In this document: positions 1-64,000 of the stretch, piece after piece
How positions within the stretch are numbered: position 1 is the stretch's first letter
Layout of the letters: each line of letters starts with the position of its first letter
Source of the DNA: Arenicellales bacterium
GTDB taxonomy: Bacteria > Pseudomonadota > Gammaproteobacteria > BMS3Bbin11
Length of the DNA: 64,000 nucleotides
Direction of reading: 5' to 3'
Assembly (NCBI GenBank): GCA_029287915.1
Contig: JARFQE010000125.1
Span: 18,114 to 82,113, forward strand
Notes under the pieces: model-generated
The model's database searches: none
Seen by the model: the letters and a program-made list of their open reading frames with translations, nothing else
What the model was told of the DNA's origin: nothing
Position numbers and translations under genes: made by a program

Positions 1-1118
1 GCGCGGGTATTGTTGTTACCTATCGTGTGTTGGGTACCGCCCATACACCAGATAAAGGTTCCCGGTCGATGATCGGCCATTACCTTGGCGGCGGTATATA
101 TCTGCTCTTCCGGCACACCTGACACACGCTCGACTTCTTCCGGTGTCCATTTCGCGACCTCTTGCCTGACCTCATCGAGACCGTAAACGCGCTGGCGGAT
201 AAATTCCTTGTCTTCCCAGCCATTCTTGAAGATGTGCCATATCATGCCCCAGATAACGGCAACGTCGGATCCGGGACGAATTCTCATAAAGTGGTCTGCA
301 TGTGAAGCCGTACGTGTAAAACGTGGATCAATGACGATAAGCGGTGCGTTGTTTTCTTCCTTCGCTTTGAACACATGCTGCATGGAAACAGGGTGCGCCT
401 CGCTGGGATTACCGCCGATAATCAGGATCGCCTTGCTATTATGTATATCATTATAGGAGTTGGTCATGGCGCCGTAGCCCCATGTATTGGCGACGCCGGC
501 TACCGTGGTTGAATGGCAGATACGTGCCTGGTGATCAACATTATTGGTGCCCCACAATGCGGCAAATTTCCTGAACAGGTAAGCCTGTTCATTGCTATGC
601 TTGGCTGAGCCCAGCCAGTAAACAGAATCAGGACCAGATTGTTCACGGATCTGCAGCAAGCGGTCGCCGACTTCATTGATGGCCTCCTCCCAGGAGATTT
701 TCGTCCACTTGCCATTGACCAGCTTGGTCGGATATTTAAGGCGACGCTCTCCATGGCCATGTTCCCGCACTGAGGCGCCTTTTGCACAGTGAGCGCCAAG
801 ATTGAATGGATGATCAAAGGCCGGCTCCTGCCCGGTCCAGACGCCGTTCTGTACTTCAGCAATAATGCCGCAGCCCACTGAACAGTGTGTACAGATGGTC
901 TTCACCTCGGTGGTGTCACCTTCGGCAGATGTAGCAGCACTGGCTTTAGCCTTTTTCATCATTGTTGGGCTGAGGGTGGTCGCAAGTGCAGCGCCACCGG
1001 CCATCAATCCAGAGTTTCGCAGGAAGCCGCGTCGTGATAGGGCTCGCCCATGCCCTGCCGACACAGTCTGTGATTTATTATTTTGCGAAATTTGATCCGA
1101 TGTTTTTGTCAGTTTCAT
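1..1118 (-). CDS. Molybdopterin oxidoreductase catalytic subunit, formate dehydrogenase alpha-like (N-terminal ~372 aa; rest of gene lies beyond window start)
   Basis: Own minus-strand translation from ATG 1118..1116 (AGGAGA SD upstream): MKLTKTSDQISQNNKSQTVSAGHGRALSRRGFLRNSG... It has a twin-arginine signal (SRRGFLR) and the 4Fe-4S motif CTHCSVGCG. HQARICHSTTVAGV aligns with the FdnG/FdoG active-site segment but has Cys (residue 201) instead of Sec. It is absent from the ORF track because it runs off the window edge; track ORF 500..862 is an off-frame artefact. Confidence 0.85.
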   Translation of the reverse strand, partial: MKLTKTSDQISQNNKSQTVSAGHGRALSRRGFLRNSGLMAGGAALATTLSPTMMKKAKASAATSAEGDTTEVKTICTHCSVGCGIIAEVQNGVWTGQEPAFDHPFNLGAHCAKGASVREHGHGERRLKYPTKLVNGKWTKISWEEAINEVGDRLLQIREQSGPDSVYWLGSAKHSNEQAYLFRKFAALWGTNNVDHQARICHSTTVAGVANTWGYGAMTNSYNDIHNSKAILIIGGNPSEAHPVSMQHVFKAKEENNAPLIVIDPRFTRTASHADHFMRIRPGSDVAVIWGMIWHIFKNGWEDKEFIRQRVYGLDEVRQEVAKWTPEEVERVSGVPEEQIYTAAKVMADHRPGTFIWCMGGTQHTIGNNNTR

Positions 1119-1143
1119 TACCATTCTCCTGTTACCGCGACGT

Positions 1144-1344
1144 TTATTTAGTGGCTGACCTGTAATACGCCAGCACATGCTCCGTCACGCGGTAGCCCGT
1201 TTTTTTATTTTCTTCCTGCTCTGCCTCTGTCAGGGTCAATGCAGAAGCAGTCGATGAAGCAGCAATCGCAGCTCCTGCTCCGGCAATTGCACTTTGCTGC
1301 AGGAACTTCCTGCGGCTGGACTGTTTAGAAGGTTGTTTTTTCAT
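1144..1344 (-). CDS. Small Tat-signal protein of the 'formate dehydrogenase region TAT target' type
   Basis: 66 aa with SRRKFLQQSAIAGAGAAIAASS twin-arginine leader, immediately upstream of the FDH-like alpha gene in the same orientation. Size and position match the small Tat-leader proteins recurrently found beside FDH genes. Confidence 0.7.
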   Translation of the reverse strand: MKKQPSKQSSRRKFLQQSAIAGAGAAIAASSTASALTLTEAEQEENKKTGYRVTEHVLAYYRSATK

Positions 1345-1433
1345 TGCATTTTCTCCTGACAGGAAAGTTTGTCTAGCGTTTAAATCTTCATAATTACTGT
1401 TATTAATGCTTCATTGCTGCGTAATTGAACATG

Positions 1434-2087
1434 TCATACTTCAGCCAGTAAATATCGTTTTTCAATTCCCATGAATGCAGCACCAAAACGCGCTACGGCT
1501 TTGTAGAACACCGCATTATTTGCCACTGACATGTCGGCAAAAAAGCGTTCGAACCAGGTGTCGATATGCTGGACAAAAAAACCACGCTGCAGATCTGTCT
1601 CCGCACCCTCCTGAATCAACATCACCATTACCTCGCATAGTGCTGCAATATGGTCTTCCGGCTCGTGCACATCCGCCGCACGCGTAAAACCCAGACGATC
1701 AAGATCATCGCGTAGATCACCGAGCGGCTTTTCCATCAGGAACCCGGTCAGGTAGAAAGAGCCATATGGCACCAGCTCCCCCCTTCCCAGACCGATAAAC
1801 AGGTCATGATACTCATCGCCGATCGACTGCGGCGAACGCTTTTCTGCCGCCAGTCCAAGCAAGGACATGGCAACTGTCATCTCATCACCGCCACCATCGA
1901 TATCTGCGAAGCAGGCGACGTGGTCAAGTAGTGACTGTTCCGGTATTGATCGCAGCAACGCTGCCAGCATCGCATAGGCTGAAGCCCGGTACTGTTGTTC
2001 CTCTGCCAGTGTTTTTTCATCCCAGTCGACAGCGGCCTGTACAGCTGATGGCTGGTTCTGAAGTTCTTCTGTCGAGGTCTGTGGCAT
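1434..2087 (-). CDS. TorD/DmsD-family redox-enzyme maturation chaperone
   Basis: 217 aa. Acidic helical protein with the TorD-like pattern (...YRASAYAMLAALL...DLDRLGF...EPEDHIAALCEVM...), co-oriented between a Tat-dependent molybdoenzyme and its Fe-S partner. Confidence 0.7.
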   Translation of the reverse strand: MPQTSTEELQNQPSAVQAAVDWDEKTLAEEQQYRASAYAMLAALLRSIPEQSLLDHVACFADIDGGGDEMTVAMSLLGLAAEKRSPQSIGDEYHDLFIGLGRGELVPYGSFYLTGFLMEKPLGDLRDDLDRLGFTRAADVHEPEDHIAALCEVMVMLIQEGAETDLQRGFFVQHIDTWFERFFADMSVANNAVFYKAVARFGAAFMGIEKRYLLAEV

Positions 2088-2229
2088 GTAGGGTTACTCC
2101 TTTGATTTACCTAACTATTGCAATAAGCAGGCCAATGAAAAAATGAAAATAATGACTAAAATGGAACAAAAGTCCTAATTGGGTGACAGCAATTTGGGTT
2201 ACGCTGGTACATAAATGAAACTTCGTGAC

Positions 2230-3885
2230 TTAATGTGTAATCCTTTCGGTGTCGATACCTTTACCCATCATCTCTTCATCCTGCACGATGTCTACCACCC
2301 GACAGTCTTCACACATCTTCAATCGGCGCATAGCGTTATCATCGGTAAACATCCAGTGACCGGCCAGCTTTGCCACCATGTTGTTTATCACAGACTGACT
2401 CGCAAATGGTTTGCCGCAGGCGACACAACAGAACGGTTCTTCCTCATAAAGGGTAACCGGCTGGTTACGGCGCTGATGATCAAACACCAATCGCGGTGTG
2501 ATCCAGATGGCATCCTCCGGACAGGTACGCGTACACAAACCACATTGCAGACAATTTGACTCTATGAATCGAACCTGTGGTACATCCTGTCCACTCTGCA
2601 GAGCATTGCCCGGGCAGGCACTGACACAGGATAAACACAGAGTACAGGATTTCTCATCAATACCGGCGACACCAAAAGGCGCCCCTGCAGTAAGTGCCAC
2701 CATCGGCGCCGGTTGCCCGTTGCTGCCCGCCAGCGCCTGTTGATAGAGGGCGTCTATCGCCATGAACACGGTCTGGCGTTTCCCGCCTGCGCCGGCAAAA
2801 GTGCTCGTTTTAATGGGCGGCATTGCACGCTGTGTGTCACCCTCTTTATGCAGCCACTGCGTCTCGACACGCCGCACAGCATCTGCTGGATAATGCATGG
2901 CAGTCAATATTTCTCTTGCAGTGACCAGCTGCTGGTCAATTTCGTGACTAACGCGGGCAGGAATTGTTCCATCATCGACAAGCAAAACACTGCTGGCACC
3001 ATAGGCAAGCGCTGACAACCAGGTTTCGAGACCAACACTGGCAAGTTCTTCAACTGCAACAGGTAGTAAATTGGCGGCACAGGATTCAGCAGGCACTAAT
3101 CCCCCCGCATGAAATACCAGTACCGGCTGCTGGCCACCTTGTTCAAGGTATACCTTCAATAGACAGCGCAGCTGGGCAAGCAGGTCATCGGTGGTGGGAT
3201 AGACATAACGGATTGCACCGCTTGGACAGACTGTGGCACAGGCACCACCACCCTGGCACAGGTGAGATTCTACTTCTATCATCTCGGCAAGACCTTTGAT
3301 GGCATCAGCTGGACAGGCATCGATACAGCGAGTACAGGCAATAATGCCGGAGCGTCCATGGGCACAGATGGCGGGGTTGTAGTCGAAGTACTTTGGTTTC
3401 TCGAAGGTTCCGGTCAGTGCCGACAACTGTGCAACAGCCGACCGCCGGTCGTCGTCCGCCATGCTACTGTAGACATAGCCCGGCGGTTTGACAGCCATCG
3501 ATAATAATGGCGTCGCTGACAGGTCAAGAACAAGATCTGCCTGCAGGCTTTCAGTGTCGTCAAGCCGCATGGCCTCTTCTTCACCTGCCCCGTGCAGGGT
3601 GATGGTGAAGTTACCGAGGTAACCTTCGACTGTGACCGTTCTGTCACGCCTGCTGGTATATGGTATACCGTCTGCCGCCTTGCCTGCATCGAGGATAAGG
3701 TGTGGTTTCAACGCACCCTGCAGCTCTGCAACAACCTGCTGGGTGCGCTCATCACCAATAATCGCAACGACACCAGCTGACTCATACTTCACCAGGCTGG
3801 TGGGCCGAACTGATAGTGTCGATAGCGCAGCCAGTGCCGCTTCCCGCGCCTGTTTGTTCAAGTCGTCAGCGCTACTTATAGTCAT
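2230..3885 (-). CDS. Multi-cluster 4Fe-4S ferredoxin-domain (polyferredoxin-like) protein
   Basis: At least four CxxCxxCxxxCP ferredoxin motifs (CTRCIDACPADAI, CQGGGACATVCPSGAI, CTLCLSCVSACPGNAL, CLQCGLCTRTCPEDAI) plus extra Cys pairs near the C-terminus. Start placed at MTISS (SD AGGGGA 6 nt upstream); the track ORF extends to 3912. Confidence 0.8.
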   Translation of the reverse strand: MTISSADDLNKQAREAALAALSTLSVRPTSLVKYESAGVVAIIGDERTQQVVAELQGALKPHLILDAGKAADGIPYTSRRDRTVTVEGYLGNFTITLHGAGEEEAMRLDDTESLQADLVLDLSATPLLSMAVKPPGYVYSSMADDDRRSAVAQLSALTGTFEKPKYFDYNPAICAHGRSGIIACTRCIDACPADAIKGLAEMIEVESHLCQGGGACATVCPSGAIRYVYPTTDDLLAQLRCLLKVYLEQGGQQPVLVFHAGGLVPAESCAANLLPVAVEELASVGLETWLSALAYGASSVLLVDDGTIPARVSHEIDQQLVTAREILTAMHYPADAVRRVETQWLHKEGDTQRAMPPIKTSTFAGAGGKRQTVFMAIDALYQQALAGSNGQPAPMVALTAGAPFGVAGIDEKSCTLCLSCVSACPGNALQSGQDVPQVRFIESNCLQCGLCTRTCPEDAIWITPRLVFDHQRRNQPVTLYEEEPFCCVACGKPFASQSVINNMVAKLAGHWMFTDDNAMRRLKMCEDCRVVDIVQDEEMMGKGIDTERITH

Positions 3886-3926
3886 TATTTTCCCCTGCCT
3901 GTTGCTTCGCATTTACCTGCATGGAG

Positions 3927-4562
3927 TCAACTATTCCCCGTCTGCTCGGGTAGCTGCTTATCTGCAGTCATTGAAATGTCATTTTCAATGTCATTTTTGA
4001 CCTCTGTTGCTGCCTCTTTGGCTCGATTAACTCCTTCTATATCACTACCTGCCTCTATTCCATTTACAGGCTCAATTTGGTGCGATGAGCCATCATTGCC
4101 TGCATCTGCCAGCACTTCATTGCTGCCATCGTCCTCCATCGCATCCTTGAGACGCGCCATCTGGTGACGCATCTCTGCAGTGATGACGTTACCGAGCTTC
4201 TGAAAACTGGTGAAATCATCATCATAGTCATCCAGCCCGTCACGCTCATTGAACACCCCGCCCCGAAACAATTTGCGTAGCGCCAGGTTGCGCAATTCGT
4301 CACTGACATTGGGAGACATAAAACCACTGTAGTCTGAATCTTCATCAAGGCTTTCGATTGGCGGCATATCACTATCGCCTGGCAAATCGTCTTTAGCCAT
4401 AACCGCATTTTCCTGCAGCTCGTCTTCAGCAAATGTCTGCGTGACCGAGATATCATTAGCAGCATCATTAACGTCGACTTTTGCCTGCTGCTTGCGGCGC
4501 GACCAGCGTGATAGAAAACCTTCGTCAGACGGTACTTCCAGGTCAGTTTTAGAGTGGCTCAT
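3927..4562 (-). CDS. DUF3306-like acidic protein (FDH-operon associated)
   Basis: 211 aa. N-terminal FLSRWSRRK motif followed by a highly acidic low-complexity body. It overlaps the next gene by 4 nt (operonic). Confidence 0.6.
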   Translation of the reverse strand: MSHSKTDLEVPSDEGFLSRWSRRKQQAKVDVNDAANDISVTQTFAEDELQENAVMAKDDLPGDSDMPPIESLDEDSDYSGFMSPNVSDELRNLALRKLFRGGVFNERDGLDDYDDDFTSFQKLGNVITAEMRHQMARLKDAMEDDGSNEVLADAGNDGSSHQIEPVNGIEAGSDIEGVNRAKEAATEVKNDIENDISMTADKQLPEQTGNS

Positions 4563-5104
4563 GATCGATTCGCCGCAGCTCCGTGACTTTCTTTACGCCA
4601 GTCCCTGCGTTTCCGTTTCACGCGTTTTTCTGGCATGTAATGCTGTAACACAAACTCTTCCGTCCAACGATAAAGCTCTGCCGGCAAGGGCACGGTAAAA
4701 GCCTCGCCCTCACATTCAACATAGGCATTGGCTTCATCGAAACTCAGAGTCACTTTAGAGGGTACAGGTTTCTCGTCGTCGCTAGTGCGGGTGATGACAT
4801 AACAACCGGGTTCGGGCGATACCAGGTTATGGTAATAACTCTCACATTCATCGACATGCAATGTAATAGTGAATCCCGAATACAGTATCTGCTGGGTACC
4901 GGCCTGTTCCTGAATAACACGCGCACGAGTGCGAGTAGCGGTATCGTCAGTGGCACCAGTCTGGGGATCGCCCGTTACACCGGTAGCGCGCCAGACTTCA
5001 TCTACCCATGGGTTGCTCGATTGACGCCGTTCCATGATAACGGCGACAGACATACTTTGCGGCAGGCTCTGTTTTGTATCTTCCAGTATGGACACTGGTA
5101 TCAT
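4559..5104 (-). CDS. DUF3305-like protein (FDH-operon associated)
   Basis: Track ORF 4559..5119 (186 aa). I prefer the MIPVS start at 5104 because AGGA lies 7 nt upstream. It is the first gene of the minus-strand operon and sits directly downstream of a sigma-54 promoter. Confidence 0.55.
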   Translation of the reverse strand: MIPVSILEDTKQSLPQSMSVAVIMERRQSSNPWVDEVWRATGVTGDPQTGATDDTATRTRARVIQEQAGTQQILYSGFTITLHVDECESYYHNLVSPEPGCYVITRTSDDEKPVPSKVTLSFDEANAYVECEGEAFTVPLPAELYRWTEEFVLQHYMPEKRVKRKRRDWRKESHGAAANRS

Positions 5105-5142
5105 TTTGTTCCTGGTCAATTGATCTAGATAAGCTATATAAG

Positions 5143-5158
5143 TGCAAGTTGTGTGCCA
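5143..5158 (-). promoter_or_regulatory. sigma-54 (RpoN) -24/-12 promoter, perfect consensus, driving the DUF3305...FDH operon
   Basis: The plus strand reads TGCAAGTTGTGTGCCA. Its reverse complement is TGGCAC-ACAAC-TTGCA, which is exactly TGGCAC-N5-TTGCA. It lies about 40 nt upstream of the MIPVS start. Confidence 0.6.
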
Positions 5159-5428
5159 GTGAGAAAATAGCCAGCATGGTCAGCTGAATCACTCTGTACA
5201 GGAAGCCTGCTCTGGATGTGATATGTTTTTGAATGGCACAAAATGTCCCATTCATCCTGCCATAAAGGTACAAGTTGTCGCAGTCAGTGTCAGAACAGCA
5301 GAGATAATTTTAGACAAATTTCATATACTTGGTAACATTTCTATCCAAGCTGATGAGATAGACGAACTGGAACATATCTTGCTTTATTACAGGAATTAGA
5401 TGACTTTTTTGCAGGCACAAACCAGTCC

Positions 5429-6442
5429 ATGACTATAACAGAAACAGGCACATGCAATCAGCTGACAGACCGCTTTGGCCGGCACATCAATTACCTGCGC
5501 ATCTCTGTCACAGACCGTTGCGATTTGCGCTGTGTCTACTGCATGTCAGAAGACATGCAGTTTGTGCCACGTGCGCAGCTGCTGACACTTGAAGAAGTAA
5601 GCCGCATAGGACGAATATTCACCGAGCTTGGTGTCCATAAAATACGCATAACCGGCGGCGAACCATTAACACGACGCAATGTCATAGAAGTCTTCAGGCA
5701 ACTTGGCAAACTGGATGGATTAAAAGATCTGACGCTTACCACAAACGGTACACAGCTGGACAGGTTTGCCAGTGAGCTGCGCGATGCCGGTGTTAAGCGC
5801 ATCAACATCTCATTGGATACTCTGCAACAGGAGCGCTTCAGTAAAATTACCCGCACAGGAAGACTACAGCGTACGCTGGCGGGTATCGATGCTGCCCTGG
5901 CAGCTGGTTTTGAAAAGATAAAGATTAACTCTGTAATCCTCAGAAACCGTAATCATGACGAGATTATTGAACTGGTAGAATTTGCTCACTCACGTGGCAT
6001 AGACATTAGTTTTATCGAGGAAATGCCGCTCGGCATTATTGGAGATCATGATCGTGCAGAAGCGTACATCTCCAGCGACGAGATTCTCGATATAATCAAG
6101 CAACGCCATGAACTGCTGCCCACAACAGAGAGCACCGGCGGCCCCTCACGTTACTACAGGCGTACCGATAACAGTGCACGTGTCGGCTTTATCTCTCCGC
6201 ATAGCCATAACTTCTGCGATGACTGCAATCGCGTCAGGCTGACAGCAGAAGGCCGGCTGCTGCTGTGCCTGGGCCAGGAACATTCGGTTGACCTGAGGCG
6301 GGTGGTACGTGCCAACCCGGCGGATGATGCCCCATTGCGGCAGGCGATTATTGATGCCATGACAATCAAACCGCGCGGACATGATTTCGATTTGACCAGC
6401 CAGCCCGTCATCCTGCGACATATGAACAGCACTGGCGGATAA
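5429..6442 (+). CDS. moaA: GTP 3',8-cyclase MoaA (radical SAM, molybdenum cofactor biosynthesis)
   Basis: 337 aa. CDLRCVYCM radical-SAM cluster motif near the N-terminus, C-terminal second-cluster cysteines (CDDCNRVRLTAEG), typical MoaA length. Confidence 0.95.
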   Translation: MTITETGTCNQLTDRFGRHINYLRISVTDRCDLRCVYCMSEDMQFVPRAQLLTLEEVSRIGRIFTELGVHKIRITGGEPLTRRNVIEVFRQLGKLDGLKDLTLTTNGTQLDRFASELRDAGVKRINISLDTLQQERFSKITRTGRLQRTLAGIDAALAAGFEKIKINSVILRNRNHDEIIELVEFAHSRGIDISFIEEMPLGIIGDHDRAEAYISSDEILDIIKQRHELLPTTESTGGPSRYYRRTDNSARVGFISPHSHNFCDDCNRVRLTAEGRLLLCLGQEHSVDLRRVVRANPADDAPLRQAIIDAMTIKPRGHDFDLTSQPVILRHMNSTGG

Positions 6443-6478
6443 GACGCCCGACAATGCAGGCAGCTGAGTAAAAAAATT

Positions 6479-7366
6479 ATGACAAAACAGAGTGAAGCCA
6501 TAGCCAGCAGCCCACTCCCGGAGATGACCAATGCCGGTTTACAGGCCTCCACAGCGATCACCGCAATTGATGAATTTGGCCAGCCACGCGCAGGACATAT
6601 CGCGGCTGAACGGGCACTGACGGTTTACCTCGACAAACAGGAAATTGTTACCCTGATGACGCTCGGCACCCAGCCAGAGCTGCTAGTACTTGGCTGGCTG
6701 CGCAATCAGCGACTGCTGACGGATGTGTCCCAGATCAAGGCCATCCAGGTTGACTGGGAAACCGGTTCTGCCGCCATCACTACGCGCAATGGTATTGCTG
6801 ATCTTGATGTCAAACTTGGGCGCCGCACCGTGACCACGGGCTGCGGGCAGGGAACCGTATTTGGCAGCCTGATGGATGACCTCGAGCACATCAGCCTGCC
6901 GCGTGTTCGCGTGCGCCAGTCGACGCTATACAGACTTCTGGACACCCTTAGCCAGCATAACGAAGTCTATAAACGTGCAGGCGCCGTACATGGCTGTGCA
7001 CTGTGCATGGATCACCGTATGCAGCACTTTGTAGAAGATGTCGGACGTCATAATGCAGTTGATGCAATTGCCGGCCAGATGTGGCTGAACGGCACACAGG
7101 GACATAACAAGCTTTTTTACACCACTGGCCGATTAACCTCCGAGATGGTAATCAAGGTTGCACAAATGGGAATACCCGTGCTGCTTTCCCGTTCGGGTGT
7201 TACCGAGATGGGCCAGGCACTGGCTGAAAAGATTGGCGTCACGCTGATCGCACGCGCAAAGGGTAAGCACTTCCTTGTTTATAACGGTGCCGAGCAGGTC
7301 GAATTTGACGCTATGCCGGAAAAACCTCTCTATCATTCACCGAGCACAGCACCGGGGCGGCGCTAA
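6479..7366 (+). CDS. fdhD: Formate dehydrogenase accessory sulfurtransferase FdhD
   Basis: 295 aa. GRRTVTTGCGQG (active Cys loop), EDVGRHNAVDAI, LSRSGVTEMGQALAEKIGVTLIARAKG; collinear with E. coli FdhD. Confidence 0.9.
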   Translation: MTKQSEAIASSPLPEMTNAGLQASTAITAIDEFGQPRAGHIAAERALTVYLDKQEIVTLMTLGTQPELLVLGWLRNQRLLTDVSQIKAIQVDWETGSAAITTRNGIADLDVKLGRRTVTTGCGQGTVFGSLMDDLEHISLPRVRVRQSTLYRLLDTLSQHNEVYKRAGAVHGCALCMDHRMQHFVEDVGRHNAVDAIAGQMWLNGTQGHNKLFYTTGRLTSEMVIKVAQMGIPVLLSRSGVTEMGQALAEKIGVTLIARAKGKHFLVYNGAEQVEFDAMPEKPLYHSPSTAPGRR

Positions 7367-7369
7367 ATC

Positions 7370-8284
7370 ATGTCTGCGGTCATGCATCCGGAAACAGGCG
7401 TGTTTATGAGCGTCAGGCAGGTAGCGGAATATCTGCACCTGAACGAGAAGAAGATTTATGCCCTGGTGAGCGAGGGTGCCATACCGGCGACCAAGGTCAC
7501 CGGTAAATGGATGTTTCCACGCGAACTCATCGATCGCTGGATGCTTGATTCCGCGCATGGCGGACTGTTAACCGACCGTCTGGTGATTGCCGGCAGCGAC
7601 GACCCACTACTGTATCGCATCGTAACTGAATTTGCCCGTGATACCGGTGCACATGCACTGATCAGCTACACTGCTACCGGGACTCGTCTTGGTCTTGATC
7701 TTTTGCAGGCACAGCGCGCTGATGCGTGTGGTATCCACTGGGGACCGGCAAATGAGAGTCACACGCGCCACCCTGCTCTGCTGCGCCAGTATTCACAGCA
7801 TCACAACTGGGTACTGATCAGGGCCTTTCGTCGTGAACAGGGTCTTATCGTCAGTCCACCTGTGCTTAATTACACGCAGCAGATAGAAGACTTGTTCGAT
7901 CGCCAGTTTCGCTGGGCACTGCGCCAGAACGGTGCCGGCGCGCAACGCTACCTGCTGGAAATAATTGGCAAACATGGCCTTAATGCCGCTTCCTTGAAAT
8001 CGGAAGTGACTGCTCTCTCGGAACGCGAAGCAGCCGCGGCCATTGCGATGGACCTTGCAGATGTGGCCCCGGGTGCCCGTTCGGTGGCAACCGAATTTGG
8101 ACTTGGTTTCATCTCCCTGGGCTGGGAGTCATTTGACTTTGTGCTACCACGTCCGATCTGGTTCCGACGCCTGTTCCAGGATCTGATCACCCGGCTGCAC
8201 AACGGACAGAGCCATGAACTGGCCGATGAACTCACCGGTTATGATTTATCGGGCTGCGGGCAACTGCTGTGGGGCGATGACTGA
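7370..8284 (+). CDS. Transcriptional regulator: excisionase-type HTH fused to a periplasmic-binding-protein-like (ModA/TupA-like) domain; TunR-like architecture
   Basis: MSVRQVAEYLHLNEKKIYALVSEGAIPATKVTGKWMF is an excisionase/MerR-like HTH. It is followed by a ~250-aa domain with PBP type-2 character. The gene lies between fdhD and the tup/sigma-54 region. Confidence 0.55.
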   Translation: MSAVMHPETGVFMSVRQVAEYLHLNEKKIYALVSEGAIPATKVTGKWMFPRELIDRWMLDSAHGGLLTDRLVIAGSDDPLLYRIVTEFARDTGAHALISYTATGTRLGLDLLQAQRADACGIHWGPANESHTRHPALLRQYSQHHNWVLIRAFRREQGLIVSPPVLNYTQQIEDLFDRQFRWALRQNGAGAQRYLLEIIGKHGLNAASLKSEVTALSEREAAAAIAMDLADVAPGARSVATEFGLGFISLGWESFDFVLPRPIWFRRLFQDLITRLHNGQSHELADELTGYDLSGCGQLLWGDD

Positions 8285-8576
8285 TTGCCAGTGGCGCCTA
8301 AATTTTAATGATGCATAGCCCATTCACCCATCATCAAACTACCGATTGCTTCTCTTGCTACAGTCCCTGTAAGAATCAAGCATTGAGTAACTTAACATTT
8401 CAGCAATGACCATCTGAGACTGTCTGCTTAGGCATTATCAGAAATTGTACATATACTCGTTACCGGAGACGCCTTTGTTGACCATATTTTCTGCAATTCG
8501 ACAAGTATGCAATGGCTCAGCGATTCCATGCCGCTTGGTCACCTAGCAAGCAGTAATACTGCTCATCACAGATCGC

Positions 8577-9998
8577 TTACGCCGATTCGCTTGTACCCCA
8601 GGCCTGTACTTTACGTTCCAGCGTCTTGCGCGACACACCAAGCAACCTGGCAGCCGCTGACTTGTTGCCACCCTCCCTGTCCAGGACTTTTAGAATATGA
8701 CGCTTCTCGACCGCTTCCAGCAGCATTGAATCAGCATCATCTTCTGTCACTGTTTGCTGCCCGTTGGCAGAAATACCACGCAGGCACTGTTCGGGAGTCT
8801 GATCCAGCAGCAGACAACGCTCAATCACATTTTTTAATTCACGGACGTTGCCCGGCCAGTTGTAACTGCGTAACTGAGCCAGTTCCCGATCCCTTATCTG
8901 ATGCGGTGGCACACCCATATCGGCAGATAGTTTCTGCATGAAAAACTCTACCAGGTCCGGGATATCATCAGGGCGTTCACGCAAGGTAGGCATGCGCACA
9001 GTAACAACATTCAGCCGATAGAACAGGTCCTCACGAAAATTACCTTTCTCGACCTCGTCTCCCAGCGCTCTGTTGGTCGCGGCAATTACGCGAACATCAA
9101 CCGGTATCTCACGGTTGGATCCTACCGGCCGGATTGACTGCTGTTCCAGAACCCGTAGTAGATGAACCTGCATGGAAAGCGGCATTTCACCAATTTCATC
9201 GAGAAACAGCGTACCATTACTGGCATAGTTGAATAATCCTTCGCGCCCCTGGTGAGCTCCAGTGAATGCTCCCTTGACGTGACCAAACAATTCACTTTCC
9301 AATAACTCGGCCGACATCGCGCCGCAATTGATCGGCACGAAGCTGCCGCTGCGTCCACTCCATGCATGGATCGCCCTCGCTGCCAGCTCCTTGCCGGTCC
9401 CTGATTCTCCTTCAATAAGCACTGTCGTTGGCATGGGTGCGATGCGCTTAATCACTTCACAGACATTTTTCATAGTCTGGCACTGTCCAACGATACCGCT
9501 GTCATAAAAATGATCAACCTGGCGACGCAGGACGACATTTTCCCTCTGTATACGCTGACTCTGCATGCAGCGCGCAACGGCTGCCATGATCTGATCCGTG
9601 CGAAATGGCTTCTGGATCAGATCCACAGCTCCGGCGCGCAATGCATCGATAGCGGTATCCACTGTGGCCTGGGCCGTGATAAAGATAAGCGAGGTACTGC
9701 TGCCCAGTCCGAGTAGCTTTGTTACCCATGCCAGTCCGGATTGGCCAGGCAAGTGCAGATCAGCAATGATAAGGTCGAAATTACAGCGCTCGGCAAGTGC
9801 CTGCGCTGTATTCACGTCAGCAGCCAGTTCAACCAAGCCGAAGTGTTTCTCCATACCATTGCACAGAAAGTTCCGGGTGTCCGCGTCTGCATCGATAATC
9901 AGCACAGAATTTTGTTTCAGCGACAATCCCTGTGAGTCGCCACTTAACGTTGTCTGCGTAACGCTAAATTCATCATTCTTGAAAGCTTGTTCGGCCAT
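8577..9998 (-). CDS. sigma-54-dependent response regulator (NtrC family enhancer-binding protein: REC-AAA+-HTH)
   Basis: 473 aa. Receiver domain (VLIIDADADTRNF...DLIIADLHLPGQSG), Walker A GESGTGKE, GAFTGA sigma-54 contact motif, ESELFGH, C-terminal Fis-type HTH. No histidine kinase is adjacent. Confidence 0.9.
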   Translation of the reverse strand: MAEQAFKNDEFSVTQTTLSGDSQGLSLKQNSVLIIDADADTRNFLCNGMEKHFGLVELAADVNTAQALAERCNFDLIIADLHLPGQSGLAWVTKLLGLGSSTSLIFITAQATVDTAIDALRAGAVDLIQKPFRTDQIMAAVARCMQSQRIQRENVVLRRQVDHFYDSGIVGQCQTMKNVCEVIKRIAPMPTTVLIEGESGTGKELAARAIHAWSGRSGSFVPINCGAMSAELLESELFGHVKGAFTGAHQGREGLFNYASNGTLFLDEIGEMPLSMQVHLLRVLEQQSIRPVGSNREIPVDVRVIAATNRALGDEVEKGNFREDLFYRLNVVTVRMPTLRERPDDIPDLVEFFMQKLSADMGVPPHQIRDRELAQLRSYNWPGNVRELKNVIERCLLLDQTPEQCLRGISANGQQTVTEDDADSMLLEAVEKRHILKVLDREGGNKSAAARLLGVSRKTLERKVQAWGTSESA

Positions 9999-10253
9999 TA
10001 ATCATATCCTTATTGGTCTCTTTTTATAGTTTTAATGGGAAAATTATCGTTATTTATCGTTAATAGACAACCCGCAACTTAACACATACGCGGCATTAAA
10101 CAATATAGTGTGACTAAATGTACCAATGGTTGACATGTTTTTGCGACATTTTTTCCCACACCATCAATGACTGTATAGCGAAACTCGGCCACCATTTTTT
10201 GTTGTCCCTGTGAATTGCTGTGGTCGTCGAAATGTCACATAGAAATCGGCTTG

Positions 10254-10270
10254 CTGGCATTATTCTTGCT
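10254..10270 (+). promoter_or_regulatory. Putative sigma-54 -24/-12 promoter upstream of tupA
   Basis: CTGGCAT-tattc-TTGCT has GG and GC at the canonical 12-nt spacing. It is 64 nt upstream of the tupA start and divergent from the NtrC-type activator gene. Confidence 0.5.
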
Positions 10271-10333
10271 GCTATGAATTAAAGCTGAGCAAAAATGATT
10301 CACCACACACAATAAACATCAAAGGAACCCAGG

Positions 10334-11203
10334 ATGCGATTCACCCGTCTGTTAAAAGTCTGCCTGCTGTTTATCAGTCTAAAACTCTCATTTGCTGCCA
10401 TCGCTGCAGAAGCTGGCAACGACCATGTATTAAAACTCGCCACCACAACAAGCACCGAAAACTCGGGACTGCTGCGTCACCTGTTGCCGGTATTTGAACG
10501 CGATACGGGTTACAAGGTACATGTCATCGCGGTAGGTACCGGCAAGGCACTGCGCATGGGGCGTGACGGCGATGTCGATGTCGTTCTGGTACACGCCCCC
10601 GCGGCTGAACAGAAATTCGTCGATGACGGGCATGGCGTGAAGCGCGTCGGTGTCATGTACAATGACTTTGTTATAGTCGGTCCGGTAGATGACCCGGCAG
10701 CCGCCGGCAACAGCAGCAGCGGCAATGAAGCGCTGAGCAGAATTGCAAAAAAAAAGGCAGTTTTTATCTCAAGGGGTGACGATTCGGGGACCAATAAAAA
10801 AGAACTGTCATTATGGAGAGAGGCCGGCATCAGACCACAGGAACCATGGTATCGAGAAGCCGGACAGGGTATGGGCAAGGTTCTGCAAATGGCAGGAGAA
10901 CTTTCAGCCTATACCCTCACTGACCGTGGGACCTGGCTGGCATTCATGAATAAATCACCATTACGTATTGTTTACCAGGACGACCCAGTGCTGTTCAACC
11001 CCTACGGTATCATCGCGGTCAACCCGGCACGTTATCCGGATATAAACTACACCGGCGCCCAGGCACTGATAAAGTGGATCACTTCACCGGCTGGCCAACT
11101 TTTAATAGGCAACTACACCGTTGCGGATTCGCTGCTATTCACCCCATCAGCCGATACGGGTCACCTGGCCAGTGAATATTCTGCTGCCGGCAAGACTGAA
11201 TAA
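10334..11203 (+). CDS. tupA: Tungstate ABC transporter substrate-binding protein TupA
   Basis: 289 aa, signal peptide, TTTSTENSGLL anion-binding motif characteristic of TupA rather than ModA. Confidence 0.8.
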   Translation: MRFTRLLKVCLLFISLKLSFAAIAAEAGNDHVLKLATTTSTENSGLLRHLLPVFERDTGYKVHVIAVGTGKALRMGRDGDVDVVLVHAPAAEQKFVDDGHGVKRVGVMYNDFVIVGPVDDPAAAGNSSSGNEALSRIAKKKAVFISRGDDSGTNKKELSLWREAGIRPQEPWYREAGQGMGKVLQMAGELSAYTLTDRGTWLAFMNKSPLRIVYQDDPVLFNPYGIIAVNPARYPDINYTGAQALIKWITSPAGQLLIGNYTVADSLLFTPSADTGHLASEYSAAGKTE

Positions 11204-11226
11204 AGCGGCAATTATCGGCACTCACT

Positions 11227-11928
11227 ATGTCTTCACTGAGCGGTGCAACCCTTGATGCTATAAGCCTTCTGGCAGGAGGCGATGCCCAGCTATGGGGAAT
11301 CATCGGTATTTCATTTCGCGTATCCACAACAGCAATTTTGATTGCCATCCCGCCATCGCTTTTGATTGCCTTCTTGCTTGCCTATGGCCGTTTTCCCGGA
11401 CGACGGCTGCTAATTTCGGTGTTCAGCACTCTGCTCTCGCTACCTGCAGTGGTGGTCGGACTGACGCTATACCTGGTATTGTCCAGGCATGGCCCGCTGG
11501 GTGACTGGAGACTTCTATTCTCCCAGACTGCCATGGTGATGGGTCAAATTGTGCTCTGTGTACCGATCCTGGTTGCCATGGGACATTCAGCTTTGCAGGC
11601 CGCTGACCGACGTGCATGGGAGACGGCCAGAACACTCGGTGCCGGCCCACTGCGCGCTGTACTGACTGTGATGCATGAAGTTCGCTTCGGACTGTTTGCC
11701 GCTCTACTGGCCGCTTATGGTCGCATCATTGCCGAGGTAGGCGCCTCGATGATGCTGGGTGGCAATATCCTTAACTACACCCGCAACATCCCAACCGCGA
11801 TTGCACTGGAAACCAGCAAGGGTGAATTCGCTCAGGGCATCGCACTCGGCATTGTCCTGCTGGTACTGGCGTTCATCCTCAATGGCTTGTTGCATTACCT
11901 GCAGGGCAAGGGACGTTTTGCTGTATGA
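11227..11928 (+). CDS. tupB: Tungstate ABC transporter permease TupB
   Basis: 233 aa multi-TM permease with ABC EAA-like loop; overlaps tupC start. Confidence 0.8.
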   Translation: MSSLSGATLDAISLLAGGDAQLWGIIGISFRVSTTAILIAIPPSLLIAFLLAYGRFPGRRLLISVFSTLLSLPAVVVGLTLYLVLSRHGPLGDWRLLFSQTAMVMGQIVLCVPILVAMGHSALQAADRRAWETARTLGAGPLRAVLTVMHEVRFGLFAALLAAYGRIIAEVGASMMLGGNILNYTRNIPTAIALETSKGEFAQGIALGIVLLVLAFILNGLLHYLQGKGRFAV

Positions 11929-12650
11929 GTTCGATGCTCAACCTCCAGTTCAATAATCTGTGCAAACGTTATCGTCGGCGTACTATTCTCGTTAATCTCG
12001 ATATCACCCTGCGGGATGGAGAATGCACACTGCTTTGCGGCTCCAATGGTGCCGGCAAAACAACCCTGTTGAGGATTATGGCCGGGCTCGAGAAACCGGA
12101 TCTGGGAACCATTGATTTCGGCTTCGGGCAAATGAAATGGCGGCGCTGCAAAAAGACTCTGCAGGAGAAGATCATGTACCTGCATCAACAGCCCTATATG
12201 TTCGATACAAGTGTCAGGAAGAACCTCGCTTATGCGCTGCCATCTGGTCTGAGCAATGCAGAGTGCAGTCAGCGTATCGATGAGGCATTGGAGTGGGCTG
12301 ACCTCAGGCGCCTGGCAACGGCCCCGGCAACAAACCTGTCAGGCGGTGAAGCGCAACGGGTTGCGCTGGCTCGGGCATGGCTGCGCATCCCACTGGTATT
12401 GCTGCTGGATGAGCCAATGGCCAACATGGACCAGGAATCCCGCCTGCGCACACACAATCTGCTGCGCCAACTAAAGGATCAGGGCATGGCGATCATCATC
12501 ACAAGCCATGACACAATGCAGTTCCAGTCACTATCGGACAGGCAATTAATACTCAAGGATGGCAAAATATCCATAGAACTCTCAACTAACCAGGCAGAGA
12601 ATGTAACGGCATTTCCGCTCGCTCAGACTTCCCTGCACGATACTGCATGA
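11925..12650 (+). CDS. tupC: Tungstate ABC transporter ATP-binding protein TupC
   Basis: 241 aa. Walker A GSNGAGKTT, signature LSGGEAQRVALARA, Walker B LLLDEP. It has no C-terminal TOBE domain, so it is TupC-type rather than ModC-type. Confidence 0.8.
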   Translation: MSSMLNLQFNNLCKRYRRRTILVNLDITLRDGECTLLCGSNGAGKTTLLRIMAGLEKPDLGTIDFGFGQMKWRRCKKTLQEKIMYLHQQPYMFDTSVRKNLAYALPSGLSNAECSQRIDEALEWADLRRLATAPATNLSGGEAQRVALARAWLRIPLVLLLDEPMANMDQESRLRTHNLLRQLKDQGMAIIITSHDTMQFQSLSDRQLILKDGKISIELSTNQAENVTAFPLAQTSLHDTA

Positions 12651-13252
12651 TAACGCCTGAAAAAAACAACATTACCGCCGTCATCCTGGCGGGTGGCCGT
12701 GGCAGTCGCCTCGGTGGCCAGGACAAGGGTATGCTGGAGCTCAATGGTAGACCATTGATTGAGCATATCCTTGATGCAGTCAAACCACAGGTTAAGACCG
12801 TCATTATCAATGCGAATCGCAACCATCAATTCTACGCTGGTTATGGTTACCCGGTGGTCAGCGATGACATGACAAATTTCCAGGGCCCATTGGCTGGTTT
12901 TGCCGCCGCGCTCTCCGCATGCAATACTAGTTTCGTCATGACCCTTCCCTGTGATGGCCCATCTGTACCGGTAGATCTTGCAGCTCGATTGTGCAAGGCA
13001 ATTATTGATAATGAAGCCGAATTAGCTGTTGCTCACGATGGTAAACGTTTGCAGCCAGTATACGCGTTAATACCACGCTCTTTACTTGCCAGCCTGCTGA
13101 CATTTCTCAATGCAGGTGATCGTAAGATAGACCTCTGGTATTCACAACATAAAGTAGCACTGGCAGATTTTTCCGATGTTATGAATAGCTTTTTCAATAT
13201 CAACACCGAAAAGGATCGTCGCCTGGCCACCAAACAAGAAATATCAGCATGA
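12647..13252 (+). CDS. mobA: Molybdenum cofactor guanylyltransferase MobA
   Basis: 201 aa, AVILAGGRGSRLGGQDKGML...LPCDGP; overlapping start/stop with neighbours. Confidence 0.9.
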   Translation: MITPEKNNITAVILAGGRGSRLGGQDKGMLELNGRPLIEHILDAVKPQVKTVIINANRNHQFYAGYGYPVVSDDMTNFQGPLAGFAAALSACNTSFVMTLPCDGPSVPVDLAARLCKAIIDNEAELAVAHDGKRLQPVYALIPRSLLASLLTFLNAGDRKIDLWYSQHKVALADFSDVMNSFFNINTEKDRRLATKQEISA

Positions 13253-13812
13253 GTAAGATATCAGCACCCATAGTGGGATTTTGCGCCTGGAGTGGCACAG
13301 GCAAGACGACTTTGCTAGCCCAGCTAATACCAATACTGGTCGCGCAGGGTCTAAGGATCGCTGTCGTCAAACATGCTCATCATGATTTTGATATCGATCA
13401 TCCCGGCAAGGACAGCTTTGAACTACGCAAAGCCGGTGCCAGCCAGATGCTGATTACATCGCGCAAACGTATGGCGGTAATTACCGAATTCGAACAACAT
13501 CGTGCAGAACCTTCACTCTATGATGCGCTTGAACGGATCAATATGCAGGAGTCTGATCTTGTCCTGGTAGAAGGATTCAAACACGAACCAATTAAAAAAA
13601 TTGAACTACACCGTGCAGAACTTAAAAAACCATTAATGTTTCCTGATGACCCAAATATTATTGCAATCGCCAGCGACCAGGCAATCATTGAAAACAGGAG
13701 TACGCTGCCACAACTGAACCTCAATAAACCGCAGCAAATAGCACAATTTATTGTAGACAATATCCTTGCAACAGAATCCTCTTTGACGTCATCAGGAGTC
13801 TGTCTACCGTGA
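13249..13812 (+). CDS. mobB: Molybdopterin-guanine dinucleotide biosynthesis adaptor MobB
   Basis: 187 aa, P-loop GFCAWSGTGKTTLL, VKHAHH motif. Confidence 0.9.
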   Translation: MSKISAPIVGFCAWSGTGKTTLLAQLIPILVAQGLRIAVVKHAHHDFDIDHPGKDSFELRKAGASQMLITSRKRMAVITEFEQHRAEPSLYDALERINMQESDLVLVEGFKHEPIKKIELHRAELKKPLMFPDDPNIIAIASDQAIIENRSTLPQLNLNKPQQIAQFIVDNILATESSLTSSGVCLP

Positions 13813-15077
13813 GCAATGTTATTAGATCCGTATCCTGTTGCGATGACTTGGCGGAAGCTGACACACTAACTGTTGATGAAGCACGCCGGCAAATTATTGA
13901 TAAAATTAATCCCATTACCAGTAGTGAAAAACTCAGCTTGCGAAATGCTCTCAGCAGAATACTGGCAGAGGATATCATTTCACCATTGGATGTACCGGGC
14001 CATACCAACTCTGCGATGGATGGTTATGCAGTGTCAGGTAATGACCTGCCACAGTCTGGTGAGCAGATTTACCAGGTTATTGGCAAGTCCCTAGCCGGTG
14101 CTCCATTTAACGGTAATTGCAATGCAGGCCAGTGTGTCCGCATCATGACCGGAGCAGTGATGCCGGATGGAACCGATACCGTCATCATGCAGGAACATGT
14201 AGCAGCAACTGCAACAGATACAGTGCAAATTGGTGACGGCCACCGCCCCGGGCAGAATGTTCGCCAGGCAGGTGAAGATATTTCAGCAGGTGGAACTGTA
14301 TTACAGACATCACACAAACTGACACCTGCTGACCTCGGTATCCTGTCGTCTTTAGGGATAGGCGAAGTCAAGGTGCGCCGGCGTCCACGTGTAGCATTCT
14401 TCTCCACCGGAGATGAGCTGCGTTCGATCGGTGAGTCGCTTGCGGAAGGCGATGTGTATGACAGCAATCGATATAGCCTGTATGGAATGCTTAAACGGCT
14501 GGACGTTGAAATACTGGACATGGGCGTCGTCAAAGATGACATCGATGAATTGAGAAATGCTTTTTCAAACGCTGCCTCAATGGCTGACGTAGTGATCACT
14601 TCCGGTGGTGTATCAGTCGGAGAGGCCGACTATATAAAACCCATTCTTGAACAGACAGGTGAAATAAATTTCTGGAAAATCGCCATGAAACCTGGGCGGC
14701 CACTGACCCATGGCCGGATAGGCAACAGCCTGTTCTTCGGCCTGCCCGGAAATCCAGTAGCAGTAATGGTCACCTTTTACCAGTTTGTTCAACCTGCACT
14801 GAATTATCTGGCTAGCGGCACAGAAAGCCTGCCATGGACCATGCTGGCTACCAGCAGCAATAATATTAACAAGCGCCCCGGCCGTTACGAGTTCCAGCGT
14901 GGAATACTCGAACAGGGTGCTGGAGGTCAGCTGACAGTCAGAAAAACCGGTCAGCAGGGCTCAGGTGTTCTGACCTCGATGAGTCGTGCCAACTGCTTCA
15001 TTTTATTACCAGAAAATTGTGATGGAGTCTCGGCTGGTGATGAGGTTCGTGTACAGCTGTTTGACACCTTTATCTGA
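13809..15077 (+). CDS. moeA: Molybdopterin molybdotransferase MoeA
   Basis: 422 aa, SGGVSVGEADY and GLPGNPVA motifs, MoeA N/C domain layout. Confidence 0.9.
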   Translation: MSNVIRSVSCCDDLAEADTLTVDEARRQIIDKINPITSSEKLSLRNALSRILAEDIISPLDVPGHTNSAMDGYAVSGNDLPQSGEQIYQVIGKSLAGAPFNGNCNAGQCVRIMTGAVMPDGTDTVIMQEHVAATATDTVQIGDGHRPGQNVRQAGEDISAGGTVLQTSHKLTPADLGILSSLGIGEVKVRRRPRVAFFSTGDELRSIGESLAEGDVYDSNRYSLYGMLKRLDVEILDMGVVKDDIDELRNAFSNAASMADVVITSGGVSVGEADYIKPILEQTGEINFWKIAMKPGRPLTHGRIGNSLFFGLPGNPVAVMVTFYQFVQPALNYLASGTESLPWTMLATSSNNINKRPGRYEFQRGILEQGAGGQLTVRKTGQQGSGVLTSMSRANCFILLPENCDGVSAGDEVRVQLFDTFI

Positions 15078-15436
15078 TTTAACTGAATACCAGCAATTCC
15101 GTTTCCCTGTATGACAAGCTATATGTTAGTTATAAATTGCGACTGCATGTAAGCTCTGTGCAAAATAATAAAATCCGCCAGCAGTATCAATCATACAGGC
15201 CGGGCAATTATCAGCTCACTCCATTGACCAGTGTGTTCTCTGATGCGTATCTGACAGACATCATGAGAGCGCTGAAAGATATACCTATCTGATATCTAAC
15301 CTCTAATTTGTATGGGTTAGCATTGAATGGCTTTATAAGGACAGTCTATAGCAGTAAAATACAGGTATATTCGTTGTATCATGACTGCGAATAGCCACCC
15401 GGCAGAAGCCTCTACCCATGAAACCGGTACAGCATT

Positions 15437-15727
15437 ATGAGCAAGAAAGACATCAGCAAGGAAGAAGAAATTCTACAACTGGTAAAAAACACCCTGACAA
15501 CCATCGCCAGGGATACCTATACCCCACCCGAACTATCTCATCCACTGTCGAGTGATACCATAAACCAGATAAGAAACTGTTTTTCAGTAATCACCCAACG
15601 TCAGCAGGAACTGGCACGCGCACGAGGCGAAGAATTCAACGATCGTCCGCATTTTATCGATGAAACTAACGATAGCTTTGTTATCTCCCTTGATGACTTC
15701 CGTGGGCCGGCCAAAAAGGAGGACTGA
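15437..15727 (+). CDS. Hypothetical small protein (96 aa)
   Basis: ORF with an SD-like region upstream, 2 nt from the next ORF. No recognisable motif. Confidence 0.4.
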   Translation: MSKKDISKEEEILQLVKNTLTTIARDTYTPPELSHPLSSDTINQIRNCFSVITQRQQELARARGEEFNDRPHFIDETNDSFVISLDDFRGPAKKED

Positions 15728-15729
15728 TC

Positions 15730-15969
15730 ATGCCATATTATATATATCGCATATCGGAATCTGCCGGTGCTGTTGTCAAAAATCTGGAATTACTGGCAAC
15801 TTTCGACAAATATCGTGATGCCAAGCAACTCGCTAAAAAAACCCGCAGTGAGATGGGCACCAGCGAGGCAGCACAAATTAAAGTCATGTTTGCAGAAAAT
15901 GAATTGGCTGCTGAAGAACAATTGCTCGAAAAGCGTGAAAAGCCTGTCGTCATGGAATGGGAGAAATAA
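15730..15969 (+). CDS. Hypothetical small protein (79 aa)
   Basis: Tightly coupled to the previous ORF; charged helical protein; no recognisable motif. Confidence 0.4.
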   Translation: MPYYIYRISESAGAVVKNLELLATFDKYRDAKQLAKKTRSEMGTSEAAQIKVMFAENELAAEEQLLEKREKPVVMEWEK

Positions 15970-16015
15970 CTGCTTGCCTTAAGGCGTCAGGCCTGAAGAA
16001 GACTAAACGTTCGTC

Positions 16016-18130
16016 ATGAACACCGCCAAAGACCTTTTTTCCTATCGTAAAAACTGGGCACATCGCTTCGGGCCTGCACCTGTATTGCCCATGTCCCGAA
16101 AGGAAATGGACGAACTGGGCTGGGATGTCTGTGATGTCATTATTGTTACCGGCGATGCCTATGTCGACCATCCCAGTTTTGGCATGGCGCTGATAGGACG
16201 CGTACTGGAATCACAGGGTTTCCGCGTCGGGATTATCGCGCAGCCTGACTGGAAAAGCGCAGATGCCTTCAAGGAACTAGGTAGACCCCGGCTATTTTTT
16301 GGCATCACTGCGGGCAATATGGATTCCATGGTCAACCGATATACTTCTGACCGCCGCCTGCGTCATGATGATGCATATAGCCCGGATGGTAAGGGAGGCT
16401 TGCGCCCTGACCGTTCGGTCCTGGTTTATGCGCAGCGTGCAAGAGAAGCCTTCAGTGATGTTCCTGTAATAATTGGCGGCATTGAAGCCAGCCTTCGGCG
16501 TATTGCTCATTATGATTACTGGTCTGACAAAGTTCGTCGCTCCTGCCTGCCTGATTCTAAGGCTGACATGCTATTGTTCGGGAATGCTGAACGCGCAATC
16601 GTAGAGATCGCCCATCGACTCGCTGCGAATGAAAAGATAAAAGATATTACCAATGTGCGTGGCACGGCATTTATGACTACAGACATAGCGGATAGCTGGA
16701 CAATTGTTGATTCGACTGATGTTGATCAACCGCGGTGCTATCAGAAACAGGCAGATCCTCATTATGATCCATACACCAGCAAACCCGATTGCTCACAGCA
16801 ATCAGATAGCGCTGAAAAATCGAACCGGCAAGTCGTCACGCTGCATACCCGCCCGCGTGGACTGGATCGCACTCACACTGTTATACGCCTGCCATCTTAT
16901 GAAAAAGTAAAATCTGACAAGGTGCTGTATGCCCACGCCTCTCGAGTGTTCCACCTCGAGACCAATCCGGGCAATGCCAGGTCACTCGTGCAGCGCCATG
17001 GTAATCGCGATGTGTGGTTAAACCCACCGCCGATACCGATGACGACAGAGGAACTTGATCATATTTATGAGCTGCCTTATAGCAGGAAACCGCACCCGAC
17101 CTATGGTGATGCAAAGATGCCTGCCTGGGAAATGATACGCTTCTCAATCAATATTATGCGTGGCTGTTTTGGAGGTTGTACATTTTGCTCGATAACGGAA
17201 CACGAAGGGCGAATAATCCAGAACCGTTCGGAGAAATCCATCCTCAATGAGATAGAAACCATTCGGGACCATGTCCCAGGCTTTACCGGCAACATCTCGG
17301 ATCTCGGTGGCCCAACCGCGAACATGTGGCGGCTCAAATGCAAAGACCCGAACATAGAGTCGTCCTGCAGGCGTCTGTCCTGTGTCTATCCGGGAATCTG
17401 TAAAAACCTTGATACCAACCACGAGCCGCTTATACAGCTATACAGGAAAGCGAGAAAACTGAAAGGGATAAAACGCATCTTTATTGCTTCAGGTCTGCGC
17501 TATGACCTTGCCATCCGTTCCAAAACCTACATCAAGGAACTTGCCACGCATCATGTTGGCGGTTATCTGAAGATAGCCCCGGAGCATATCGAAGAAGGAC
17601 CATTATCTAAAATGATGAAACCAGGTATTGGCACCTATGATCGCTTCAAACAACTATTCGACCAGTACTCAAGAGAAGCCGGCAAAGAACAGTACCTGAT
17701 TCCATACTTCATCTCTGCACACCCGGGCACCACTGATGAAGATATGTTAAATCTTGCTATCTGGTTGAAATCGAATAATTTCCGTCTTGATCAGGTGCAG
17801 GCCTTTCTGCCAACACCTCTCGCTATCGCTTCAGCAATGTACCACACGGAACGTAACCCGCTAAAGAAAGTAAGCCGTGAGTCAGAAAAAGTCAGAACGG
17901 TACGCGGCGCCCGCCAAAGACGTTTACATAAAGCCTTTCTTCGTTATCATGCACCGGAAAACTGGCCGATATTAAGACAGGCATTAAAACGTATGGGAAG
18001 AGCTGACTTGATTGGCAATGGAAAACGACACCTGGTTCCTTCATGGCAGCCTGGAGGGAAACATCGCATTCAGAAGGGGCCTTTACAGAAAAAGAAATTC
18101 ACACCTGCAAAAACACGTTTCACCAGATAG
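16016..18130 (+). CDS. ygiQ: YgiQ-family (UPF0313) radical SAM protein
   Basis: 704 aa. N-terminal [54 protein letters not shown] is diagnostic of YgiQ. It has the radical-SAM CxxxCxxC (CFGGCTFCS) and a basic C-terminal tail. Confidence 0.9.
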
Positions 18131-18144
18131 TTCCGGAATTCAAT

Positions 18145-18441
18145 TTATTTTTCCTGTACCAGCACCCATGGCACCACCACAACAGCCCACAATTCAGTTT
18201 CACATTCACTCCACCCGCGCGCATCATCGTCAGTCGTTTTTCTGAGCTCAGCTGTTTCCAGCAAGGCATCAATGACGATTTTATCATCATGAATCATGTG
18301 TGCGCCAACCTGCACAAGATCCTGCTCTGGAGACACAGTCAATAACACTCCGCGGGCAAAATGGCGTTCCAGTTCAGGCCACGAAATACGGGCTGTCTCG
18401 GCGTTTAATCTTACAGTTAATTGTTCGAGATTTTCTTTCAT
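18145..18441 (-). CDS. Hypothetical protein, DUF2288-like
   Basis: 98 aa soluble protein, convergent with ygiQ; family assignment is from memory only. Confidence 0.4.
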   Translation of the reverse strand: MKENLEQLTVRLNAETARISWPELERHFARGVLLTVSPEQDLVQVGAHMIHDDKIVIDALLETAELRKTTDDDARGWSECETELWAVVVVPWVLVQEK

Positions 18442-18640
18442 TTTTTATATTTTTTACATTCAAGTGACCGGTCAACTGCAGTAGCTGCACAGAAAAATAT
18501 ATTCATAGACTATCTGCGATAGACGGTAATAAAAATACGACTGGTGTAGCAATGTTTAATTATTCCTTAATTTCCAACTGTTAAATTTACCCTGAAGAAA
18601 ATGAATATAAGAACCAGCACACTGCCAGGAGAAATCGGTC

Positions 18641-21373
18641 ATGTTTAGAAAATTTTTCGAGTCGTATGGTATAGCAATTATTTGCATCATTGCTGCAATT
18701 ATATACGTTTCTATGGCCGACGCTGCCAACGCAGAAGACAGACGCCCAATATCAATTACTGAGGCCAGCTGGGAATCCGGCGATGGGCGACTGGTCATCA
18801 CTGGCAGAAATGCCGGCAGACGCGGCACCGTTAAAATCTATAGTGTTGCTTCGAATGAACTGCTGGATACAGTGACAGCCAATAGAGAAGGACGATGGAC
18901 ATCAGAAACCAGCCCTGATCCTGCACCATGTAACGTAAGAGCTGTCGCACATGATACAAGCGATGAAAACCCGGTACTCGATGCGCCCGCAGATTGCGAC
19001 GGCGGACCTGGCGATGGTGAAGGACCACTGCCTGGCACTAGTGATACCTCCATCAACTCTACCAGCCAGAATGGCATGCCAGGCGCACCGGTTGCAGAAA
19101 TACCGGCGCCGGGAGAGCCGGGCTCAGGAGATGGTAACCACGTCATCCTGGCAATCAATGATCTGGGCATGCACTGCGGCGACCTGGATACTCGTATCTC
19201 CAGTATCCTGCCGCCTTTCCAGGTACTGCTGGCACAGGTGATTCAGAAGGGCAGCACCCCAAGCTTGAACCCTGTCGGCGTGAGTGTGGAATACTCCGCG
19301 GCCTCCAACCCTGCCGACCCGGCAGCAGGTACGGGTCAGACCTTCCCCGGCCGGCTGTCAGATGGCAGCACTTACAAGACTAACTTCTGGGATGCAGTCG
19401 CGCGCGGTTCTTATGATGCGTTCTACCCTGGCGGACTTGGCATTACGCCTCTGGCATCCGGAGGGTTTCCGGTAACGACGGACATAAGCCTTCCCGTACC
19501 AAATGTGGAAGAGCTTTACATTGGCCACGACGGCGTAGTCAAAAGCGGTGACGAGAGTCTCACGGCTGTGCAGCACGCGATGCCAGGGCTGGCCGCGCCG
19601 TACCTGCTTAATGAGCCACAGGCAGTCAAGGAACACTATGGTGACAAGCCGTTCTTTATTGACTTCCCGTTCGGCTATGTGGCGGAGGATGTCAACTGGC
19701 ACGAAGGAGCAGGTATCCCATTCGCAGCCTATGATGACTTCGGCCGCGAGAACGCCTACCCACTGGTGCGCGTCGCAGCCAAGCAGGGTGCTACCACAGT
19801 GGCCACAGTCGACACGGTGCTGCCGATTTCGGGTGAAGCAAGTTGTATGAACTGCCACTCTGATCCTGCAGATGTTCAGAACAGCCGCACGGAACAGCCG
19901 ACCAGTGCACTGACGGACGTCGGACTGCCTGTAGTGACTAGCATTAATGACCCGCAGTACGGTGACGTGCCTCACGATGTAAGTGTCGAGTATGCAGCTG
20001 ATATCAACATTCTGCGACTACATGACCTCAAACATGGAGCGAAATATGTAAATACCGATGGCAGCTCGACTCCATGCTTAGTCAGCGAGGCCAACCCGAA
20101 TGGCAACTCAAACTGTCTGATCAACCAGGCGCTGGAACAAAACAAACCGGCAGTCTGCCAGGTATGTCACTACACCCCGGCACTGGATCTGGCGCAGGTC
20201 GGCCCAATGGCCGGAGCTCCCGGTAGCCCCGCTAATGGGCGTAATCAGTTAGCGCATTCGAGCAACTCCAACGTGATGCACAGTCACCATGGTCAGTTTG
20301 CCGACCTGTTCCCGCCTATGCCTGCACCGATACAGTCAGCTGACACTGGTGCCATCGAAAACCAGAGCGAGCGTCTGCAAGTGCTTGAGGATACCTGCTA
20401 CCAGTGCCACCCCGGTACCAATGTTCAGTGTCTGCGTGGTGCGATGTTCAATGGCGGCATGTTATGTAATGACTGTCATGGTGATATGGAGCAGGTAGGT
20501 GCAGATTTCTCGCAGAACGTGTCACCAACCAATCCGGCCCCGGCCGCGCTGATTCTGGGTGGTAATTTTTATGACCATACAGACCCTCAACCGCGCGTAC
20601 CCTGGGCCAACGAACCGGGTTGCGGTTCCTGCCATACCGGTGACGCCAGTGATAACCTGGCGGGCACCGTCGATAGCATCATCAATTTGCGGGATATGAG
20701 AGGCAACCTGGACGGCCTGCGCCTGCGCAGGGCCTACCGCACAGGCGACATCAAGGCCACACCCATCGTGCCGACCAACAAACGCTTTGCAGAACCTGCG
20801 GTGCCGGTCTCGTTTGCAAACGCAGACGGGACGGTATTCAATAATCCTGGTGCGGGTAATCCGCAGCTGTATCGCGTGAGCACGGGACACGGTGGTGTGA
20901 TGTGTGAAGGCTGTCATGGTGCGACACACGCAGAGTGGCCCAACGCTAATCCCAATGCAAATGACAATGTAACTGCGAAACAGTTGCAGGGCCATACCGG
21001 AACCATCACCGAGTGCACGACATGCCATTCATCAGGTTTCAGTATTGACGATTTCAAGGGTGAGTTTGACAGCAATGGCTTGATGAAAGGCCCTCACGGC
21101 ATGCATCCGGTCGATAATGAATTATGGACCCACAGCCACAAAGAAGTCTTCGAAGACAGTGCCACTCCGAAGAATACGTGTCAGGCCTGTCATGGCAACG
21201 ATGGTCTCGGTACCGTATTGTCTCGGACTGCGGCTGACAGGGTGTTCGAGTGTAAAGAACGTGGCACGCTGTGTGGGTCAGATCAGAAAACAGTGTCCAT
21301 AGCAAAAGGCACACCGATCGGCTGTGTTGAGTGTCATTCAAATGAAATTGCTGGAGGGCACGATGACGATTGA
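18641..21373 (+). CDS. Large secreted multihaem c-type cytochrome (9 CxxCH motifs)
   Basis: 910 aa. N-terminal hydrophobic signal/anchor (GIAIICIIAAIIYVSMADAANA). A haem-free ~400-aa N-terminal region contains a Gly/Pro-rich linker. Nine CxxCH motifs then follow in the last ~510 aa: CMNCH, CQVCH, CYQCH, CNDCH, CGSCH, CEGCH, CTTCH, CQACH, CVECH. Confidence 0.85.
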   Translation: MFRKFFESYGIAIICIIAAIIYVSMADAANAEDRRPISITEASWESGDGRLVITGRNAGRRGTVKIYSVASNELLDTVTANREGRWTSETSPDPAPCNVRAVAHDTSDENPVLDAPADCDGGPGDGEGPLPGTSDTSINSTSQNGMPGAPVAEIPAPGEPGSGDGNHVILAINDLGMHCGDLDTRISSILPPFQVLLAQVIQKGSTPSLNPVGVSVEYSAASNPADPAAGTGQTFPGRLSDGSTYKTNFWDAVARGSYDAFYPGGLGITPLASGGFPVTTDISLPVPNVEELYIGHDGVVKSGDESLTAVQHAMPGLAAPYLLNEPQAVKEHYGDKPFFIDFPFGYVAEDVNWHEGAGIPFAAYDDFGRENAYPLVRVAAKQGATTVATVDTVLPISGEASCMNCHSDPADVQNSRTEQPTSALTDVGLPVVTSINDPQYGDVPHDVSVEYAADINILRLHDLKHGAKYVNTDGSSTPCLVSEANPNGNSNCLINQALEQNKPAVCQVCHYTPALDLAQVGPMAGAPGSPANGRNQLAHSSNSNVMHSHHGQFADLFPPMPAPIQSADTGAIENQSERLQVLEDTCYQCHPGTNVQCLRGAMFNGGMLCNDCHGDMEQVGADFSQNVSPTNPAPAALILGGNFYDHTDPQPRVPWANEPGCGSCHTGDASDNLAGTVDSIINLRDMRGNLDGLRLRRAYRTGDIKATPIVPTNKRFAEPAVPVSFANADGTVFNNPGAGNPQLYRVSTGHGGVMCEGCHGATHAEWPNANPNANDNVTAKQLQGHTGTITECTTCHSSGFSIDDFKGEFDSNGLMKGPHGMHPVDNELWTHSHKEVFEDSATPKNTCQACHGNDGLGTVLSRTAADRVFECKERGTLCGSDQKTVSIAKGTPIGCVECHSNEIAGGHDDD

Positions 21374-21418
21374 TCTAGCAGCATCTCAAGCGGCAGCGTG
21401 AAACACGCAAGGGCGGTT

Positions 21419-21444
21419 TTCTTTCCCACCATGCTGGGAAAGAA
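21419..21444. repeat. Perfect 10-bp inverted repeat (stem-loop) between convergent cytochrome and HD-domain genes
   Basis: TTCTTTCCCA-ccatgc-TGGGAAAGAA. There is no flanking U-run on either strand, so it is not a canonical intrinsic terminator. Confidence 0.5.
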
Positions 21445-21479
21445 AATCAGCACCTCATCATCAATCGAGCAGGCTAATT

Positions 21480-22010
21480 TTACGCTGGTCTTTTTGCGTA
21501 GATTTCATCAAAGATTGACTCGAGGCCAGGATGTATGCCTCGCAGCCTATCAATCACCGCCAGTGCCCAGTCAAAGTATTCCTGACGCCGCTGCACATCC
21601 CAACCAGCGGGTGGATTATATGCAACGTCGCGAAGGTTACAGATCTTGTCAGCAAGCTTGACCAGTTTCGCTTCATCACTAAGTTCTGATGCCGTTTTGA
21701 TCTGAGCCTGTTTGCGATCCATCTTGCATAAACTCGAATCGTCAGACACTTCCAGAACAATATTACATATCTGCTGACCAAAATGCTGTCTGAGTTCAGC
21801 TGCTGTCGTTTCTGTATCCTCAATCGTGTCATGCAATACTGCTGCTATAAGCACCTTAATATCTGTTATCCCTGCTTCATTCGTGAGTACATCAACAAGC
21901 TGTATCGGATGATTGATGTAGGGTGATGCACAGACATCTTTACGCCGCTGATCGCGGTGCTTTCGTGCCGCAAAGGCCATTGCTTTTATTAACTCACCGA
22001 GTGTTTCCAA
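21480..22010 (-). CDS. HD-domain protein, small (p)ppGpp hydrolase-like (RelA/SpoT HD domain only)
   Basis: 176 aa. It has a RelA/SpoT-like HD-domain pattern: HPIQL...AAVLHDTIEDT...KLADKICNLRD. Confidence 0.7.
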   Translation of the reverse strand: METLGELIKAMAFAARKHRDQRRKDVCASPYINHPIQLVDVLTNEAGITDIKVLIAAVLHDTIEDTETTAAELRQHFGQQICNIVLEVSDDSSLCKMDRKQAQIKTASELSDEAKLVKLADKICNLRDVAYNPPAGWDVQRRQEYFDWALAVIDRLRGIHPGLESIFDEIYAKRPA

Positions 22011-22473
22011 TAGAATTTCACTCCCATCATAACCATCGCACTAGGTAATATATATACTGGCCTTCAGATGATTTAGAAGGGCCGGCTACATGTGCTGGAT
22101 AGTAGTTATTAGCATCATCAGCTGACGCAATGGCAGCTTCATCACTATCCATGATCTGTACACAGCCTGCTGGAAAGCGTTTTCGACTCTTGCGTTTTGT
22201 ATAGACCACAGCAGGATGGACCTGAGATACATTTGTTTCTGGATCTGGCGGGACGATACCTTTCATAGATAGCTATTCAGTAAACCGATACTAAACAAAT
22301 ATACTAATACAAATATCCGCTAAGTGCTTTCACTTGTTTTATTTCATTATCACATTAGCTTAAGGATGGATGTGGGTTTTCAGCAACGTAACAGGTTCTG
22401 GCACCTCTCTACTATACAGTTTTGAGATTTTTTATACTGACATTTGTTAACCGGTCACCAATAAAACGGCAGG

Positions 22474-22510
22474 CATAAAAAAACCCCGCAGTGCGCGGGG
22501 TTTTTTTAAC
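22474..22510. terminator. Bidirectional Rho-independent terminator downstream of csp
   Basis: AAAAAAA-CCCCGC-agtgc-GCGGGG-TTTTTTT. The GC-rich 6-bp stem is flanked by an A-run and a T-run, so it can terminate in both directions. Confidence 0.7.
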
Positions 22511-22525
22511 GCTAAACTATCGTAA

Positions 22526-22729
22526 TTAGGAGCCGGTGACATTTGATGCCTGTGGACCTTTTGGACCTGTTTCTACGTCGTAGGTGACAGCCTGTCCTTC
22601 TTCAAGCGTTCTAAAACCTTCCGATGCAATTGCAGAAAAATGTACGAATACATCAGCACTGCCATCATCCGGGGTAATAAAGCCAAAACCTTTAGAATTA
22701 TTAAACCACTTAACGGTACCTGTAGCCAT
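22526..22729 (-). CDS. Cold-shock protein, CspA family
   Basis: 67 aa, [34 protein letters not shown] (RNP1/RNP2 motifs). Confidence 0.95.
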
Positions 22730-23028
22730 GTGTAAAAAAACCTCAAAAATAAAATAAAAAAAATATTACAAATGTTTCCTTGCACAACAGCTTATGGCCG
22801 TTACAGATCTACTGTAAACGTGCATAACAATATTGTAATTCTATTCAATATAGGAAAAATGCATGTGCATTTTATCCAGTATTTCGCTCGAGTATATAAG
22901 AACGAATTATCATATACAACACTAAACTTATGATGGCAATTTCCCGTTTTATTAACTAGATAACAAACTGAAGCTGGATCGCAATGGTAGAATAATCTGA
23001 AAGTTCATAATGCCTTGAAGGAAAAGTA

Positions 23029-23565
23029 ATGGCACAGAATGCAACAATTTTTAAAGCTGATTTGCAGATAGCCGATTTGGATCGTAGCCATTTTCAGAAT
23101 TATGTACTTACTATTGCGCGCCATCCCTCTGAAACAGATATCCGCATGATGGTACGCATACTGGCATTTGCCCTCAATGCCAATAAAGATCTCGAGTTTA
23201 GCAAAGGAATAAGTACCGACAATGAACCCGACATCTGGCAGAAGAACATGACCGATGACATCCTGCTATGGATAGATCTTGGGCAGCCAGATGAAAAACG
23301 ATTGCGCAGGGCATGCAGCCGTGCCGAGCAGGTTGTTGTATACACATATCAAAACAGGAGCGCTGAAGTTTGGTGGAAACAATATGAAAAAACTTTGCAG
23401 CGATTCGATAAACTGAGGGTCTTCAGTATTGACGAGGACGACTGTAATTCACTTCAGCAATTAGTCAATCGAAACATGCAACTGCAATGTACTATACAGG
23501 ATGCTGAATGCTGGCTTACTGATGGCATCTCATCGTTACATCTGGTATTACATCAAAAAAAATAA
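23029..23565 (+). CDS. yaeQ: YaeQ-family protein
   Basis: 178 aa, near-collinear with E. coli YaeQ (IARHPSETD, LWIDLGQPDEKRLRRAC). Confidence 0.9.
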   Translation: MAQNATIFKADLQIADLDRSHFQNYVLTIARHPSETDIRMMVRILAFALNANKDLEFSKGISTDNEPDIWQKNMTDDILLWIDLGQPDEKRLRRACSRAEQVVVYTYQNRSAEVWWKQYEKTLQRFDKLRVFSIDEDDCNSLQQLVNRNMQLQCTIQDAECWLTDGISSLHLVLHQKK

Positions 23566-23568
23566 AAG

Positions 23569-24573
23569 ATGATAAAGCGCATTGATAAATCAACCACTGA
23601 AGCATTTGCTCAACTGACACCTGATCATATGCTAGATGCCATAGAATCGCTCGGTTTAAAATGTGATGGCCGATTCCTTGCACTCAATAGTTATGAGAAC
23701 CGTGTGTACCAGATAGGGATCGAAGATCAATCGCCTCTGGTGGCAAAGTTCTATCGGCCTGCACGGTGGAGCGATGAGGCAATTATCGAAGAACATCAAT
23801 TCACACTGGCACTCGCCGCACTGGAAATCCCTGTCATTGCGCCTGACACGGATAATAAAGGAGAGAGCCTGCACAAGTACGGCCCTTATCGCTTTGCACT
23901 GTATCCCTGTCGCGGCGGCAGAGCACCTGAGCTTGACAACCCTGAGCACCTGGAGCAGCTGGGCCGGTTTATTGCTCGCATTCATGCAGAGGGCGCGACA
24001 AAAAAATTCAATTACAGACCTGATCTTGATATCGATAGTTTTGTCATTAACGCGAGAGAATTTCTTCTTACTAACGAATTTATTCCCATTCATCTCATTG
24101 ATGCTTATCAGAGTCTGACGGCCGACCTGATTAAACAGATTGAACAGTGCTTTGATCGAGCAGGTGAAGTACGCAACATTCGATTGCATGGTGATTGTCA
24201 CCCGGGCAATATTTTATGGACCGATGATGGACCACATATTGTTGATTTTGATGATGCCCGCATGGGACCAGCGATACAGGACCTGTGGATGTTTTTATCC
24301 GGAGACCGTAACTATAGGACTGCACGGCTTTCTGATCTGCTGGAGGGTTATACGCAGTTCTATGATTTTAATCCTGCAGAATTGCATCTCATTGAAGCAT
24401 TACGGACTATGCGCCTGATCCACTATGCCGCATGGCTGGCCAGGCGCTGGGACGACCCGGCTTTTCCACAAGCCTTCCCGTGGTTCAACAGCCTGCAATA
24501 CTGGGAGGACCAGATACTTACTTTACGCGAACAGGCAGTATTGATGAATGAGCCAGTATTGGTTTGGGATTAA
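23569..24573 (+). CDS. srkA: Stress-response Ser/Thr kinase SrkA (YihE/RdoA family)
   Basis: 334 aa. Aminoglycoside-phosphotransferase-like kinase fold; HGDCHPGNILW catalytic loop; IVDFDDARMGP. Confidence 0.85.
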   Translation: MIKRIDKSTTEAFAQLTPDHMLDAIESLGLKCDGRFLALNSYENRVYQIGIEDQSPLVAKFYRPARWSDEAIIEEHQFTLALAALEIPVIAPDTDNKGESLHKYGPYRFALYPCRGGRAPELDNPEHLEQLGRFIARIHAEGATKKFNYRPDLDIDSFVINAREFLLTNEFIPIHLIDAYQSLTADLIKQIEQCFDRAGEVRNIRLHGDCHPGNILWTDDGPHIVDFDDARMGPAIQDLWMFLSGDRNYRTARLSDLLEGYTQFYDFNPAELHLIEALRTMRLIHYAAWLARRWDDPAFPQAFPWFNSLQYWEDQILTLREQAVLMNEPVLVWD

Positions 24574-26015
24574 CCTTGTATCTGACCTATCAAACCCTGC
24601 ACCCACTGTTCAAGTTGCTGCATCAGTTTCAGTTTGTCTTTTTCGTCCTCTTCATCATAAATCTCGCGCAGCCTCTGATTAAAACCGTCCAACGTGAGCG
24701 TACTGCCGAAGTCTCCTTCCAGCAACCTTACACGACAGAACTCCCGCCACCATTTCTGATCTTTTTCAGATAACAAATATGGCCAGTTGCGCGCGCGGTA
24801 ACGAGGGTAAAGTTGTTGCAATCTTTGATCATCAAAATCCGGTTGCCATTCCATCAGTTCTTCAGCTTTGGAATTAATCACCTTATTGCACAAACGACGA
24901 TCTGCATCACTAATAAAACTACCATACAAAGAAGAGTCAACATCAGGGGTCTCCATTGCAGGCCGAGACTCAAAAACTTCCCGTAGCCGTTGTACCAGTC
25001 CTTTGTCTGCCAATAGCTGATCACGATTTTTTCTAATGCCAGTAAGATCAATTTTCCAGCGCTTTGCCTCGGCACCACGCAAGGTTGATATTGGTGCCAC
25101 AGCTGGTGATTTATTGATGTGTAGAGTCTTAATTCCTAACCGCTCTACTCCTTCCGGCATTTCATCTTTCGGGGTAAATATATTCTGACTTATTTCCTTC
25201 GATGACATGGCTAGCAATCGCTTCGGATCCTGACGCAGATCAATAACAACTATTTCATTTTTATTCTGGTTGTTTCTGGCCAGTGGCAGTACAGGTGCTA
25301 TACGCCCGAACTCTATCGGGTACATGCCCGACACATGAAGTATCGGTGTTGCCTCTTTCAGGTCTTTAATAACCTTAAGAACTTCGTTCTTGCGTCTCAG
25401 CTTTAAATAGTAATTAAACAGATCGGGTTGCTGCTGCTTGATCAGCCTTGCCATTCCAATCGTCGCATGGACATCAGACAGTGCATCATGTGCACCAACA
25501 TGAGGAATATTATTAGCAACCGTCATATCCTCCAGCCGAAAACTCGGCACACCATCTTCCCGAATTGGCCAATTGATACCTTCTGGTCGCAGGGCATAAG
25601 TCATGCGGACCAGGTCTATGATATCCCAGCGGCTGTTACCATTTTTCCATTCCCTCACATAGGGGTCATAAAAGTTTCTAAAGAAACCGAAGCGTGTTAC
25701 TTCATCATCAAAACGCAGGCTGTTATACCCCACACTACAGGTCCCGGGCTGCGACATTTGCTGATAGATGTGCTGGAAAAACTCGGCTTCGGGTATGCCT
25801 TTTTCACTGGCGACCTGTGGCAGCAGACCAGTAATCATTACTGAATCGGGGTGAGGTATAAAATCACCACTGGGGCGACAATAGATCATTACTTCATCAT
25901 CGATAATTTCCAATTCAGCATTAGTACGAATACCGGCAAACTGAGACGGACGATCTGCACGGGGATTGAGACCCCATGTTTCATAGTCGTGCCAGAAAAA
26001 TGACATCTCGGACAT
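24570..26015 (-). CDS. sbcB: Exodeoxyribonuclease I
   Basis: 481 aa. FFWHDYETWGLNPRADRPSQFAGIRT DnaQ-like exonuclease N-terminus and typical SbcB length. Confidence 0.95.
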   Translation of the reverse strand: MSEMSFFWHDYETWGLNPRADRPSQFAGIRTNAELEIIDDEVMIYCRPSGDFIPHPDSVMITGLLPQVASEKGIPEAEFFQHIYQQMSQPGTCSVGYNSLRFDDEVTRFGFFRNFYDPYVREWKNGNSRWDIIDLVRMTYALRPEGINWPIREDGVPSFRLEDMTVANNIPHVGAHDALSDVHATIGMARLIKQQQPDLFNYYLKLRRKNEVLKVIKDLKEATPILHVSGMYPIEFGRIAPVLPLARNNQNKNEIVVIDLRQDPKRLLAMSSKEISQNIFTPKDEMPEGVERLGIKTLHINKSPAVAPISTLRGAEAKRWKIDLTGIRKNRDQLLADKGLVQRLREVFESRPAMETPDVDSSLYGSFISDADRRLCNKVINSKAEELMEWQPDFDDQRLQQLYPRYRARNWPYLLSEKDQKWWREFCRVRLLEGDFGSTLTLDGFNQRLREIYDEEDEKDKLKLMQQLEQWVQGLIGQIQG

Positions 26016-26141
26016 GGATAAATCCTATATTATTAAGTTTCTGCCATGATATAGATTGCGAGAAAATAGTGACAGCAAAATACGGTGTTCAGTGTTCAAT
26101 TAGTTGCAGTTTTATTGTTAAACAAAAATAGAGCACTGAAA

Positions 26142-26636
26142 CTACGCTTCCTGTAAATTTTTTAGATACTGAAACAACAATCGAGCATACCTGGGTGGTT
26201 TTTCCATCTTACGTTCCTTACGGGCATTACGTACCAGTTGCCTGAGTTGCTGGCGATCTGTATCAGGGAACCGACTTATCAGCCTGTTTATGACTTCATC
26301 ATCACCTTCTATAAGGCGGTCTCTCCAATGTTCAATTTCATGAAAAGCCTTAACCTCGTCTCTTTGAGGTTGATAAATCTGAATCATTGTCTGTCTAATA
26401 GCTGCCTCATCTTCATCTCGTAGTAGCTTGCCTATATGCTGTAGCTGTCGTCGCAATGCTTCACGTTTTGAATTTTGCGCCAGTACAATCGCATCCACAA
26501 GAGTTTCTGAGAATTCGAACTTTGCTAACTCCCCGGCAGGTAAATCAACCAGCTCTCTACCCAGATCACGTAAGGCGCGCATTTCGCGTTTAACCTGAGA
26601 TTTGCTTTTCGTTAAATTCTCATTCTTTTCAGTCAT
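26142..26636 (-). CDS. yjgA: Ribosome-associated protein YjgA (DUF615)
   Basis: SKSQVKREMRALRDLGRELVDLP...REALRRQLQHIGKLLRDED pattern. Start placed at MTEKN to avoid overlap with the downstream gene; the track ORF extends to 26672. Confidence 0.75.
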   Translation of the reverse strand: MTEKNENLTKSKSQVKREMRALRDLGRELVDLPAGELAKFEFSETLVDAIVLAQNSKREALRRQLQHIGKLLRDEDEAAIRQTMIQIYQPQRDEVKAFHEIEHWRDRLIEGDDEVINRLISRFPDTDRQQLRQLVRNARKERKMEKPPRYARLLFQYLKNLQEA

Positions 26637-26646
26637 CGTTTTCTCA

Positions 26647-27300
26647 TTAACTATCAACTGATAACATTTCAATTAATTTAAGCATGGGTGATGCATCCAG
26701 GTAGTCGATGGCAACTGGCCAGACAGCGTCGTCCACCTTTAGTACAAGACTCGGTAAGCTTTCGGCATGAAGCTCTGTTGATAATTGTATTTCATCCTTC
26801 AGGATCTGCTCGGTAGTGTCTGCGTTAATGTCTACACTGAATCGATGCTCATCCAGACCGATGTCAGCAGCCAGCTCTATTAATGTCTCGTTATCCGATG
26901 GATTTTTTGCTTCTTCATAGTATGCCTGTTGTATACGTTCCGTCATCGCTTCATCATATTCATCCCCCTGCTGTCGCGCCGCGATGACCGCTCGACAGGC
27001 TGGATAGGTTGAGCGTCTCGGCTGACATAGATGCCAGAAATCAAAGTTAAACCGTAGACCCGGGACCTTGTATTCAATACTTCGCCAGTTCTGCTGAATA
27101 TACTGTTGCATCACTGCTGACATAGGCTGATCATCATCTGCAGCCAGACCACCGAGCAAACGCCTGATAGTTACATTTTCTGGCACGGATTCAAAAAGTT
27201 TTTTTCTTGCCTGGGCGAAGCCCCAGCACCAGCTGCACATGGGATCATGTATATAAAACAGTTCTGCGGTCATTCCAGATCTCTGATCAACAGGTGCCAT
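26647..27300 (-). CDS. DsbA-family thiol:disulfide oxidoreductase (FrnE-like)
   Basis: 217 aa, CSWC thioredoxin active site near N-terminus (start may be the internal MTAEL). Confidence 0.75.
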   Translation of the reverse strand: MAPVDQRSGMTAELFYIHDPMCSWCWGFAQARKKLFESVPENVTIRRLLGGLAADDDQPMSAVMQQYIQQNWRSIEYKVPGLRFNFDFWHLCQPRRSTYPACRAVIAARQQGDEYDEAMTERIQQAYYEEAKNPSDNETLIELAADIGLDEHRFSVDINADTTEQILKDEIQLSTELHAESLPSLVLKVDDAVWPVAIDYLDASPMLKLIEMLSVDS

Positions 27301-27362
27301 TACTATAATTGTGGGTTATTATATAGGATTACCATCTCACTACTTAGCATAAGGAAGCACCA

Positions 27363-28166
27363 ATGTCCCGAAAACCAAAAGTCATCGGAAAACGTGCCTA
27401 CGAAAAGGCCTTGTTCTCCCTGCAGCTCGAGCTTGTCAAGCTGCAGGCATGGGTACAACACAAAGAGCTTAAAGTGGTGGTTATCTTTGAAGGACGAGAC
27501 GCTGCAGGAAAAGGCGGCGTAATCAAACGTATAACTCAGCACCTGAATCCACGTGTCGCACGCGTAGTTGCTCTGCCGGCACCGACCGAAAGGGAAAAGA
27601 CACAATGGTATTTTCAGCGCTATGCAGCGCATCTGCCGGCGGCAGGTGAAATCGTACTGTTTGATCGCAGCTGGTATAACCGAGCTGGGGTTGAAAAAGT
27701 GATGGGTTTTTGCACAGAAGATGAATACCGAGAGTTCCTTCGTTCCTGCCCTGGATTTGAACGTATGCTGGTTCGTTCAGGAATTATTCTCATCAAATAC
27801 TGGTTCTCTGTTTCGGATGAGGTGCAGGAAAAAAGGTTCAAGGCACGCTTAAAAGAACCCCACAAACGTTGGAAACTAAGCCCTATGGACCTGGAATCCC
27901 TTACCCGCTGGGAGGAATATTCGAAAGCAAAAGACCAGATGTTTGCACACACCGACATCAAGCAGGCGCCCTGGTATGTTGTCAACTCAGACATAAAAAA
28001 ACATGCCCGTCTGAACTGCATCTCTCACCTGCTGAGCCTGATACCATATGAGGACCTGACACCAGAAGAAATCGTCCTTCCTAAACGAAAAAAGACAGTG
28101 GGATATGTGCGGCCACCTATGTCCGACCAGACCTTTGTACCCGAAATTTATCCAAAAGATGATTAG
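27363..28166 (+). CDS. ppk2: Polyphosphate kinase 2 (single-domain PPK2)
   Basis: 267 aa. Walker A GRDAAGKGG, lid FDRSWYNRAGVEKV, Walker B-like motifs. Confidence 0.9.
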   Translation: MSRKPKVIGKRAYEKALFSLQLELVKLQAWVQHKELKVVVIFEGRDAAGKGGVIKRITQHLNPRVARVVALPAPTEREKTQWYFQRYAAHLPAAGEIVLFDRSWYNRAGVEKVMGFCTEDEYREFLRSCPGFERMLVRSGIILIKYWFSVSDEVQEKRFKARLKEPHKRWKLSPMDLESLTRWEEYSKAKDQMFAHTDIKQAPWYVVNSDIKKHARLNCISHLLSLIPYEDLTPEEIVLPKRKKTVGYVRPPMSDQTFVPEIYPKDD

Positions 28167-28274
28167 CAGGAAAATCTAATTCTGATCTAAATCAAGGAAT
28201 GTAATACTCTCTGCGATATAATTAAGCGTTTATAATGCAATTCATCGTTAACACACGATGAATCTCTATAGTTA

Positions 28275-29222
28275 ATGGCAAGTCACAGGAACGGCACAAT
28301 GAATGAGGAACCTACAGATATGCAGGAAGATGAAACCCAGGCTGATGTCTCTACATCTGGAAAGTCTGAGGCGCCATTGAATGAACCAATCACTTCTGAA
28401 GCAATGGCTCCTGATCTCAAAAAAATCAGGAAAAAGGCATTGCGTCGCTATTTTCGTGAAGAAGAACTCAAGCCCTACCAGGCAGAGCTGATTAAAATGC
28501 AACAGTATCTTGAGCAGACTGGTAAACGCATGATCATCCTGTTTGAAGGACGTGATGCGTCAGGCAAAGGTGGCACCATCCGTCGTGTAACTCGCTATAT
28601 GAATGAAAAGCACTATCGTGTGGTTGCCCTTGGCAAACCTACCGAACATGAAAAAACCCAGTGGTTTTTCCAGAAATATGTTCGCCAGTTTCCCCGTGGA
28701 GGAGAAGTGGTTCTGTTTGATCGAAGCTGGTACAACCGTGCCATGGTTGAGCCTGTATTCGGATTTTGCACAGATATAGAGTATAAAAATTTCATGCGTG
28801 GTGTTGGCGGCTTTGAAAAGGACCTGGTACGTCAGGGAACTATTCTGGTCAAACTTTATTTCAGTGTCACAAAAGATGAACAGAAACGCCGTTTTGAACG
28901 CCGCAGGCATGACACCCTGAGACAATGGAAGCTTAGCGAAGTTGACGTGCAGGCACAGGAGCGCTGGGATGAGTTTACCAATGTAAAGTATGAGATGCTG
29001 AAAAAAACCCATACCACGCATTCTCCATGGAAAATCATCCGCTCGAATGACAAGCATCAGGCCAGGATTAATGCGATGAAGGTAATTCTCAATTCTGTAC
29101 CGTATGAACGCCTCGATCCCGATCTGAATTATGTTCCTGATCCAGAGATTGTCCTTTCCGGTTCAAGAGAACTGGAAAAGATGGAGGAACAAAGATTGCG
29201 CGGCGGAAAATTCCTCGACTGA
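28275..29222 (+). CDS. ppk2: Polyphosphate kinase 2 paralogue with acidic N-terminal extension
   Basis: 315 aa. GRDASGKGG, FDRSWYNRAMVEPV; ~55-aa acidic N-terminal extension absent from the first copy. Confidence 0.9.
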   Translation: MASHRNGTMNEEPTDMQEDETQADVSTSGKSEAPLNEPITSEAMAPDLKKIRKKALRRYFREEELKPYQAELIKMQQYLEQTGKRMIILFEGRDASGKGGTIRRVTRYMNEKHYRVVALGKPTEHEKTQWFFQKYVRQFPRGGEVVLFDRSWYNRAMVEPVFGFCTDIEYKNFMRGVGGFEKDLVRQGTILVKLYFSVTKDEQKRRFERRRHDTLRQWKLSEVDVQAQERWDEFTNVKYEMLKKTHTTHSPWKIIRSNDKHQARINAMKVILNSVPYERLDPDLNYVPDPEIVLSGSRELEKMEEQRLRGGKFLD

Positions 29223-29632
29223 TAAATCAGACATAGATATAGACACTATGAGCATCAGAGGAGTCGTTTAACATCGGCTTGTGACGCTGTGTCTACATGA
29301 TACAGATGGCTGTCGTAGCTACCTGATCAGCAAACAGTTCCGTCGTGAATGGCGGCATCACTGTTCTTTTTTTACCCTGTCCTGTAAAGTTATCCTGTCG
29401 ACTAAAGTGAAGGCCTGTACCGTTCTCAGATGTCAATGTCTGCCATGCAGCGCCGGCGGCAGCCCCTTGCAAAGTTCATGCTTATACGTTGATTATTAAG
29501 GAATTTGTGTGTCTGAGGAATTCATCACGCGGATGGTAATGTCTTCGGAAATATGGCTGCCGCTAGTTATAGTAATTCGCTTGTAAAAGAGTATACTAGC
29601 ATCAAAAACGTTATTCAGAAGATGAGGAAGCA

Positions 29633-29935
29633 ATGTTTGGTCGTAATAATAATGAGCTTAGTACTGTCAGTGAGTATATAGATAAAAAGAGCCGTCTGAT
29701 TCTGAAGAAAAAGGAAATTTTTCGCGCCAGGATCGATTATGCATTGCATGGTGAACATCAGCACTATTTCAGTAAGCAGGATGTTTATTCCAGCAATCAA
29801 AATGCACGCTGTAAAATCTGTGGTCTGTTGCTTTCTGAATTCAAGGTACAAAAAAGGATTGAAAACTGGGCTCCCAATCTGAAGTCAGTCCACCGACAGC
29901 AGTCACAGGCTAAAGGACAAACTCAATCTGACTAG
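29633..29935 (+). CDS. Hypothetical protein (100 aa)
   Basis: ORF with GAGGAAG SD upstream. Contains CKICG; no recognisable family. Confidence 0.3.
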   Translation: MFGRNNNELSTVSEYIDKKSRLILKKKEIFRARIDYALHGEHQHYFSKQDVYSSNQNARCKICGLLLSEFKVQKRIENWAPNLKSVHRQQSQAKGQTQSD

Positions 29936-30036
29936 ACAATTGTCCGTAATAAGAAAGTCGACAATAAGTCAACAAAAAGAAAATCAACACCATCTATATG
30001 TACACCTGGCAGTATCTAGCAGGTAACGCACAAACT

Positions 30037-30681
30037 TCATACTGGAAATATGACTGGCTGATCGCCCTGCTTCCAGACGGGAAGCTTCAACATAATAGAT
30101 TCAAACAGCGATGATTCCAGCAGTTCCTGCAACCACGACTGAAGTCCTGGATACGGTGCCTGGTCAAACCAGGCTTTATCGACAAAAGCAAATTGCCGGA
30201 TGAAGGGGAATATGCCTATATCTGCGATAGATAGCGATCCTCCCAACAGATATTTAGATTGGCTTAATGCCTGTTCCAGGTCCTGCAAAAATTCTTCCCC
30301 CTGACTACGATAGTATTCTGCGGGGTATTGCGGGTAGCGGTCGGCATACTTGTAATGATCCAGATCTGTCTTGAATGAATAATCATTCATCTCGATCAGC
30401 ACTTCGGATTTAAACAGATTAGACTGACCTGATCCCAGCCACAAATCAGGATCATTTTGTCTCGTCGCCCAAATCATAATATCCCAGCTTTCGTCGATGA
30501 CTCTTCCATCAGCAAGTTCCAGTATTGGAACCGTCACCTTGTTTGCCAGCCTGAGCATATCATCAGGCTTGTCATTGAGAAGAACTTCACGGAGTTCTAC
30601 CTTTACACCGCTATACTGTAGCGCCATACGTGCCCGCATGGCATAGGGACATCGCCGAAATGAGTATAGTACTGGTAGCAT
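30037..30681 (-). CDS. Glutathione S-transferase family protein
   Basis: 214 aa. N-terminal thioredoxin-like GST domain (YSFRRCPYAMRARMAL...VPIL) and a helical C-terminal domain. Confidence 0.75.
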   Translation of the reverse strand: MLPVLYSFRRCPYAMRARMALQYSGVKVELREVLLNDKPDDMLRLANKVTVPILELADGRVIDESWDIMIWATRQNDPDLWLGSGQSNLFKSEVLIEMNDYSFKTDLDHYKYADRYPQYPAEYYRSQGEEFLQDLEQALSQSKYLLGGSLSIADIGIFPFIRQFAFVDKAWFDQAPYPGLQSWLQELLESSLFESIMLKLPVWKQGDQPVIFPV

Positions 30682-30707
30682 TGGTGAGACTTATCGCTGA
30701 TCTATTG

Positions 30708-31121
30708 CTAGTGCAAATTAAAATCTACTGCTACCTGGTTATGGTATTCATTATCAAAATCGAATTCGATGGACACTTCACCATCATTTTCATTAATTTT
30801 TACCTGTTTCAAATCAGGTAAGCGGATGGCAAGATAACTGCACATAGCACCGGCTACCTGCTCATTATCTGTTTTTAACGCATGAAGAAGGTTTGCCACC
30901 ACAAACTGGGCACGCTGATTAATATCCGGGTTAATGACTTCTTCATCACCTATGGTAATCCCCTTAGCCATTTGCTCATCCATTTTATCCAGATAAGCCG
31001 CCTGGTGTTCTGGTAGCAACTTTTCCCTGTCATATTCAAGTTGCGCTACACCGTCCAGCAATACACCCATCACATTACTCACTTTTTCACACCTGTCTGC
31101 TCTAGTATATTTTTGATCCAT
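30708..31121 (-). CDS. Hypothetical protein (137 aa)
   Basis: Co-oriented 26 nt upstream of the GST gene; no recognisable motif. Confidence 0.45.
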   Translation of the reverse strand: MDQKYTRADRCEKVSNVMGVLLDGVAQLEYDREKLLPEHQAAYLDKMDEQMAKGITIGDEEVINPDINQRAQFVVANLLHALKTDNEQVAGAMCSYLAIRLPDLKQVKINENDGEVSIEFDFDNEYHNQVAVDFNLH

Positions 31122-31290
31122 GAATTCTAGCTGTACTAGTTGAATTCTTCACCTGCTGATTATTATATGGGATTTCTCATTTTAAATTCGATTTCGTCAT
31201 GGCAGGCACTGCCTTTTCTATGTCAACAAAGTTTATTCTCTGCTGAACCACCGGACTTCATGTGCTGCAATCTGCACACCAGCTTTTTTA

Positions 31291-31524
31291 CTACGAGCCG
31301 TTGTTGACTCTACGCAGCGAATCAACCCAGTTATTCGGGACAGTTACACCGAGGCGAATATAATCACCGACTTCATTCTCGTACCAACCACGGTCATTCC
31401 GCAGTGGCTCAACGGTATACCCCCACCAGACGCCACTTTCATCCTGAGCAATCCAGTTGATCCAGCCGGGAACATCAAAAGGCAGTGCCTGTTCACCTAT
31501 CCTGGATGTGTTGTTCTCTGTCAT
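31291..31524 (-). CDS. Hypothetical Trp-rich small protein (77 aa)
   Basis: ORF only; WINWIAQDESGVWWGY segment; no recognisable family. Confidence 0.35.
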   Translation of the reverse strand: MTENNTSRIGEQALPFDVPGWINWIAQDESGVWWGYTVEPLRNDRGWYENEVGDYIRLGVTVPNNWVDSLRRVNNGS

Positions 31525-31884
31525 TGGCTATCTGCTGGCAAACCCTGCTCTAACATCCAGACTACTTGTCCTCGCACTTTCCGCCTCCGCTCCATACTAC
31601 GCCCTCGCGTATCTATGCTGTATCGTTCTGGCAATTGCATTCTGGCTCCTGGGGAATCGAGCACATCAAAACAAGGCAGTTTCTCTGAACATCTAACTAA
31701 TTAATAACTTATTCAACAGCTAAAAACAAATAGCTGGTTATTGTTTCGATGTATACAGGCATCCAGTAATATATTCGTGTGTTTTAGCAGAACAGCTGGT
31801 TGCAGCATGTCCAGCAATGGCAGAAAACAGGAAAGCAATGAGATAATTCATTGTACACCGAACCCGCAATGACCCAGGGAATCA

Positions 31885-33342
31885 ATGATGGGAAATAAAT
31901 TCGCCGGTCTTTTCAAACCCGCTGACGAATATCGCCTCACCAGCTGGCTGTTTCTAAAGATACTCGCACTAATTTATTTTGCCGCGTTTCTTTCTCTTGC
32001 AGTTCAGATTAGTGGCCTTGCAGGCCCTGATGGCCTCCTTCCTTTTCATCAGTATCTTACAAATACCTACAGGGACATGGGTAAGCAGGCCTGGGTGCTC
32101 ATTCCCAATGTGTTCTGGCTGGATGCCTCGGATACCGCCCTTACCGGTGCGGCTTATGCGGGAGTAATTCTTGCGGTTCTGCTATTTTTCGATCGCTTTC
32201 GGCTGTTTGCTCTTTCTGGCATGTTTCTTCTGTATCTATCATTGTTCCATGCCAGTGGTATTTTCCTTGGCTTTCAGTGGGATACGCTACTTCTTGAAAG
32301 CGGATTTCTGGCAATTTTTCTGACACGAAACCCGACAGGTCTTGTGATCTTTCTTTACCACTGGCTGCTGTTCCGCTTCCGCTTTATGTCCGGCTTCTTC
32401 AAGCTGGAAACTGGAGACCCGGCGTGGGCCGGACTTACAGCTCTGAATACCTACTTTGAGACCCAGCCGCTGCCCCATATAGGCAGCTGGTATTTTCACC
32501 AGTTACCTGAGTTTATTCTGAAGGCAGGTGTGCTACTGACCTTTGCAACAGAGCTAATAATTCCGTTTTTCATTTTTCTTCCACGGCGATTCAGGCTGTT
32601 TGCAGCAGCTGTAACCATTTTCATGCAAGTACTGATTATCGCAACCAGCAATCATAATTTCGTTAACCTGTTGATTATTTTACTATGCCTGTTCCTGCTC
32701 GATGACAGGATTGTTTCGCGGATTATGCCAAATGGTCTGCAACAACGAATAATTAATCATGGAAAACAGGCTGGTATTCTTTCCACATCAGTTCTGGGTC
32801 TTGCTGCAGTGATAATTATTACCAGCAGCCTCACAACTTTCTACTGGAAAGTGACCAGGAATCCTGTTCCGGAGATCCTCGTCAGCACAAGCTCAGTCTC
32901 CCATCAATATGGTATTGGTCATATCTTTCATATCTTTCCGACCATGCAAACTGAAAGACAGGAACTGGAAATACAGGGCTCGTATGATGGCAGGAACTGG
33001 TATAGTTATATTTTCAAATACAAACCCGGACCAGTAGACAGAGCGCCGCGATTTAATATTCCACATCAACCTCGACTCGACTGGATGATGTGGTTTATCC
33101 CGCCGCAGTCGAGTATGGACGACTACTGGTTCCGACAGTTGTTGAGACGCCTTCATGAAGGCTCACCCCAGGTGCTAGATTTACTGGAATATAATCCTTT
33201 CCCGCAACAACCACCACGGTATATACGGGTACTGGCCTACCGATATCATTTTACTACACCTGAGCAACGTTCCGAGACCGGTAACTGGTGGAGACGCGAA
33301 TATCTCGGTATCTTTCCCTATGTCAAACCACGGCGTCCCTGA
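31885..33342 (+). CDS. Lipase maturation factor (LMF1-like) family integral membrane protein
   Basis: 485 aa. YRLTSWLFLKILALIYFAAFLSLAVQISGLAGPDGLLPF N-terminal pattern typical of bacterial LMF-family members, then multiple TM helices and a soluble C-terminal domain. Confidence 0.65.
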   Translation: MMGNKFAGLFKPADEYRLTSWLFLKILALIYFAAFLSLAVQISGLAGPDGLLPFHQYLTNTYRDMGKQAWVLIPNVFWLDASDTALTGAAYAGVILAVLLFFDRFRLFALSGMFLLYLSLFHASGIFLGFQWDTLLLESGFLAIFLTRNPTGLVIFLYHWLLFRFRFMSGFFKLETGDPAWAGLTALNTYFETQPLPHIGSWYFHQLPEFILKAGVLLTFATELIIPFFIFLPRRFRLFAAAVTIFMQVLIIATSNHNFVNLLIILLCLFLLDDRIVSRIMPNGLQQRIINHGKQAGILSTSVLGLAAVIIITSSLTTFYWKVTRNPVPEILVSTSSVSHQYGIGHIFHIFPTMQTERQELEIQGSYDGRNWYSYIFKYKPGPVDRAPRFNIPHQPRLDWMMWFIPPQSSMDDYWFRQLLRRLHEGSPQVLDLLEYNPFPQQPPRYIRVLAYRYHFTTPEQRSETGNWWRREYLGIFPYVKPRRP

Positions 33343-33411
33343 AACACATCCTGCACCAGCCTGCCAGGTTAGTAGTGTGAGATAGTGCGCAGATTCAGTG
33401 CATATATAATC

Positions 33412-33945
33412 TCAACCTGCCTGGGCGCTAAATGCCTGCAAATGATTGTATGATCCCTGCAGCAGGTTTTCATAGGCACGTATCAGGTCATCATGCGTCG
33501 ATTCGGAAATAGCCTTCTGCAGGTCAGCAATATCGGTCTCTTCGATGAATATACCTACCTGAATGGCCTCGGCAGAGCTGATGCTTCCTCGAGCAACCAG
33601 TTGATCATACAGAGATGCCAGCACCGGGTTTGTAAAACTGCCCGTAGTATCACTAGTCACTGGATCAGCAACTCCATAGGTCGCTAGCATTGCGGCAAGT
33701 GTATCCATATGCGTTTGCTCAGATTCGGAAATATTATTAAATATTGACAGGTTCCAGCGATCATACAGGGTGCGATAGACATCACGTGCCAGTTTTTCCT
33801 CTTCACGCATATAAACCAGTGTTTGCACCTCTTCAGTACTTAATGTGCCAGTCCCTCCGCCACCCGATGAGGTTGATGAACCCGAATCGGAACAGCCAGC
33901 CAGTAATAAAGTACCCAGAACAAGAGAATAGATTATTTTTTTCAT
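33412..33945 (-). CDS. DUF2202 ferritin-like lipoprotein
   Basis: Start placed at MKKIIYSLVLGTLLLAGCSDSG (lipobox LAGC). YMREEEKLARDVYRTLYDRWNLSIFNNISESEQTHMDTLAAML is the DUF2202 ferritin-like signature. Confidence 0.65.
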   Translation of the reverse strand: MKKIIYSLVLGTLLLAGCSDSGSSTSSGGGGTGTLSTEEVQTLVYMREEEKLARDVYRTLYDRWNLSIFNNISESEQTHMDTLAAMLATYGVADPVTSDTTGSFTNPVLASLYDQLVARGSISSAEAIQVGIFIEETDIADLQKAISESTHDDLIRAYENLLQGSYNHLQAFSAQAG

Positions 33946-34142
33946 GATACCGCACCATTGCATATTAGATATTGTTAATATATTAAAATAGCGACAATAG
34001 TTCAGTGACCTTCTCACAAAACCCCGAGCTAAAGAGCAGCCGGCCTTTCTGACTTTATATCTGCAAAATAAAGTCTATAATTTGTATCATTAAGGGTTAA
34101 ATACCCAGTATTAGCAAATAATTAGAAAATAATATGTCATGA

Positions 34143-34151
34143 GGGGGGGGG
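34143..34151 (+). repeat. Homopolymeric G(9) tract between an upstream ATG (34139) and the diguanylate cyclase reading frame
   Basis: Directly read as atga-GGGGGGGGG-agcc. ATG 34139 is +1 relative to the downstream long ORF. Ten Gs would fuse them and add MRGGGAVIDPTVKKNRSISSLVLLSI... (a complete TM1). Confidence 0.9.
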
Positions 34152-34221
34152 AGCCGTTATCGATCCCACTGTTAAAAAAAACCGGTCTATATCTAGCCTG
34201 GTTCTGCTCAGTATCGTACTG

Positions 34222-35835
34222 GTGTCATTATTACCAGTAGGCATAATTGCACCTTTCCTTTACAGAACGGCCTGGGAGCATCAGCGTCAGGAATTGATAG
34301 AGAAGCACCAGCTACTGGCACAGAATCTTGCTGAGCCACTAAAGATGTATGTCAGTAGTCACCATCAGTCATTACAGATTCTGGCCAGCACTATCAATCA
34401 ATTGTCCTATCAGGATTTAGCACAATATCAGAGCTTAGTTGACCAGGCAGTCCATTTTCTTGATGGATTCAATGCCATAGCGCTACTCTCTACTGATGGA
34501 GAACTCAATGCGTTATCTGTTGCTGACAACATCCAAAACGGCTCACATAGACCAGACTATAGCACGCACCCGTGTTTCGAGCGTGTTCTGGAAAACCGGG
34601 CCTCTGACATCTCCAGTGTTCATGCCAGCTTAATTACTGGCGAACCGGCCATTGTCATGAGCCAGGCCATAATAAATTCCAGCGGACAGATTAGCGGAGT
34701 TCTGTTTGCAGAACTTGATTTGAAACCTGTTGAGATAATTCGCAGCAACATTCAGTTTGGCATAAAAGGGCATGCTGCTATTGTTGATAGCGAAGGTCAG
34801 GTGATTGCACACCCAAACCCTGAATGGGTTAAAGAAATACGTGATATTTCAGACTGGCCGATTGTTCAGAAAATGATCAAGGGTGAAACTGGTGTAATGG
34901 AATTTTATTCCAGTTTCATGAAAGCCTCCATGGTTGCGGGATTTGCAGGAATCAACGAACTTGGCTGGGGCATCATGGTTCCTCAACCAATGTCTGAAAT
35001 AGAAGATACCGTTAACGCAATGATATTCAGGGTCGTGATATGGTCACTCTTTGGTATTCTAGTCGCAGTCATTGCCGCGTTCTTTCTGACACGATGGATT
35101 ACTAAACCAATAAACACTCTTGCTTCTAAAGCCAGTAAGCTGGATATTTCTTCATCTAAAGATTCTTTAGGTGTGGTACCTGAACACAGCCCACTGGAGG
35201 TGCGCCAGCTGTGGGATGCACTATCCATGCTGGTAGTTCGCCTCAGAGACTCAAGTAGCGAGATTGTTCAGTTAAACGACTCTCTACAAAAAAAGGTTGA
35301 CCGGGCAACACACGAGTTACGAGAAGCCAATGAGCGCCTGCATAAATTGAGTGTGCGTGACTATTTGACCGAAATTGGCAACCGGCGATATTTTGAAAAT
35401 ACCCTTAATGAAACACTAAACAATTCTTCTGGCGCTGATATCGGTATCATGTTACTGGATATTGATAATTTTAAGCAGATTAATGACAAACATGGTCATG
35501 CAGCCGGTGATTACGTATTAACCCGTGTCGCCGAAGAATTACACAAGTCTACTCGTCCCGGCGACATTATTGCGAGATATGGAGGAGATGAGTTTGTTGC
35601 ACATTTCAATTGTGATGAGAGTACGCTGCTTAACAGGGCTGAACAGCTACGTCAGACCATGGAGAACACAACCTTTACCTGGAACGACGAAAAAATACAT
35701 GTCACACTTTCTATCGGTGTACTCAGTCAAAAATATGATGCCAGCACAAGTATAGATGAATTGATGAGCGCGGCAGACAATGCGATGTATGAATCCAAAC
35801 AATCGGGTAGAAACAAGGTTTCAAAATACCATTAG
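34222..35835 (+). CDS. Sensor diguanylate cyclase (periplasmic Cache-like domain, HAMP, GGDEF)
   Basis: 537 aa as called, from a GTG inside a TM helix. Second TM IWSLFGILVAVIAAFFL, HAMP, coiled-coil, then RYGGDEF with intact A-site. The true start is probably ATG 34139 (see poly-G tract). Confidence 0.85.
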   Translation: MSLLPVGIIAPFLYRTAWEHQRQELIEKHQLLAQNLAEPLKMYVSSHHQSLQILASTINQLSYQDLAQYQSLVDQAVHFLDGFNAIALLSTDGELNALSVADNIQNGSHRPDYSTHPCFERVLENRASDISSVHASLITGEPAIVMSQAIINSSGQISGVLFAELDLKPVEIIRSNIQFGIKGHAAIVDSEGQVIAHPNPEWVKEIRDISDWPIVQKMIKGETGVMEFYSSFMKASMVAGFAGINELGWGIMVPQPMSEIEDTVNAMIFRVVIWSLFGILVAVIAAFFLTRWITKPINTLASKASKLDISSSKDSLGVVPEHSPLEVRQLWDALSMLVVRLRDSSSEIVQLNDSLQKKVDRATHELREANERLHKLSVRDYLTEIGNRRYFENTLNETLNNSSGADIGIMLLDIDNFKQINDKHGHAAGDYVLTRVAEELHKSTRPGDIIARYGGDEFVAHFNCDESTLLNRAEQLRQTMENTTFTWNDEKIHVTLSIGVLSQKYDASTSIDELMSAADNAMYESKQSGRNKVSKYH

Positions 35836-35964
35836 GACTCTCTATCTCTGATTTATTAAAATTTTTAATATTTTCCTGCTATTATGAATGTTATGGGATA
35901 AACTTATTCACAAATTTATAATTCTACTCCTTAATTAGACAATTAGACCTGAACCACGTAAAAG

Positions 35965-36912
35965 ATGAAAAAACCAGTTCTATTCTGTTTGCTTACACTC
36001 ACTCTGCTGAGCACATCGACAACATCAGCAAAGGATAATTTATGGGATAACACTGATTTATGGGACAACACAAAGAATAACTCAATACAGGTTGCAAAAT
36101 TAGGTAACGAGACTAATAGCAGGAAAACAGCTGCTATAAATAAATGGAGCTCTCTAAACCCTAACAAACTAAAGCTCAAGTCTGCGTCAGCACTCGTTGT
36201 GGACATTTATGGTAATGATGTCTATGCCAAAGATGCCAACAAAGCCCGGCCCATAGCATCCATCACCAAACTTATGACTGCCATGGTGACTCTTGATGCA
36301 AAGTTACCACTCGACCAAAAAATCACCATCACAAAAGCCGACAGGGACACAATTCGTGGAACAGGGTCACGTCTGAAATATGGCGCGTCACTGACACGCA
36401 GAGAAATGCTTATCCTGGCCCTGATGTCTTCTGAGAACCGCGCTGCTGCCTCACTGGGCCGCACCTACCCCGGTGGTATGTCTGCTTTTATCAAAGCGAT
36501 GAATAATAAGGCAAAATCCCTCGGTATGAAGAATAGCCGATTTGCCGACCCGGTCGGACTCAAGTCAGGTAATACTGCCTCGGCCAGGGATCTGGTTACC
36601 ATGGTGCGCACTGCCATGAAGTACCCACTAATTCGACAGGCCACAACTACCAGAAAAAAGACGGTCTTTCCTTTCAAGGGACATGGGCCGCTTCATTACG
36701 GCAACACAAACCGACTGCTTAAAAACAAGAACTGGGAAATCCGCCTGAGTAAGACAGGTTATATAAATGAAGCGGGCCGTTGCCTGACTATGCAGGCGGA
36801 AATTGTCCATCAACCTCTTGTCATCGTGTTGTTAAACTCATACGGAAAACTGACGCCCATTGGTGACTCAAATCGTATCCGCAAGTGGATAGAAAGGGGA
36901 GTCAGTAGCTAA
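35965..36912 (+). CDS. pbpG: D-alanyl-D-alanine endopeptidase (PBP7/PbpG-like, class C low-MW PBP)
   Basis: 315 aa, signal peptide, SITKLMT (SxxK), SENRAA (SxN), KTGY (KTG). Short tandem LWDNTDLWDNT at the N-terminus. Confidence 0.85.
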   Translation: MKKPVLFCLLTLTLLSTSTTSAKDNLWDNTDLWDNTKNNSIQVAKLGNETNSRKTAAINKWSSLNPNKLKLKSASALVVDIYGNDVYAKDANKARPIASITKLMTAMVTLDAKLPLDQKITITKADRDTIRGTGSRLKYGASLTRREMLILALMSSENRAAASLGRTYPGGMSAFIKAMNNKAKSLGMKNSRFADPVGLKSGNTASARDLVTMVRTAMKYPLIRQATTTRKKTVFPFKGHGPLHYGNTNRLLKNKNWEIRLSKTGYINEAGRCLTMQAEIVHQPLVIVLLNSYGKLTPIGDSNRIRKWIERGVSS

Positions 36913-37295
36913 ACCACGCAGCTTCTGCGGGTCAAGAACGGGGCAGTATCTCTGCAGCCTGTAGCAGTAATGGCATTCTCAACTGCTGGCTAGAACAAAT
37001 ATATTTCTGCTTAGCACAATGATGATAATTACTGCTGCTACTAGTACTACTACACCCTCTGACAGTAGCAGAGACTAAACGCTGATTCTTCCTGAAGCGA
37101 CTATTTTCTATCAGTCAGACCGCATCTGGCGTGGCCAGAATCATCATACCAGTAACTCCATATAAAAGCCGCGAACGCCAGCTCAAACAGCGCACGAACT
37201 CTGCTTTCACACAGTGACAGACATTGACAGCAATTAATCATAAATTCTCCCTGATAGCGTCTATACTAGAACCAGACAAAATCAAATGAGAGCAC

Positions 37296-38531
37296 ATGAT
37301 GAATCAGGAACAGGCCGTCGATTATCTTAATAATCTGCTAAAAATAATGTTAAGCAAAGAGGCTTCAGATCTTTTTATATCAGAAAATTTCCCGCCATCT
37401 ATTAAGGTCCATGGTGAAATGACAGCGGTGTCTGACCAGCGACTAAGTGCAGTACATACTCGAGCTATTGCCAATGCCGCAATGAATAAAAAACAGCGTG
37501 CAGAGTTCGCAGAAGAATTAGAGTGCAACTTCGCTATACACCCAAAAGGAATTGGACGTTTTCGTGTAAATATATTTCAGCAACAAGGTCATGTTGGCAT
37601 GGTCTTACGTACCATCACAACAGAAATTCCAAATTTCGACAGTCTTCAACTACCGAAAGTTTTGAAGGAAGTAAGTATGGCCAAACGTGGTCTGGTCATT
37701 GTTGTCGGTGGAACAGGTTCAGGTAAGTCAACATCCCTTGCTGCAATGATCGACCATCGCAATGAAAATTCACATGGACACATCATTACCATCGAGGATC
37801 CTGTTGAATACGTTCACAGCAACAAAAACTGCCTGGTAACACAGCGTGAGGTAGGGGTAGACACAAAAAACTGGTTTGCGGCATTAAAAAATACCCTGCG
37901 ACAGGCACCAGATGTCATATTGATTGGTGAAATACGAGACCAGGAAACGATGGAATACGCTATCGCCTTTGCTGAAACAGGTCATCTGTGCATGGCAACA
38001 CTACATGCCAATAGCGCAAACCAGGCAATGGATCGAATCATTAACTTCTTCCCGGAAGAAAAGCGTCAGCAGCTGCTGATGGATTTGTCACTGAATATGA
38101 AATGCATCATGTCTCAGCGCCTGATACCAACGGCCGATCAAAAAGGCCGTTGCGCCGCCATTGAAATTCTCATGAATACACCCATGGTACAGTCGCTTAT
38201 TTTTAAAGGACTGGTTCACGACCTGAAAGAACAAATGCAGAAGGGGGCCAAACACGGGATGCGTACTTTTGATCAAGCACTGTTTGAGCTATATGAGTCA
38301 GGAAAAACAACGATTGAGGACACCTTGCGGAATGCAGATTCTTTAAATGAACTGAAGCTACACATCAAGCTAAATAGCAAACGGAATGATCATGTTGATG
38401 ATGCAAAACCAAAGGCGGAATGGAGTATCCTCGGCGAGGAAAAAACTCAGGACGACGACGGTATAGCAAATTTCATGCGCAAGGAAGAAGATCCGCCTGC
38501 TAGCAGTGGAGATCAGAAAATAGCCAGCTAA
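37296..38531 (+). CDS. PilT/PilU-family type IV pilus retraction ATPase homologue with ~60-aa C-terminal extension
   Basis: 411 aa. Walker A GGTGSGKST, Asp/His boxes, PilT N-terminal domain. There are no other pil genes in the window. Confidence 0.85.
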   Translation: MMNQEQAVDYLNNLLKIMLSKEASDLFISENFPPSIKVHGEMTAVSDQRLSAVHTRAIANAAMNKKQRAEFAEELECNFAIHPKGIGRFRVNIFQQQGHVGMVLRTITTEIPNFDSLQLPKVLKEVSMAKRGLVIVVGGTGSGKSTSLAAMIDHRNENSHGHIITIEDPVEYVHSNKNCLVTQREVGVDTKNWFAALKNTLRQAPDVILIGEIRDQETMEYAIAFAETGHLCMATLHANSANQAMDRIINFFPEEKRQQLLMDLSLNMKCIMSQRLIPTADQKGRCAAIEILMNTPMVQSLIFKGLVHDLKEQMQKGAKHGMRTFDQALFELYESGKTTIEDTLRNADSLNELKLHIKLNSKRNDHVDDAKPKAEWSILGEEKTQDDDGIANFMRKEEDPPASSGDQKIAS

Positions 38532-39842
38532 TTAATAAGATCGGTCATCCATCAGGTCAGTAATCTTTTGCATTATTTCGGGGGTATCCCAGTGTATACC
38601 TCCCTTTACCCCGTAAACTATCGTTCCATCAGGGGCAATGACAAAAGTTGATGGGAATACCACTACATTCCATAGCGCTGAGACCTTGCCATCGGTATCT
38701 AGAAGTACCGGAAAATCAACATCTACTGCCTTCATAAATTCCCGGATATTATCCCGTTGTTCAGCATAATCAATAGATATCAACTCGAATGGTTTACCTT
38801 TCATCTTTTCCAGTAAGCGATTCAACGATGGAATTTCTTCGACACATGGACCACACCAGCTGGCCCAGAAATTAACAAGTGTAACCTTACCCGTGTAATC
38901 AGTATGATTTACCTTCTCACCCTGTACAGTGAAAAGACTCAGTGGTGACGGTACAGGGTTTCCCTTGAACGGTCTCAGCGATGTATCAAGGTTGCCACCC
39001 GGTGCTGATGATATAGCCTCAACAGGCTGTACCTCTATAGGCGTATGCGTATTTACAAGTAGCTGGTTAGCACGAATTATTTCATCAGGCAGCTTTGTTA
39101 ATAAATTAATAGTTTCCGCCGCAGTATCACCAGCATAGAATATACCGGTAACGCCTGGAAATAATTTTGAATAGACCTGTGCACCTCCCTGCTGAAGTTT
39201 ATCTATCACCTTATGTAACTGCCATCGATTACCGCGACTACCACTTTGAAAAAGCACAACAGGGATATTCGTAGCAGATGCAACCGGTGCAAATAAAGGT
39301 TCAAGACCAAGCTCTGGTATCTTTATAAAGAGTTCAGGTGACAGGAGAATTACCCCGTTCAAATAGATGCTTGCTGACCCGCCCGAATTTGTTTGAATCT
39401 GGCTTAATTTATTTTGACCAGCAGCCTGCTGTTGCTGCCATTTACGGATGCCTCGTAGAGTGGGAATAGAAGCATATGCCCGTGTCATAACAGTCACTTG
39501 CTTGCCGCTAAGAGCATGTGCCTGTGTAATCAAACCTGCTACATATCGACCATCCATATTCCGGAAGGTGCTGGCGGCTTTGGGTAAAAAAAGATTTTCA
39601 AGTAGATCAACATGCCAGAACTCAATCCCTAGTGCTGCAACACCTGCTGCAATGCTGTTGATACGCTCTGGCATCTCATAGCCAGTCGATATAAACAGTA
39701 TTAGCTGGTTGCCCGAGGCAGGATGCCGGTCAACGGAGAATTCTTCTCCAAGAATCTCTATAGACAGGACTTCCTTGGCATCTATAGTCAAGGTCACAAG
39801 GCTGAGCAACAGCAACAGACACATCGAAAATCGATGTTTCAT
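38532..39842 (-). CDS. Secreted two-domain protein: unknown ~290-aa N-terminal domain fused to TlpA-like thioredoxin (WCGPC)
   Basis: Start placed at MKHRFSMCLLLLLSLV (signal peptide). C-terminal NFWASWCGPCVEEIP redoxin domain. Confidence 0.7.
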   Translation of the reverse strand: MKHRFSMCLLLLLSLVTLTIDAKEVLSIEILGEEFSVDRHPASGNQLILFISTGYEMPERINSIAAGVAALGIEFWHVDLLENLFLPKAASTFRNMDGRYVAGLITQAHALSGKQVTVMTRAYASIPTLRGIRKWQQQQAAGQNKLSQIQTNSGGSASIYLNGVILLSPELFIKIPELGLEPLFAPVASATNIPVVLFQSGSRGNRWQLHKVIDKLQQGGAQVYSKLFPGVTGIFYAGDTAAETINLLTKLPDEIIRANQLLVNTHTPIEVQPVEAISSAPGGNLDTSLRPFKGNPVPSPLSLFTVQGEKVNHTDYTGKVTLVNFWASWCGPCVEEIPSLNRLLEKMKGKPFELISIDYAEQRDNIREFMKAVDVDFPVLLDTDGKVSALWNVVVFPSTFVIAPDGTIVYGVKGGIHWDTPEIMQKITDLMDDRSY

Positions 39843-39926
39843 CAGCAGCCCCGCTTTATTACGCTCGCAGATATCATTTAAACACAACAGATAAATCACT
39901 AGTCACATAGATAAAATAATGGCACT

Positions 39927-41153
39927 TCAAGTGCTTAGGCGATTTCTACCCTTCTTCTTGGCACGATACAATGCCTTGTCGGCAATCTTGAGCACCTCTT
40001 CTGGTGTATTGCCTGCTCCCTGATTATCAGCAACACCAATACTAATAGTAATTCGCACAGACCTTCTGACAGAAGCTGGTATTTTGTTAACTGCTTTAGG
40101 CTTGTTCCTTGGTCTGTTTTTTCCACGCACTGTAAAACTTGCCTCGGCGATTGTCTGTCGCAGAGTTTCCAGACAGGGTTTTACATCATCGCGATTCTTT
40201 CCAGCGAAAACCAGTGCAAACTCCTCGCCACCATAACGGTAGGCCTTTCCACCTTTACCTGCATTAGCGATATGCCCGGCGACCATTTTCAATACCTGGT
40301 CTCCAACATCATGACCATAGCGGTCATTAATTTTTTTAAATAAATCTATATCAAGCATGGCAATACTATACAAACTACCAAGCTTATTCATAAACTCACG
40401 CAGGGATCGCCTGCCCGCGAGGCCTGTAAGTTCATCGTGATAAGCAAGGATAAAGCTGTTTCGGAGAATAAAAACCAGCACGACCAGCAGTGCACTGGTA
40501 AATATAAACTCTACTCTTGCCATTGCAGGAAAAAAATACAGAGCCAGGCCTGCTCCTGTTAACAAACTGAAAAAACTACTTTCTACTACGCCCGGCCGGT
40601 AAAACAATAATACAATCAATATCGACATGATAAAAAGATAGAATGCTACCGTGATATCCGGGAAAGGCAGCTTCTGGCTGATTTCCTGTGGAAAGATAAT
40701 AAAGCTTAGCCAGTCTAAATTAAGCAATGTTTGCTCCCCTGCCAGGTACAGAGGAATCAGTGGTAATCCGCTACATAGAAGTAAACGGATAATCCCTCGC
40801 ACAGTAAAAATGCCTCTCTCTTTTATAAACAGAAAGAATACAACGGCAATAAGATAGAGCAGAAAAACCAGTTGTATAAACTTAAATTCATCTATCGGAG
40901 TAAAAAATACAGGGGGTTTCACATCTCCCAGTATCAGTGCCAGGAAAATTGCAGTCAGATATAGAACAAAAAACAGCCTTGTCTGATTAAATGACAGACT
41001 AAGCAGCAAAGTGAAAATTAGCACGGGATAGGGAGCATAGTGCCTGACCACTTCCAGGCCATCAGGTACCTCATCAATCCACGGCAACAGGAACAATGCA
41101 ATGGAAAATATACCCAGCGGTATTAACAGCGTTGATAGAAATGCTTTTATCAT
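39927..41153 (-). CDS. Membrane-anchored diguanylate cyclase (multi-TM N-terminal domain + GGDEF)
   Basis: 408 aa, ~7 predicted TM helices then RYGGEEF with an RxxD-like I-site region. Confidence 0.85.
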   Translation of the reverse strand: MIKAFLSTLLIPLGIFSIALFLLPWIDEVPDGLEVVRHYAPYPVLIFTLLLSLSFNQTRLFFVLYLTAIFLALILGDVKPPVFFTPIDEFKFIQLVFLLYLIAVVFFLFIKERGIFTVRGIIRLLLCSGLPLIPLYLAGEQTLLNLDWLSFIIFPQEISQKLPFPDITVAFYLFIMSILIVLLFYRPGVVESSFFSLLTGAGLALYFFPAMARVEFIFTSALLVVLVFILRNSFILAYHDELTGLAGRRSLREFMNKLGSLYSIAMLDIDLFKKINDRYGHDVGDQVLKMVAGHIANAGKGGKAYRYGGEEFALVFAGKNRDDVKPCLETLRQTIAEASFTVRGKNRPRNKPKAVNKIPASVRRSVRITISIGVADNQGAGNTPEEVLKIADKALYRAKKKGRNRLST

Positions 41154-41193
41154 TGATTACAAAATGTAAACAATCAGATGTCTACAGACTGCC

Positions 41194-41616
41194 TTATTCA
41201 GGATATTCTGAAAAGACAGGGAGATTACCTGCCGGGCACGACCATAACGCGCGCGAATCCCAGAAGATGCGATGCTGTGGCAATACGGGTAATTCGCCAT
41301 CCGCTGATCCGGCTGGTACAAGAACTGCATCAAGTTGCGAGATTTCTCTAGGCATCGGGCTACCGCACTTTGAGCAAAAACAGTTATAGAACCTGTTTGC
41401 CTCGGGCACCTTGTAACGAGCTAGCAATGACTCTCCCCCGGTCCAGTTCAAGCTTGATTGGGGAGACACCAGAATATTGCTTGCATGCCCCGTACCTGTT
41501 GCTTTACGACATCGTTGACAATGGCAGTGGGAAAAACGCTTGAGGTCACCCTCTATATCATATTTTACTGAACCGCAGAGGCAACTGCCGCTAAACTTTA
41601 TTTGCGTCATTATCAC
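41194..41616 (-). CDS. GFA-family (glutathione-dependent formaldehyde-activating / CENP-V-like) zinc protein
   Basis: 140 aa, CLCGSVKY...CHCQRCRK and CFCSKCGSPM Zn-binding cysteine pattern. Confidence 0.85.
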   Translation of the reverse strand: MIMTQIKFSGSCLCGSVKYDIEGDLKRFSHCHCQRCRKATGTGHASNILVSPQSSLNWTGGESLLARYKVPEANRFYNCFCSKCGSPMPREISQLDAVLVPAGSADGELPVLPQHRIFWDSRALWSCPAGNLPVFSEYPE

Positions 41617-41919
41617 TACCTTTTTATATGATATTACAACGATATATTCATCTGCTTGTATAACACTCTACTGTTTCTTTTCTAACTGAGCAATCACATC
41701 CTCCAGTCTGCCTTCATCGACCATGGCTCGCAAGGGTGTCATCTGAAGTGCAGAATGCTCGTTTTCCAGCAAGGGAAATAAATCTACAAAACGTACAGCC
41801 CTGTGTGCTATTTCGCTGTCTTGCTGCAGTAATGATTAACGCTTGATGGAATCGAATACCTGCTTACATTTTGGGCAGATTTAATTGCTAATACAGCTCT
41901 GTACATACCCGGCGCCTTA

Positions 41920-42390
41920 TCAGTCCAGTTTGTTTCGGCTATCAGTGACAGCTGTTCTGTCATCACCAGCTATAGGATCATCATGCATTAATAAAGGCTC
42001 ATGGCCGGCTCGCCGGCGTAGCCAGTTTATAGACTTCATTACTGGACCACGATCCACTATCCAGCGCTCCAGCTTATATTTACCAGGAAAGTTCATCATC
42101 ATCATGCCAATAAACATGGTGAATAATCCCTGTCCAGGAAAAAAGATCATGATTACACCTGCGCAAAACAGAATCAGGCCAATTACATTCTTGATTACCA
42201 GCACTACAATGCGTAACAAAGGCGGGTATCTTACAGGTGGCGTCGGGTGACGTTTCTTATACACAAAATAATCAGCCGGGATACGTACAACAATAATCGG
42301 CACTAATATAAGTGAGGCAAAAAAAGTAAACGCTGATGTCGCAACTAACCACCAGATTATCGTTTCATTACTCTGTATTAAATCAATCAT
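41920..42390 (-). CDS. Small membrane protein, PGPGW-like family
   Basis: 156 aa, two TM hairpins, FFPGQGLF motif resembling PGPGW. Weak assignment. Confidence 0.5.
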   Translation of the reverse strand: MIDLIQSNETIIWWLVATSAFTFFASLILVPIIVVRIPADYFVYKKRHPTPPVRYPPLLRIVVLVIKNVIGLILFCAGVIMIFFPGQGLFTMFIGMMMMNFPGKYKLERWIVDRGPVMKSINWLRRRAGHEPLLMHDDPIAGDDRTAVTDSRNKLD

Positions 42391-42762
42391 TCTCTTAATC
42401 GATTTATCTTAATTAAAAATATTTCATCCGCTGAGTGCCAATAATCTTGTCCAGTATTATTTATGCAGAATTTATTATCATACATTGATACAGAATTGAA
42501 ACCAAAGCTATACTGCAGAATCCTTACGATGCATTTTTATAACGCTGTGATAAAAAAATTCGGGATACCTGCCCTGTTTATTTATACAGAGACTGATATT
42601 ACCCGCGATGGGATCAATAAATAGACATTAATATTGTCGGTCATTATGCATGACCAGATATCTTTACTTCACAGGTCAATATCCAGTTGCCGGTGTCTGC
42701 TTAAAATAGAATAAAAAAAACCGTCTGGTAAGCTAAAAACGTGACAGCCATTTTGTTGCCGA

Positions 42763-43149
42763 TCATTTAGTGCCCTGGCCTTCAATGGTCTCAAGGATAG
42801 ACATATATTGCTCAATGGTTTCTTTCTCTGTCTGCTTGTCTGCCACTGATATAAACCGCCTGATTTCTTCCAGTGCTTCATCTGTTTGCTGCAACCGCCA
42901 AAGCGCATTGAAGAGTGCTATGGAATACTGACCTGAGCCCGGTTCGATTGATACCAGGCGTTCGAAAACAACTTTTGCTTCTTTCAGGTTATTGTCAACG
43001 AAATATGCACCACCCAGCATCAGTAATGCAGCAATATTATCCGGTTCTTCTTTTAGAACTGCCAGCAGGCACATCTGCGACTCTTCTTTCTTGCCAGCCT
43101 TTGCCAGAGAGCGAGCATTATTTAGTATTTTCTCAACATCCAGCGACAT
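42763..43149 (-). CDS. Tetratricopeptide-repeat protein
   Basis: 128 aa, about three TPR-like helical pairs (AKAGKKEESQMCLLAVLKEEPDNIAALLMLGGAYF...). Confidence 0.6.
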   Translation of the reverse strand: MSLDVEKILNNARSLAKAGKKEESQMCLLAVLKEEPDNIAALLMLGGAYFVDNNLKEAKVVFERLVSIEPGSGQYSIALFNALWRLQQTDEALEEIRRFISVADKQTEKETIEQYMSILETIEGQGTK

Positions 43150-43187
43150 AATCAGTTATCAATATAATATTTTTGCTATAAAGAAAT

Positions 43188-43871
43188 TTATTTTATTGCA
43201 GAAAGCTCTACTAGTGGATCGAGATAAGGCTCAGCCGAATTTGCTGCATGACCAAAGCATGCCAGATAAGCCTCTTGCTCATCTTTATCAAGTTCAGAAT
43301 AAGACTCAGGGATATCAACATAATCAAGGGAGAAAATGACCTTGTCACCCTGTTCTGTATCAGTACACTGTTCATAGAGAAGCACATTTGATGCATCAAA
43401 CTCCCTGACACTGTGAAGATTATTCCTGTAATAATGAAGGATGATCAGTGCTTCAGACGGGGATGTTCTGCGCGATGGAAGATAAGTCGCCGTGTATTCT
43501 CTTTTAATCCTGTTTTCATCGTCATATATGAACAAATCAATCATATGAAAGTCATTCGAAAACTTTAATTCCCATTTAACAATACTAAGCAGCTGCCTGC
43601 TCTCTCTATCGAAATACTTAACTTCTCGATAATACTCAGGTTCATTGGTAAGCCCACCATAGCCACCAATATTTTCCATTGTATAATAATCACTATTATC
43701 CAGCCTTTTCTTATGTACAGTATATAATTTCTCGGCAAAACTATTCCACAGCTGGTGTCGCATCTCGAGGCCAACAGGTAATGAAGTATCGCCAGCCGCA
43801 AACGTGTTCGTGACTGTCAGTAAAATTATGAGATGCATCACGAATCTGCTGTGATTTCTTTTTTTTGACAT
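43188..43871 (-). CDS. Hypothetical secreted protein (227 aa)
   Basis: Signal peptide (HLIILLTVTNTFAAG), Tyr/Glu-rich; no recognisable family; co-oriented upstream of the TPR gene. Confidence 0.5.
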   Translation of the reverse strand: MSKKRNHSRFVMHLIILLTVTNTFAAGDTSLPVGLEMRHQLWNSFAEKLYTVHKKRLDNSDYYTMENIGGYGGLTNEPEYYREVKYFDRESRQLLSIVKWELKFSNDFHMIDLFIYDDENRIKREYTATYLPSRRTSPSEALIILHYYRNNLHSVREFDASNVLLYEQCTDTEQGDKVIFSLDYVDIPESYSELDKDEQEAYLACFGHAANSAEPYLDPLVELSAIK

Positions 43872-44096
43872 TTATAACCAGCTCATTTATTAGAAAAAAG
43901 CATCTTAACTAATAACCCAAAAGTTATACTGTCGATTGCCGGAATCCAGTAAGATATTTATTAATTTATGGCCTTCTGATCTACGCGATTTTTATCTGTA
44001 ATGATGACAATAAACAGGGTTGTAAGTTAAATAATGGAAAAAATCGACCCAGGCAGGTTAATCACGCCGTCACATATGGTTACGTGATATTTTAAT

Positions 44097-46043
44097 TTAT
44101 GCTGCCAGCAATCTAGAGGGCCTGTCTACCAGGTAACCCTGAACATAATCTATACCAATTGCACCGAGAATTGCCAGCTGAGTTTCGGTTTCCACTCCCT
44201 CTGCGACTGTTTTCATGCCAAACCCATGGGCTATCGTATTAATGGCCTCGAGAATCGACCGATTTGCCGAGTCTTTCTCAATATTCCGAATAAAATGGGC
44301 ATCTATCTTGATTATATCCAGTGGCAAAGTTTTCAGATAACCAAATGATGACAGCCCTGTGCCGAAATCATCAAGAAAGAAATGACAACCGAGCCCATGT
44401 AGTACATTCATGAACTGAATTGCAGATGTAGCATTTCTAATTGCTGCTGTTTCAGTGATCTCGAAACAGAGATGTTCAGGATCAACATCATAAATTTCAA
44501 GCCCTGTAATAATAGAATCCAGCAGTTCGCGATTTCCCAGACTCATGCCAGACAGGTTAATAGAATAACTTCGCCTATCATTATCATGAGCCATGAACTG
44601 GATTGTTTTACGAACGACATAAAGATCGATTTCAGTGATCAGGTTATATCGCTCAGCTGCCGGAATGAAGTGTGCTGCAGGAACAATTTCTCCATTCTCC
44701 TCTTCATAACGAACAAGAATCTCACTGTGTGCAATGCCATTTTTCATCGACCTTATATCCTGACTGAACAGAACAATCCTGTCGTCATTCATCGCGTGAC
44801 GTAAACGTGAAGTCCAGTCCATCCCTTCCCTGCGTAATTTTGTTTCCTCACTTGTCTCCTCAGACACCTGTATGCGATCACCACCTTTTTCTTTGGCAAC
44901 ATCACAAGCGATATAAGCATCGGACCAGATCGATTCGACATTATCCCTGCTAGCTGTGACCGGTACGATGCCAATGCAGGCAGTAATATCATAACTCCTG
45001 TCTAACCATTCAAAACGATTGCTAGTGATACCGTCCAGTATCTGTCGGGCAGTGGATTTCACTTCCTCAATACTCTTATTCATTAGAAGAATTACAAACT
45101 GATCACTACCGACTCGGTCAATAGCAATATCATCGCCAACTGATTCACGCATGTGTGCTGCCAGCTGTCTAAGTAGTTCATCGCCAGCAGTCTGTCCCGA
45201 AGTGTTATTGACGATATTGAACTGGTCAATATCGAGATACAGTAAGGCATGACTTGCATCATTTTGTCTCGCATCATCAATGAGTGCCTGAATCTGTGAT
45301 TCGGCTTCATAGCGATTGCCGAGTCCGGTAAGGGGATCATGGCAGGCCTGCCATAGCAAACGCCTGCTGTGATGGGAATCAATTTGATAGGCAAGCCAGG
45401 CAATACTAAAACCGGTAACAATAGCTATAACAAGCAACCATGCCAGGATCGTCCGGTAACTATCCATGAATTCTAGCGCTACTTGTGTTGAGGAAGTTGA
45501 CGAGTCAACCAGCATTTCCCTCATCATCATCATATCAGGGTAGAGTTGCCTGCGATTTGGCTCCAGCTCAGTAGCAATTAACTCTAGTGCTTTATCCTGC
45601 TGACCTGAAGTAGCCAACTCTATAATTTGCTGCTGCAGAGTATAGCCCTTTCTATTCATTGCAATTATATGGTCGAGGATTTTACGCTCTTCTTCATTTA
45701 AACGCTTTGCCACGAGTTCGTTTCTGGCAGATAAATAATGAGTTGCCAGGGCATAGTGTTTCTGGATAATTTCATCCTGATCAAACGGATCACTGGCAAT
45801 CACCAGGTCGCGTAATAGCACTGAACGCTGCCGCGAGTGGTGGACCATTTCATCAAGCAGGCGAAGCTTTTCAATATTGAGCAGTGATCGCTGTAGAAAC
45901 TCTTTTTCAATCTTATGCAGGCTATAAATGCCCAGTAAGCTAATTAATACTATCAGGATAAGCAGCAGGGCAAATACCCAGGTAACAGGATATTGATACC
46001 AGAGACGCGCTCTGGTTATAGAAGAAATTTGATCTTTATGCAT
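44097..46043 (-). CDS. Membrane sensor with degenerate GGDEF domain and EAL phosphodiesterase domain
   Basis: 648 aa. Two TM helices bracket a ~170-aa periplasmic helical sensor domain. The GGDEF position reads RVGSDQF (degenerate). EAL domain with EITE...DDFGTG...KIDAHF motifs. Confidence 0.85.
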   Translation of the reverse strand: MHKDQISSITRARLWYQYPVTWVFALLLILIVLISLLGIYSLHKIEKEFLQRSLLNIEKLRLLDEMVHHSRQRSVLLRDLVIASDPFDQDEIIQKHYALATHYLSARNELVAKRLNEEERKILDHIIAMNRKGYTLQQQIIELATSGQQDKALELIATELEPNRRQLYPDMMMMREMLVDSSTSSTQVALEFMDSYRTILAWLLVIAIVTGFSIAWLAYQIDSHHSRRLLWQACHDPLTGLGNRYEAESQIQALIDDARQNDASHALLYLDIDQFNIVNNTSGQTAGDELLRQLAAHMRESVGDDIAIDRVGSDQFVILLMNKSIEEVKSTARQILDGITSNRFEWLDRSYDITACIGIVPVTASRDNVESIWSDAYIACDVAKEKGGDRIQVSEETSEETKLRREGMDWTSRLRHAMNDDRIVLFSQDIRSMKNGIAHSEILVRYEEENGEIVPAAHFIPAAERYNLITEIDLYVVRKTIQFMAHDNDRRSYSINLSGMSLGNRELLDSIITGLEIYDVDPEHLCFEITETAAIRNATSAIQFMNVLHGLGCHFFLDDFGTGLSSFGYLKTLPLDIIKIDAHFIRNIEKDSANRSILEAINTIAHGFGMKTVAEGVETETQLAILGAIGIDYVQGYLVDRPSRLLAA

Positions 46044-46473
46044 CCTTCATTCGCTATTCTATTTCTTCCTTATGGATGTCATGACGAATAGATATGCAAA
46101 ACAAAAACATACTTCATCTCTATTTTATATTCTTTTTATGTAAGTTTAGCCCTTTTAAAAAGAGCTATGTCCGAGTAAATGTACCACTGATCAGTTAAGG
46201 TGAACTTTTTTCCATGATAGGTTCCCTGATCCTGATGTCATTGACGATCATTGCAACGATAACGAGCAACAGAATTGTAGTTGAGAAAGTATACATACAT
46301 GATCGGTTTAAACTTGAACACTCATTCGTTTGTGATCAGTTTCTACCCGGAAGAAGATCGATTGGTAGTCATCGCTATATTCGATAGCTAATTCTCAGAA
46401 TGCTAACGGATATTAAGCTGCAGGTATCCTATCTAAATATGGGCAATAAAAGAGAATGAATATAGGCGGTATA

Positions 46474-47619
46474 TCAGTTAGATTTATGCAAATTTCGTAA
46501 ATACACTTTCTCAAATAGAGATTTTGCCCAGTGCATCGGTGTCATGGCTGGCATTACCACACCACGAGTTTCACTACGATATACCAGGATACCTTTATCC
46601 AGCGTATCGACAATACATATCAGCTCCACCTTGAATTTTGCAGTAGCGGCTTTGCCTGCCACGTTCAGTACAATATTTTTTGCAGCTGCCTTTGCCTGCA
46701 GGTCCGCCATATGTGCCTGCTTTGGCATCCAGTCGGGGCCAGGATAACTTCCTGCATCGCCTGCCACATAGACACGCTCCATGCCAGTGACCTGAGCCCT
46801 GCCATCAGCTTTGATGAAACCACCTTCTGACTGCGAAAGTGGTGAGTTCTTTATCCAGGCTGGACCAGTCATGCCCGGCATGAACAAAATAAGATCTGCA
46901 GCTATTTCACCCCCTTCTGTTTTTATAATATTATTCTCGAAGGACTGAATCTTATGTCCAAGATGGGTGTCGATCCCACGTTTTTTCATTTCTGCCAGTA
47001 AACCTTTGACGGCTTTTTCACCAAGTCGCTTACCAGGCTGTGGAGCAGGACTAAAAAACAGTAGCCTGAATTTGTCACGTTTACCCTGCTTCCTCAGCCA
47101 GGTATCCAGACCAAACAGCAGTTCAAACACTGGACCACCGCGCATTGCGGAAGGCTCTTTAGGGTTGCCTCCAAAGCCTAAAGCAATCGTACCACCCGGC
47201 AGTACATTTATCTTCTTGCCCATTTTCTCAGCTGCTGATATCCCTTCACAAATGGTAATTACGTTCTCAATACCTGGTAGCTTTTTAATGTAACGCCCAC
47301 CTGTTGCAATCAATAGTGCATCATTTTCAACGTCGCCATTATCAGTTTTCAGCACTCTGCCATCGTCTGATATTCCGGTTACGCTGCCTCGCAGGAAATT
47401 CACATTCAAATCATTTAACAAAGGCTGGATATCAAAACGGAGGTCATTCCCTTGACGCAGCCCATAGGGCACCCAGATCAAGCTCGGCAGGTAAATAAAT
47501 TCTGGTTTTGGCGCCACCAGCGTTAGTTCAGCATCAGGTAATTGCTTGCGTAGTTCTTTCAAACCGGTTAATGCAGCAAAACCAGCACCGGCAACAGTAA
47601 TCTTTACAGCTGAAGTCAT
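46474..47619 (-). CDS. sqr: Sulfide:quinone oxidoreductase-family flavoprotein
   Basis: 381 aa. Rossmann VAGAGFAALTG. ENVITICEGISAAEKMGKKI aligns with the SQR Cys160 region of Aquifex/Acidithiobacillus SQR, ELICIVDTLDKG with the Cys356 region, and HWAKSLFEKVYL with the C-terminal amphipathic segment. Confidence 0.75.
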   Translation of the reverse strand: MTSAVKITVAGAGFAALTGLKELRKQLPDAELTLVAPKPEFIYLPSLIWVPYGLRQGNDLRFDIQPLLNDLNVNFLRGSVTGISDDGRVLKTDNGDVENDALLIATGGRYIKKLPGIENVITICEGISAAEKMGKKINVLPGGTIALGFGGNPKEPSAMRGGPVFELLFGLDTWLRKQGKRDKFRLLFFSPAPQPGKRLGEKAVKGLLAEMKKRGIDTHLGHKIQSFENNIIKTEGGEIAADLILFMPGMTGPAWIKNSPLSQSEGGFIKADGRAQVTGMERVYVAGDAGSYPGPDWMPKQAHMADLQAKAAAKNIVLNVAGKAATAKFKVELICIVDTLDKGILVYRSETRGVVMPAMTPMHWAKSLFEKVYLRNLHKSN

Positions 47620-47920
47620 TGTATTATCCCTGCGTTGAATAACCTTAGAATACTAATCAGGCAGTCAATGCCCGGGTATATTTAAAGCCAAATTGAGGTA
47701 GCAATTTTACGTTAATTTTATACACAAATTTCTGAGTAATTTTCAATTATAATAAAACATACGAACACAGTGGGCTGATACTACAATATATTAAAGAAGC
47801 AATTAAAGAAGTAGAACGAATAGATTATGCTGGCCTAAAGTTATAGACGGGATAACGAAAACCGGGGGAGCAGTAGCTTACGGTTATTTTGTTAACTGCA
47901 AAAGTTGCAGCCTGGCCAGA

Positions 47921-49027
47921 TTATGCTATTGCTGTCACTTGTAAACCATAACCACTGTTAGCCCGCATAGCAAACTTTGCTGGCTCAAGCATACCGCCTC
48001 TGCCAAACATCAGGCTGGGTTTACAGATGTCGTACTGAAGCAGGTACGTGCCAAAAGCACCTTCCTGTGCCTGCAGGCACTCCTTTGCCGCTTGCGCGAC
48101 CAGCAATCCGGCGCGAGTCAGCAAACTGGTTTCTCCAACCTGAGAGCCAACTATCATCGGAACACCGTTATTGATTGCCTTATCTACAATTGCCAGGCTA
48201 CGTAGCAATCCACCCATCTTGGATACTCTTAGATTAATGATCCAGCACTCATCAGTGGAAAGCAGTCGGTCGAATTGTGCGATTTTGCTGAAACTTTCAT
48301 CCAGAATAATTTTCGTTCCCAATAAATTGGCGAGCCTGGATAAATCTTCGTAGTGACCCGCCGTGAGCGGTTCCTCTACGGCCCAGAACGGATACTCCAG
48401 TGCTTGAAGATAGACATATGCCGGGGTCAGTTCATTCCAGTAATTATTGGCATCAAACCTGAGCTGAATATTCTTGTCAGAATATTGTTTTAACAGTGCC
48501 ACCTTCTTCCTGTCAGTTTCCATGTTACCCATCAGCTTGATCTTGAAATCTGTCATACCGATGTCCAGATACATGCTCAACAGTTTGTCGAACATGCTAA
48601 CACTATCAGTTCCCAGAATGGCGCTGTATCGGAATGCCCCTGCTAGTTCCTCAAGACCCAGAAATTTTTCCAGGCTCTGCTGTTGTTGCTTTGCCAGCAG
48701 ATCCAGCAAAGCCATCTCCATGGCGCACCAGGCAGATGGATTGGCATCAATACTAAGCTGGTGATCCGTCACCCACTGGCGCAGCGCTGCAAGTTCTGGC
48801 AACCTGCTGACCTCATCATGATGCTTTGTAAAGAACCCCATCACAGATACCATGGTTTCGCCAGTGACATATTCCCTTGGACAGGCTTCACCATAACCTG
48901 TAATGCCATCTGTGGAGCTGGCTGTCACCAGCACACTTTGGGTCCTGCTTCGTTCCGCAGAAGCATGTGAGAAAGCCAGTTTAAACGGGATATTGAGAGA
49001 TTGAATCGTTAGCTTAATTCTGTTCAT
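47921..49027 (-). CDS. Enolase-superfamily enzyme, MLE subgroup (dipeptide epimerase / N-acyl-amino-acid racemase / OSBS-like)
   Basis: 368 aa. KxK (FKIKL), metal ligands D (LRFDAN), E (AVEEP), D (ILDES), and second catalytic Lys (LRVSKMGG). Confidence 0.8.
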   Translation of the reverse strand: MNRIKLTIQSLNIPFKLAFSHASAERSRTQSVLVTASSTDGITGYGEACPREYVTGETMVSVMGFFTKHHDEVSRLPELAALRQWVTDHQLSIDANPSAWCAMEMALLDLLAKQQQQSLEKFLGLEELAGAFRYSAILGTDSVSMFDKLLSMYLDIGMTDFKIKLMGNMETDRKKVALLKQYSDKNIQLRFDANNYWNELTPAYVYLQALEYPFWAVEEPLTAGHYEDLSRLANLLGTKIILDESFSKIAQFDRLLSTDECWIINLRVSKMGGLLRSLAIVDKAINNGVPMIVGSQVGETSLLTRAGLLVAQAAKECLQAQEGAFGTYLLQYDICKPSLMFGRGGMLEPAKFAMRANSGYGLQVTAIA

Positions 49028-49040
49028 CAGGGGCTGCTAT

Positions 49041-51626
49041 TCAAACAAGAAATACATTGAAGTCAAATGACAGGTCCTGCTTATACTGCAGAATAATATG
49101 CTTGTATTGTCCTTCTTTCTGCCCCTGTTTGACACAGGCCTTGCGGTAAACATCACCAGTGCCCTGCTTTAGTCGTAACATTTGCAGTGGCAGCAACCGT
49201 CCACTGCCGCGTTTGGCCCTGTATTCCATATTCAAAATAGATAGCTGCTGATCAATTCGTTCAGCCACTTTGTCGATCGACTGTCCATGCATCGTCGGGA
49301 CTTCTATATATAAGGTATACCTGGACTGCACAGGATCTGCCACCATGACATAGAAAACCGGGTTCAAATCACACGCAGTTTTCACTGCTTCAATGACCTG
49401 GCTCTCATAGATCTTTTCACCAGTAATACTGGTAACACCCCTACCCTTCTGGACAAACACTAACAGCGGTGTCTTATTCAAATAACCTTCTACACGGACG
49501 ATGTCATTCATAAAATAACGGTATAAACCACTACCCGTCGTCACCACGACATAATATTCTTTGCCCTGATCTAGCTGATGCAATAGTTGATATTGTGCAT
49601 GGCCACTTTCGTATTCATCAACAGCAATAAACTCGAAAAAATTATCCTGTAGCGTAGGTATGCCGGCACCATTCTGTTCATCATAGGGGAGAGTCCCGCG
49701 AAACTCACTGGACACATAACCAAGCTCTGTAATAGCGGTCGAGCTATCGATACTTTGCTGCAGTGCTCCGACAGCAATCCCACAACTGCCTCCGGTCCAG
49801 GTGGTAATCATCTGCAGCGAGGGCCAGACATCTTTCAGGTGAATTTTGGATTGCTGTTGCTCAATTATACGTAATTCCCTGGACCTTACCGGATCAGGTT
49901 TCAATATCTGTGTCAGAGTGTCACGTAAACCTTGCGGCAATTCTGTGATGCCTTCGACGGTGCCCATTTCAATATCCCTGACGTAATTTTTCATATTGTT
50001 GTTCATTAGCGATTCAAGCTTTAACAGCGTGCTGGGATTTGCACAGACAATATAACTCAGGTCACTATGGCCCAATGCTAGACGCAGGATGAGATAATAC
50101 TTAAGCTCATAATCATCAATAGCGAAGACAGCTGCCGGTATAACATACCTGCTTTGTACAAGCTTCGGCATTTTCATATTCAAGACACCGGAGATCGACC
50201 CATAGGGAATGCCCCGCTTGGTATATCCTTCAATTCCAGCCCCCACAATGCCCAGATAGCTGCCTGCAAACGCAGCAGGTTTTCTACGATACTGTAAATA
50301 GGTGAAAAGTTTCTGATCACGCTTGTACCTTTTCAGCATGTGCTCTCCTACTGGCAGGAATTTTGCTTCTGCGGTGGTGCCGCTGGTGACAGCAAAAAGA
50401 ACGGGTTTTTCCGTTATAAGTGCCGGCACCTGAGAATCCATCTGCTCATCAACATAGGCCCGTATCGCCTCGTACTCATTGACCGCCACCAACTGACAAT
50501 ACCGTGTATAAATCGCTTCACTATTAATGATGCTTTCGAAGTCGTGGTCCTTGCCATAGCGAGTATCCTGATTCTTAGTCAGGATAGACTGCAGCAGCTT
50601 ATGCTGTAAGCGCGCAGGATTCCGGGTGGCTTTTAGCAATGGCCGCCAGTACAGTGTTTCGATGATTAGCATGTACAGGCGGAACCACAGGCCTGTTACC
50701 CAATTCCTTAGTTGAATAAGCTGCCACCGACTATCATCACTGACTTCTGCTACTGAAGTAAAAGGTGCTACAAGCTGGGCGCCGAAATCCATCGGATAGG
50801 TATCGTTTTGTAAACCTAGCTGGTGTATGTCCCGACCATCTGGCAGGTAACGTGTACCAAACAGTATGTCCCAGATAATCAGATTATTACCATAATTATT
50901 ATTGGATTCTTCAGTAATCCGGGAATGGTGCCAACGGTGCAGCTCGGCTGTGCTGATCAGATAGTTTAGTGGGCCGAATTTCATTTGCACGTTGGAGTGT
51001 TGAAGAAAACCATTAACGGCATAAAACACAAAATACAGAGCGATCACGTGCTCATTTACCCCAAGCAGGATAAATGGCAGAGCATCTAGCAGATACTGAA
51101 GGGCCTTATCAAGCGGGTGGAAACGGCCTACATTGAGCCAGTAGAGTTTACGCGGGGAATGATGAACTGCATGGAAGCGCCATAACAACGCATTCTCATG
51201 CGCCAGCCGGTGCAGCCAGTAACGCAGAAAATCGGCACTAACCAGCATAAGTACAGCCTGCGCTGGTAGCGGCCAGGCATGTGGCCACAATGATGATGCT
51301 GGTATATGGCCCGATATATTGCCAACCACTACTATCACCAGCAGCAGGCCCAGCAACCTCGGAAACAGCACCTGGATCAATATCATGTACACCGCATCCT
51401 GCCTAACATCCTGCCAGGTACCTTGCCACGAGTTTTCATGAGGCATGATCCTCTCCAGGACGGTCACCATAACGGTGCCCAGTAATACCGGGATCATGGT
51501 GGCTATTTCCAGGCTTGCACCATTTGTCAGCAGTAAGCCATGCAGCAACAAGCTCGATATCATCAGTACAGGGTAAATAGACCAGGAAAAGAGAAGCGAC
51601 TTTCTATGCGCGGAAAATGACATCAA
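49041..51626 (-). CDS. Fusion protein: N-terminal fatty-acid hydroxylase/sterol desaturase domain + C-terminal GH3-family adenylating acyl-acid amido synthetase domain
   Basis: 861 aa. N-terminal ~290 aa with multiple TM helices and histidine boxes HRLAHE, HAVHHS, HRWHHS. C-terminal ~560 aa with GH3 motifs VTSGTTAEAKFLP (P-loop-like), GYVSSE, YRYFMNDIVRV. Confidence 0.8.
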   Translation of the reverse strand: MMSFSAHRKSLLFSWSIYPVLMISSLLLHGLLLTNGASLEIATMIPVLLGTVMVTVLERIMPHENSWQGTWQDVRQDAVYMILIQVLFPRLLGLLLVIVVVGNISGHIPASSLWPHAWPLPAQAVLMLVSADFLRYWLHRLAHENALLWRFHAVHHSPRKLYWLNVGRFHPLDKALQYLLDALPFILLGVNEHVIALYFVFYAVNGFLQHSNVQMKFGPLNYLISTAELHRWHHSRITEESNNNYGNNLIIWDILFGTRYLPDGRDIHQLGLQNDTYPMDFGAQLVAPFTSVAEVSDDSRWQLIQLRNWVTGLWFRLYMLIIETLYWRPLLKATRNPARLQHKLLQSILTKNQDTRYGKDHDFESIINSEAIYTRYCQLVAVNEYEAIRAYVDEQMDSQVPALITEKPVLFAVTSGTTAEAKFLPVGEHMLKRYKRDQKLFTYLQYRRKPAAFAGSYLGIVGAGIEGYTKRGIPYGSISGVLNMKMPKLVQSRYVIPAAVFAIDDYELKYYLILRLALGHSDLSYIVCANPSTLLKLESLMNNNMKNYVRDIEMGTVEGITELPQGLRDTLTQILKPDPVRSRELRIIEQQQSKIHLKDVWPSLQMITTWTGGSCGIAVGALQQSIDSSTAITELGYVSSEFRGTLPYDEQNGAGIPTLQDNFFEFIAVDEYESGHAQYQLLHQLDQGKEYYVVVTTGSGLYRYFMNDIVRVEGYLNKTPLLVFVQKGRGVTSITGEKIYESQVIEAVKTACDLNPVFYVMVADPVQSRYTLYIEVPTMHGQSIDKVAERIDQQLSILNMEYRAKRGSGRLLPLQMLRLKQGTGDVYRKACVKQGQKEGQYKHIILQYKQDLSFDFNVFLV

Positions 51627-51643
51627 CTTAGCAGGACATGTAA

Positions 51644-52066
51644 TCAGGGAGATCGATCACTACGAACATGGTATATGCCTGGCAGAATTATGAACAATGC
51701 CAGCACCAGGTGAAACAGTGATGGCAACCACTGGCCGAACCACTGATGTCCAGGCAGGATAAACAGGCCAATTATCAGCCTGCCCAGCATCAACGTAAAA
51801 TACAGCCCTCCCACCCACAGCAAGCCAATCCCCAGACGCCGGCCTGGTGTCACCACGTTGCTGCTGAAACGGTAACTGACAAAAGCCATCAAAAGCAGGA
51901 TCAATAACTGTGAGCACAGTAACACCTCATAGGGCACGACGCCACTTTGCCAAACATCAAATGCAGGTAAAAATGAAACTGGATGGAGATGCTGAACAAG
52001 TTGCCCAAGCACACGAAAGCAGAATAATGCCCACAATAACCACAGACCAAAGGCGTAGCCTTTCAC
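51644..52066 (-). CDS. Small integral membrane protein (4 TM), unknown function
   Basis: 140 aa hydrophobic ORF wedged between the ABC permease and the fusion gene, same strand. Confidence 0.5.
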   Translation of the reverse strand: MKGYAFGLWLLWALFCFRVLGQLVQHLHPVSFLPAFDVWQSGVVPYEVLLCSQLLILLLMAFVSYRFSSNVVTPGRRLGIGLLWVGGLYFTLMLGRLIIGLFILPGHQWFGQWLPSLFHLVLALFIILPGIYHVRSDRSP

Positions 52067-52133
52067 TGTGTGCCACAGGTATGTTGTGCTGCGTAATCCA
52101 CCTCCGGCTTGTTACATTGCATACCTGGAGCCT

Positions 52134-52895
52134 TCAGTTCTTGAGCCGATATCCGGTCTTGAATATCCACCATATGCCTGTCAGGCAAAGTAGCATAAAG
52201 ACCATTATCATTGCCAGACTAATACCAACATTGACATCGGCAACTCCGTAAAAACTCCAGCGAAAGCCGCTGATCAGGTACACCACCGGGTTGAAAAGAG
52301 TCACCTTCTGCCAGAATGGCGGTAGCATACTGATCGAATAAAAAGCACCGCCGAGAAAGGTCAATGGTGTGATCACCATCATGGGGATAATCTGCAACTT
52401 CTGGAAGTCATCGGCCCACAGGCCAATGATGAAACCGAACAGGCTGAATGAAATCGCCGTTAGCAACAAAAAACTCACCATCATTACCGGATGCATTATC
52501 TGGTAATCTACAAAAAACCTCGCGGTGATAAGTATTAAGCCACCAATGATTAATGACTTGGAGGCCGCCGCTCCGACATATCCGATAACGACTTCTACTG
52601 GTGAAACTGGCGCCGATAACACCTCGTAGATTGTACCCGAGAATTTCGGAAAATAGATACCAAACGAGGCATTGGAGATGCTCTCACCCAGCAGCGACAG
52701 CATCAGGAGGCCCGGAATAATAAAAGAACCGTAGCTGATACCGTCAATATCACCCATGCGTGAGCCGATCGCTGCACCGAACACTATGAAATAGAGCGAG
52801 GTAGTTAGTATAGGTGAAGCTATACTCTCCATCAGTGTGCGCCAGGTACGCGACATTTCAAAAACATAAATAGCGCGGATGGCATAGATATTCAT
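52134..52895 (-). CDS. ABC-2 type exporter permease
   Basis: 253 aa, six TM helices, ABC-2 family pattern; 4-nt overlap with the ATPase gene. Confidence 0.8.
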
Positions 52896-53818
52896 GATTT
52901 ATCCCTCACCAGGCTTACAAAAATATCTTCCAGTGAACTTTGACTGGAATGCAGGTCTTTAAAATCAATACCAAACTGGCTCAGCTTGCGCAAAAGTTCC
53001 GAGATACCGGTGTGCTCTTTCTGTACATCGAAGGTAAAAACCAGCACCTCGCCATCTTGTGACAATTCCAGCGGGTAGCCAGCGAGCTCGTCTGGCAAAC
53101 TTTTTAACGGATGCTGCAAGGTCAGGGCCAGTTGCTTCTTACCCAGTTTATTCATCAATACAGTCTTCTCCTCGATCACACTGATCTGTCCATCATTGAT
53201 CACGCCAATTCGATCAGCCATCTCTTCAGCTTCTTCGATATAGTGAGTAGTCAGGATAATGGTGACGCCGCTATCTCGTAAGCGCCTGACCATATTCCAC
53301 ATACCTCGTCGCTGTTCAACATCAATACCAGCCGTCGGTTCATCAAGGAACAGGATTTTCGGTTCGTGGGCAAGCGCCTTGGCAATCAACACGCGACGCT
53401 TCATGCCGCCTGACAGATTAACTATCCTCTCATCCCGCTTGTCCCATAACGAAAGATCACGCAATACCGATTCGATATAGACAGGGTTGGATGGCTTACC
53501 GAACAGGCCACGACTGAAATTCATCGTTGTCAGCACGCTTTCAAAGGTTGCAATGGAAAGTTCCTGGGGCACCAGTCCAATCATTGATCGTGCTGCACGA
53601 AAATTCAGCACTATGTCATGCTTATCAACAGTAACATCACCTTCGCCTGGGGTGACAATGCCGCAGATGATGCTGATCAAAGTCGTCTTGCCAGCGCCGT
53701 TGGGGCCCAACAGGGCGAAGATCTCTCCCTTATGAATGTCCAGGTTGATATTGTTAAGGGCAAGTAAACCAGTGGAATAGGTTTTGCTGAGATTTCTGAT
53801 TGTAATGATTGACTCCAC
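52892..53818 (-). CDS. ABC transporter ATP-binding protein (ABC-2/DrrA-like)
   Basis: 308 aa. Walker [10 protein letters not shown], signature LSGGMKRR, Walker B ILFLDEP, plus C-terminal accessory domain. Confidence 0.9.
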
Positions 53819-54034
53819 ACAGCCTCCATAATGGTGTCAGTAAACAGCTGGCATTATATACAATATAATTATAACCATATGTCAGGAAATCAATTACCCG
53901 ATCTAGCGCTAAACAGCTATCATGCGAAACTAGAAAACAACAAACAAAGATAGCCAGTGATAGAGTGACTTATCATCACAAGCCTTACAGCTGGATTATT
54001 CGCCAGGAAATAAAAGACCTAATTAGATAGTTAA

Positions 54035-55249
54035 ATGAAAGTTGCAATAATTGGAGGTGGTGCGGCCGGTTTCTTTTCAGCTATTACAGTGAAGGAGAAT
54101 CACCCCGAGGCCGACGTTGTTATTTTCGAAAAATCAAAAAAGCTGCTGGCCAAGGTTAAAATTTCTGGAGGGGGTAGATGTAATGTCACCAACGCCTGTC
54201 CATCCATAAAGAAACTATCTGAATCTTATCCGAGAGGTGCAAAAGCTCTAAAAAAAGCCTTCCATATCTTCGATAACAAACATGCCATGCAATGGTTTGA
54301 GTGCAGAGGAGTCCCGCTGGTCATACAACATGACAACTGTGTTTTTCCGGCCTCACAGAGCTCACAAAGTATAATTGATTGCTTTCTGAATCAAACTAAA
54401 AAATTAAACGTTGAAATTAAAACGGGCCGAGGAATAAATAACATTAGACAAATCGGTGACAAGCTCGAACTGGGCTTTATTAACACAGATATTTCCTCGA
54501 GAATCTTTGACAAGGTAATTGTCGCCACAGGCGGCTCACCAAAAAGAGAGGGACTAGTGTGGCTCGAAAAATTACATCACAAGATTGAAGACCCCGTCCC
54601 TTCATTATTCACATTCAATCTGCCTGCTGAATCGATTACTGAGCTGATGGGAATCGTTGTACAAAACACGTTGGTAAGCATACAGGGAACAAAGTTTAAA
54701 TCCGAAGGTCCGCTGCTTATTACACATTGGGGAATGAGTGGCCCTGCGATTTTGAAACTATCGGCTTTCGCAGCCAGATTTCTAAATGAAAAAGGATATA
54801 AGTTCAACACCCGGGTGAACTGGACCAATGTCCAGAATCATGATGCTGTCATGCTATATCTAAAAAACATTGTTAATGAACATCCGGGTAAATTATTAGC
54901 AAATATTCGGCCATACTCCATAGCTGGAAGACTGTGGCGATATCTGCTTGAGAAAATTGACTTGTCGGAAAAGAAAAAGTGGGGAGAACTCGGTAACAAA
55001 GGCCTGAATAAACTGGTAGCTGTATTGACCAATGATATTTATTCTGTCGATGGCAAAACTACATTTAAAGAAGAGTTTGTAACTTGTGGTGGCGTTAGTC
55101 TGGCAAGTATCGACTTTAATACCATGCAGAGCAAAGTGTGTAAAAACCTGTATTTTGCCGGAGAGGTAATGGACATCGACGGTATAACTGGAGGTTATAA
55201 TTTTCAGGCAGCATGGACGACCGCATTTATTGCAGCCAAATTGGGCTAG
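54035..55249 (+). CDS. HI0933/BaiN-family NAD(P)/FAD-dependent oxidoreductase (aminoacetone-oxidase-like flavoprotein)
   Basis: 404 aa, VAIIGGGAAGFFSA...KVKISGGGRCNVTNA N-terminal signature of the YhiN/HI0933 family. Confidence 0.85.
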   Translation: MKVAIIGGGAAGFFSAITVKENHPEADVVIFEKSKKLLAKVKISGGGRCNVTNACPSIKKLSESYPRGAKALKKAFHIFDNKHAMQWFECRGVPLVIQHDNCVFPASQSSQSIIDCFLNQTKKLNVEIKTGRGINNIRQIGDKLELGFINTDISSRIFDKVIVATGGSPKREGLVWLEKLHHKIEDPVPSLFTFNLPAESITELMGIVVQNTLVSIQGTKFKSEGPLLITHWGMSGPAILKLSAFAARFLNEKGYKFNTRVNWTNVQNHDAVMLYLKNIVNEHPGKLLANIRPYSIAGRLWRYLLEKIDLSEKKKWGELGNKGLNKLVAVLTNDIYSVDGKTTFKEEFVTCGGVSLASIDFNTMQSKVCKNLYFAGEVMDIDGITGGYNFQAAWTTAFIAAKLG

Positions 55250-55448
55250 CAGGTAGTTCAGTAATGATAAGTAAAAAGTTTTACTCAAAAATAAACATTG
55301 CTGGCAGCAGATGATGGCCGACGATGGTAGATAGATGCCAGCTTGCAAGCGTCAACAAATGATTTGTATAAAAAAGACCGGAGAAATCCGGTCTTTGATA
55401 ATCACTTATTAAGATAGTTATCGCGGTATTTTATTTGTCGTATGGGTA

Positions 55449-56324
55449 TTACATACTGGATTCCAGTGCCCTGATGCGCACCTCAAGTGGCGGGTGAGTG
55501 CTGAATAACTCCTTCAGTCCGGCACCGCTAATACCGAATGCTGCCATCTCATCAGGCAGCGGTTGAGGATCATGCGCCTGCTGCAGACGACGCAGGGCGT
55601 TAATCATCTTGCCGCGACCGGCAAGTTTTGCGCCACCGGCATCTGCCTTAAACTCACGCCGGCGTGAGAACCAGGAAACGATAATATTTGCCAGTAGTGA
55701 AAAGATGATCTGCCCGATAAATGAACCGATATAGTAGCCAATACCAAACCCACGTTCATTCTTCATGATTACCCGGTCGATGAAGTGGCCCACTACCCGC
55801 GAGAAAAAAATTACAAAGGTATTTACCACTCCCTGTATCAGGGTCAATGTGACCATATCGCCATTACTCACATGGGTGATTTCATGGCCGACCACAGCTT
55901 CTGCTTCATCTCTGGTCATCTGCTGCAGGAGACCACTACTGACAGCAACCAGTGCATTGTTTCTGTTGGCACCGGTTGCAAAAGCATTGGGCGTCGGGGA
56001 ATCGAAAATGCCCACTTCCGGCATACCGATACCTGCCTGCTGAGACTGCTGTCTGACGATATTCAACAACCATTCTTCGGTCCGATTTCCTGGTGCTTCT
56101 ATTATATTTACGCCCATGGAACGCTTTGCCAGCCATTTTGACATCAGTAGTGAGATGATGGATCCGCCAAAACCGATGACGCCGGACATGACCAGCAGCG
56201 CGGAGAGGTTAAGATCTACACCATTTTCAGCAAGAATCCCCTCTAGCCCAAGAAGCTGAAAGATTATGCTGATTAATAGCAGGATAGCGAAATTTGTCGC
56301 CAGAAAAAGGCCAATTCTTAACAT
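55449..56324 (-). CDS. htpX: Membrane zinc metalloprotease HtpX
   Basis: 291 aa, N-terminal TM helices, HEITHVSNGD (HExxH) zinc site, typical HtpX layout. Confidence 0.95.
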   Translation of the reverse strand: MLRIGLFLATNFAILLLISIIFQLLGLEGILAENGVDLNLSALLVMSGVIGFGGSIISLLMSKWLAKRSMGVNIIEAPGNRTEEWLLNIVRQQSQQAGIGMPEVGIFDSPTPNAFATGANRNNALVAVSSGLLQQMTRDEAEAVVGHEITHVSNGDMVTLTLIQGVVNTFVIFFSRVVGHFIDRVIMKNERGFGIGYYIGSFIGQIIFSLLANIIVSWFSRRREFKADAGGAKLAGRGKMINALRRLQQAHDPQPLPDEMAAFGISGAGLKELFSTHPPLEVRIRALESSM

Positions 56325-56576
56325 AGTAGTTTCACCAGGAGTTTTCAGGGTTGTCAGTGATCATCTGAACAAGCACGGGTATCATAGAGTAAGATTCAAA
56401 ATTTTCAGGTTAGTTCAATGTGTTTCGCCGCATACGGGCTAAAGCGATGATCTTTAACCAGGAAGCATGACATATTTCATTCGAGCTATTCAATCATCTC
56501 CATTTCACATGCACCTCTAATAATTATATGGTGTATAAGGAGGAAAAAAAACTCACACAGACTTTATCCCCAACAC

Positions 56577-56849
56577 TGGGATATTTATCCAGCTGCAGAC
56601 TGCAATACCCCTGCTTCAAACAATATCGATTCTGTTTCTGCTATTGCCAACAAGGTCCTGCAAGCCGTTCTGGAGAGCTATACACTGCAGCACCATGTGC
56701 TAAGCATCTCTGCCAGCATTGGAATCAGCCGCCACCCTGAAAACAGTGAGAATGTTGATAAACTGATGAAACAGGCAGATATCGCCATGTATAAGGCTAA
56801 ACAAGAAGGAAAAAATCGCTTCGAGCTCTTTGACCCATCTATGGAATAG
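56577..56849 (+). pseudogene. Remnant of the C-terminal third of a GGDEF domain (no GGDEF motif, no plausible start)
   Basis: In-frame translation ...DSVSAIANKVLQAVLESYTLQHHVLSISASIGISRHPENSENVDKLMKQADIAMYKAKQEGKNRFELFDPSME* matches the post-motif segment of diguanylate cyclases (S-x-GI-A...AD-A-Y-AK-G-N). No upstream GGDEF or sensor part is present. Track ORF 56528..56740 is in a different frame. Confidence 0.55.
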
Positions 56850-56964
56850 CAGGCCCAAGGTTCCCGTCAATAAAGAAAAAAACTGGGATATGATCCCGAT
56901 TTTGAATAAATATCATGTATTATTTGCAATTCCCTGTTACTAAAAGATGTACTAAGGTGAACTC

Positions 56965-57219
56965 ATGCGCTTCACACAAGAACAAATGGCTGAAATCGAT
57001 ATACTGATTCGCTATAAGCTGGAAACCACCCAGCAAGGCATCAAAGTACACTCGAGCGCAAGCAATGAGAAGATCGAAGCAGTACAGCGCTTATATGACA
57101 AAGGTCTGGTCACACAAGTCGACGGTGGTTATCTCACCGATCTTGGCAGGAGAGCTGCTGAACACGCACAGGCTCTATTACTGATACTGGCACCACATAA
57201 TAATAGTGTTGCCAGCTAG
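56965..57219 (+). CDS. Hypothetical small protein (84 aa)
   Basis: ORF with upstream AAGGTGA SD; charged helical protein; family not recognised. Confidence 0.45.
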   Translation: MRFTQEQMAEIDILIRYKLETTQQGIKVHSSASNEKIEAVQRLYDKGLVTQVDGGYLTDLGRRAAEHAQALLLILAPHNNSVAS

Positions 57220-57519
57220 CTGCTTCTCGAGGTAAAAACACGTCATTTACAACACTGCCCCATCACAGACAATACAGCTGTGATTCTAATTTTTCTATTT
57301 TTTAATGAAAAGGCTAGTTAACCTGACCGGCTCCAGCGAGTAACATTCTGAATCAGATCTTGTTTTACATTTACATTGTGTCAAGCAGAGATCTAATCCC
57401 GAATATTATAGTATATGTGTTTCTCAACTGTTTAATTACAAACGTGGAATACCACGGCAATATGCTATAATCAGCAGGATTTTAATTCTTTAACTCATTG
57501 TATTAAGGGATCCTGTATT

Positions 57520-57996
57520 ATGCAGCTGATACACCTGTTCCGACTTGCCTTACTGTCCCTAGCAATTCTTTCCGTCACACCAGCTTTCGCAGCAGATGCT
57601 GAATCGACACCACCGCCATATTACAAGTGGAAGATTGAGAATTATGCTATCAACTCCCCCCTTAACAATCTCATCGGAGATGCGAAACGCGGCCAGGAAA
57701 TTGCCGGTAACCAGTCCCGCGGGAACTGCCTGGCCTGCCATCTGTTACCTATTCCCGAAGAACAGTTTTTCGGCAATCTCGGGCCGCCCTTGACGGGCAT
57801 CGGTTCACGTCAGTCGGTCGGCATGATCCGCCTACACGTGGTCGATCAGTCACGCTTCAATCCAGAAACCGTAATGCCCGGCTACTACCGACCACCGTCA
57901 CAGTTAAACCGGGTTGCCAAAGAACTTGAAGGCAGAACCTGGCTCAACGCGCAGGAAATTGAAGACGTTGTGGCCTATCTTGCAAGCTTGAAATAA
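57520..57996 (+). CDS. soxX: Sulfur-oxidation c-type cytochrome SoxX
   Basis: 158 aa, signal peptide, single haem motif GNCLACH, size and context (immediately upstream of soxA) typical of SoxX. Confidence 0.85.
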   Translation: MQLIHLFRLALLSLAILSVTPAFAADAESTPPPYYKWKIENYAINSPLNNLIGDAKRGQEIAGNQSRGNCLACHLLPIPEEQFFGNLGPPLTGIGSRQSVGMIRLHVVDQSRFNPETVMPGYYRPPSQLNRVAKELEGRTWLNAQEIEDVVAYLASLK

Positions 57997-58017
57997 ATAA
58001 CCTGGAAAACCTTATTT

Positions 58018-58788
58018 ATGAGCACACAGTCAATTTTCTGTTTCTTAATTTCCGCTCTGATGCTGTCCTTTACTCCGGCCCATGCCGAAAAACCAGTATC
58101 CGGCTATGATTACCTGTTACCTGAAATGCAGGAAATGCAGGATGACGAATTCGGAAATCCTGGGATGATAGCTGTCGATGCCGGTGCAGCACTATTTTCC
58201 AAACCGGGTGAGAACAATAAATCCTGCGCCTCCTGTCATGGCGACGGAGGCAGTAAACTTGATATTAAGAATATTGCCCGCTACCCAGTTTATAGCATCG
58301 AGTTAAAAAAACCCATGACCCTTCGCGGCCAAATTTTGATATGCCAGAATGAGCGGATCGGAGGCCCGGCTCTGGAATATGCGAGTGAAAAAGCGCTGCA
58401 GCTTGAAGCCTTTGTTCGCCGCCTTGCAGTGGGAGAAACCATCAATGTAGATGTTAGTGGTGCGATGTCACCCTATTACGATGCCGGCAAGAAACTGTTT
58501 CACACGCGCTGGGGCCAGGTCGACATTGCCTGCCACCAATGTCACGATTACCACGCAGGTAGAACCTTCCGTGGCCAGATACTTAGCCAGGGACAGTCTA
58601 ACGGTTTCCCCGGCTATCGTTATACTGCAGGAAAAGTCGTGGGAACACATGAACGGATCACTGGATGCCTGACTAATCTGCGTGCTGAACCCTACCCCAT
58701 AGGCTCAGAAGAATACATAAACTTCGAAGTCTATATGAATGCTCGCAGCAATGGCCTGCAGATAGAAACACCGGGGATAAGATATTAA
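58018..58788 (+). CDS. soxA: Sulfur-oxidation c-type cytochrome SoxA (dihaem)
   Basis: 256 aa, signal peptide, CASCH and CHQCH haem motifs, conserved active-site cysteine in ERITGCLTNLRAEPYP. Confidence 0.85.
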   Translation: MSTQSIFCFLISALMLSFTPAHAEKPVSGYDYLLPEMQEMQDDEFGNPGMIAVDAGAALFSKPGENNKSCASCHGDGGSKLDIKNIARYPVYSIELKKPMTLRGQILICQNERIGGPALEYASEKALQLEAFVRRLAVGETINVDVSGAMSPYYDAGKKLFHTRWGQVDIACHQCHDYHAGRTFRGQILSQGQSNGFPGYRYTAGKVVGTHERITGCLTNLRAEPYPIGSEEYINFEVYMNARSNGLQIETPGIRY

Positions 58789-58998
58789 GAAGCTTTCTAT
58801 AATCTAATATCCATATGTCTACACCCCCTAAGGTGTGTGTATGGAAAATGGCATTTTACAGCCCCTTACCGCATTATTCTCTTCCTGGAATATCTCGAAA
58901 ATCGCGACAGATAGGGATCTGTTCCGAGCTGCCCTTTAGTGCTATGGTCTGAATTTTCAGCGGCAGTACCCCATAGAAACCATATAACGGGATAGTTA

Positions 58999-59601
58999 AT
59001 GTTTAAAAAAATCGTCGTTGGTGTCTTCGTACTGTTCTGGCTCATATTAGCGATCAATCCCATTCATGCCGGGGTATGGGCAATGGAAAACTTCCTGGTC
59101 GTTATCATTTTTCCACTAGTTCTCTGGCTCGATAGCAAATATAACTTCAACAACTGGACCTTCCTGATACTTACTATCTTCGTCATTTTACATCTGTTTG
59201 GCGCACATTATACCTATGAGAAAATGATCTATTTCACATGGCTCTCGGACTGGCTAGGCTGGGAACGCAACTATTATGACCAGTTCATCCACTTTCTTTT
59301 TGGGCTAATGGTATTTACCCCGTTTTTTGAAGTATTTTACCATCAGGGTCTTTCTAGAAATTTAAGTTACCTCATCGCTTTCCTGTTTATTGGTGCCATC
59401 AATGCCTGGTACGAAGTCCTCGAGTGGCTTGCAATGGTCATTTTCTGTCGCGAACCGGATTGTTTACAGTTCATCATCCAGAAAGATGTATGGGATACAC
59501 AAAAAGATATGGCTTACGCTACAATTGGCGCAGTTATCGCCTTGCTAACACACAGATATTTTAGCAGAGAAGGAAGAAAAAAATCGGCGCCAATAAAGTG
59601 A
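58999..59601 (+). CDS. DUF2238 (YjdF-like) inner membrane protein
   Basis: 200 aa, six TM helices, Trp/Phe-rich pattern like YjdF. Confidence 0.65.
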   Translation: MFKKIVVGVFVLFWLILAINPIHAGVWAMENFLVVIIFPLVLWLDSKYNFNNWTFLILTIFVILHLFGAHYTYEKMIYFTWLSDWLGWERNYYDQFIHFLFGLMVFTPFFEVFYHQGLSRNLSYLIAFLFIGAINAWYEVLEWLAMVIFCREPDCLQFIIQKDVWDTQKDMAYATIGAVIALLTHRYFSREGRKKSAPIK

Positions 59602-59721
59602 AAGACCGGCTTTCTGATAGAGGCCCTGCCACATTCACTTCATATAACGCCCGATAGAGGCAGCTCCCAAGGAGCCAACCAGGTATGACCCAATGGCTGA
59701 CCTGGTTGCTGCGATCTGAGA

Positions 59722-60084
59722 CTAGTGGTTTTTTATCTTGAGATTTGTCTTGGTATTGTTTTTTGCCAGATGTTTATAACGATTGGCCGCTTGCTCTGCT
59801 AAACGTGCTAATACTGCTTTAAGGTCACTATCTGCTAATGCTTTGATCGCAACATTATCTGTTAATTGTGGTGCTAAAGAATAAAAAGGTTCCTGCCCGG
59901 GCAGCAGAGATATATCTTCATAAGCTGCAGTAACATTTCCATCTGTCGCGAGACTAAAAAGCTCCTGAATAGTGCCAATAAAGAATTTTTTTACATCCTC
60001 AACCGATTCTGCCTGATTAAGCTGATCTCGTAATTTTGGTAAAATCTGATGTTCGTATTTTGTTAAAGACATCATTTTCGTCAT
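59722..60084 (-). CDS. Hypothetical protein (120 aa)
   Basis: ORF only; helical; no recognisable family. Confidence 0.4.
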   Translation of the reverse strand: MTKMMSLTKYEHQILPKLRDQLNQAESVEDVKKFFIGTIQELFSLATDGNVTAAYEDISLLPGQEPFYSLAPQLTDNVAIKALADSDLKAVLARLAEQAANRYKHLAKNNTKTNLKIKNH

Positions 60085-60408
60085 AACCTGTTCCCTTTAA
60101 TTAGTTGGGGTTGCGTATTTTTATCCACTTATTGCACTGAAAGGATATATAAATTTCAAATTATCTCCGGCGGAAAATTATAACCTATTCTGAAAAACTC
60201 ATCTAATATTGTCTCGCACCCGACTCGAGCATTTTAACAAGCCTGTCGTACTGACATATAGTTTCCGCTATGCAGACTTCATTATCGGATTTATCGCCTG
60301 TTATTTCAGCGAATATTCCTGTCTTTTGTCATCCCCGTAAAAACGTCTGTCGATAGATTATTTGACATATAATATTGCTACTACTGATTAAATGCCGCCT
60401 CAGAATCC

Positions 60409-61245
60409 GTGAATAAGACAATGACCAGCTATGTGATTATCATAGTATTCAGCTTGCTACTGCTGAACGTCTGGATGTATTTCCAGCAGCCAAAGATGAT
60501 TTTTTACCCCATTCGTGAGCTGTATCAAACACCGGCTGACTGGGGTTTCGATTATGAAAATGTCATTTTCAACACAGCGGATGATGTGCAGCTGCATGGC
60601 TGGTATATTCCGCACAAGCAGTCAGAACATGTACTGCTCTTTTTTCGTGGTAATGCTGGCAATATCTCACACCGCCGCGATTCAATTGAGATATTTCATC
60701 GCCTTGGTTTGAATATCTTCATTATTGATTACCGGGGCTATGGGAAAAGCAAGGGCAGACCTGGAGAACAGGGCCTTTACCAGGATGCAGACGCGGCCTG
60801 GCATTATCTCACCGAAGAAAAGGGCTTTTCCGCCAACCAGATCATTATCTTCGGGCGCTCACTGGGCGGCGCTGTTGCAGCCAGCCTGGCTTCCGGGGTG
60901 CAGGCACGTGGCCTGATACTTGAATCAACCTTCAGTTCAGCACAGGATTTTGCCAGATCGGTATTTCCTGTTTTGTCACGACTGGTATTCATGCGCTACG
61001 ACTTCAATACCGCAAAGAAAATCCAGCGGGTACATTACCCGGTGCTTGTCCTGCACAGCCCGGATGATGAGATCATGCCATTTCATCTGGGTGAGAAAGT
61101 CTTCCAATTAGCGCATCAGCCAAAGCGCTTTGTATCGATGAAGGGTGATCATAATTATGGCTTTATCAGGAGCCAGCCGGAATATGAACAGGAACTTGCC
61201 AAATGGCTAGAGACATTATCAAAATATATGGAGCGTAAGTTCTAA
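60409..61245 (+). CDS. Alpha/beta-fold hydrolase (Bem46/YheT-like)
   Basis: 278 aa, N-terminal TM/signal, nucleophile elbow GRSLGG, Asp and His of the triad present (SPDDEI...GDHNYG). Confidence 0.8.
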   Translation: MNKTMTSYVIIIVFSLLLLNVWMYFQQPKMIFYPIRELYQTPADWGFDYENVIFNTADDVQLHGWYIPHKQSEHVLLFFRGNAGNISHRRDSIEIFHRLGLNIFIIDYRGYGKSKGRPGEQGLYQDADAAWHYLTEEKGFSANQIIIFGRSLGGAVAASLASGVQARGLILESTFSSAQDFARSVFPVLSRLVFMRYDFNTAKKIQRVHYPVLVLHSPDDEIMPFHLGEKVFQLAHQPKRFVSMKGDHNYGFIRSQPEYEQELAKWLETLSKYMERKF

Positions 61246-61256
61246 TTACCCTTTTT

Positions 61257-61946
61257 CTATATTGGTTCGTCAACCAATGGAACAAAGACTACACCTAGAA
61301 CACTTTTAATATCAATTTCACCCTGCTCATCTTTTTTAACCAGCATCAGTTCCTGAGACATGTAAGCCTCTCCTACTGGAATTACCAGATTACCTCCGGG
61401 TTTAAGTTGTTCGATAAGTGCTTCAGGTATATGCGACGCTGCTGCTGTGACAATGATGCCATCGTAAGGCGCATGCTCAGGCCAGCCTTTATAGCCATTA
61501 CCAATAGTCGTTTCAATATTGCTGTATTTCAATTCCTTAAGTCGTGCAGCGGCATTTTTACTCAGTGCTGCAATACATTCTATCGTATACACCTGTTTGC
61601 ATAGCAGGGACAAAATTGCGGTTTGATAGCCTGAGCCTGTCCCTATCTCAAGTATCCTGTGTGAAGGCTCAATGGACAGCATGTCTGTCATCAGTGCCAC
61701 TATGTAGGGCTGTGATATGGTTTGGCCGTCGCCTATTGGCAGTGGTCCGTTATAAAAGGCGGCGCTTTTTACATCACCGGGAACAAATTTGTCGCGCGGA
61801 ACACTTTCCATGGCCTTCATCACTCTGGGATCGAGTGCACTTTTACCTATCATATTTCGCGTAAATTTAACTTCGCTTTCGATATCGGCAATCATCCTTT
61901 TGATGTCATCATTCGTCATAGTACTACTCAGGTTCCTTCCTTCCAC
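61257..61946 (-). CDS. pcm: Protein-L-isoaspartate O-methyltransferase
   Basis: 229 aa, SAM motif [14 protein letters not shown], post-I and III motifs; short N-terminal extension. Confidence 0.9.
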
Positions 61947-63196
61947 GATGAAAGATATTTAACTTGCTGCTCAGTGAGTTCATCAATCTGGATATCCATT
62001 GATTTCAATTTCAGGCGTGCAACTTCCTGATCGATATCAGCAGGGACGTCATGCACTGTGTTGTCCAGCTTGTGTTTTTGACTCGCCAGATAAACTGCGC
62101 ACAGAACCTGGTTTGCGAAACTCATATCCATCACCGCAGAAGGGTGCCCTTCGGCAGCAGCAAGGTTTACAAGGCGACCCTCTGATAACAGACAAAGGCG
62201 GCGGCCGTCGGCCAGTGTATATTCATCAACCGAGGGCCGGGGACGTCGTTTACTAATGCTCATGGCTTCAAGGGCCTGAAGATTAATTTCCACATTAAAG
62301 TGTCCAGAGTTTGCCATAACACAGTTATCCTTCATAACTTCCATGTGCGCCTGATCAACTACATGTTTGTCGCCCGTAGCGGTAATGATAAAATCTGATT
62401 TCCTGGCAGCCTCAAGCAGGGGCATAACCAGGTAACCATCCATACTTGCTTCCAGTGAGCGCAGCGGATCAACTTCAGTGATTATCACTTTTGCACCATG
62501 CCCTTTTGCACGCATGGCAATACCTCGACCACACCAGCCATAGCCGACAACGGTAAAGGTTTTACCTGCGAGCAAAATATTGGTTGCGCGTATAACGCCA
62601 TCAAGGACACTCTGTCCGGTGCCATAGCGATTATCAAACAGGTGCTTGGTCATTGCATCGTTGACCGCAATAATTGGAAACTTGAGTGCGTTCTCTCTGG
62701 CCATTGCACGCAACCGAATCACTCCGGTAGTTGTTTCCTCGGTACCGCCCAGCATGTTACTGACAAGATCAGTCCTTGTCTTATGTATTTCACTCACCAG
62801 GTCAGCGCCATCATCCATAGTGATAACTGGTCGATGATCCAGGGCAGCATTAATATGCTGGTAATAGACTTCAGTTGATTCACCACGAATGGCATATACC
62901 GGTATATCGTAGTGATCAACCAGAGCTGCTGCGACATCATCCTGGGTGCTGAGTGGATTACTGGCACATAAAACAATATCCGCACCAGCACTCTTGAGAG
63001 TACAGGCAAGGTTAGCGGTTTCAGTAGTAATGTGGAGACAGCCACTTATGCGAACACCTTCAAGAGGCCGGACCGTCCTGAAACGCAAGTCTAAACCACG
63101 CAATACCGGCATTTCCTTTAACGCCCATTGAATACGCTGAATCCCCTGTTCTACCAGGGTTCGATCTTTAATGTCGAAGCCACTTATGCCTGTCAT
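61928..63196 (-). CDS. ahcY: Adenosylhomocysteinase (short ~420-aa form)
   Basis: 422 aa. NAD-binding [10 protein letters not shown]; typical AhcY N-terminus; overlaps pcm start. Confidence 0.95.
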
Positions 63197-63360
63197 GTTC
63201 TATTCCGCATCCTTAATTCAATGAGCTCCTGCTAGAATGTATCTTCTGATTCAGAGCTTATTTACCCACATTACTGCCTGCTCATAATGAATCATAAAAT
63301 AAAACCAGATGTAGTATAAAGCTGTATACATGCCAGCTGTAAAAAATTTGTTATAAGAAA

Positions 63361-64000
63361 ATTATGCCGCAACAGATTACCATACGCTTTTACGAAGAAC
63401 TAAACGACTTCCTGCCACAGGATCAACGCAAAACTGATATCATTCATCAGTTAAAACAGAAAAGATCTGTCAAGGACCTCATCGAATCAATTGGTGTACC
63501 TCATACGGAAATCGACCTGATCATCGTCAATGGGAAAGCTGTTGATTTTAACTATCTGGTACAGGGCGGTGACTATATTAGTGTTTATCCAGTATTTGAA
63601 TCACTGGATATTTCAACGCTAAATCATTGCCAGCCAAAACCGTTACGTAAAACACGTTTCGTACTCGATACCCATCTGGGTAAACTTGCTGCATACATGC
63701 GCATGCTGGGTTTAGACACAATCTATCGTAATGACTACGATGACCCGCAGCTGGCCATAATAGCTGTCGATGAGCATCGCATACTACTAACCTGCGACCG
63801 ACAACTACTTATGCGTAAACAGATTACACATGGATACTTTGTCCGTTCAAGACAACCGCAACAACAACTTCTGGATGTTCTGTTGCGCTTTGACTTATAC
63901 AATAATCTGCAGCCGTTCACACGCTGTATGCATTGCAACGGAAAAATACGACCAGTAAAAAAACAGTCAATAGAAGACCGTCTACCACCTGGCACTAAAA
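63361..64000 (+). CDS. Mut7-C RNase-domain protein with N-terminal MoaD/ubiquitin-like domain (3' end beyond window)
   Basis: MPQQITIRFYEELNDFLP (Mut7-C ubiquitin-like start), then PIN-like domain RFVLDTHLGKLAAYMRMLGLDT and C-terminal Zn-ribbon cysteines (CMHCNG). The ORF is open to the window end. Confidence 0.7.
   Translation, partial: MMPQQITIRFYEELNDFLPQDQRKTDIIHQLKQKRSVKDLIESIGVPHTEIDLIIVNGKAVDFNYLVQGGDYISVYPVFESLDISTLNHCQPKPLRKTRFVLDTHLGKLAAYMRMLGLDTIYRNDYDDPQLAIIAVDEHRILLTCDRQLLMRKQITHGYFVRSRQPQQQLLDVLLRFDLYNNLQPFTRCMHCNGKIRPVKKQSIEDRLPPGTK

Follow-up and report, generated by a model that had tools for sequence, protein, structure and literature searches.

The closest described system is the formate dehydrogenase (FDH) of Shewanella oneidensis MR-1, FdhT-FdhX-FdhA1B1C1 (SO_4507-SO_4511; SoFdhAB, PDB 9VAP). 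The enzyme, whose gene cluster likewise includes FdhT and FdhX, is O2-tolerant and tungsten-dependent; both formate oxidation and CO2 reduction have been measured, and in 2026 it was found to carry 0.78 W and 0.05 Mo per protein despite 0.5 mM molybdate in the medium (PMC13066108). TupA/TupB are encoded in S. oneidensis as well (SO_4719/4720); for SO4718 the annotation gives a sigma-54 two-component regulator of tungstate transport. The operon class DUF3305-DUF3306-fer4-TorD/DmsD-'fdh tat'-fdhGHI was described by Bay et al. 2015 (PMC4464133). For the cytoplasmic, NAD-linked MeFDH1 of Methylorubrum extorquens, the W branch of cofactor synthesis requires MoeA1, MobB, MobA as well as FdhD, and the Arg/Ala pair R291/A312 of MoeA1 (MeMoeA1) biases insertion towards W (PMC13197769).

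The island described here lies at the left end of the window, by which is meant the whole 64,000-nucleotide stretch analysed. Its gene order is identical to that of S. oneidensis (TorD-like protein, small Tat protein, alpha, beta, cytochrome b), and its gene set and order are identical to those of the Bay et al. class. In the window the fdh, cofactor, regulator and tup operons adjoin one another, whereas in Shewanella they lie about 200 genes apart, judging by locus number.

Extent of the island

Pfam and NCBIfam searches located every gene named in the initial annotation in the place given for it. That annotation had described a 15-kb island with a single theme. The gene content stands, as does the right end at 15077, which is a sensible boundary because the next gene (16016-18130) encodes an unrelated YgiQ radical-SAM protein; on the left, however, the same theme continues for about 6.5 kb past the edge of the window, as seen on metagenome contigs that are 99.9% identical to it. 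These contigs supply the remaining FDH subunits for which upstream sequence had been wanted, namely FdhB and the cytochrome-b FdhC in a full fdhA-fdhB-fdhC series, with FdhA complete at 971 aa (L001:10970-13885). On the same contigs fdhC is followed, unlike in S. oneidensis, by a TmcC/DsrK-like pair.

The formate dehydrogenase and its partners

The window itself holds the first 372 of the 971 fdhA codons (1-1118, minus strand), which encode the Tat motif SRRGFLR, an Fe4S4 domain and Cys201-His202 within ARICH, in agreement with the Tat-exported, Cys-type subunit first proposed. S. oneidensis FdhA, also Cys-type and Tat-exported, is the closest PDB sequence to the complete protein (9VAP; 1515 bits, with 67% identity along its full length, 930 residues being aligned). 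As to whether the subunit groups with FDHs or with other molybdoenzymes, its 24 highest-ranking PDB matches by sequence consist throughout of FDHs and FDH-family oxidoreductases (two of them entered as "probable oxidoreductase YjgC"), and Nap comes next. FdhB scores 341 against an FDH3-beta cut-off of 240 and FdhC 176 against an FDH-gamma cut-off of 116. Upstream of fdhA lie fdhX (1144-1344, minus strand), encoding 66 aa with a twin-arginine signal of their own and matching TIGR02811, "formate dehydrogenase region TAT target" (58.5 bits, cut-off 48.45), and fdhT (1434-2087, minus strand; PF02613, 98 bits), a chaperone of the TorD/DmsD family (NarJ subfamily) for Tat proofreading and cofactor insertion that is the counterpart of Shewanella FdhT, SO_4507. 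The fdhX gene was absent from the gene list of the initial annotation.

E. coli FDH-N (FdnGHI, PDB 1KQF) likewise has a periplasmic alpha-beta pair anchored by a cytochrome b, is exported by Tat and requires FdhD, but it has Sec and Mo, and FdhA aligns with it at only 269 bits. E. coli uses FdhE and not a TorD-like chaperone with FdhX.

At the head of the fdh operon are three genes, all on the minus strand, whose products, soluble and cytoplasmic, may be maturation or electron-supply factors for FdhA: DUF3305 (4559-5119; gene callers start it at ATG 5104), DUF3306 (3927-4562; PF11748) and a cytoplasmic multidomain Fe-S protein of 551/560 aa (2230-3912). Bay et al. call DUF3305 and DUF3306 putative membrane proteins (PMC4464133), whereas neither sequence here has a hydrophobic segment. 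DUF3305, for which no solved structural relative was found, is modelled as a soluble alpha/beta fold; DUF3306, which is mostly acidic and conserves FLSRWSRRK and SDYSxF..ALRKLF..DGLDDY in an alignment of 11 homologues, is probably disordered. The Fe-S protein, or "polyferredoxin", has Rossmann-like domains without a GxGxxG motif, two di-cluster ferredoxin domains and, at the C-terminus, a Cys4 site. It had been called a four-cluster ferredoxin; the ferredoxin motifs are there, but the invariant cysteines number 19 (7 + 4 + 4 in these motifs, plus a C-terminal CxxC...CxxC), and the figure of four clusters is therefore approximate.

Cofactor synthesis and tungstate transport

The cofactor genes, all on the plus strand, comprise moaA, encoding GTP 3',8-cyclase (5429-6442; TIGR02666, 377 bits, cut-off 284), fdhD, encoding the FDH sulfurtransferase and cofactor-delivery protein (6479-7366; PF02634, 254 bits), mobA (12647-13252; TIGR02665, 233 bits, cut-off 152), mobB (13249-13812; TIGR00176, 154 bits, cut-off 76) and moeA, encoding the metal insertase (13809-15077; NF007960, 587 bits, cut-off 440). 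All four proteins of the Methylorubrum pathway are thereby represented, though here, unlike in M. extorquens, moeA, mobA and mobB share an operon with tupABC (PMC13197769). No Moco riboswitch was found. In an alignment to E. coli MoeA, R297 and A318 of the window protein fall on E. coli K282/S303 and on R291/A312 of MeMoeA1, with which it agrees at both selectivity positions, giving it the W-selective type. This Arg/Ala pair is found in 17 MoeA proteins (16 tup-linked gammaproteobacterial ones, and one copy in alphaproteobacterial locus L056); it is not universal, the tup-linked MoeA of Firmicutes, Acidobacteria and others having K/S, as do the second MoeA copies of L032 and L056.

The transporter genes are tupA (10334-11203), encoding the periplasmic tungstate-binding protein, the permease gene tupB (11227-11928) and the ATPase gene tupC (11925-12650), all on the plus strand. 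TupA does contain TTTSTENSG, and in the suggested comparison with a characterized TupA all 8 of 8 pocket residues of the Desulfovibrio alaskensis protein (TTTS, H59, R118, T124 and D170) were kept, as T37-T39, S40, H87, R147, T153 and D197. Its best PDB matches are the TupA proteins of Vibrio parahaemolyticus, Geobacter sulfurreducens and D. alaskensis G20 (3MUQ, 3LR1 and 5MY5; E-values 1e-70 to 1e-84), whose pocket residues are all common to it. TupA, TupB and TupC all fall short of the cut-offs of their NCBIfam equivalog models (244 against 400 for TupA), and TupC, without a C-terminal regulatory domain, is short at 241 aa against a 319-position model. The 4-nt overlaps noted after tupB are real, four in number (ATGA three times, GTGA once).

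Some FDHs take either metal. The island could be a molybdenum-cofactor island, with a Mo or either-metal FDH and TupABC as a general molybdate/tungstate importer, but we consider this unlikely. D. alaskensis TupA does bind molybdate with a Kd of 6 nM, yet it prefers tungstate about 1000-fold; the window MoeA passes the E. coli-type MoeA model's cut-off, yet it has the molybdate-disfavouring Arg/Ala pair; and while modABC was not seen, the scope of that search was 64 kb of the genome. The 67%-identical Shewanella enzyme took W, not Mo, at 0.5 mM molybdate, and it is by such homology that the island FDH is taken to be a tungsten enzyme. A substrate other than formate is extremely improbable. FdhA reaches no NCBIfam FDH-alpha equivalog cut-off, which would suit such a reading, but it retains the Cys-His pair and the RGxxNVQG arginine, its Shewanella relative has measured activity in both directions, and each of its partners (FdhD, FdhX, FDH3-beta and FDH-gamma) is encoded too.

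Promoters and regulators

Co-regulation of metal supply and FDH had been suggested from the outset, and it is supported because sigma-54 promoters and a shared upstream site are found at all three operons. The -24/-12 promoter of the fdh operon, TGGCACACAACTTGCA (5143-5158, minus strand), is the sole perfect match in 64 kb; a sigma-54-type promoter with one mismatch, TGGAACATATCTTGCT (5368-5383, plus strand), precedes moaA, and TGGCATTATTCTTGCT (10255-10270, plus strand) serves tupABC-mobAB-moeA. The pattern TGGCAC-N5-TTGCW, with at most one mismatch, has 7 matches in 128 kb of strand, and 3 of these lie, correctly oriented, no more than 100 bp upstream of the three operons, for which we estimate a chance probability of about 4e-6. 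The tupA site occurs in 18 of 18 loci with the activator adjoining tupA; of the 62 other loci, 4 have it (background 0.13 per kb). Weaker fdh-operon sites of the same geometry are seen in L009 and L011, and in several relatives (L008, L026) the sites before DUF3305 are weak or undetected.

In both intergenic sets the motif ranked first by a de novo k-mer search was the palindrome GnGWCAWWWTGTCCC, which occurs in pairs about 30-34 bp apart and about 85-140 bp upstream of the promoters. The predicted activator-site pairs in the window are GGCACAAAATGTCCC and GGTACAAGTTGTCGC, 32 bp apart (5235-5281, between the divergent fdh and moaA promoters), and GTGACTAAATGTACC and GCGACATTTTTTCCC, 33 bp apart (10110-10157; 138 and 105 bp upstream of the tupA -24 element).

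Two regulators are encoded. One (8577-9998, minus strand) is a sigma-54 activator of the NtrC family, with a receiver, an AAA+ domain containing GAFTGA, and HTH_8. Its receiver is partly degenerate, having D36-A37-D38 instead of D-D-E with the loss of one acidic-pocket Asp, and no kinase gene follows it in the window, though a sensor kinase is there in 13 of 17 related loci and S. oneidensis likewise differs in this respect. The other, the third gene of the moaA-fdhD operon (7370-8284, plus strand), has the HTH_17 and PBP_like domains expected from its earlier description as TunR-like. TunR (DVU0179) is reportedly a tungstate-responsive regulator of Desulfovibrio, the work of Kazakov et al. 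in 2013; the likeness is one of architecture, an N-terminal excisionase-type HTH and a C-terminal PBP-like domain. To the regulator in the window no operator was assignable.

It is rather unlikely that the paired palindromes are operators of this TunR-type regulator instead of sigma-54 activator sites. The order moaA-fdhD-regulator is retained in 7 relatives, and in other phyla at least 12 loci have distant HTH+PBP homologues beside tupA/tupB; but conservation of the motif reaches out to Vibrio, and loci of Vibrio and Halomonadaceae show it with the same pairing and distance from the -24/-12 element beside an activator and kinase, with no HTH+PBP regulator within 10 kb. Paired palindromes about 100 bp upstream are, moreover, the usual layout for NtrC-family activators. 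That the fdh, moaA and tup operons are simply neighbours under independent regulation, "island" being purely descriptive, is very unlikely. The order does vary by lineage, being rearranged in L015, L016 and L023, Vibrio and Halomonadaceae keep only the tup-mob-moe part beside the activator, and the moaA sigma-54 site is poorly conserved among relatives. Against this stand the three correctly placed promoters, the motif shared by both intergenic regions in six loci, and the recurrence of the whole order in L008, L009, L011 and L022, which L024 and L026 also follow up to the ends of those loci.

A probable tungsten-dependent formate dehydrogenase island

In the pathway we propose, tungstate would be imported by TupABC and pterin synthesis begun by MoaA, the remaining pterin steps having to be encoded elsewhere in the genome. 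W would then be inserted by the tungsten-selective-type MoeA together with MobB, and GMP groups added by MobA to give W-bis-MGD, which FdhD would sulfurate and hand over to apo-FdhA in the cytoplasm. FdhT would keep hold of the Tat signal until FdhA is loaded, after which FdhA-FdhB would be exported by Tat and dock on FdhC. All three operons would be expressed from their sigma-54 promoters, the divergently encoded activator probably driving them through the paired palindromes, and the HTH+PBP_like regulator may add sensing of intracellular tungstate or molybdate.

Published work already covers the operon type and the annotation of the Shewanella tup regulator; new are the sigma-54 promoters before all three operons with paired palindromic sites upstream, the partly degenerate receiver with its absent kinase, and the features of DUF3305 and the "polyferredoxin" described above. 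There is good support for the first reading of this DNA, as a tungsten-dependent FDH with its own metal supply, and the island is a correct but largely ordinary case of an arrangement known in Shewanella and related bacteria. It is probably a self-contained set of genes with which a tungsten-dependent formate dehydrogenase is made and used, the enzyme being Cys-type, periplasmic and quinone-linked and of the Shewanella FdhT-X-A-B-C kind.

Gene content of the island

An ORF listing and six-frame translation, combined with Pfam and NCBIfam scans, reproduced the gene list of the initial annotation, to which one gene is added. The fdh operon lies on the reverse strand and contains, from the left edge of the window, the first 372 codons of fdhA (1-1118), encoding a molybdopterin oxidoreductase with the Tat motif SRRGFLR, an Fe4S4 domain and Cys201-His202 in HQARICHSTTV; fdhX (1144-1344), which was absent from the earlier list and encodes 66 aa with their own twin-arginine signal; a TorD/DmsD-family chaperone (1434-2087; PF02613); an Fe-S protein of 551/560 aa (2230-3912); DUF3306 (3927-4562); and DUF3305 (4559-5119). 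Divergent from this operon, on the forward strand, are moaA, fdhD and the gene for an HTH_17+PBP_like regulator (5429-8284). A sigma-54 activator of receiver-AAA+-HTH_8 architecture (8577-9998, reverse strand) is convergent on the moaA operon, and divergent from the activator lie tupA-tupB-tupC-mobA-mobB-moeA (10334-15077, forward strand), where the four 4-nt start/stop overlaps reported earlier are real. The gene after moeA encodes a YgiQ radical-SAM protein unrelated to the island, and no Mo/W-related gene was found among 10 large ORFs sampled from the remaining window.

Elsewhere in the window, an 861-aa ORF (49041-51626, reverse strand) combines an N-terminal part like the ornithine-lipid hydroxylase OlsE with an OlsH-like C-terminal part, an apparent fusion; a 910-aa ORF (18641-21373, forward strand) and a 485-aa ORF (31885-33342, forward strand) match nothing in NCBIfam at E <= 1e-10.

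The formate dehydrogenase and its metal

The window was extended to the left by looking up exact matches to the TorD-like protein, which gave 23 metagenome contigs. Where they overlap the window (1-12087 for L001-L005, 1-10068 for L006), the contigs L001-L006 match it at 99.88-99.94% identity, and they therefore reveal the sequence beyond its left edge. They supply the remainder of fdhA, 971 aa in all, and L001 carries, left of the window, fdhB (207 aa; FDH3-beta equivalog NF038355, 341 against a cut-off of 240) and fdhC (350 aa; FDH-gamma, TIGR01583, 176 against 116). The presence of all three genes on the extending contigs indicates that the predicted enzyme is a complete periplasmic formate dehydrogenase (FDH) with alpha, beta and cytochrome b subunits.

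Only 3 nt past fdhC (L001:15696-17637) lie genes for a TmcC/HmcE-like membrane anchor of 212 aa and a DsrK/TmcB/HmcF-like CCG Fe-S protein of 423 aa, followed in L001-L006 by yebC and ruvCAB. Such pairs of TmcC-like and DsrK-like proteins are typical of the transmembrane electron complexes of sulfate reducers; none was seen beside fdhC in any other fetched locus.

FdhA has the N-terminal Fe4S4, molybdopterin and dinucleotide-binding domains (PF04879, PF00384 and PF01568). Both Cys201-His202 (ARIC201-H202) and R395 (in FR395GHDNVQG) are present and identical, in alignment, to those of SoFdhA, the Shewanella oneidensis FdhA; we take them to be the equivalents of U140-H141 and R333 of Escherichia coli FdhH. 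In a comparison of the full FdhA with every PDB sequence, ranks 1 to 24 went to FDHs or oxidoreductases of the FDH family and Nap came after them, so that the catalytic subunit is closer to characterised FDHs than to other members of the DMSO-reductase superfamily, as had been supposed. The best match is chain A of 9VAP, the SoFdhA structure, at 1515 bits over the full length, with 622 of 930 aligned positions identical (67%). On the FDH-alpha equivalogs of NCBIfam the FdhA of the island scores 481 against 666, under the cut-off.

SoFdhA (SO_4509) contains 0.78 W and 0.05 Mo per protein, though the cells were grown with an extra 0.5 mM molybdate, and its activity is lost without W (PMC13066108). 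Its gene cluster comprises FdhT (TorD-like), FdhX, FdhA, FdhB and FdhC (PMC13066108), and the window together with L001 encodes a matching set. The 67% identity to this W-containing enzyme suggests that FdhA likewise has tungsten in its active site and catalyses formate oxidation or CO2 reduction; this is the strongest single argument for tungsten, and it is one from homology. FdhX adjoins fdhA, has an SRRKFL motif and scores above the cut-off of TIGR02811, the family named 'formate dehydrogenase region TAT target' (58.5 against 48.45 bits). The chaperone also adjoins its Tat substrate and scores 98 bits against 22 on PF02613; that it reaches neither the TorD nor the DmsD equivalog cut-off is what one would expect of the FDH-linked clade (PMC4464133).

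Predicted tungstate transport and cofactor branch

Among solved structures, TupA is closest to Vibrio VP1501 (3MUQ), Geobacter TupA (3LR1) and Desulfovibrio alaskensis TupA (5MY5), with E values of 1e-70 to 1e-84. The pocket of the D. alaskensis protein consists of T9-11, S12, H59, R118, T124 and D170; R118 controls discrimination, and the Kd is 6 pM for tungstate against 6 nM for molybdate. A printed alignment and residue counting place T37-39, S40, H87, R147, T153 and D197 at these positions in the window TupA, so that every named residue is matched. TupA, TupB and TupC match their NCBIfam equivalog models, all under the cut-offs; for TupA the sole family matched is NF041772 (244 bits against 400).

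In Methylorubrum extorquens a W-specific branch requires MoeA1, MobB and MobA as well as FdhD; the selectivity of MoeA1 has been assigned to R291, where canonical insertases have Lys, and A312, where they have Ser (S303 in E. coli) (2026 study, PMC13197769). Aligned with E. coli MoeA, the window MoeA reads KPGRP for KPGKP and GNPVA for GNPVS, that is, R297 for K282 and A318 for S303. Among the TupA-fetched loci the Arg/Ala pair was found in 17 MoeA proteins, 16 of them gammaproteobacterial and tup-linked and the other one copy in an alphaproteobacterial locus (L056). The second copies in L032 and L056 have Lys/Ser, as do the tup-linked MoeA of Firmicutes, Acidobacteria and others. The signature is thus clade-specific, yet it fits a putative dedicated W insertase in the island.

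The SoFdhA homology, the TupA pocket and the Arg/Ala MoeA support the initial annotation's reading of a W-containing FDH, and its underlying observation is confirmed; the island encodes a Shewanella-type FdhTXABC set, probably W-dependent, with TupABC and the predicted W cofactor branch.

The DUF3305, DUF3306 and Fe-S proteins

Operons of the form DUF3305-DUF3306-fer4-TorD/DmsD-'fdh tat'-fdhGHI have already been described by Bay et al., 2015 (PMC4464133). No signal peptide or hydrophobic segment was found in DUF3305, DUF3306, the Fe-S protein or the chaperone, which argues that all four are cytoplasmic. DUF3306 has a conserved basic N-terminal FLSRWSRRK, a variable acidic linker and a conserved SDYSxF..ALRKLF..DGLDDY block, as is typical of adaptors that bind through short motifs; it is probably largely disordered, and the DUF3305 fold has no solved relative. 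The model of the Fe-S protein (pLDDT 86, pTM 0.84) contains two Rossmann-like domains resembling those of the flavoproteins FNR, TrxR and HdrA. Because its loop reads VIGD in place of GxGxxG, flavin binding is doubtful. There are 19 invariant Cys, including those of a C-terminal CxxC...CxxC. A plain polyferredoxin of the NapF or FwdF type was considered for this protein and rejected, as only the ferredoxin motifs match and the two Rossmann-like domains are extra.

These three proteins could act in maturation of FdhA, or in electron supply to it, before export. It is possible, though less likely than not, that they form an uncharacterised cytoplasmic apparatus for redox chemistry or cofactor handling, which Tat-exported Cys-type FDHs would specifically need for loading or activating their W cofactor and, separately, that the sigma-54 activator of the W regulon has become kinase-independent in this lineage. 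The module is the most interesting part of the island.

Occurrence in other genomes

A TupA scan with one genome per species gave 80 loci, the nearest of which is in an Arenicellales MAG (TupA 69%, TupB 87%, MoeA 72%), followed by Candidatus Thiodiazotropha; the host is therefore a gammaproteobacterium to which no sequenced genome in that set is closely related. The DUF3305 and Fe-S protein homologues, which occur in Arenicellales, Thiodiazotropha, Sedimenticola, Thiogranum and Cocleimonas, agree with the TupA picture. When the gene order was mapped by tblastn of all island proteins, the whole order was also found in four relatives (L008, L009, L011 and L022), and, within the stretch that each covers, in L024 and L026; it is rearranged in L015-L017 and L023. 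The unit of activator and tupABC-mobAB-moeA is also present in Halomonadaceae and Vibrio.

Sigma-54 promoters and paired palindromes

Searching the whole window for TGGCAC-N5-TTGCW with at most one mismatch yielded one perfect and six one-mismatch -24/-12 sites, and three of the seven stand in the right orientation a short way upstream of the island's three operons. The perfect site (5143-5158, reverse strand) is 23 nt from the DUF3305 start; the others precede moaA (5368-5383, forward strand) and tupA (10255-10270, forward strand). With 4 background sites per 128 kb of strand, about 0.03 would be expected in the roughly 930 positions examined, and the probability of three such sites by chance is estimated at about 4e-6. 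All 18 loci with the activator beside tupA have a -24/-12 site upstream of tupA, as do 4 of the other 62, where chance would give about 2.7. The moaA promoter and the fdh promoters of several relatives are weak or undetected; the tup promoter is the well-supported one. In the literature searched for sigma-54 control of tupA, nothing came up beyond one annotation line: S. oneidensis SO4718, beside TupA/TupB, is listed as a sigma-54 two-component regulator of tungstate transport. Scans for sigma-70 promoters and terminators gave matches at chance level, and an Rfam scan of window 1-16100 (E <= 1) detected neither a Moco/Tuco riboswitch nor any other family.

Both by inspection and in an unbiased k-mer search, the best-conserved element of the activator/tupA and DUF3305/moaA intergenic regions is GnGWCAWWWTGTCCC, whose sites are paired, 30-34 bp apart. 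One pair (10110-10157) is 105/138 bp from the tupA -24 element; for the other (5235-5281) the distance is 84/116 bp to the -24 element of fdh and 126/94 bp to that of moaA, and the fdh geometry is kept in L009 and L011. Two proteins of the island could be considered as the binder. The regulator combines an excisionase-type HTH with a PBP_like domain (PF12728 and PF12727) and is syntenic with tup and Moco genes; on its domain architecture we presume it to resemble TunR of D. vulgaris. A search against PDB sequences found no relative of it, and its BLASTP match to TupA is not significant (E 0.04). A separate operator specific to the regulator was rejected, as the candidate 'TAGACAA' elements are half-sites of the palindrome. 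Because the palindrome also occurs in Vibrio and Halomonadaceae loci without the HTH+PBP regulator, it is assigned to the sigma-54 activator as predicted binder.

About 50 bp upstream of the activator start codon, TTATCGTTA occurs twice (10044-10062) with a 10-bp period; it is a candidate operator for the promoter of the activator itself, unless the repetition is due to chance.

The activator and its kinase

The activator, a member of the NtrC family, has a receiver, an AAA+ domain with GAFTGA and Walker A kept, and HTH_8. Directly after its gene, 13 of 17 related activator-bearing loci (L008-L011, L022, L024, L026, L029, L031-L033, L039 and L048; L040 has a partial match only) have a gene for a kinase of about 680 aa with sCache_3, HAMP, HisKA and HATPase domains. 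In the window the activator and regulator genes are just 292 non-coding bases apart (8285-8576), and tblastn with two orthologous kinases as queries found no sensor kinase at E <= 1e-3 in the 64 kb. The receiver has also changed: every listed activator with a kinase, that of L040 included, has V-D-D-E-P, where the window protein has I-D36-A37-D38-A (D-A-D for D-D-E), with the acceptor Asp80, Thr and Lys kept. The window activator thus lacks both a cognate kinase in the window and an intact acidic pocket. From these features it is probably still an active enhancer-binding protein with changed control, and probably not itself a conventional two-component partner.

In three gammaproteobacterial MAGs (L015, L016 and L017) the activator gene sits immediately upstream of DUF3305 in the same orientation and has no kinase; its phospho-acceptor Asp is replaced by Ser, Thr or Ala. 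Two-component control seems to have been lost here a second time, independently.

Significance

As genome annotation the result is ordinary. What the present analysis adds is the left-hand subunits, the Arg/Ala MoeA signature and the conserved sigma-54 promoter with its paired-palindrome regulon, together with the apparent loss of the kinase and, for two proteins not yet characterised, predicted structural models. W-dependent, O2-tolerant, Cys-type FDHs are sought as catalysts for CO2 reduction, and cofactor maturation limits their heterologous production. Here every known W-branch gene (tupABC, the Arg/Ala moeA, mobB, mobA, fdhD and moaA) lies beside the enzyme, along with three conserved uncharacterised proteins, so the candidate genes for expression work form a compact set. 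The palindrome and the sigma-54 promoter, both conserved, provide a testable regulon of tungsten homeostasis in Gammaproteobacteria.

Follow-up and report, generated by a model that had tools for sequence, protein, structure and literature searches.

A probable sigma-54 promoter ahead of DUF3305, and a candidate formate dehydrogenase regulon around it, in an uncultured gammaproteobacterium

The stretch of DNA analysed here (64 kb, called the window below) comes from an uncultured gammaproteobacterium whose nearest genomes are Arenicellales MAGs. Ahead of its DUF3305 gene lies a 16-bp element that reads like a sigma-54 promoter. This raises the question of whether the element works as one and, if it does, which protein activates it and which genes respond along with it. 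The genes around the element, which include those for a formate dehydrogenase (FDH), are the following.

1..1118, minus strand: 5' part of the gene for a Tat-exported FDH alpha subunit of the Cys type, which continues beyond the window.
1144..1344, minus strand: small 'formate dehydrogenase region TAT target' gene (TIGR02811, 58.5 bits against a cut-off of 48.45).
1434..2087, minus strand: TorD/DmsD-type chaperone gene (Pfam and NCBIfam).
2230..3912, minus strand: gene for a 560-aa poly-[4Fe-4S] protein (poly-ferredoxin; Pfam).
3927..4562, minus strand: DUF3306 gene (PF11748, E = 2.7e-26).
4559..5104, minus strand: DUF3305 gene (PF11749, E = 7e-37), the first gene from the flagged promoter.
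5429..6442 and 6479..7366, plus strand: moaA and fdhD, divergent from DUF3305 (Pfam).
7370..8284, plus strand: gene for a regulator with HTH_17 and PBP_like domains, the last gene of the moaA-fdhD operon (Pfam).
8577..9998, minus strand: gene for an NtrC-type enhancer-binding response regulator (Pfam domains, GAFTGA, synteny).
10334..15077, plus strand: tupA-tupB-tupC (tungstate ABC transporter), mobA, mobB, and moeA (Pfam, synteny).

The FDH alpha subunit has a Tat signal and carries a Cys (HQARICHSTTVA) where many periplasmic FDHs carry selenocysteine. The Cys at the active site and the presence of tupABC nearby suggest a tungsten- or molybdenum-dependent Cys-type enzyme. The best NCBIfam match of the tupA product is the TupA equivalog, at 244 bits and below the cut-off of 400. 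The sole NCBIfam model touched by DUF3305 is 'MobA, DUF3305 domain-containing' (NF011058); DUF3305 therefore occurs fused to a Mo/W-cofactor guanylyltransferase, with a hint that it functions in maturing the cofactor and not in the membrane. In the literature searched, DUF3305 is mentioned only in a survey, in which DUF3305 and DUF3306 were noted to lie often ahead of dmsD-fdhGHI operons (PMC4464133).

The element itself, called P_DUF3305 here, is identified by its match to the sigma-54 consensus and by its conservation in relatives.

5143..5158, minus strand: sigma-54 -24/-12 element of P_DUF3305, TGGCACACAACTTGCA.

The first-pass annotation had called it an exact RpoN -24/-12 consensus, and the reverse complement of 5143..5158 does match all 11 specified positions of TGGCAC-N5-TTGCA, with the GG and GC dinucleotides 10 bases apart as in sigma-54 promoters of the form TGGCAC-N5-TTGCW. 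This is the only exact match in the window. Shuffled versions of the window held a mean of 0.05 exact matches, and at least one match occurred in 5 of 100 shuffles; by itself, the motif count is borderline evidence and only suggestive. The element is intergenic, on the sense strand of DUF3305, and inside the 324-nt spacer between the divergent moaA and DUF3305 genes. Its last base is separated by 38 nt from the DUF3305 ATG at 5104, and an AGGA at 5113..5110 lies 5–6 nt ahead of this ATG, in agreement with the earlier placement of the element about 40 nt upstream of a start with AGGA. This start, which gives a protein of 181 aa, was picked identically by independent gene callers on 23 metagenome contigs that encode a DUF3305 protein identical to that of the window. 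If the C of the GC dinucleotide is taken as -12, transcription is predicted to start near 5132 with a 5' UTR of approximately 28 nt. A search for sigma-70 promoters in the moaA-DUF3305 spacer gave two weak matches compared with 1.1 expected, which is chance level, and no Rfam family, including the Moco riboswitch, was found in 1..16000 at E <= 1. Public gene calls place an ORF of 55–58 aa on the plus strand of this spacer (approximately 5223..5399), overlapping the enhancer and the moaA promoter described below. We rejected it as coding, and consider it probably spurious, on the grounds that the region is rich in indels and conserved only in four regulatory islands.

To put the element in a wider context, 35 DUF3305 proteins were aligned and 80 genomic loci (1.2 Mb) were fetched from Arenicellales, Candidatus Thiodiazotropha, Sedimenticola, Cocleimonas, Thiothrix, and Chromatiales. 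Sigma-54 sites were scored with a matrix that is approximate, having been made from the published consensus rather than curated, and with a threshold of 9.5. Upstream of DUF3305, 72 of 78 related loci have a site at or above this threshold within 160 nt, as compared with 3.7% of random 160-nt windows from the same loci. These sites have the consensus TGGYAYRYAAMTTGC, stand mostly 30–50 nt from the DUF3305 start codon, and span several gammaproteobacterial orders. In the nearest genomes (L001 and L002) the element is identical at 16 of 16 positions, including the spacer, and the flanks have diverged. When the whole moaA-DUF3305 spacer was aligned for eight loci, the window and seven relatives of its clade, mean column identity was 49%, and the invariant columns grouped into four islands that correspond to two promoters and two palindromes. 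Because the site is kept so far above background while its flanks diverge, this comparison of related sequences reveals a clear phylogenetic footprint at 5143..5158 and rules out a chance match. The element is very probably a working sigma-54 promoter.

The footprint has a taxonomic limit. No sigma-54 site scoring at least 9.5 was found upstream of DUF3305 in replicons of Variovorax, Bradyrhizobium, and Salipiger, which are alpha- or betaproteobacteria with DUF3305 proteins at 28–33% identity. Because these three examples are without the site, sigma-54 control is, judged from these replicons, not general for DUF3305/DUF3306 operons; it goes with the gammaproteobacterial type of cluster and not with the DUF3305 family. 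The cluster on the Salipiger plasmid NZ_CP014598.1 (L086), a distant alphaproteobacterial example, encodes a Cache-domain protein and a sigma-54 activator and has a single palindrome-like site (ATGGACATTTCGTCCCTG), the three features lying at 2189..4132, 8830..8847, and 17573..18402 of L086; there is no recognisable -24/-12 element upstream of DUF3305 in this cluster.

By the same matrix scan, the window has four conserved sigma-54 elements, of which the flagged site is one. The other three were not in the first-pass annotation.

2119..2134, minus strand: internal element P_torD, TGGCCTGCTTATTGCA, 31 nt before the TorD-like start.
5368..5383, plus strand: divergent element P_moaA, TGGAACATATCTTGCT, 45 nt before the moaA ATG.
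10255..10270, plus strand: element P_tupA, TGGCATTATTCTTGCT, 63 nt before the tupA ATG.

A site of the P_torD type occurs between the 4Fe-4S gene and the TorD-like gene in 62 of 65 loci (background 3.7%), and P_torD is predicted to drive the TorD-like, TAT-target, and FdhA genes. The P_tupA site was seen in 15 of 18 loci, every one of them scoring at least 13. P_moaA is found in 21 of 54 loci overall and reads TGGAACRYATCTTGCT in all eight loci of the window's clade. Ahead of DUF3306, the Fe-S gene, fdhA, fdhD, tupB, and the activator gene, the rate of sigma-54 sites is 0–5%, with one site in 72 loci before the Fe-S gene and none in 27 loci ahead of the activator gene. The FDH structural genes have a sigma-54 promoter of their own and therefore do not depend on the flagged promoter alone. 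This modifies the earlier proposal that the whole FDH accessory operon is under sigma-54 and enhancer control. The conservation of promoter, enhancer, and synteny supports such control, but the prevalence of P_torD argues against its being exerted from this one promoter.

An NtrC-type activator is expected to act from paired palindromic upstream activating sequences (UAS) 80–150 bp from its promoter, and a scan of the DNA upstream of DUF3305, which had been suggested as a check on the element, turned up two 17-bp palindromes. A second pair lies upstream of P_tupA.

Approximately 5233..5250, minus strand: proximal UAS palindrome, TGGGACATTTTGTGCCA, score 22.4, the best in the window; a conserved island.
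5266..5283, plus strand: distal and weaker UAS palindrome, AGGTACAAGTTGTCGCAG, score 10.6; a conserved island.
10142..10159, TGCGACATTTTTTCCCAC, and 10108..10125 (minus strand), TGGTACATTTAGTCACAC: UAS pair upstream of P_tupA, scores 17.2 and 13.1.

The palindrome has the consensus TGGGACA-N3-TGTCCCA, and its two copies in the spacer are two of the four islands. Measured from the P_DUF3305 start, the proximal copy is centred at about -110 and the distal copy, 33 bp away, at about -143; measured from the P_moaA start, the two centres are at about -152 and -120, respectively. The two weak sigma-70-like matches sit upstream of this enhancer. In most loci the palindromes are spaced 32–34 bp apart and the proximal copy is approximately 92 nt upstream of the -24 element. 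The tupA pair has a similar layout, with copies 34 bp apart and centres at about -131 and -164. Trained only on DUF3305 upstream regions, the UAS matrix gave scores of 13 or more for 14 of the 15 independent regions upstream of tupA, compared with 2.6% of random windows. Across the 1.2 Mb, 100 of 109 strong UAS sites are followed within 260 nt by a sigma-54-type site that points away from them. A site resembling that for IHF between enhancer and promoter was found in none of the loci of the window's clade and in 8 of 74 loci overall.

Because moaA is divergent from DUF3305 and the UAS pair is at workable distances from both promoters, one pair probably serves both. The tupA pair is also 110–160 nt upstream of the divergent activator gene, and therefore autoregulation of the activator through this pair is possible. 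As to which protein binds the palindromes, the most likely candidate is the syntenic NtrC-type activator (8577..9998); we favour it because the palindromes track sigma-54 promoters, one pair adjoins the activator gene, and the spacer has no other island.

P_torD is arranged differently.

2143..2178, minus strand: conserved block directly upstream of P_torD, aligned with the -24 element without indels in 58 loci.

This T-rich block of 36 nt consists of TTGGTnATTTnnnTCCcTTTTtGTCATTTtTTTCC, then 8 nt, then TGG, and keeps a fixed register in the 58 loci. It reads as two degenerate direct repeats that resemble UAS half-sites, 19 nt apart. Canonical palindromes occur within 220 nt of P_torD in 12 of 58 loci. 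The activator might bind this block at point-blank range, or the block might serve as an operator for the HTH_17 and PBP_like regulator.

The first-pass annotation had reported an NtrC-type enhancer-binding protein nearby, and the domain analysis agrees. The product of 8577..9998 has Response_reg (32–141), Sigma54_activat (169–334), and HTH_8 (427–467) domains and is the only GAFTGA protein in the window. Orthologues with 54–76% identity over more than half the length of the window's activator, well beyond what generic AAA+ relatedness would give, were found in 31 loci; they are placed alike, between tupA and the HTH_17 and PBP_like gene. Upstream sequence extended to 9 kb or more in 48 loci, of which 31 have the activator or its kinase, and the other 17 have no orthologous activator or kinase within 10 kb. 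No named NCBIfam equivalog reaches its cut-off on the activator (AtoC, the best, 383 bits compared with 714; NtrC, 371 compared with 558.6; FhlA, 273 compared with 830), and because of this the protein is best classed, on these model scores, as an unnamed branch of the NtrC family. No RpoN-box protein (rpoN) is encoded in the 64-kb window.

In 20 of the 31 loci with the activator, the next gene codes for a sensor kinase that combines a periplasmic sCache_3_3 domain with HAMP, HisKA, and HATPase_c. No homologue of this Cache kinase is encoded anywhere in the 64-kb window. The receiver of the window's activator retains the phospho-acceptor Asp, the Thr, and the Lys, and its acidic pocket reads DADAD, compared with DDEPG in orthologues linked to a kinase. 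Other kinase-less orthologues are likewise degenerate, and two of them (L038 and L060) have lost the phospho-Asp. We infer that the partner kinase was lost in the window's lineage. The HTH_17 (excisionase-type) and PBP_like regulator is conserved in 61 loci and is a candidate oxyanion-responsive co-regulator. We found no solved structures related to this protein or to DUF3305, and the literature searched on tungstate-responsive sigma-54 regulators held nothing relevant.

Together, these data make it likely, in our judgement, that 5143..5158 is a functional sigma-54 promoter for DUF3305, DUF3306, and the 4Fe-4S gene, and that it is one of four in a gammaproteobacterial regulon under an NtrC-type activator acting on a palindrome pair. 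We propose that this regulon couples tungstate uptake by TupABC with molybdopterin or tungstopterin synthesis and insertion, for which the proposed set is moaA, mobAB, moeA, fdhD, and the TorD-like chaperone, and with a periplasmic Cys-type FDH. In this model RNA polymerase with sigma-54 would form a closed complex on the -24/-12 element. Dimers of the activator would bind the two 17-bp palindromes, whose centres near -110 and -143 are separated by three helical turns, and would then oligomerise, loop the DNA, and open the promoter by ATP hydrolysis through the GAFTGA loop. The divergent moaA promoter would use the same palindrome pair as DUF3305, and tupA would use the second pair. In most relatives the activator would take its signal from the adjacent Cache-domain histidine kinase, the gene for which is missing from the window.

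The assignment of the palindromes to this activator has a competitor within the cluster. They might instead be operators of the HTH_17 and PBP_like regulator, which is likely to bind an oxyanion, with the activator working from other sites or from solution at a promoter that is nonetheless real. Within the cluster, that regulator is conserved as widely as the activator or more so, the palindromes lie in the control region of its own operon, and at P_torD the related repeats in fixed register abut the -24 element, an odd spot for a classical enhancer. However, a pair of 7-N3-7 palindromes at about -110 and -143, three turns apart, is the classical NtrC geometry known from glnAp2. Strong palindromes are also almost exclusively upstream of sigma-54 promoters, and the spacer offers no other conserved island where the activator could bind. 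We give the operator explanation a small chance of being correct.

A related idea about the same protein concerns all four promoters. With the kinase gone and the phospho-acceptor pocket of the activator partly lost, the HTH_17 and PBP_like protein may have taken over the promoters as an architectural co-regulator that senses tungstate or molybdate. We regard this as speculative, with a small chance of being right. If it is true, the protein would bind the repeats next to the P_torD -24 element, as well as related sites in other places, and the genes for the enzyme and its cofactor would fire only when the metal is available. This would amount to a metal-cofactor checkpoint on sigma-54 promoters.

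It is also conceivable that P_DUF3305 is real and is activated by an enhancer-binding protein encoded elsewhere, the neighbouring activator controlling only tupABC or something else. The long-flank loci in which neither activator nor kinase was found fit this idea, as does the lack of a kinase next to the window's activator. It is harder to reconcile with the presence of like palindromes upstream of both DUF3305 and tupA, the latter pair adjoining the activator gene, and with the strong synteny wherever flanks extend far enough, and we consider it improbable.

The preference for a working promoter would be misplaced if the element bound the sigma-54 holoenzyme and yet stayed silent in most or all conditions, with DUF3305 expressed from another promoter. 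Sites of RpoN binding that have no effect on expression are known from ChIP studies (PMC3439928), and the spacer does hold the two weak sigma-70-like matches. These are at chance level and upstream of the enhancer, however, and the apparent Vibrio cholerae equivalent of the unit, VC1518-17, which encodes hypothetical proteins just upstream of the FDH genes and has the site TGGCGCAATTATTGC, changes 7.5-/10.9-fold with RpoN (PMC3439928). A silent site is thus very unlikely. That 5143..5158 is a functionless chance match to the consensus, as the 5 shuffles in 100 with an exact match might allow, has a negligible probability given a same-place site in 72 of 78 loci from several gammaproteobacterial orders with diverged flanks.

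With the sigma-54 promoter under the NtrC-type activator as the preferred reading, the analysis yields a testable regulatory model for a widespread and almost unstudied cluster that marine sulfur-oxidising and symbiotic Gammaproteobacteria carry. FDH would be co-induced with tungstate uptake, cofactor synthesis, and maturation factors through four sigma-54 promoters and one dedicated two-component activator with a defined 17-bp site, and DUF3305 and DUF3306 would be placed firmly in an FDH maturation regulon. New here are the proposed enhancer motif, the protein assigned to it as activator, the probable use of a single enhancer in both directions, and the disappearance of the kinase from this lineage. 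What is known about sigma-54 itself is unchanged; 5143..5158 appears to be an ordinary, well-behaved sigma-54 promoter in a neat regulon.

As a comparison, the NtrC enhancer of glnAp2 consists of two 7-N3-7 palindromes, approximately 32 bp apart and centred near -110 and -140. The system in the window resembles it in having an activator with receiver, AAA+, and HTH_8 domains and two 17-bp 7-N3-7 palindromes with alike spacing and positions. By contrast, the half-site is TGCACCA for NtrC and TGGGACA here, the target genes differ, the window has no adjacent kinase, and its activator falls below the NtrC equivalog cut-off. Classical sigma-54 and enhancer control of an FDH is that of the Escherichia coli fdhF and hyc promoters by FhlA. 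FhlA is without a receiver and detects formate by means of GAF domains at its N terminus, whereas the activator in the window is a response regulator, and the FhlA model matches only its AAA+ and HTH part. The enzymes differ as well, E. coli FDH-H being cytoplasmic and the FDH of the window periplasmic and Tat-exported.

In Geobacter sulfurreducens the fdnG operon (GSU0777-0781) has an RpoN promoter confirmed by primer extension (PMC2725144). It is like the window in combining a periplasmic-type FDH with an RpoN promoter, but it belongs to a different phylum and its gene table is without DUF3305/DUF3306, tup, and cofactor genes.

The closest parallel is in Vibrio, where the cluster (VC1510-VC1527; VP1510-VP1515) has a layout like that of the window and, in V. 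cholerae, four RpoN units, VC1518/17 corresponding to DUF3305/DUF3306 by gene order only. RpoN ChIP-seq and RNA-seq in V. cholerae showed four units that are bound and positively controlled (PMC3439928 Table 2). In addition to VC1518-17, these are the formate dehydrogenase unit VC1516-10 (22- to 64-fold, site TGGAACGCTATTTGC), VC1519 fdhD, and an ABC transporter encoded together with genes of molybdopterin synthesis (PMC3439928). One of the response regulators listed for V. cholerae is VC1522 (PMC4441509), and by locus number it falls between the RpoN units. In an rpoN mutant of V. parahaemolyticus, VP1510-VP1515 were down 8- to 27-fold (log2 fold change -3.17 to -4.75); these genes encode an Fe-S protein, an FDH chaperone, a hypothetical protein, and FDH alpha, beta, and gamma (PMC9817140). 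The order of Fe-S protein, FDH-specific chaperone, hypothetical protein, and FDH alpha is that of the window. The single difference visible in the layout concerns the internal promoter, which is before the Fe-S gene (VC1516) in Vibrio and before the TorD-like gene in the window. The first-pass annotation had described this regulation as not commonly noted. From the Vibrio comparison, sigma-54 control looks to have been measured already for what is seemingly the same cluster, though not under the DUF3305 name, and the regulation looks real but not new. The Vibrio RpoN papers assign no activator or enhancer (PMC3439928, PMC9817140), and for what they left unassigned the window supplies a candidate of each kind.

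What the first reader, a model, noticed from the sequence alone, without database searches (positions are those of the whole stretch)
18641..21373. Orphan 910-aa secreted nonahaem c-type cytochrome with a haem-free ~400-aa N-terminal region
Nine canonical CxxCH motifs are confined to the C-terminal ~510 aa. This is a relatively low haem density, with long spacers that may hold additional His/Met ligands. They follow an N-terminal signal/anchor, a possible beta-sandwich domain (ISITEASWESGDGRLVITG...), a Gly/Pro-rich linker and a ~220-aa domain with no haem motif. The gene stands alone. No cytochrome c maturation, porin (MtrB-like) or partner reductase genes are adjacent; its neighbours are ygiQ, a DUF2288-like ORF and an HD-domain protein. 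It does not resemble the compact haem packing of MtrC/OmcA, HAO or NrfA in motif spacing. A cell-surface or periplasmic electron conduit, or a novel octa/nona-haem oxidoreductase, in an organism that also carries soxXA and sqr, is plausible.
Basis: partly seen in the sequence, partly recalled or inferred. Interest (0 to 1): 0.7.

Follow-up and report, generated by a model that had tools for sequence, protein, structure and literature searches.

The report
Secreted nine-haem cytochrome, c553O family
The gene encodes a real, exported nine-haem cytochrome, but it is not an orphan: it is the counterpart of Methylococcus capsulatus MCA0338 and belongs to a large, highly conserved family (named "cytochrome c553O") whose structure and exact function are still unsolved.

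Summary
ORF 18641-21373 (+) encodes 910 aa with exactly nine CxxCH motifs, all between aa 402 and 899 (0.03 expected by chance). Upstream of them are a Sec signal, a small Ig-like domain, a linker and a haem-free beta-rich domain. The neighbours are ygiQ, DUF2288 and an HD gene. "Orphan" is wrong. There are over 900 homologues, 521 clusters (50% identity) at E<=1e-30, and hits in at least 378 species genomes. These include purple sulfur bacteria, chemosynthetic symbionts, Sedimenticola, Halieaceae and Methylococcus. The protein is 60% identical along its length to the M. capsulatus Bath "cytochrome c5530 (=c553O) family protein" (969 aa, 101 kDa, nine motifs), most likely MCA0338. That protein has been detected in culture supernatant and surface fractions. 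Deleting a protein published as its paralogue, MCA0421, lowers anodic current. The conserved unit is the beta-domain (invariant NDLGMHC) plus nine haems; the N-terminal Ig/PKD/cadherin modules vary. A confident AlphaFold core model (pLDDT 91.6) matches no solved structure, and no MtrC, NrfA, HAO or OTR profile hits it. It is most likely a secreted or surface electron-transfer cytochrome. An enzyme role centred on the invariant His-Cys is not excluded. It is a new member of a known, poorly understood family.

The parts
18627..18631 (+). Shine-Dalgarno-like AGGAG, 9 nt before the ATG
   Evidence: Read from the upstream sequence printed.
18641..21373 (+). Complete gene for the 910-aa nonahaem c-type cytochrome (stop codon included). 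Monocistronic: the upstream DUF2288 gene is divergent and the downstream HD gene is convergent.
   Evidence: The identical protein is called on 8 contigs.
18641..18733 (+). Sec-type signal peptide, aa 1-31. Predicted cleavage is A-N-A|E, or alternatively S-M-A|D after aa 26. There is no canonical lipobox.
   Evidence: Sequence; AF2 helix 2-29. Relatives have either SPI-like or clear lipoprotein signals.
18746..19003 (+). Small N-terminal Ig-like beta-sandwich, aa 36-121 (ISITEASWESGDGRLVITG...). It belongs to the variable accessory part of the family.
19004..19048 (+). Start of the Gly/Pro-rich linker, aa 122-136. This is the non-conserved junction where relatives carry PKD, cadherin-like, FN3 or other Ig-like inserts.
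   Evidence: Low pLDDT at 123-133. Most relatives cover only ~85% of the query, starting near aa 131-137.
19049..19840 (+). Conserved haem-free domain of the family core, aa 137-400. It begins with SINSTSQ and forms a beta-sandwich with long, ordered loop insertions.
19157..19189 (+). NDLGMHCGDLD motif, aa 173-183. H178 and C179 are invariant down to 34% identity. This is one of the two most conserved blocks of the whole protein.
   Evidence: The motif is retained in the minimal tandem modules of P0265.
19841..21370 (+). Nonahaem domain, aa 401-910.
19844..19858 (+). Haem motif 1, CMNCH (aa 402-406)
   Evidence: invariant in A1-A3.
20156..20170 (+). Haem motif 2, CQVCH (aa 506-510)
   Evidence: invariant.
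20396..20410 (+). Haem motif 3, CYQCH (aa 586-590)
   Evidence: invariant. Lies within the Pfam Cytochrome_C7/c3_2 local hit at 585-671.
20429..20431 (+). Invariant non-haem cysteine C597 (in CLRGAM). It is a possible disulfide partner of C179, or a functional thiol.
   Evidence: Invariant in A1, A2 and A3. Conserved in P0265. The pairing itself is inferred, not shown.
20465..20479 (+). Haem motif 4, CNDCH (aa 609-613)
   Evidence: invariant.
20621..20635 (+). Haem motif 5, CGSCH (aa 661-665)
   Evidence: invariant.
20903..20917 (+). Haem motif 6, CEGCH (aa 755-759)
   Evidence: invariant.
21014..21028 (+). Haem motif 7, CTTCH (aa 792-796)
   Evidence: invariant.
21179..21193 (+). Haem motif 8, CQACH (aa 847-851)
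   Evidence: invariant.
21323..21337 (+). Haem motif 9, CVECH (aa 895-899)
   Evidence: invariant.

Best explanation
The gene encodes an exported nine-haem c-type cytochrome of the 'cytochrome c553O' family. It is the orthologue of the M. capsulatus protein most likely to be MCA0338. Proposed mechanism: the pre-protein crosses the inner membrane through Sec. The general cytochrome c maturation system, encoded elsewhere in the genome, attaches nine haems. The holo-protein is then released to the cell surface or medium. Some relatives are instead lipid-anchored. The variable N-terminal Ig-like module acts as a stalk or adhesion element. The conserved core works as one unit: a beta-sandwich 'cap' carrying the invariant His178-Cys179 sits against a nine-haem chain. 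There are enough conserved histidines for all haems to be bis-His coordinated, so the core would pass electrons between the cell envelope and external partners. Candidate partners are Fe(III) or Mn(IV) minerals, humics, metal ions, electrodes, or in sulfur oxidisers possibly solid reduced substrates. Shown here: gene integrity, motif count, family membership, conservation pattern, lack of a fixed genetic partner, and a fold with no solved counterpart. Taken from the literature: extracellular or surface location of the orthologue, and reduced current in a mutant of a published paralogue. Inferred: haem ligation, secretion route, direction of electron flow and the physiological partner in this organism.
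For: Gene and motifs. Family size: 928 hits with the top 120 all >=57% identical, 378 genome loci, and 521/1123/1914 clusters at E<=1e-30/1e-10/1e-3. Orthology: 60.5% identity over aa 131-900 and 36.8% over the N-terminal Ig domain to P0122. P0122 is 969 aa, 101.0 kDa, has nine CxxCH and is annotated 'cytochrome c5530 family protein [M. capsulatus str. Bath]'. This matches MCA0338, reported at 101 kDa and found in culture supernatant at all time points with 59 unique peptides; it is a predicted T2SS substrate and was seen earlier in the surface fraction (PMC4257694). MCA0338 is listed as a c553O family member or paralogue in PMC517821 and PMC4831470. Deleting the published paralogue MCA0421 lowers anodic current (PMC6281684). 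Nearly all full-length members keep nine CxxCH plus the NDLGMHC domain. Conserved non-motif His residues 178, 461, 547, 550, 750, 763, 785, 819, 822 and 833 give ten candidates for nine haems. Export signals are present throughout, including MtrC-like 'L-x-A-C-GGGG' lipoprotein signals in part of the family. The accessory domains (PKD, cadherin-like, FN3, Ig) are typical of extracellular proteins. No catalytic multihaem family matches.
Against: No localisation or expression data exist for this organism. The window protein has no lipobox, and no outer-membrane conduit or T2SS gene is adjacent. The supernatant study also found periplasmic and cytoplasmic proteins, so some lysis or vesicle release is possible. 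The genetic phenotype is for MCA0421, not MCA0338, and I could not compare the MCA0421 or Occ sequences directly. The core is as conserved as a housekeeping enzyme (57-82% identity across orders). The beta-domain carries an invariant His-Cys pair. Both features are unusual for mere electron wires such as MtrC/OmcA and fit an active site at least as well.
Confidence: 0.6

Rival explanations
1. It is a multihaem enzyme rather than a wire. In this reading the conserved beta-domain places the invariant His178-Cys179 (with Cys597 nearby) at one haem and creates a catalytic centre. That centre could be a His/Cys-ligated or open-site haem, or a Cys-based or metal site. The other eight haems feed or drain it. 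Possible substrates are an inorganic sulfur compound, a nitrogen oxide, or a metal ion such as Cu(II).
For: The blocks around aa 177-196 and 597-616 are the most conserved of the protein, equal to the haem-binding blocks. H178, C179 and C597 are invariant down to 34% identity and in the minimal tandem modules. Overall identity of 57-82% across orders is enzyme-like. A TlpA/ResA-like thiol-disulfide oxidoreductase (WCGPC) recurs next to the gene in 15 of 80 loci and lies directly downstream on the same strand in about 10. The family is common in sulfur oxidisers and their symbionts. The gene stands alone, as a self-contained enzyme gene might.
Against: No similarity to any catalytic multihaem family or to SoxA/TsdA was found. 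There is no special haem motif such as CxxCK or CX15CH. Enough conserved histidines exist for nine bis-His haems. The family also occurs in methanotrophs and heterotrophic Halieaceae, so a sulfur-specific reaction is unlikely. The redoxin could simply serve haem attachment. From memory of Bergmann et al. 1999, which I could not read here, only low-spin haems were seen by EPR in c553O.
Confidence: 0.25
2. It is a soluble periplasmic electron carrier or store (a 'capacitor') that buffers electrons between respiratory or lithotrophic modules. In this reading the extracellular detection in M. capsulatus reflects leakage or vesicles.
For: The window protein has a plain Sec signal, no lipobox and no nearby outer-membrane or secretion genes. 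From memory, c553O was originally purified as a soluble protein and interpreted as periplasmic. Periplasmic and cytoplasmic proteins were also present in the supernatant proteome.
Against: MCA0338 had the most unique peptides listed in the supernatant proteome table and was found at all growth phases. Published c553O paralogues are recovered in surface extracts. The adhesin-like Ig, PKD and cadherin modules, and the MtrC-like lipoprotein signals with Gly-rich tethers, are typical of surface proteins.
Confidence: 0.13
3. It is an annotation artefact: two genes fused by a frameshift, or a decaying pseudogene.
For: Only the within-gene GC3 contrast: 0.40 in the first 136 codons against 0.57-0.64 in the core.
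Against: The uninterrupted ORF has a good RBS. The architecture is identical and the alignment collinear in dozens of homologues, including the N-terminal Ig domain in M. capsulatus. The identical protein appears on 8 independent contigs. All nine motifs are intact.
Confidence: 0.01

Closest known systems
Methylococcus capsulatus Bath MCA0338 ('cytochrome c5530/c553O family protein', AAU90385.1, UniProt Q60BX5)
   Same: Both have a Sec signal, a homologous small N-terminal Ig-like domain, the same beta-domain with NDLGMHC and nine CxxCH in the same order. Identity is 60.5% over aa 131-900. Both genes stand alone.
   Different: The Methylococcus protein carries an extra PKD module between the Ig domain and the core (969 vs 910 aa). 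The host is a methanotroph rather than a sulfur-oxidiser-like Arenicellales relative. I assign P0122 to locus MCA0338 from its name, its 101-kDa mass and its signal peptide, not from a locus-tag record.
Cytochrome c553O (Occ, MCA0423) and MCA0421, M. capsulatus surface multihaem cytochromes
   Same: They are published as paralogues of MCA0338, with PKD plus multihaem architecture (IPR022409 and IPR011031), and are surface-associated. Deleting MCA0421 reduces current to an anode. From memory of Bergmann et al. 1999: subunits of ~120 kDa, about 8-9 haems c, low-spin.
   Different: They are copper-repressed and sit in a 25-kb cluster with other cytochromes and a beta-barrel protein. MCA0338 is not in the list of copper-responsive genes. 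Their sequences could not be obtained here, so direct homology to the window protein is untested. They are not among the 150 best representatives, which implies a more distant relationship.
MtrC/OmcA-type outer-membrane decahaem cytochromes (Shewanella)
   Same: Both are exported multihaem proteins that combine haem-free beta-domains with haem domains. Part of the family has lipoprotein signals followed by Gly-rich tethers. Both have a proposed role in extracellular electron transfer.
OcwA, nonahaem surface cytochrome of Thermincola potens (NrfA/OTR-related)
   Same: Nine haems and a cell-surface location (PMC6703420 and PMC9250108, listed).
   Different: No sequence or fold similarity was detected to any PDB chain of the NrfA, OTR or OcwA group. 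OcwA has no beta-sandwich cap domain (general knowledge).

Membership tests
Cytochrome c553O family (MCA0338-type nonahaem subgroup) | Full-length collinear homology to a member annotated and published as belonging to the family | tested here: met
   60.5% identity over aa 131-900 and 36.8% over aa 17-121 to P0122. P0122 is named 'cytochrome c5530 family protein' by NCBI and UniProt. MCA0338 is listed as a family member and as a paralogue.
Cytochrome c553O family (MCA0338-type nonahaem subgroup) | Nine CxxCH motifs in conserved order, preceded by the haem-free domain with the NDLGMHC motif | tested here: met
Cytochrome c553O family (MCA0338-type nonahaem subgroup) | N-terminal export signal (Sec or lipoprotein) | tested here: met
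   Sequence features and predicted N-terminal helix. Of 185 full-length members, 131 are SPI-like and ~38 lipobox-like. This rests on rules applied to the sequence, not on a trained predictor.
Cytochrome c553O family (MCA0338-type nonahaem subgroup) | Sequence homology to the type protein Occ (MCA0423) itself | not tested
The link rests on the literature.
Cytochrome c553O family (MCA0338-type nonahaem subgroup) | Covalently bound low-spin haems c; extracellular or surface location | not testable with these tools
   Location is known only for the M. capsulatus proteins. It needs haem staining, spectroscopy and fractionation.
MtrC/OmcA/MtrF outer-membrane decahaem cytochromes | Significant match to the MtrC/MtrF pentahaem-domain profile; ten haems in a four-domain arrangement | tested here: not met
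   No PF22113 hit at E<=1 in hmmscan, only a 'faint' precomputed hit. Nine haems and one beta-domain.
MtrC/OmcA/MtrF outer-membrane decahaem cytochromes | Fold similarity to solved MtrC/OmcA structures | tested here: not met
MtrC/OmcA/MtrF outer-membrane decahaem cytochromes | Genetic linkage to a periplasmic decahaem (MtrA) and a porin (MtrB) | tested here: not met
   Absent in the window and in relatives. No recurrent porin or cytochrome appeared in the clustering of 80 loci.
Catalytic multihaem enzymes (NrfA, HAO/HDH, OTR, MccA, OcwA) | Profile or sequence match to the family; special active-site haem motif (CxxCK, CX15CH and the like) | tested here: not met
   Pfam and NCBIfam give none. 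PDB phmmer and profile searches give none for the core. There is no CxxCK or extended motif.
Catalytic multihaem enzymes (NrfA, HAO/HDH, OTR, MccA, OcwA) | Fold similarity to solved members | tested here: not met
SoxA/TsdA-type His/Cys-ligated sulfur cytochromes | SoxA-TsdA cytochrome domain (PF21342) with a Cys distal ligand | tested here: not met
   No PF21342 hit on this protein, whereas the window's own SoxA at 58018-58788 hits it at 3.7e-27. Whether C179 ligates a haem is not testable here.
Cytochrome c3/c7 (PF14522, PF14537) | Profile score above the Pfam gathering threshold | tested here: met
   PF14522 scores 33.3 bits against a cut-off of 24.8, and PF14537 scores 29.9 against 25, but only for aa 585-671 (haems 3-5). 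This shows a generic closely spaced multihaem segment, not membership of the small c3/c7 proteins.

The most novel reading that the evidence does not exclude
The beta-sandwich 'cap' with its invariant His-Cys, together with the nine-haem chain, may form a structurally new class of extracellular oxidoreductase. It would be shared by free-living sulfur oxidisers, purple sulfur bacteria, chemosynthetic animal symbionts, methanotrophs and coastal heterotrophs. It would catalyse a still unrecognised extracellular redox reaction, for example on metal ions, solid sulfur or metal sulfides, or reactive N/S species, rather than merely conducting electrons. The widespread distribution of a family once thought unique to M. 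capsulatus would then mark an overlooked biogeochemical activity.
Probability: 0.2. Interest if true: 0.75.

Novelty: new member of a known kind. Interest (0 to 1): 0.4.

Why it matters
The family itself is worth attention for four reasons. First, it was described as unique to M. capsulatus, yet it is present in at least 378 species genomes, including symbionts of Solemya, lucinids and Lamellibrachia. Second, its core is conserved at housekeeping level. Third, a confident model matches no solved structure. Fourth, the only functional data link it to the cell surface and to extracellular electron transfer. If it is the outward-facing redox module of sulfur oxidisers and methanotrophs at oxic-anoxic interfaces, it bears on how these bacteria use minerals, metals or electrodes when oxygen is scarce. 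Cultured, genetically tractable carriers exist to test this.

Tried and rejected
- Sequence searches against the PDB. The single-sequence search found nothing. The profile search hit only PKD domains in the variable N-termini of relatives.
- AFDB50 fold search, meant to reach Occ and MCA0421. The library was not available.
- Retrieving the Occ and MCA0421 sequences. Cluster look-ups of ten long, distant representatives returned Thiodiazotropha, a Bathyaustriella symbiont and a Vicinamibacterales member, but no Methylococcus paralogue.
- Bergmann et al. 1999. The paper is not held under its DOI or its PMC id, so its biochemical details are cited from memory only.
- Literature on 'nonahaem' cytochromes. 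The Ferrigenium NHC, MtoC and OcwA have different architectures and gene contexts, so they are not this family.
- Searches for PKD plus multihaem plus sulfur oxidisers, and for the Solemya symbiont plus multihaem, found nothing. The 'c5530' text search was swamped by unrelated strings.
- Sigma-54 promoter upstream of the gene. There is no match in 18442-18640, and window-wide counts equal chance. The sigma-70 and terminator scans were at background level.
- Horizontal transfer judged from composition. The whole-gene GC3 of 0.563 is within 1.4 sd of the other window genes. The gene is syntenic with related Arenicellales-like MAGs. The result is inconclusive, so no transfer is claimed.
- Frameshift or fusion artefact: rejected.
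Full report
**1. The observation**

The window contains an uninterrupted ORF at 18641-21373 on the + strand (910 aa, ATG start). An AGGAG sits 9 nt upstream. The translation has exactly nine canonical CxxCH motifs, at aa 402, 506, 586, 609, 661, 755, 792, 847 and 895. It has no CxxCK or longer-spaced motifs. Only 0.03 CxxCH would be expected from its own Cys/His content.

The N-terminus (MFRK, an 18-residue hydrophobic stretch, then A-N-A|E) reads as a Sec signal without a canonical lipobox. AlphaFold predicts a very confident Ig-like sandwich at aa 36-121. A flexible Gly/Pro-rich linker follows, then a haem-free beta-rich domain up to the first haem motif.

The neighbours are a YgiQ-type radical-SAM gene, a divergent DUF2288 gene and a convergent HD-domain gene. 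No cytochrome-maturation, porin or partner-cytochrome gene is adjacent. The description is therefore correct. The haem density is about one per 57 aa of the haem domain, which is not unusual for multihaem cytochromes.

**2. Not an orphan**

A search of the 5.8-billion-protein collection returned 928 significant hits, and the best 120 are all 57-82% identical. Most cover about 85% of the query, starting near aa 131-137. Their N-termini carry different accessory modules: PKD, cadherin-like, FN3 and other Ig-like folds.

A profile search of 1.84 billion cluster representatives found 521 clusters at E<=1e-30, 1,123 at E<=1e-10 and 1,914 at E<=1e-3. In one-genome-per-species data, 378 loci encode a relative. 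They include:

- Chromatiaceae (Thiodictyon, Thiocystis, Thiohalocapsa), Thiohalomonadaceae, Thiogranum and Arenicellales
- Sedimenticola selenatireducens
- the Solemya velum and Lamellibrachia barhami symbionts
- Halioglobus and other Halieaceae, and Mangrovimicrobium sediminis
- Methylococcus capsulatus

More distant representatives come from Ca. Thiodiazotropha (lucinid symbionts), a Bathyaustriella symbiont and even a Vicinamibacterales MAG.

All 57 aligned close members have exactly nine CxxCH. Nearly all full-length representatives, down to about 34% identity, keep nine motifs plus an NDLGMHC-like motif 160-240 residues upstream of haem 1. So the conserved evolutionary unit is 'beta-domain plus nonahaem domain', and the N-terminal Ig/PKD part is an exchangeable accessory. 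One distant member (P0265) is a tandem of two compact modules. Each has the beta-domain, five CxxCH and two CX4CH, and each still keeps the His-Cys and the cysteine equivalent to C597.

**3. Link to a named family**

The M. capsulatus hit (L031) encodes a 969-aa protein. Its Bath-strain version (AAU90385.1, Q60BX5) is annotated 'cytochrome c5530 family protein', a corruption of c553O. It weighs 101.0 kDa and has nine CxxCH. It aligns with the window protein at 60.5% identity over aa 131-900 and at 36.8% over the N-terminal Ig-like domain. This makes it a full-length orthologue with one extra PKD module.

The M. capsulatus genome paper lists MCA0338, 0421, 0423, 0424, 2259 and 2160 as the cytochrome c553O family, 'unique to M. 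capsulatus' (PMC517821). Larsen and Karlsen speak of five c553O paralogues (PMC4831470).

The secretome study reports MCA0338 as a 'cytochrome c5530 family protein' of 101 kDa that is SignalP-positive. It was detected in culture supernatant at early, mid and late growth with 59 unique peptides. It is a predicted type II secretion substrate and was previously found in the surface fraction (PMC4257694). Name, mass and signal peptide together identify P0122 as MCA0338 with good but not absolute certainty.

Other family members (MCA0421, 0423, 2259) are copper-repressed and surface-located. Deleting MCA0421 significantly lowers anodic current, and Cu-deficient cells reduce ferrihydrite and anodes better (PMC6281684). 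MCA0338 is absent from the copper-responsive gene lists, which suggests constitutive expression.

I could not read Bergmann et al. 1999. From memory, it reports that c553O is a ~124-kDa subunit with about 8 low-spin haems c, and that a neighbouring paralogue has nine motifs. That detail is unverified here. I also could not obtain the Occ or MCA0421 sequences, so direct homology between them and the window protein remains untested.

**4. What it is not**

- Pfam gives only a local Cytochrome_C7/c3_2 hit on haems 3-5 (aa 585-671). Nothing appears for MtrC/MtrF, NrfA, HAO, c554 or SoxA/TsdA.
- NCBIfam gives nothing.
- The PDB contains no sequence relative of the core.
- The first AlphaFold model was poor in the haem region (pLDDT 63.9), and fold searches saw only the Ig domain.
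- Re-modelling the core (aa 137-910) with 80 diverse sequences gave a confident model (pLDDT 91.6, pTM 0.92).

Within the limits of haem-less models, the fold has no solved counterpart.

**5. Conservation pattern and mechanism**

In the diverse alignment the invariant residues are the nine CxxCH plus H178, C179, H461, H547, H550, C597, M602, H750, H763 and H822. H785, H819, H833 and M177 are nearly invariant. The two most conserved 20-residue blocks are 177-196 (MHCGDLDTRISSILPPFQVL) and 597-616 (CLRGAMFNGGMLCNDCHGDM). Both are as conserved as the haem 6-7 region.

Ten conserved non-motif histidines for nine haems permit an all-bis-His electron-transfer chain. H178 of the beta-domain may cap haem 1, and C179-C597 may form an inter-domain disulfide. 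These assignments are inferences, because I had no access to model coordinates. The same pattern, together with housekeeping-level conservation across orders, is also what an active site would look like. I therefore keep an enzyme hypothesis alive at about 0.25.

**6. Genomic context across the family**

Neighbourhoods differ between genomes. Clustering all flanking ORFs of 80 genome loci showed no recurrent porin, cytochrome or secretion gene. The only recurrent neighbours are:

- a TlpA/ResA-like periplasmic thioredoxin (WCGPC) in 15 loci, directly downstream on the same strand in about 10
- OmpR-type response regulators in 13 loci, with kinases in 5
- sigma-54-dependent PAS activators in 9 loci

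None of these is next to the window gene, and no sigma-54 promoter match lies upstream of it. Some genomes carry two copies.

The ygiQ-DUF2288-cytochrome arrangement of the window is shared with an Arenicellales MAG (L084) and a related MAG (L058). YgiQ is about 90% identical there, but the cytochrome only 59-77%. This places the window organism near Arenicellales and argues for local vertical inheritance. The core's higher GC3 (0.57-0.64, against 0.40 in the first 136 codons and 0.48+-0.06 in other genes) is noted but inconclusive.

**7. Verdict**

The finding is real and well described, but its novelty claim fails. It is a new member of the known, though poorly understood, cytochrome c553O family: the MCA0338 orthologue of an Arenicellales-like sulfur oxidiser.

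The best-supported function is a secreted or surface-attached nine-haem electron-transfer protein involved in exchanging electrons with extracellular partners. My confidence is about 0.9 for family membership and export, and about 0.5 for the extracellular electron-transfer role; I give 0.6 for the combined statement.

The family-level facts are of moderate interest to specialists and are experimentally accessible in cultured carriers. These are its wide distribution beyond Methylococcus, its strong conservation, its invariant His-Cys cap domain, its lack of a solved structural counterpart, and its presence in several chemosynthetic symbionts.

Noticed in passing
L008, L010, L011, L016, L047, L056, L062, L080 (gene directly downstream of the cytochrome gene, same strand); 15 of 80 loci in all: A TlpA/ResA-like periplasmic thioredoxin (~180 aa, WCGPC active site; Pfam AhpC-TSA/Redoxin) recurs next to the cytochrome gene. 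It could be a dedicated reductant for haem attachment or for the invariant C179/C597 pair. It is absent next to the window gene.
   Followed up: partly
L021, L023, L027, L030, L032 and others (response regulator); L035, L041, L046, L080-L082 (sigma-54 activator): OmpR-type two-component regulators (13 loci) and PAS-domain sigma-54 activators (9 loci) lie adjacent to family members in some genomes. This suggests regulated expression. The example sigma-54 activator carries a Cys-rich stretch (CPCAPQGGNCPF).
   Followed up: partly
window 18641-21373: There is a within-gene composition contrast. GC3 is 0.40 in codons 1-136 (signal, Ig domain, linker), 0.64 in the beta-domain and 0.57 in the haem domain. 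The other window genes average 0.48+-0.06. A mosaic origin (native N-terminus, exchanged core) is possible but not shown.
   Followed up: partly
P0265 (900 aa) and P0235 (868 aa): P0265 is a tandem duplication of a compact version of the core. Each ~355-aa module has WNDLGMHC, five CxxCH and two CX4CH sites. P0235 carries 17 CxxCH, with the C-terminal module repeated. These show how the family expands and contracts by modules.
   Followed up: partly
L004 13435-19180 (Solemya velum gill symbiont): A cluster of five redox genes lies 2-8 kb downstream of the family member, on the opposite strand: NapC/NirT-type, c554-like and Cytochrome_cB-type multihaem cytochromes plus a cytochrome b. The arrangement is not conserved in other genomes.
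   Followed up: no
window 18614-18628: An imperfect palindrome (CCAGCACACTGCCAG) ends immediately before, and overlaps, the AGGAG ribosome-binding site of the cytochrome gene. The terminator scan flagged it on the opposite strand. It could be a translational control hairpin or chance.
   Followed up: no
window 1434-15077: There is a long block of molybdo-enzyme accessory and cofactor genes. It contains a NarJ-like chaperone, a poly-ferredoxin, DUF3305/DUF3306, MoaA, FdhD, a PBP-like HTH regulator, a sigma-54 response regulator, an ABC transporter with PBP_like_2 (a molybdate/tungstate-type binding protein), MobA, MobB and MoeA. This is typical of a formate-dehydrogenase or related molybdo-/tungsto-enzyme region.
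   Followed up: partly
window 57520-58788 and 46474-47619: A SoxA/TsdA-type dihaem cytochrome gene (58018-58788, PF21342 at 3.7e-27) is preceded by a 158-aa ORF that may be SoxX. A 381-aa Pyr_redox_2 flavoprotein is compatible with sulfide:quinone reductase. Both support a sulfur-oxidising lifestyle for the host.
   Followed up: partly
window 34222-35835, 39927-41153, 44097-46043; also L006 and L088 directly downstream of the cytochrome gene: The window has many c-di-GMP signalling genes (GGDEF, GGDEF-EAL, Cache-GGDEF). A GGDEF or GGDEF-EAL gene also sits immediately downstream of the family member in M. capsulatus (L088) and in one MAG (L006). This may be coincidence.
   Followed up: no
L011/L039, L035/L037, L028/L041, L038/L067: Several genomes (one MFD MAG, a Thiodictyon MAG, a Chromatiaceae MAG and a PPR MAG) carry two family members on different contigs. 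Paralogy is therefore not restricted to Methylococcus.
   Followed up: no
L044 and L049: Family members appear on contigs binned as 'Bdellovibrio bacteriovorus' and 'Klebsiella sp.' MAGs. At 58-59% identity to the query, these are more likely mis-binned gammaproteobacterial contigs than true hosts.
   Followed up: no

Follow-up and report, generated by a model that had tools for sequence, protein, structure and literature searches.

A poly-G tract behind the start codon probably switches a periplasmic-sensing diguanylate cyclase ON and OFF in an uncultured gammaproteobacterium

The gene described here occupies positions 34139-35835 on the forward strand of the window, the 64-kb stretch of DNA that was analyzed, and all features given below lie on that strand. 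Once its reading frame is restored, it encodes 565 amino acids, and by domain content the product is an inner-membrane sensor diguanylate cyclase (DGC) with a short basic cytoplasmic tail, a first transmembrane helix (TM1), a periplasmic dCache domain, a second transmembrane helix (TM2), a linker, and a GGDEF domain with an I-site. TM1 (residues 18-42 of the restored protein, 34189..34263) follows the basic tail KKNR and is marked by Kyte-Doolittle 19-residue windows above 1.6 at residues 15-27; the TM1 region, NRSISxLVLLSIVLVSLLPVG, is conserved family-wide. The double-Cache sensor domain (34279..35022) was found by Pfam matches to dCache_1 (E=2.3e-21, residues 48-234) and Cache_3-Cache_2 (E=2.3e-11, residues 163-295), and TM2 (residues 293-318, 35014..35091) coincides with a hydropathy peak at window starts 291-307. 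The diguanylate cyclase domain (35353..35817; Pfam GGDEF PF00990, E=2.9e-42) carries an intact GGDEF motif at 35581-35595, in the context KSTRPGDIIARYGGDEFVAH (RYGGDEFVAH), with an RxxD I-site (RPGD) five residues N-terminal of it, and the gene ends with a TAG stop codon at 35833..35835. Both features that mark membrane dCache-GGDEF proteins, an intact GG(D/E)EF motif and a Cache domain between two transmembrane helices, are present, and the predicted activities are c-di-GMP synthesis and ligand sensing. Further GGDEF genes lie nearby in the same organism.

The start codon of this gene, ATG at 34139..34141, is followed by A at 34142, by exactly nine G at 34143..34151, and then by AGCCGTT, so that the tract takes in the last two bases of codon 2 (AGG), codons 3 and 4, and the opening G of codon 5 (GAG). 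The original prediction had read an ATG, an AGG, and a run of nine G at this place, an ATG frame that dies after 33 codons, and a long DGC open reading frame that can begin only at a GTG within a hydrophobic helix, and direct reading bore out each of these points. In the G9 allele of the window, the ORF listing and its translation give the out-of-frame ATG peptide as MRGGEPLSIPLLKKTGLYLAWFCSVSYWCHYYQ, followed by a stop (34139..34240, 33 codons). The DGC frame itself opens at 34126, and its earliest ATG, GTG, or TTG codon is GTG 34222..34224, which is residue 29 and falls inside TM1. Addition of one G yields 565 amino acids that match P0130 exactly, a protein that had been called from other metagenome assemblies, and in the G10 (or G7) version the ATG gives a product beginning MRGGGAVIDPTVKKNRSISSLVLLSIVLVSLLPVGIIAPFLY, as had been foreseen for ten Gs, with the N terminus and TM1 restored. 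When the tract was varied in silico from G6 to G12, G7 and G10 gave the full protein, G8 and G11 gave 11 amino acids, and G9 gave 33 amino acids. Repeat number thus toggles the gene between full-length and truncated products in silico, and the lengths of gene calls in databases follow tract length.

Three close orthologues (P0001, P0002, and P0130) initiate at the ATG equivalent to 34139, with N termini of the form MRGG... or MREKEGG..., and distant orthologues initiate at a homologous TTG or ATG followed by AGG, without any G tract. For these reasons, we take it from the orthologue comparison that ATG 34139 is the true start. TM1 is present only if translation begins there. A start at GTG 34222 (residue 29) would cut into TM1 and keep only ~14 hydrophobic residues, so that this codon is probably not a functional start; it also lies within the stem of a predicted hairpin, and lineage C, one of three lineages compared below, has GTC in its place. 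The original prediction also noted that this GTG lacks a Shine-Dalgarno (SD) sequence, which proved a weak argument: ATG 34139 lacks an SD core too, and only 10 of the 37 genes in the window have one, so that SD evidence is uninformative for choosing starts in this genome.

Two other readings of the start region were given up. TGAGGG was considered as an SD sequence for a weak in-frame Ile start (ATC 34159), which would have made OFF alleles merely "low"; it was dropped because further orthologue DNA showed TGAGGG to be the family start codon (TTG/ATG) plus the AGG Arg codon, and nothing supports weak non-AUG initiation in the OFF alleles. Seemingly startless orthologues (L083 to L085) were considered as a sign of family-wide recoding, and this was resolved by a survey of start codons in the family. 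Most members use TTG or GTG starts, and one lineage has a GTG start at the TM1 boundary; the starts of L083 (CTG plus TAG) and L084 (TCG) are point mutated, both on short contigs, that of L083 having ~3x coverage according to the contig name.

Upstream of the gene, a mini-ORF, ATG TCA TGA (34134..34142, read directly), ends in a stop codon that overlaps the cyclase start (ATGTCATGA), and the string ATGTCATGAGG at this place is kept in lineages A, B, and C. A consensus scan found a putative promoter, TTTATA-16 nt-TATAAT, with 10 of 12 matches ~58 nt 5' of the start codon (34054..34081), and alignment showed this block to be mostly invariant between the lineage of the window and the 92%-identical lineage of L002. 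Rfam and tRNA scans of the 64-kb window gave no match, and no riboswitch was found 5' of the cyclase gene.

By base composition alone, so long a run of G is unremarkable: GGGGGGGG in shuffles gave a mean of 0.9 matches, with at least 2 in 24 of 100. The tract is nonetheless the only run of at least seven G or C in the 64-kb window, which holds no further G run of at least six, and it is built of disfavored codons, GGG making up 9.3% of Gly codons and GGG-GGG none of 80 Gly-Gly pairs. These facts, together with its position directly after a family-conserved start, argue that the tract is nonrandom. A G/C repeat of at least ~7 in the 5' coding region is also one of the marks of simple sequence repeat (SSR) loci of translational phase variation.

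We then compared tract lengths among orthologues, as the original prediction had proposed, using assembly consensuses from ENA (k141_ and NODE_ contigs), JGI, NCBI assemblies, and Logan. Lineage A, to which the window belongs, comprises 13 independent near-identical assemblies with the flank GnAGCCGTT, from different samples and with differing SNP haplotypes. Eight of them have G9 (the window, L086, L089, L090, L092, L093, L094, and L155), three have G10, the only in-frame length among them (L087, L088, and L159), and one each has G8 (L091) and G11 (L158). The samples of L086 to L094, L155, L158, and L159 correspond to ENA assemblies ERZ1689008, ERZ1688085, ERZ1303544, ERZ1688088, ERZ1689014, ERZ1688198, ERZ1688207, ERZ1687911, and ERZ1688206 and to JGI 3300040737, 3300041018, and 3300041021. 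Lineage B, with the flank GnAGACGTT, has G7 (ON) in L001 and L099 and G8 (OFF) in L095, L097, and L098, and lineage C, with 92% amino acid identity, has G8 (ON) in L002 and G9 (OFF) in L096 and L100. The OFF allele is thus one G shorter than the ON allele in lineage A, whereas it is one G longer in lineages B and C. OFF alleles account for 15 of the 21 sequences and outnumber ON alleles in each of the three lineages; judged by gene-call length, 22 of 37 contigs across two protein clusters are OFF. Where the DNA was examined, all calls of 537, 512, 496, and 495 amino acids had out-of-frame tracts and all calls of 564, 565, and 566 amino acids had in-frame tracts. Several samples have neighboring accession numbers and may share a study or site, so the assemblies are independent and the populations not necessarily so; in lineage A, as few as ~3 changes of length would account for the alleles. 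Contig titles of relatives, the only source for the habitat, name marine sediment and hydrothermal metagenomes; the sample accessions gave no match in the literature. An exact DNA-pattern scan of a metagenome contig collection for the tract flanks gave no match although the sequence is present in JGI contigs, so these samples are evidently not part of the collection, and a whole-protein scan of genome contigs was dominated by generic GGDEF motifs, its best true relative being 43% identical.

The variation is confined to the tract. In 10 x 7.95 kb (~79 kb) of near-identical aligned DNA, the tract is the sole internal indel, against 28 SNP columns, and between L001 and L095 it is the only indel within 5.6 kb; lineage C has one additional indel, an intergenic T7/T6. 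An A8 tract 22 nt 3' of the G tract (34174..34181) served as an internal control and was A8 in all lineage A and B sequences examined, the invariant homopolymer controls being A/T runs with no nearby G/C run of comparable length. Repeat length therefore varies locally among near-identical strains, and, as far as assembled sequence can speak, the comparative evidence for length polymorphism at this locus is decisive. The tract is not uniformly nine Gs, nor is the internal GTG conserved, so the observations that the original prediction named as able to overturn it did not appear; the slipped-strand alternative that it raised is supported by the in-frame and out-of-frame alleles found in three lineages. 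Outside the tract, the cyclase ORF is intact, free of frameshifts and stops in all alleles, and dN/dS values of 0.06-0.13, at dS values up to 0.47 (lineage A versus lineage C), indicate that it is under purifying selection.

From these results, we consider it probable that a conserved poly-G slipped-strand contingency switch turns this periplasmic-sensing diguanylate cyclase ON and OFF. Translation would begin at ATG 34139 and run in codons 3 to 5 through the tract, where slipped-strand mispairing at replication would add or remove single Gs. With G7 or G10, the ATG would be in frame with the cyclase (ON); with G8, G9, or G11, translation would stop after 11 to 33 codons (OFF), and the window would carry an OFF (G9) allele. 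An internal start would give a protein with no usable TM1, and its Cache domain could therefore not reach the periplasm. Some cyclase might still be made from OFF alleles if the ribosome or RNA polymerase slips on the G run. At the level of the population, the tract would be a contingency locus that switches one sensory input to the c-di-GMP network stochastically, heritably, and reversibly. The slippage mechanism, its reversibility, a high rate of switching, the inactivity of OFF alleles, an adaptive bet-hedging role, and the phenotype of the switch are what we infer from the distribution of alleles; for reversible, high-frequency switching, indirect support comes from an ORF that stays intact (dN/dS, 0.06-0.13) although most alleles are OFF.

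The alternative that survives best, which we nevertheless consider improbable, is a mutational hot spot without function, whose OFF alleles would be mildly deleterious or neutral losses, generated and purged, or incipient pseudogenes. Length variation alone is no proof of adaptive value, and the point-mutated starts of two distant orthologues (L083 and L084) imply that the 5' end of the gene is lost by ordinary mutation too; moreover, the other GGDEF genes nearby could provide redundancy that tolerates loss of the cyclase. However, the tract has persisted across a dS of 0.47 together with an intact ORF (dN/dS, ~0.08), and none of the OFF alleles, though the majority in every lineage, carries a second lesion. 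The tract also consists of strongly avoided codons, and drift should therefore have interrupted it by synonymous changes.

That the genome is always in frame, with G9 and the other odd lengths being technical miscounts from sequencing or assembly, was the other explanation offered originally; it is disfavored, and we hold it to be very unlikely. Several sequencing platforms are prone to errors in poly-G runs, and the 8 kb that were compared contain no other long G/C run as a like-for-like control. Against this, the out-of-frame lengths are the majority and recur in three lineages, several data sources, and several contig naming styles, and a wrong consensus would require most of the reads to be wrong. 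The aligned DNA showed no further internal indel, the A8, A7, and T7 runs being constant apart from the intergenic run in lineage C, and the ORF map shows the other ORFs of the window to be intact rather than ridden with frameshifts.

Programmed recoding, in which G9 would be functional, the full-length protein would arise by -1 ribosomal frameshifting or RNA polymerase slippage, and DNA length changes would be incidental, has the formal slippery heptamer G GGG GGG, a -1 shift on G9 that by frame arithmetic gives exactly the G10 protein, and the prevalence of G9 in lineage A in its favor, but it is hardly credible given that in-frame alleles occur in every lineage, that tract length ranges unconserved from 7 to 11, that the required shift is opposite in sign between lineage A and lineages B and C, and that distant orthologues lack the tract. 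The marks of programmed -1 frameshifting or transcriptional slippage are a fixed, conserved slippery length and a stimulatory structure; the former is not seen here, and no stimulatory structure was found 5 to 9 nt 3' of the tract, the nearest predicted hairpin being ~29 nt away and the fold of 34088-34230 being no better than that of shuffles (z = 0.30).

A slipped-strand switch of this kind has known counterparts. Poly-G and poly-C translational contingency loci are found in Neisseria, Haemophilus, and Campylobacter (pilC, lgt genes, and the G8-G13 tracts of C. jejuni), and phase variation has been described mostly for surface structures of host-adapted pathogens. The locus in the window resembles these in having a G tract of ~7 to 11 nt in the first codons, where the protein can accommodate extra or missing residues, in the shift of frame by a single-repeat change, and in the coexistence of ON and OFF alleles in close relatives. 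It differs in that their targets are surface structures and restriction-modification systems, whereas the target here is an enzyme of cytoplasmic signaling, the sensor diguanylate cyclase, and in that the gene belongs to an environmental, uncultured gammaproteobacterium, with relatives in marine-sediment and hydrothermal metagenomes, rather than to a host-adapted pathogen. Poly-G and poly-C contingency loci are reviewed in PMC11868660. In Bordetella pertussis, according to the account in PMC8115180 (citing Stibitz et al. 1989), bvgS undergoes phase variation by frameshifts in a C tract, and there too a membrane sensor or signal transduction protein is switched by frameshifts in a homopolymer, with effects on an entire regulon instead of one surface antigen. 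BvgS, however, is a histidine kinase with a gene-internal tract, whereas the tract here occupies codons 3 to 5 of a GGDEF enzyme.

Enzymes of c-di-GMP turnover are also known to be stochastically switched ON and OFF, in the form of the phosphodiesterases under the invertible promoters of pdcB and pdcC in C. difficile and the sfa-linked phosphodiesterase of E. coli (PMC9286219; PMC11868660). Those are degrading enzymes under transcriptional control by site-specific inversion or Dam-type epigenetic marks, whereas the present case would involve a repeat in the coding region of a predicted synthesizing, ligand-sensing enzyme. A parallel in a cyclase comes from mutS mutation accumulation lines of Vibrio, in which 9-nt mononucleotide runs in DGC genes (9C in vc274080_01721 and 9T in VF_1200) were frameshift hot spots and were proposed as contingency loci (PMC5854121). 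That evidence is from laboratory mismatch repair mutants, whereas the variants here come from natural populations of several lineages, with both ON and OFF alleles and a conserved tract.

We regard as evenly poised between right and wrong the stronger proposal that the tract is a conserved and selected bet-hedging device in free-living, sediment-type gammaproteobacteria, that it toggles one chemosensory c-di-GMP input, and that it would be the first SSR phase switch reported from natural populations for a diguanylate cyclase; under the same proposal, the switch may be graded, with full output from G10, low output from G9 via -1 ribosomal or RNA polymerase slippage, and none from G8 or G11. The meeting of phase variation with c-di-GMP has been highlighted only recently, and only for phosphodiesterases under invertons or methylation (PMC11868660). 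Here, a candidate repeat-based switch on a predicted ligand-sensing cyclase of an environmental bacterium is visible in public metagenome assemblies as G7 to G11 in three lineages. Automatic annotation splits this one gene into "full" proteins of 564, 565, and 566 amino acids and "truncated" ones of 537, 512, 496, and 495, and a search of 90% protein clusters for members of unequal length whose genes carry a 5' homopolymer could be an inexpensive way to screen metagenomes for contingency loci. Taken together, these results suggest that stochastic ON/OFF control of single sensory inputs to second-messenger networks may also occur outside pathogens.

The gene for the sensor diguanylate cyclase (DGC; 34139-35835, plus strand) has an ATG at 34139, an A at 34142, and nine Gs at 34143-34151 followed by AGCCGTTATC; direct reading and a scripted count both gave the layout described in the original prediction. 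As that prediction also held, the ATG frame ends early, as a 33-codon ORF (34139-34240), and the long frame, open from 34126, has its first ATG, GTG, or TTG at GTG 34222. This long frame encodes a 537-amino-acid protein matching dCache_1, Cache_3-Cache_2, and GGDEF (Pfam E values of 2e-21, 2e-11, and 3e-42, respectively). Adding the one G predicted to repair the gene, or removing two, does join ATG 34139 to the long frame, giving a 565-amino-acid protein with a basic tail, KKNR, hydrophobic segments by hydropathy at residues 18 to 42 (TM1) and 293 to 318, and an intact GGDEF motif plus an RxxD I-site. GTG 34222 is residue 29 of this protein and lies, as had been claimed, within a hydrophobic helix, in the middle of TM1. 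The product of ten Gs (G10) is identical to the database protein P0130. Upstream, a candidate promoter-like sequence, TTTATA-16-TATAAT (34054-34081, plus strand), is kept in lineage C, one of two sister lineages (B and C) that carry the tract alongside the window type (lineage A). A two-codon mini-ORF, ATG TCA TGA (34134-34142), overlaps the true start with its stop (ATGTCATGA), and the string ATGTCATGAGG is common to all three tract-bearing lineages and absent from distant orthologues; the overlap could be termination-reinitiation coupling or coincidence.

Relatives were found by a protein search with the repaired 565-amino-acid sequence, and the tract was read in DNA flanking several cluster members and flanking exact copies of genes that neighbor it in the window. 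Lineage A (flank GnAGCCGTT) is in frame at G7 and G10, and its contigs had G8 (L091 and, inferred from gene coordinates, one further Logan contig), G9 (the window, L086, L089, L090, L092, L093, L094, and L155), G10 (L087, L088, and L159), or G11 (L158). Lineage B (flank GnAGACGTT) is in frame at G7 and was ON at G7 in L001 and L099 and OFF at G8 in L095, L097, and L098. Lineage C (92% amino acid identity; flank ATGAGGGAGAAAGA-Gn-TAGCC) is in frame at G8 and was ON at G8 in L002 and OFF at G9 in L096 and L100. Thus, tract length, which the original prediction had proposed comparing among orthologues, varies within each lineage (G8 to G11 in A, G7/G8 in B, and G8/G9 in C). All truncated gene calls checked had an out-of-frame tract, and all full-length calls had an in-frame tract. 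Members of P0001's 90% cluster are 564/565, 537, or 496 amino acids long and those of the P0002 cluster are 566, 512, or 495, the one gene being annotated at all of these lengths according to the gene caller and the number of Gs. Mixed protein lengths inside a 90% cluster may offer a usable screen for contingency loci.

Comparison with these relatives indicates that ATG 34139 is the real start. P0001 (99% identity; MRGGDVIDPTVKKNRSIS...) and P0002 (92% identity; MREKEGGVAINPTVNKNRSIS...) begin at the same ATG, and relatives at 66 to 75% identity mostly begin MR.S.I......NRSISRL. In a metagenome scan, the DNA of 13 orthologues in this identity range had a start of TTG or ATG followed by AGG (e.g., TTGAGGGTA...), homologous to the window's ATG-AGG, and a G/C tract was present in 0 of the 13. 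The P0020 lineage starts elsewhere (GTG GTT AAA AAC). The P0009 cluster (42 members; L085:1435-1503, with L101, L103, and L104 alike) has no canonical start ahead of the conserved KNQSISRL; a GTG at the TM1 edge (RL-V-LLSIV) is the earliest candidate, and the codons upstream of it are still conserved at the protein level. Two orthologues at 70 to 74% identity, on short contigs, have lost the family start to point changes in otherwise intact genes: L083:1430-1500 (about 3x coverage per the contig name) reads CTG AGG GTG TAG, and L084:930-1008 reads TCG AGG GTA versus the relatives' TTG AGG GTA. Such changes could reflect either genuine loss of the start or errors. The orthologue comparison also bears on the internal start: lineage C has GTC in place of GTG 34222, which is therefore not a conserved start. 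Because initiation there would leave about 14 hydrophobic residues, and because the codon is unconserved and lies in a predicted hairpin stem, rescue of function from GTG 34222 is unlikely. That 8-bp hairpin (34216-34240; UACUGGUG...UACCAGUA) encloses the GTG; the segment 34152-34250 is predicted to fold more stably than its shuffled versions (z = -2.5), a significance made uncertain by its being conserved coding sequence.

Downstream of the tract, a 556- to 557-codon frame stays open in all alleles, with pairwise dN/dS values of 0.06 to 0.13 at dS values of up to 0.47 (lineage A versus C). The tract was out of frame in 15 of the 21 sequences examined and, by gene-call length, in 22 of 37 contigs of the P0001 and P0002 clusters; no secondary lesions were found in OFF or ON alleles. 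By composition, a G run of at least 8 is unsurprising (mean of 0.9 matches in shuffles, with at least two in 24% of them). The tract is set apart by being the sole G or C run of at least 7 in the 64-kb window, by the intact look of the window's other ORFs, and by its GGG codons: GGG is the rarest glycine codon in 44 ORFs (9.3%), and GGG-GGG occurs in none of their 80 Gly-Gly pairs. Taken together, the OFF majority, the lack of secondary lesions, and a long-lived tract of disfavored codons make a reversible contingency switch a better fit than decay. The most serious rival is a nonadaptive mutational hot spot, an explanation that the persistence of the tract and the intact ORF weaken.

Sequencing or assembly error at the G run is unlikely. 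OFF lengths predominate and recur in three lineages and several data sources, and the aligned DNA otherwise shows no indels: across 10 lineage A sequences of 7.95 kb, 28 SNP columns mark distinct haplotypes, and the sole internal indel is the G tract. Over 5.6 kb, L001 and L095 have 15 SNPs between them and a single indel, at the tract. An A8 run 22 nucleotides downstream of the tract keeps its length in every sequence of lineages A and B. The remaining window ORFs look intact, so the assembly is not frameshift ridden. The error explanation does draw on the evidence being assemblies rather than reads and on the compared DNA having no G/C run of similar length as a like-for-like control. Lineage C differed at the tract and at one intergenic run between the DGC and PBP7-like genes (T7 in L002, about 4000 to 4030, versus T6 in L096 and L100), the only nontract indel in all close comparisons. 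The window's other long homopolymers are A9 at 10747, within the intact ORF 10334-11203, A8 at 22756, 23555, 42713, and 56544, and T8 at 43859. Programmed -1 frameshifting or RNA polymerase slippage as the normal expression route is disfavored, since in-frame alleles occur in every tract-bearing lineage, tract length is not conserved, the shift needed is opposite in sign between lineages, and structure prediction gave no stimulatory structure at the proper distance. Low-level leakiness of OFF alleles is possible.

Mechanistically, the DGC tract would rank among the classical poly-G translational contingency loci, alongside those of Neisseria and Campylobacter, and it is close in concept to the C-tract frameshift of Bordetella bvgS. 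A 2025 review treats the connection of phase variation with c-di-GMP as a recent insight, its examples being only phosphodiesterases that invertons or epigenetic mechanisms control (PMC11868660, PMC9286219), and Vibrio DGC genes have homopolymer hot spots in mutS laboratory lines that were proposed as contingency loci (PMC5854121). A literature search of incomplete coverage turned up no diguanylate cyclase with a documented repeat-based ON/OFF switch in natural populations. The host is an uncultured gammaproteobacterium whose SbcB has at most 63% identity to any named sequence, and the nearest named DGC relatives are from Arenicellales and from marine-sediment or hydrothermal MAGs.

c-di-GMP and pilus genes are dense near the locus (37296-46043): pilU (37296-38531), a 408-amino-acid GGDEF protein (39927-41153, minus strand), and a 648-amino-acid GGDEF-EAL protein (44097-46043, minus strand). 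Between them, a thioredoxin/AhpC-like gene (38532-39899, minus strand) is called at 455, 451, 436, and 430 amino acids across near-identical contigs, its start calls shifting with SNPs at 39842, 39893, and 39899 and with no indel. At the DGC gene itself, slipped-strand mispairing at the G run most likely gains or loses single Gs. In the ON state (7 or 10 Gs in lineages A and B, 8 Gs in lineage C), ATG 34139 would give an N-in sensor with TM1, a periplasmic dCache domain, TM2, and GGDEF; in the OFF state, translation would end after 11 to 33 codons. Such a switch would determine whether one ligand-gated source of c-di-GMP is present or absent.
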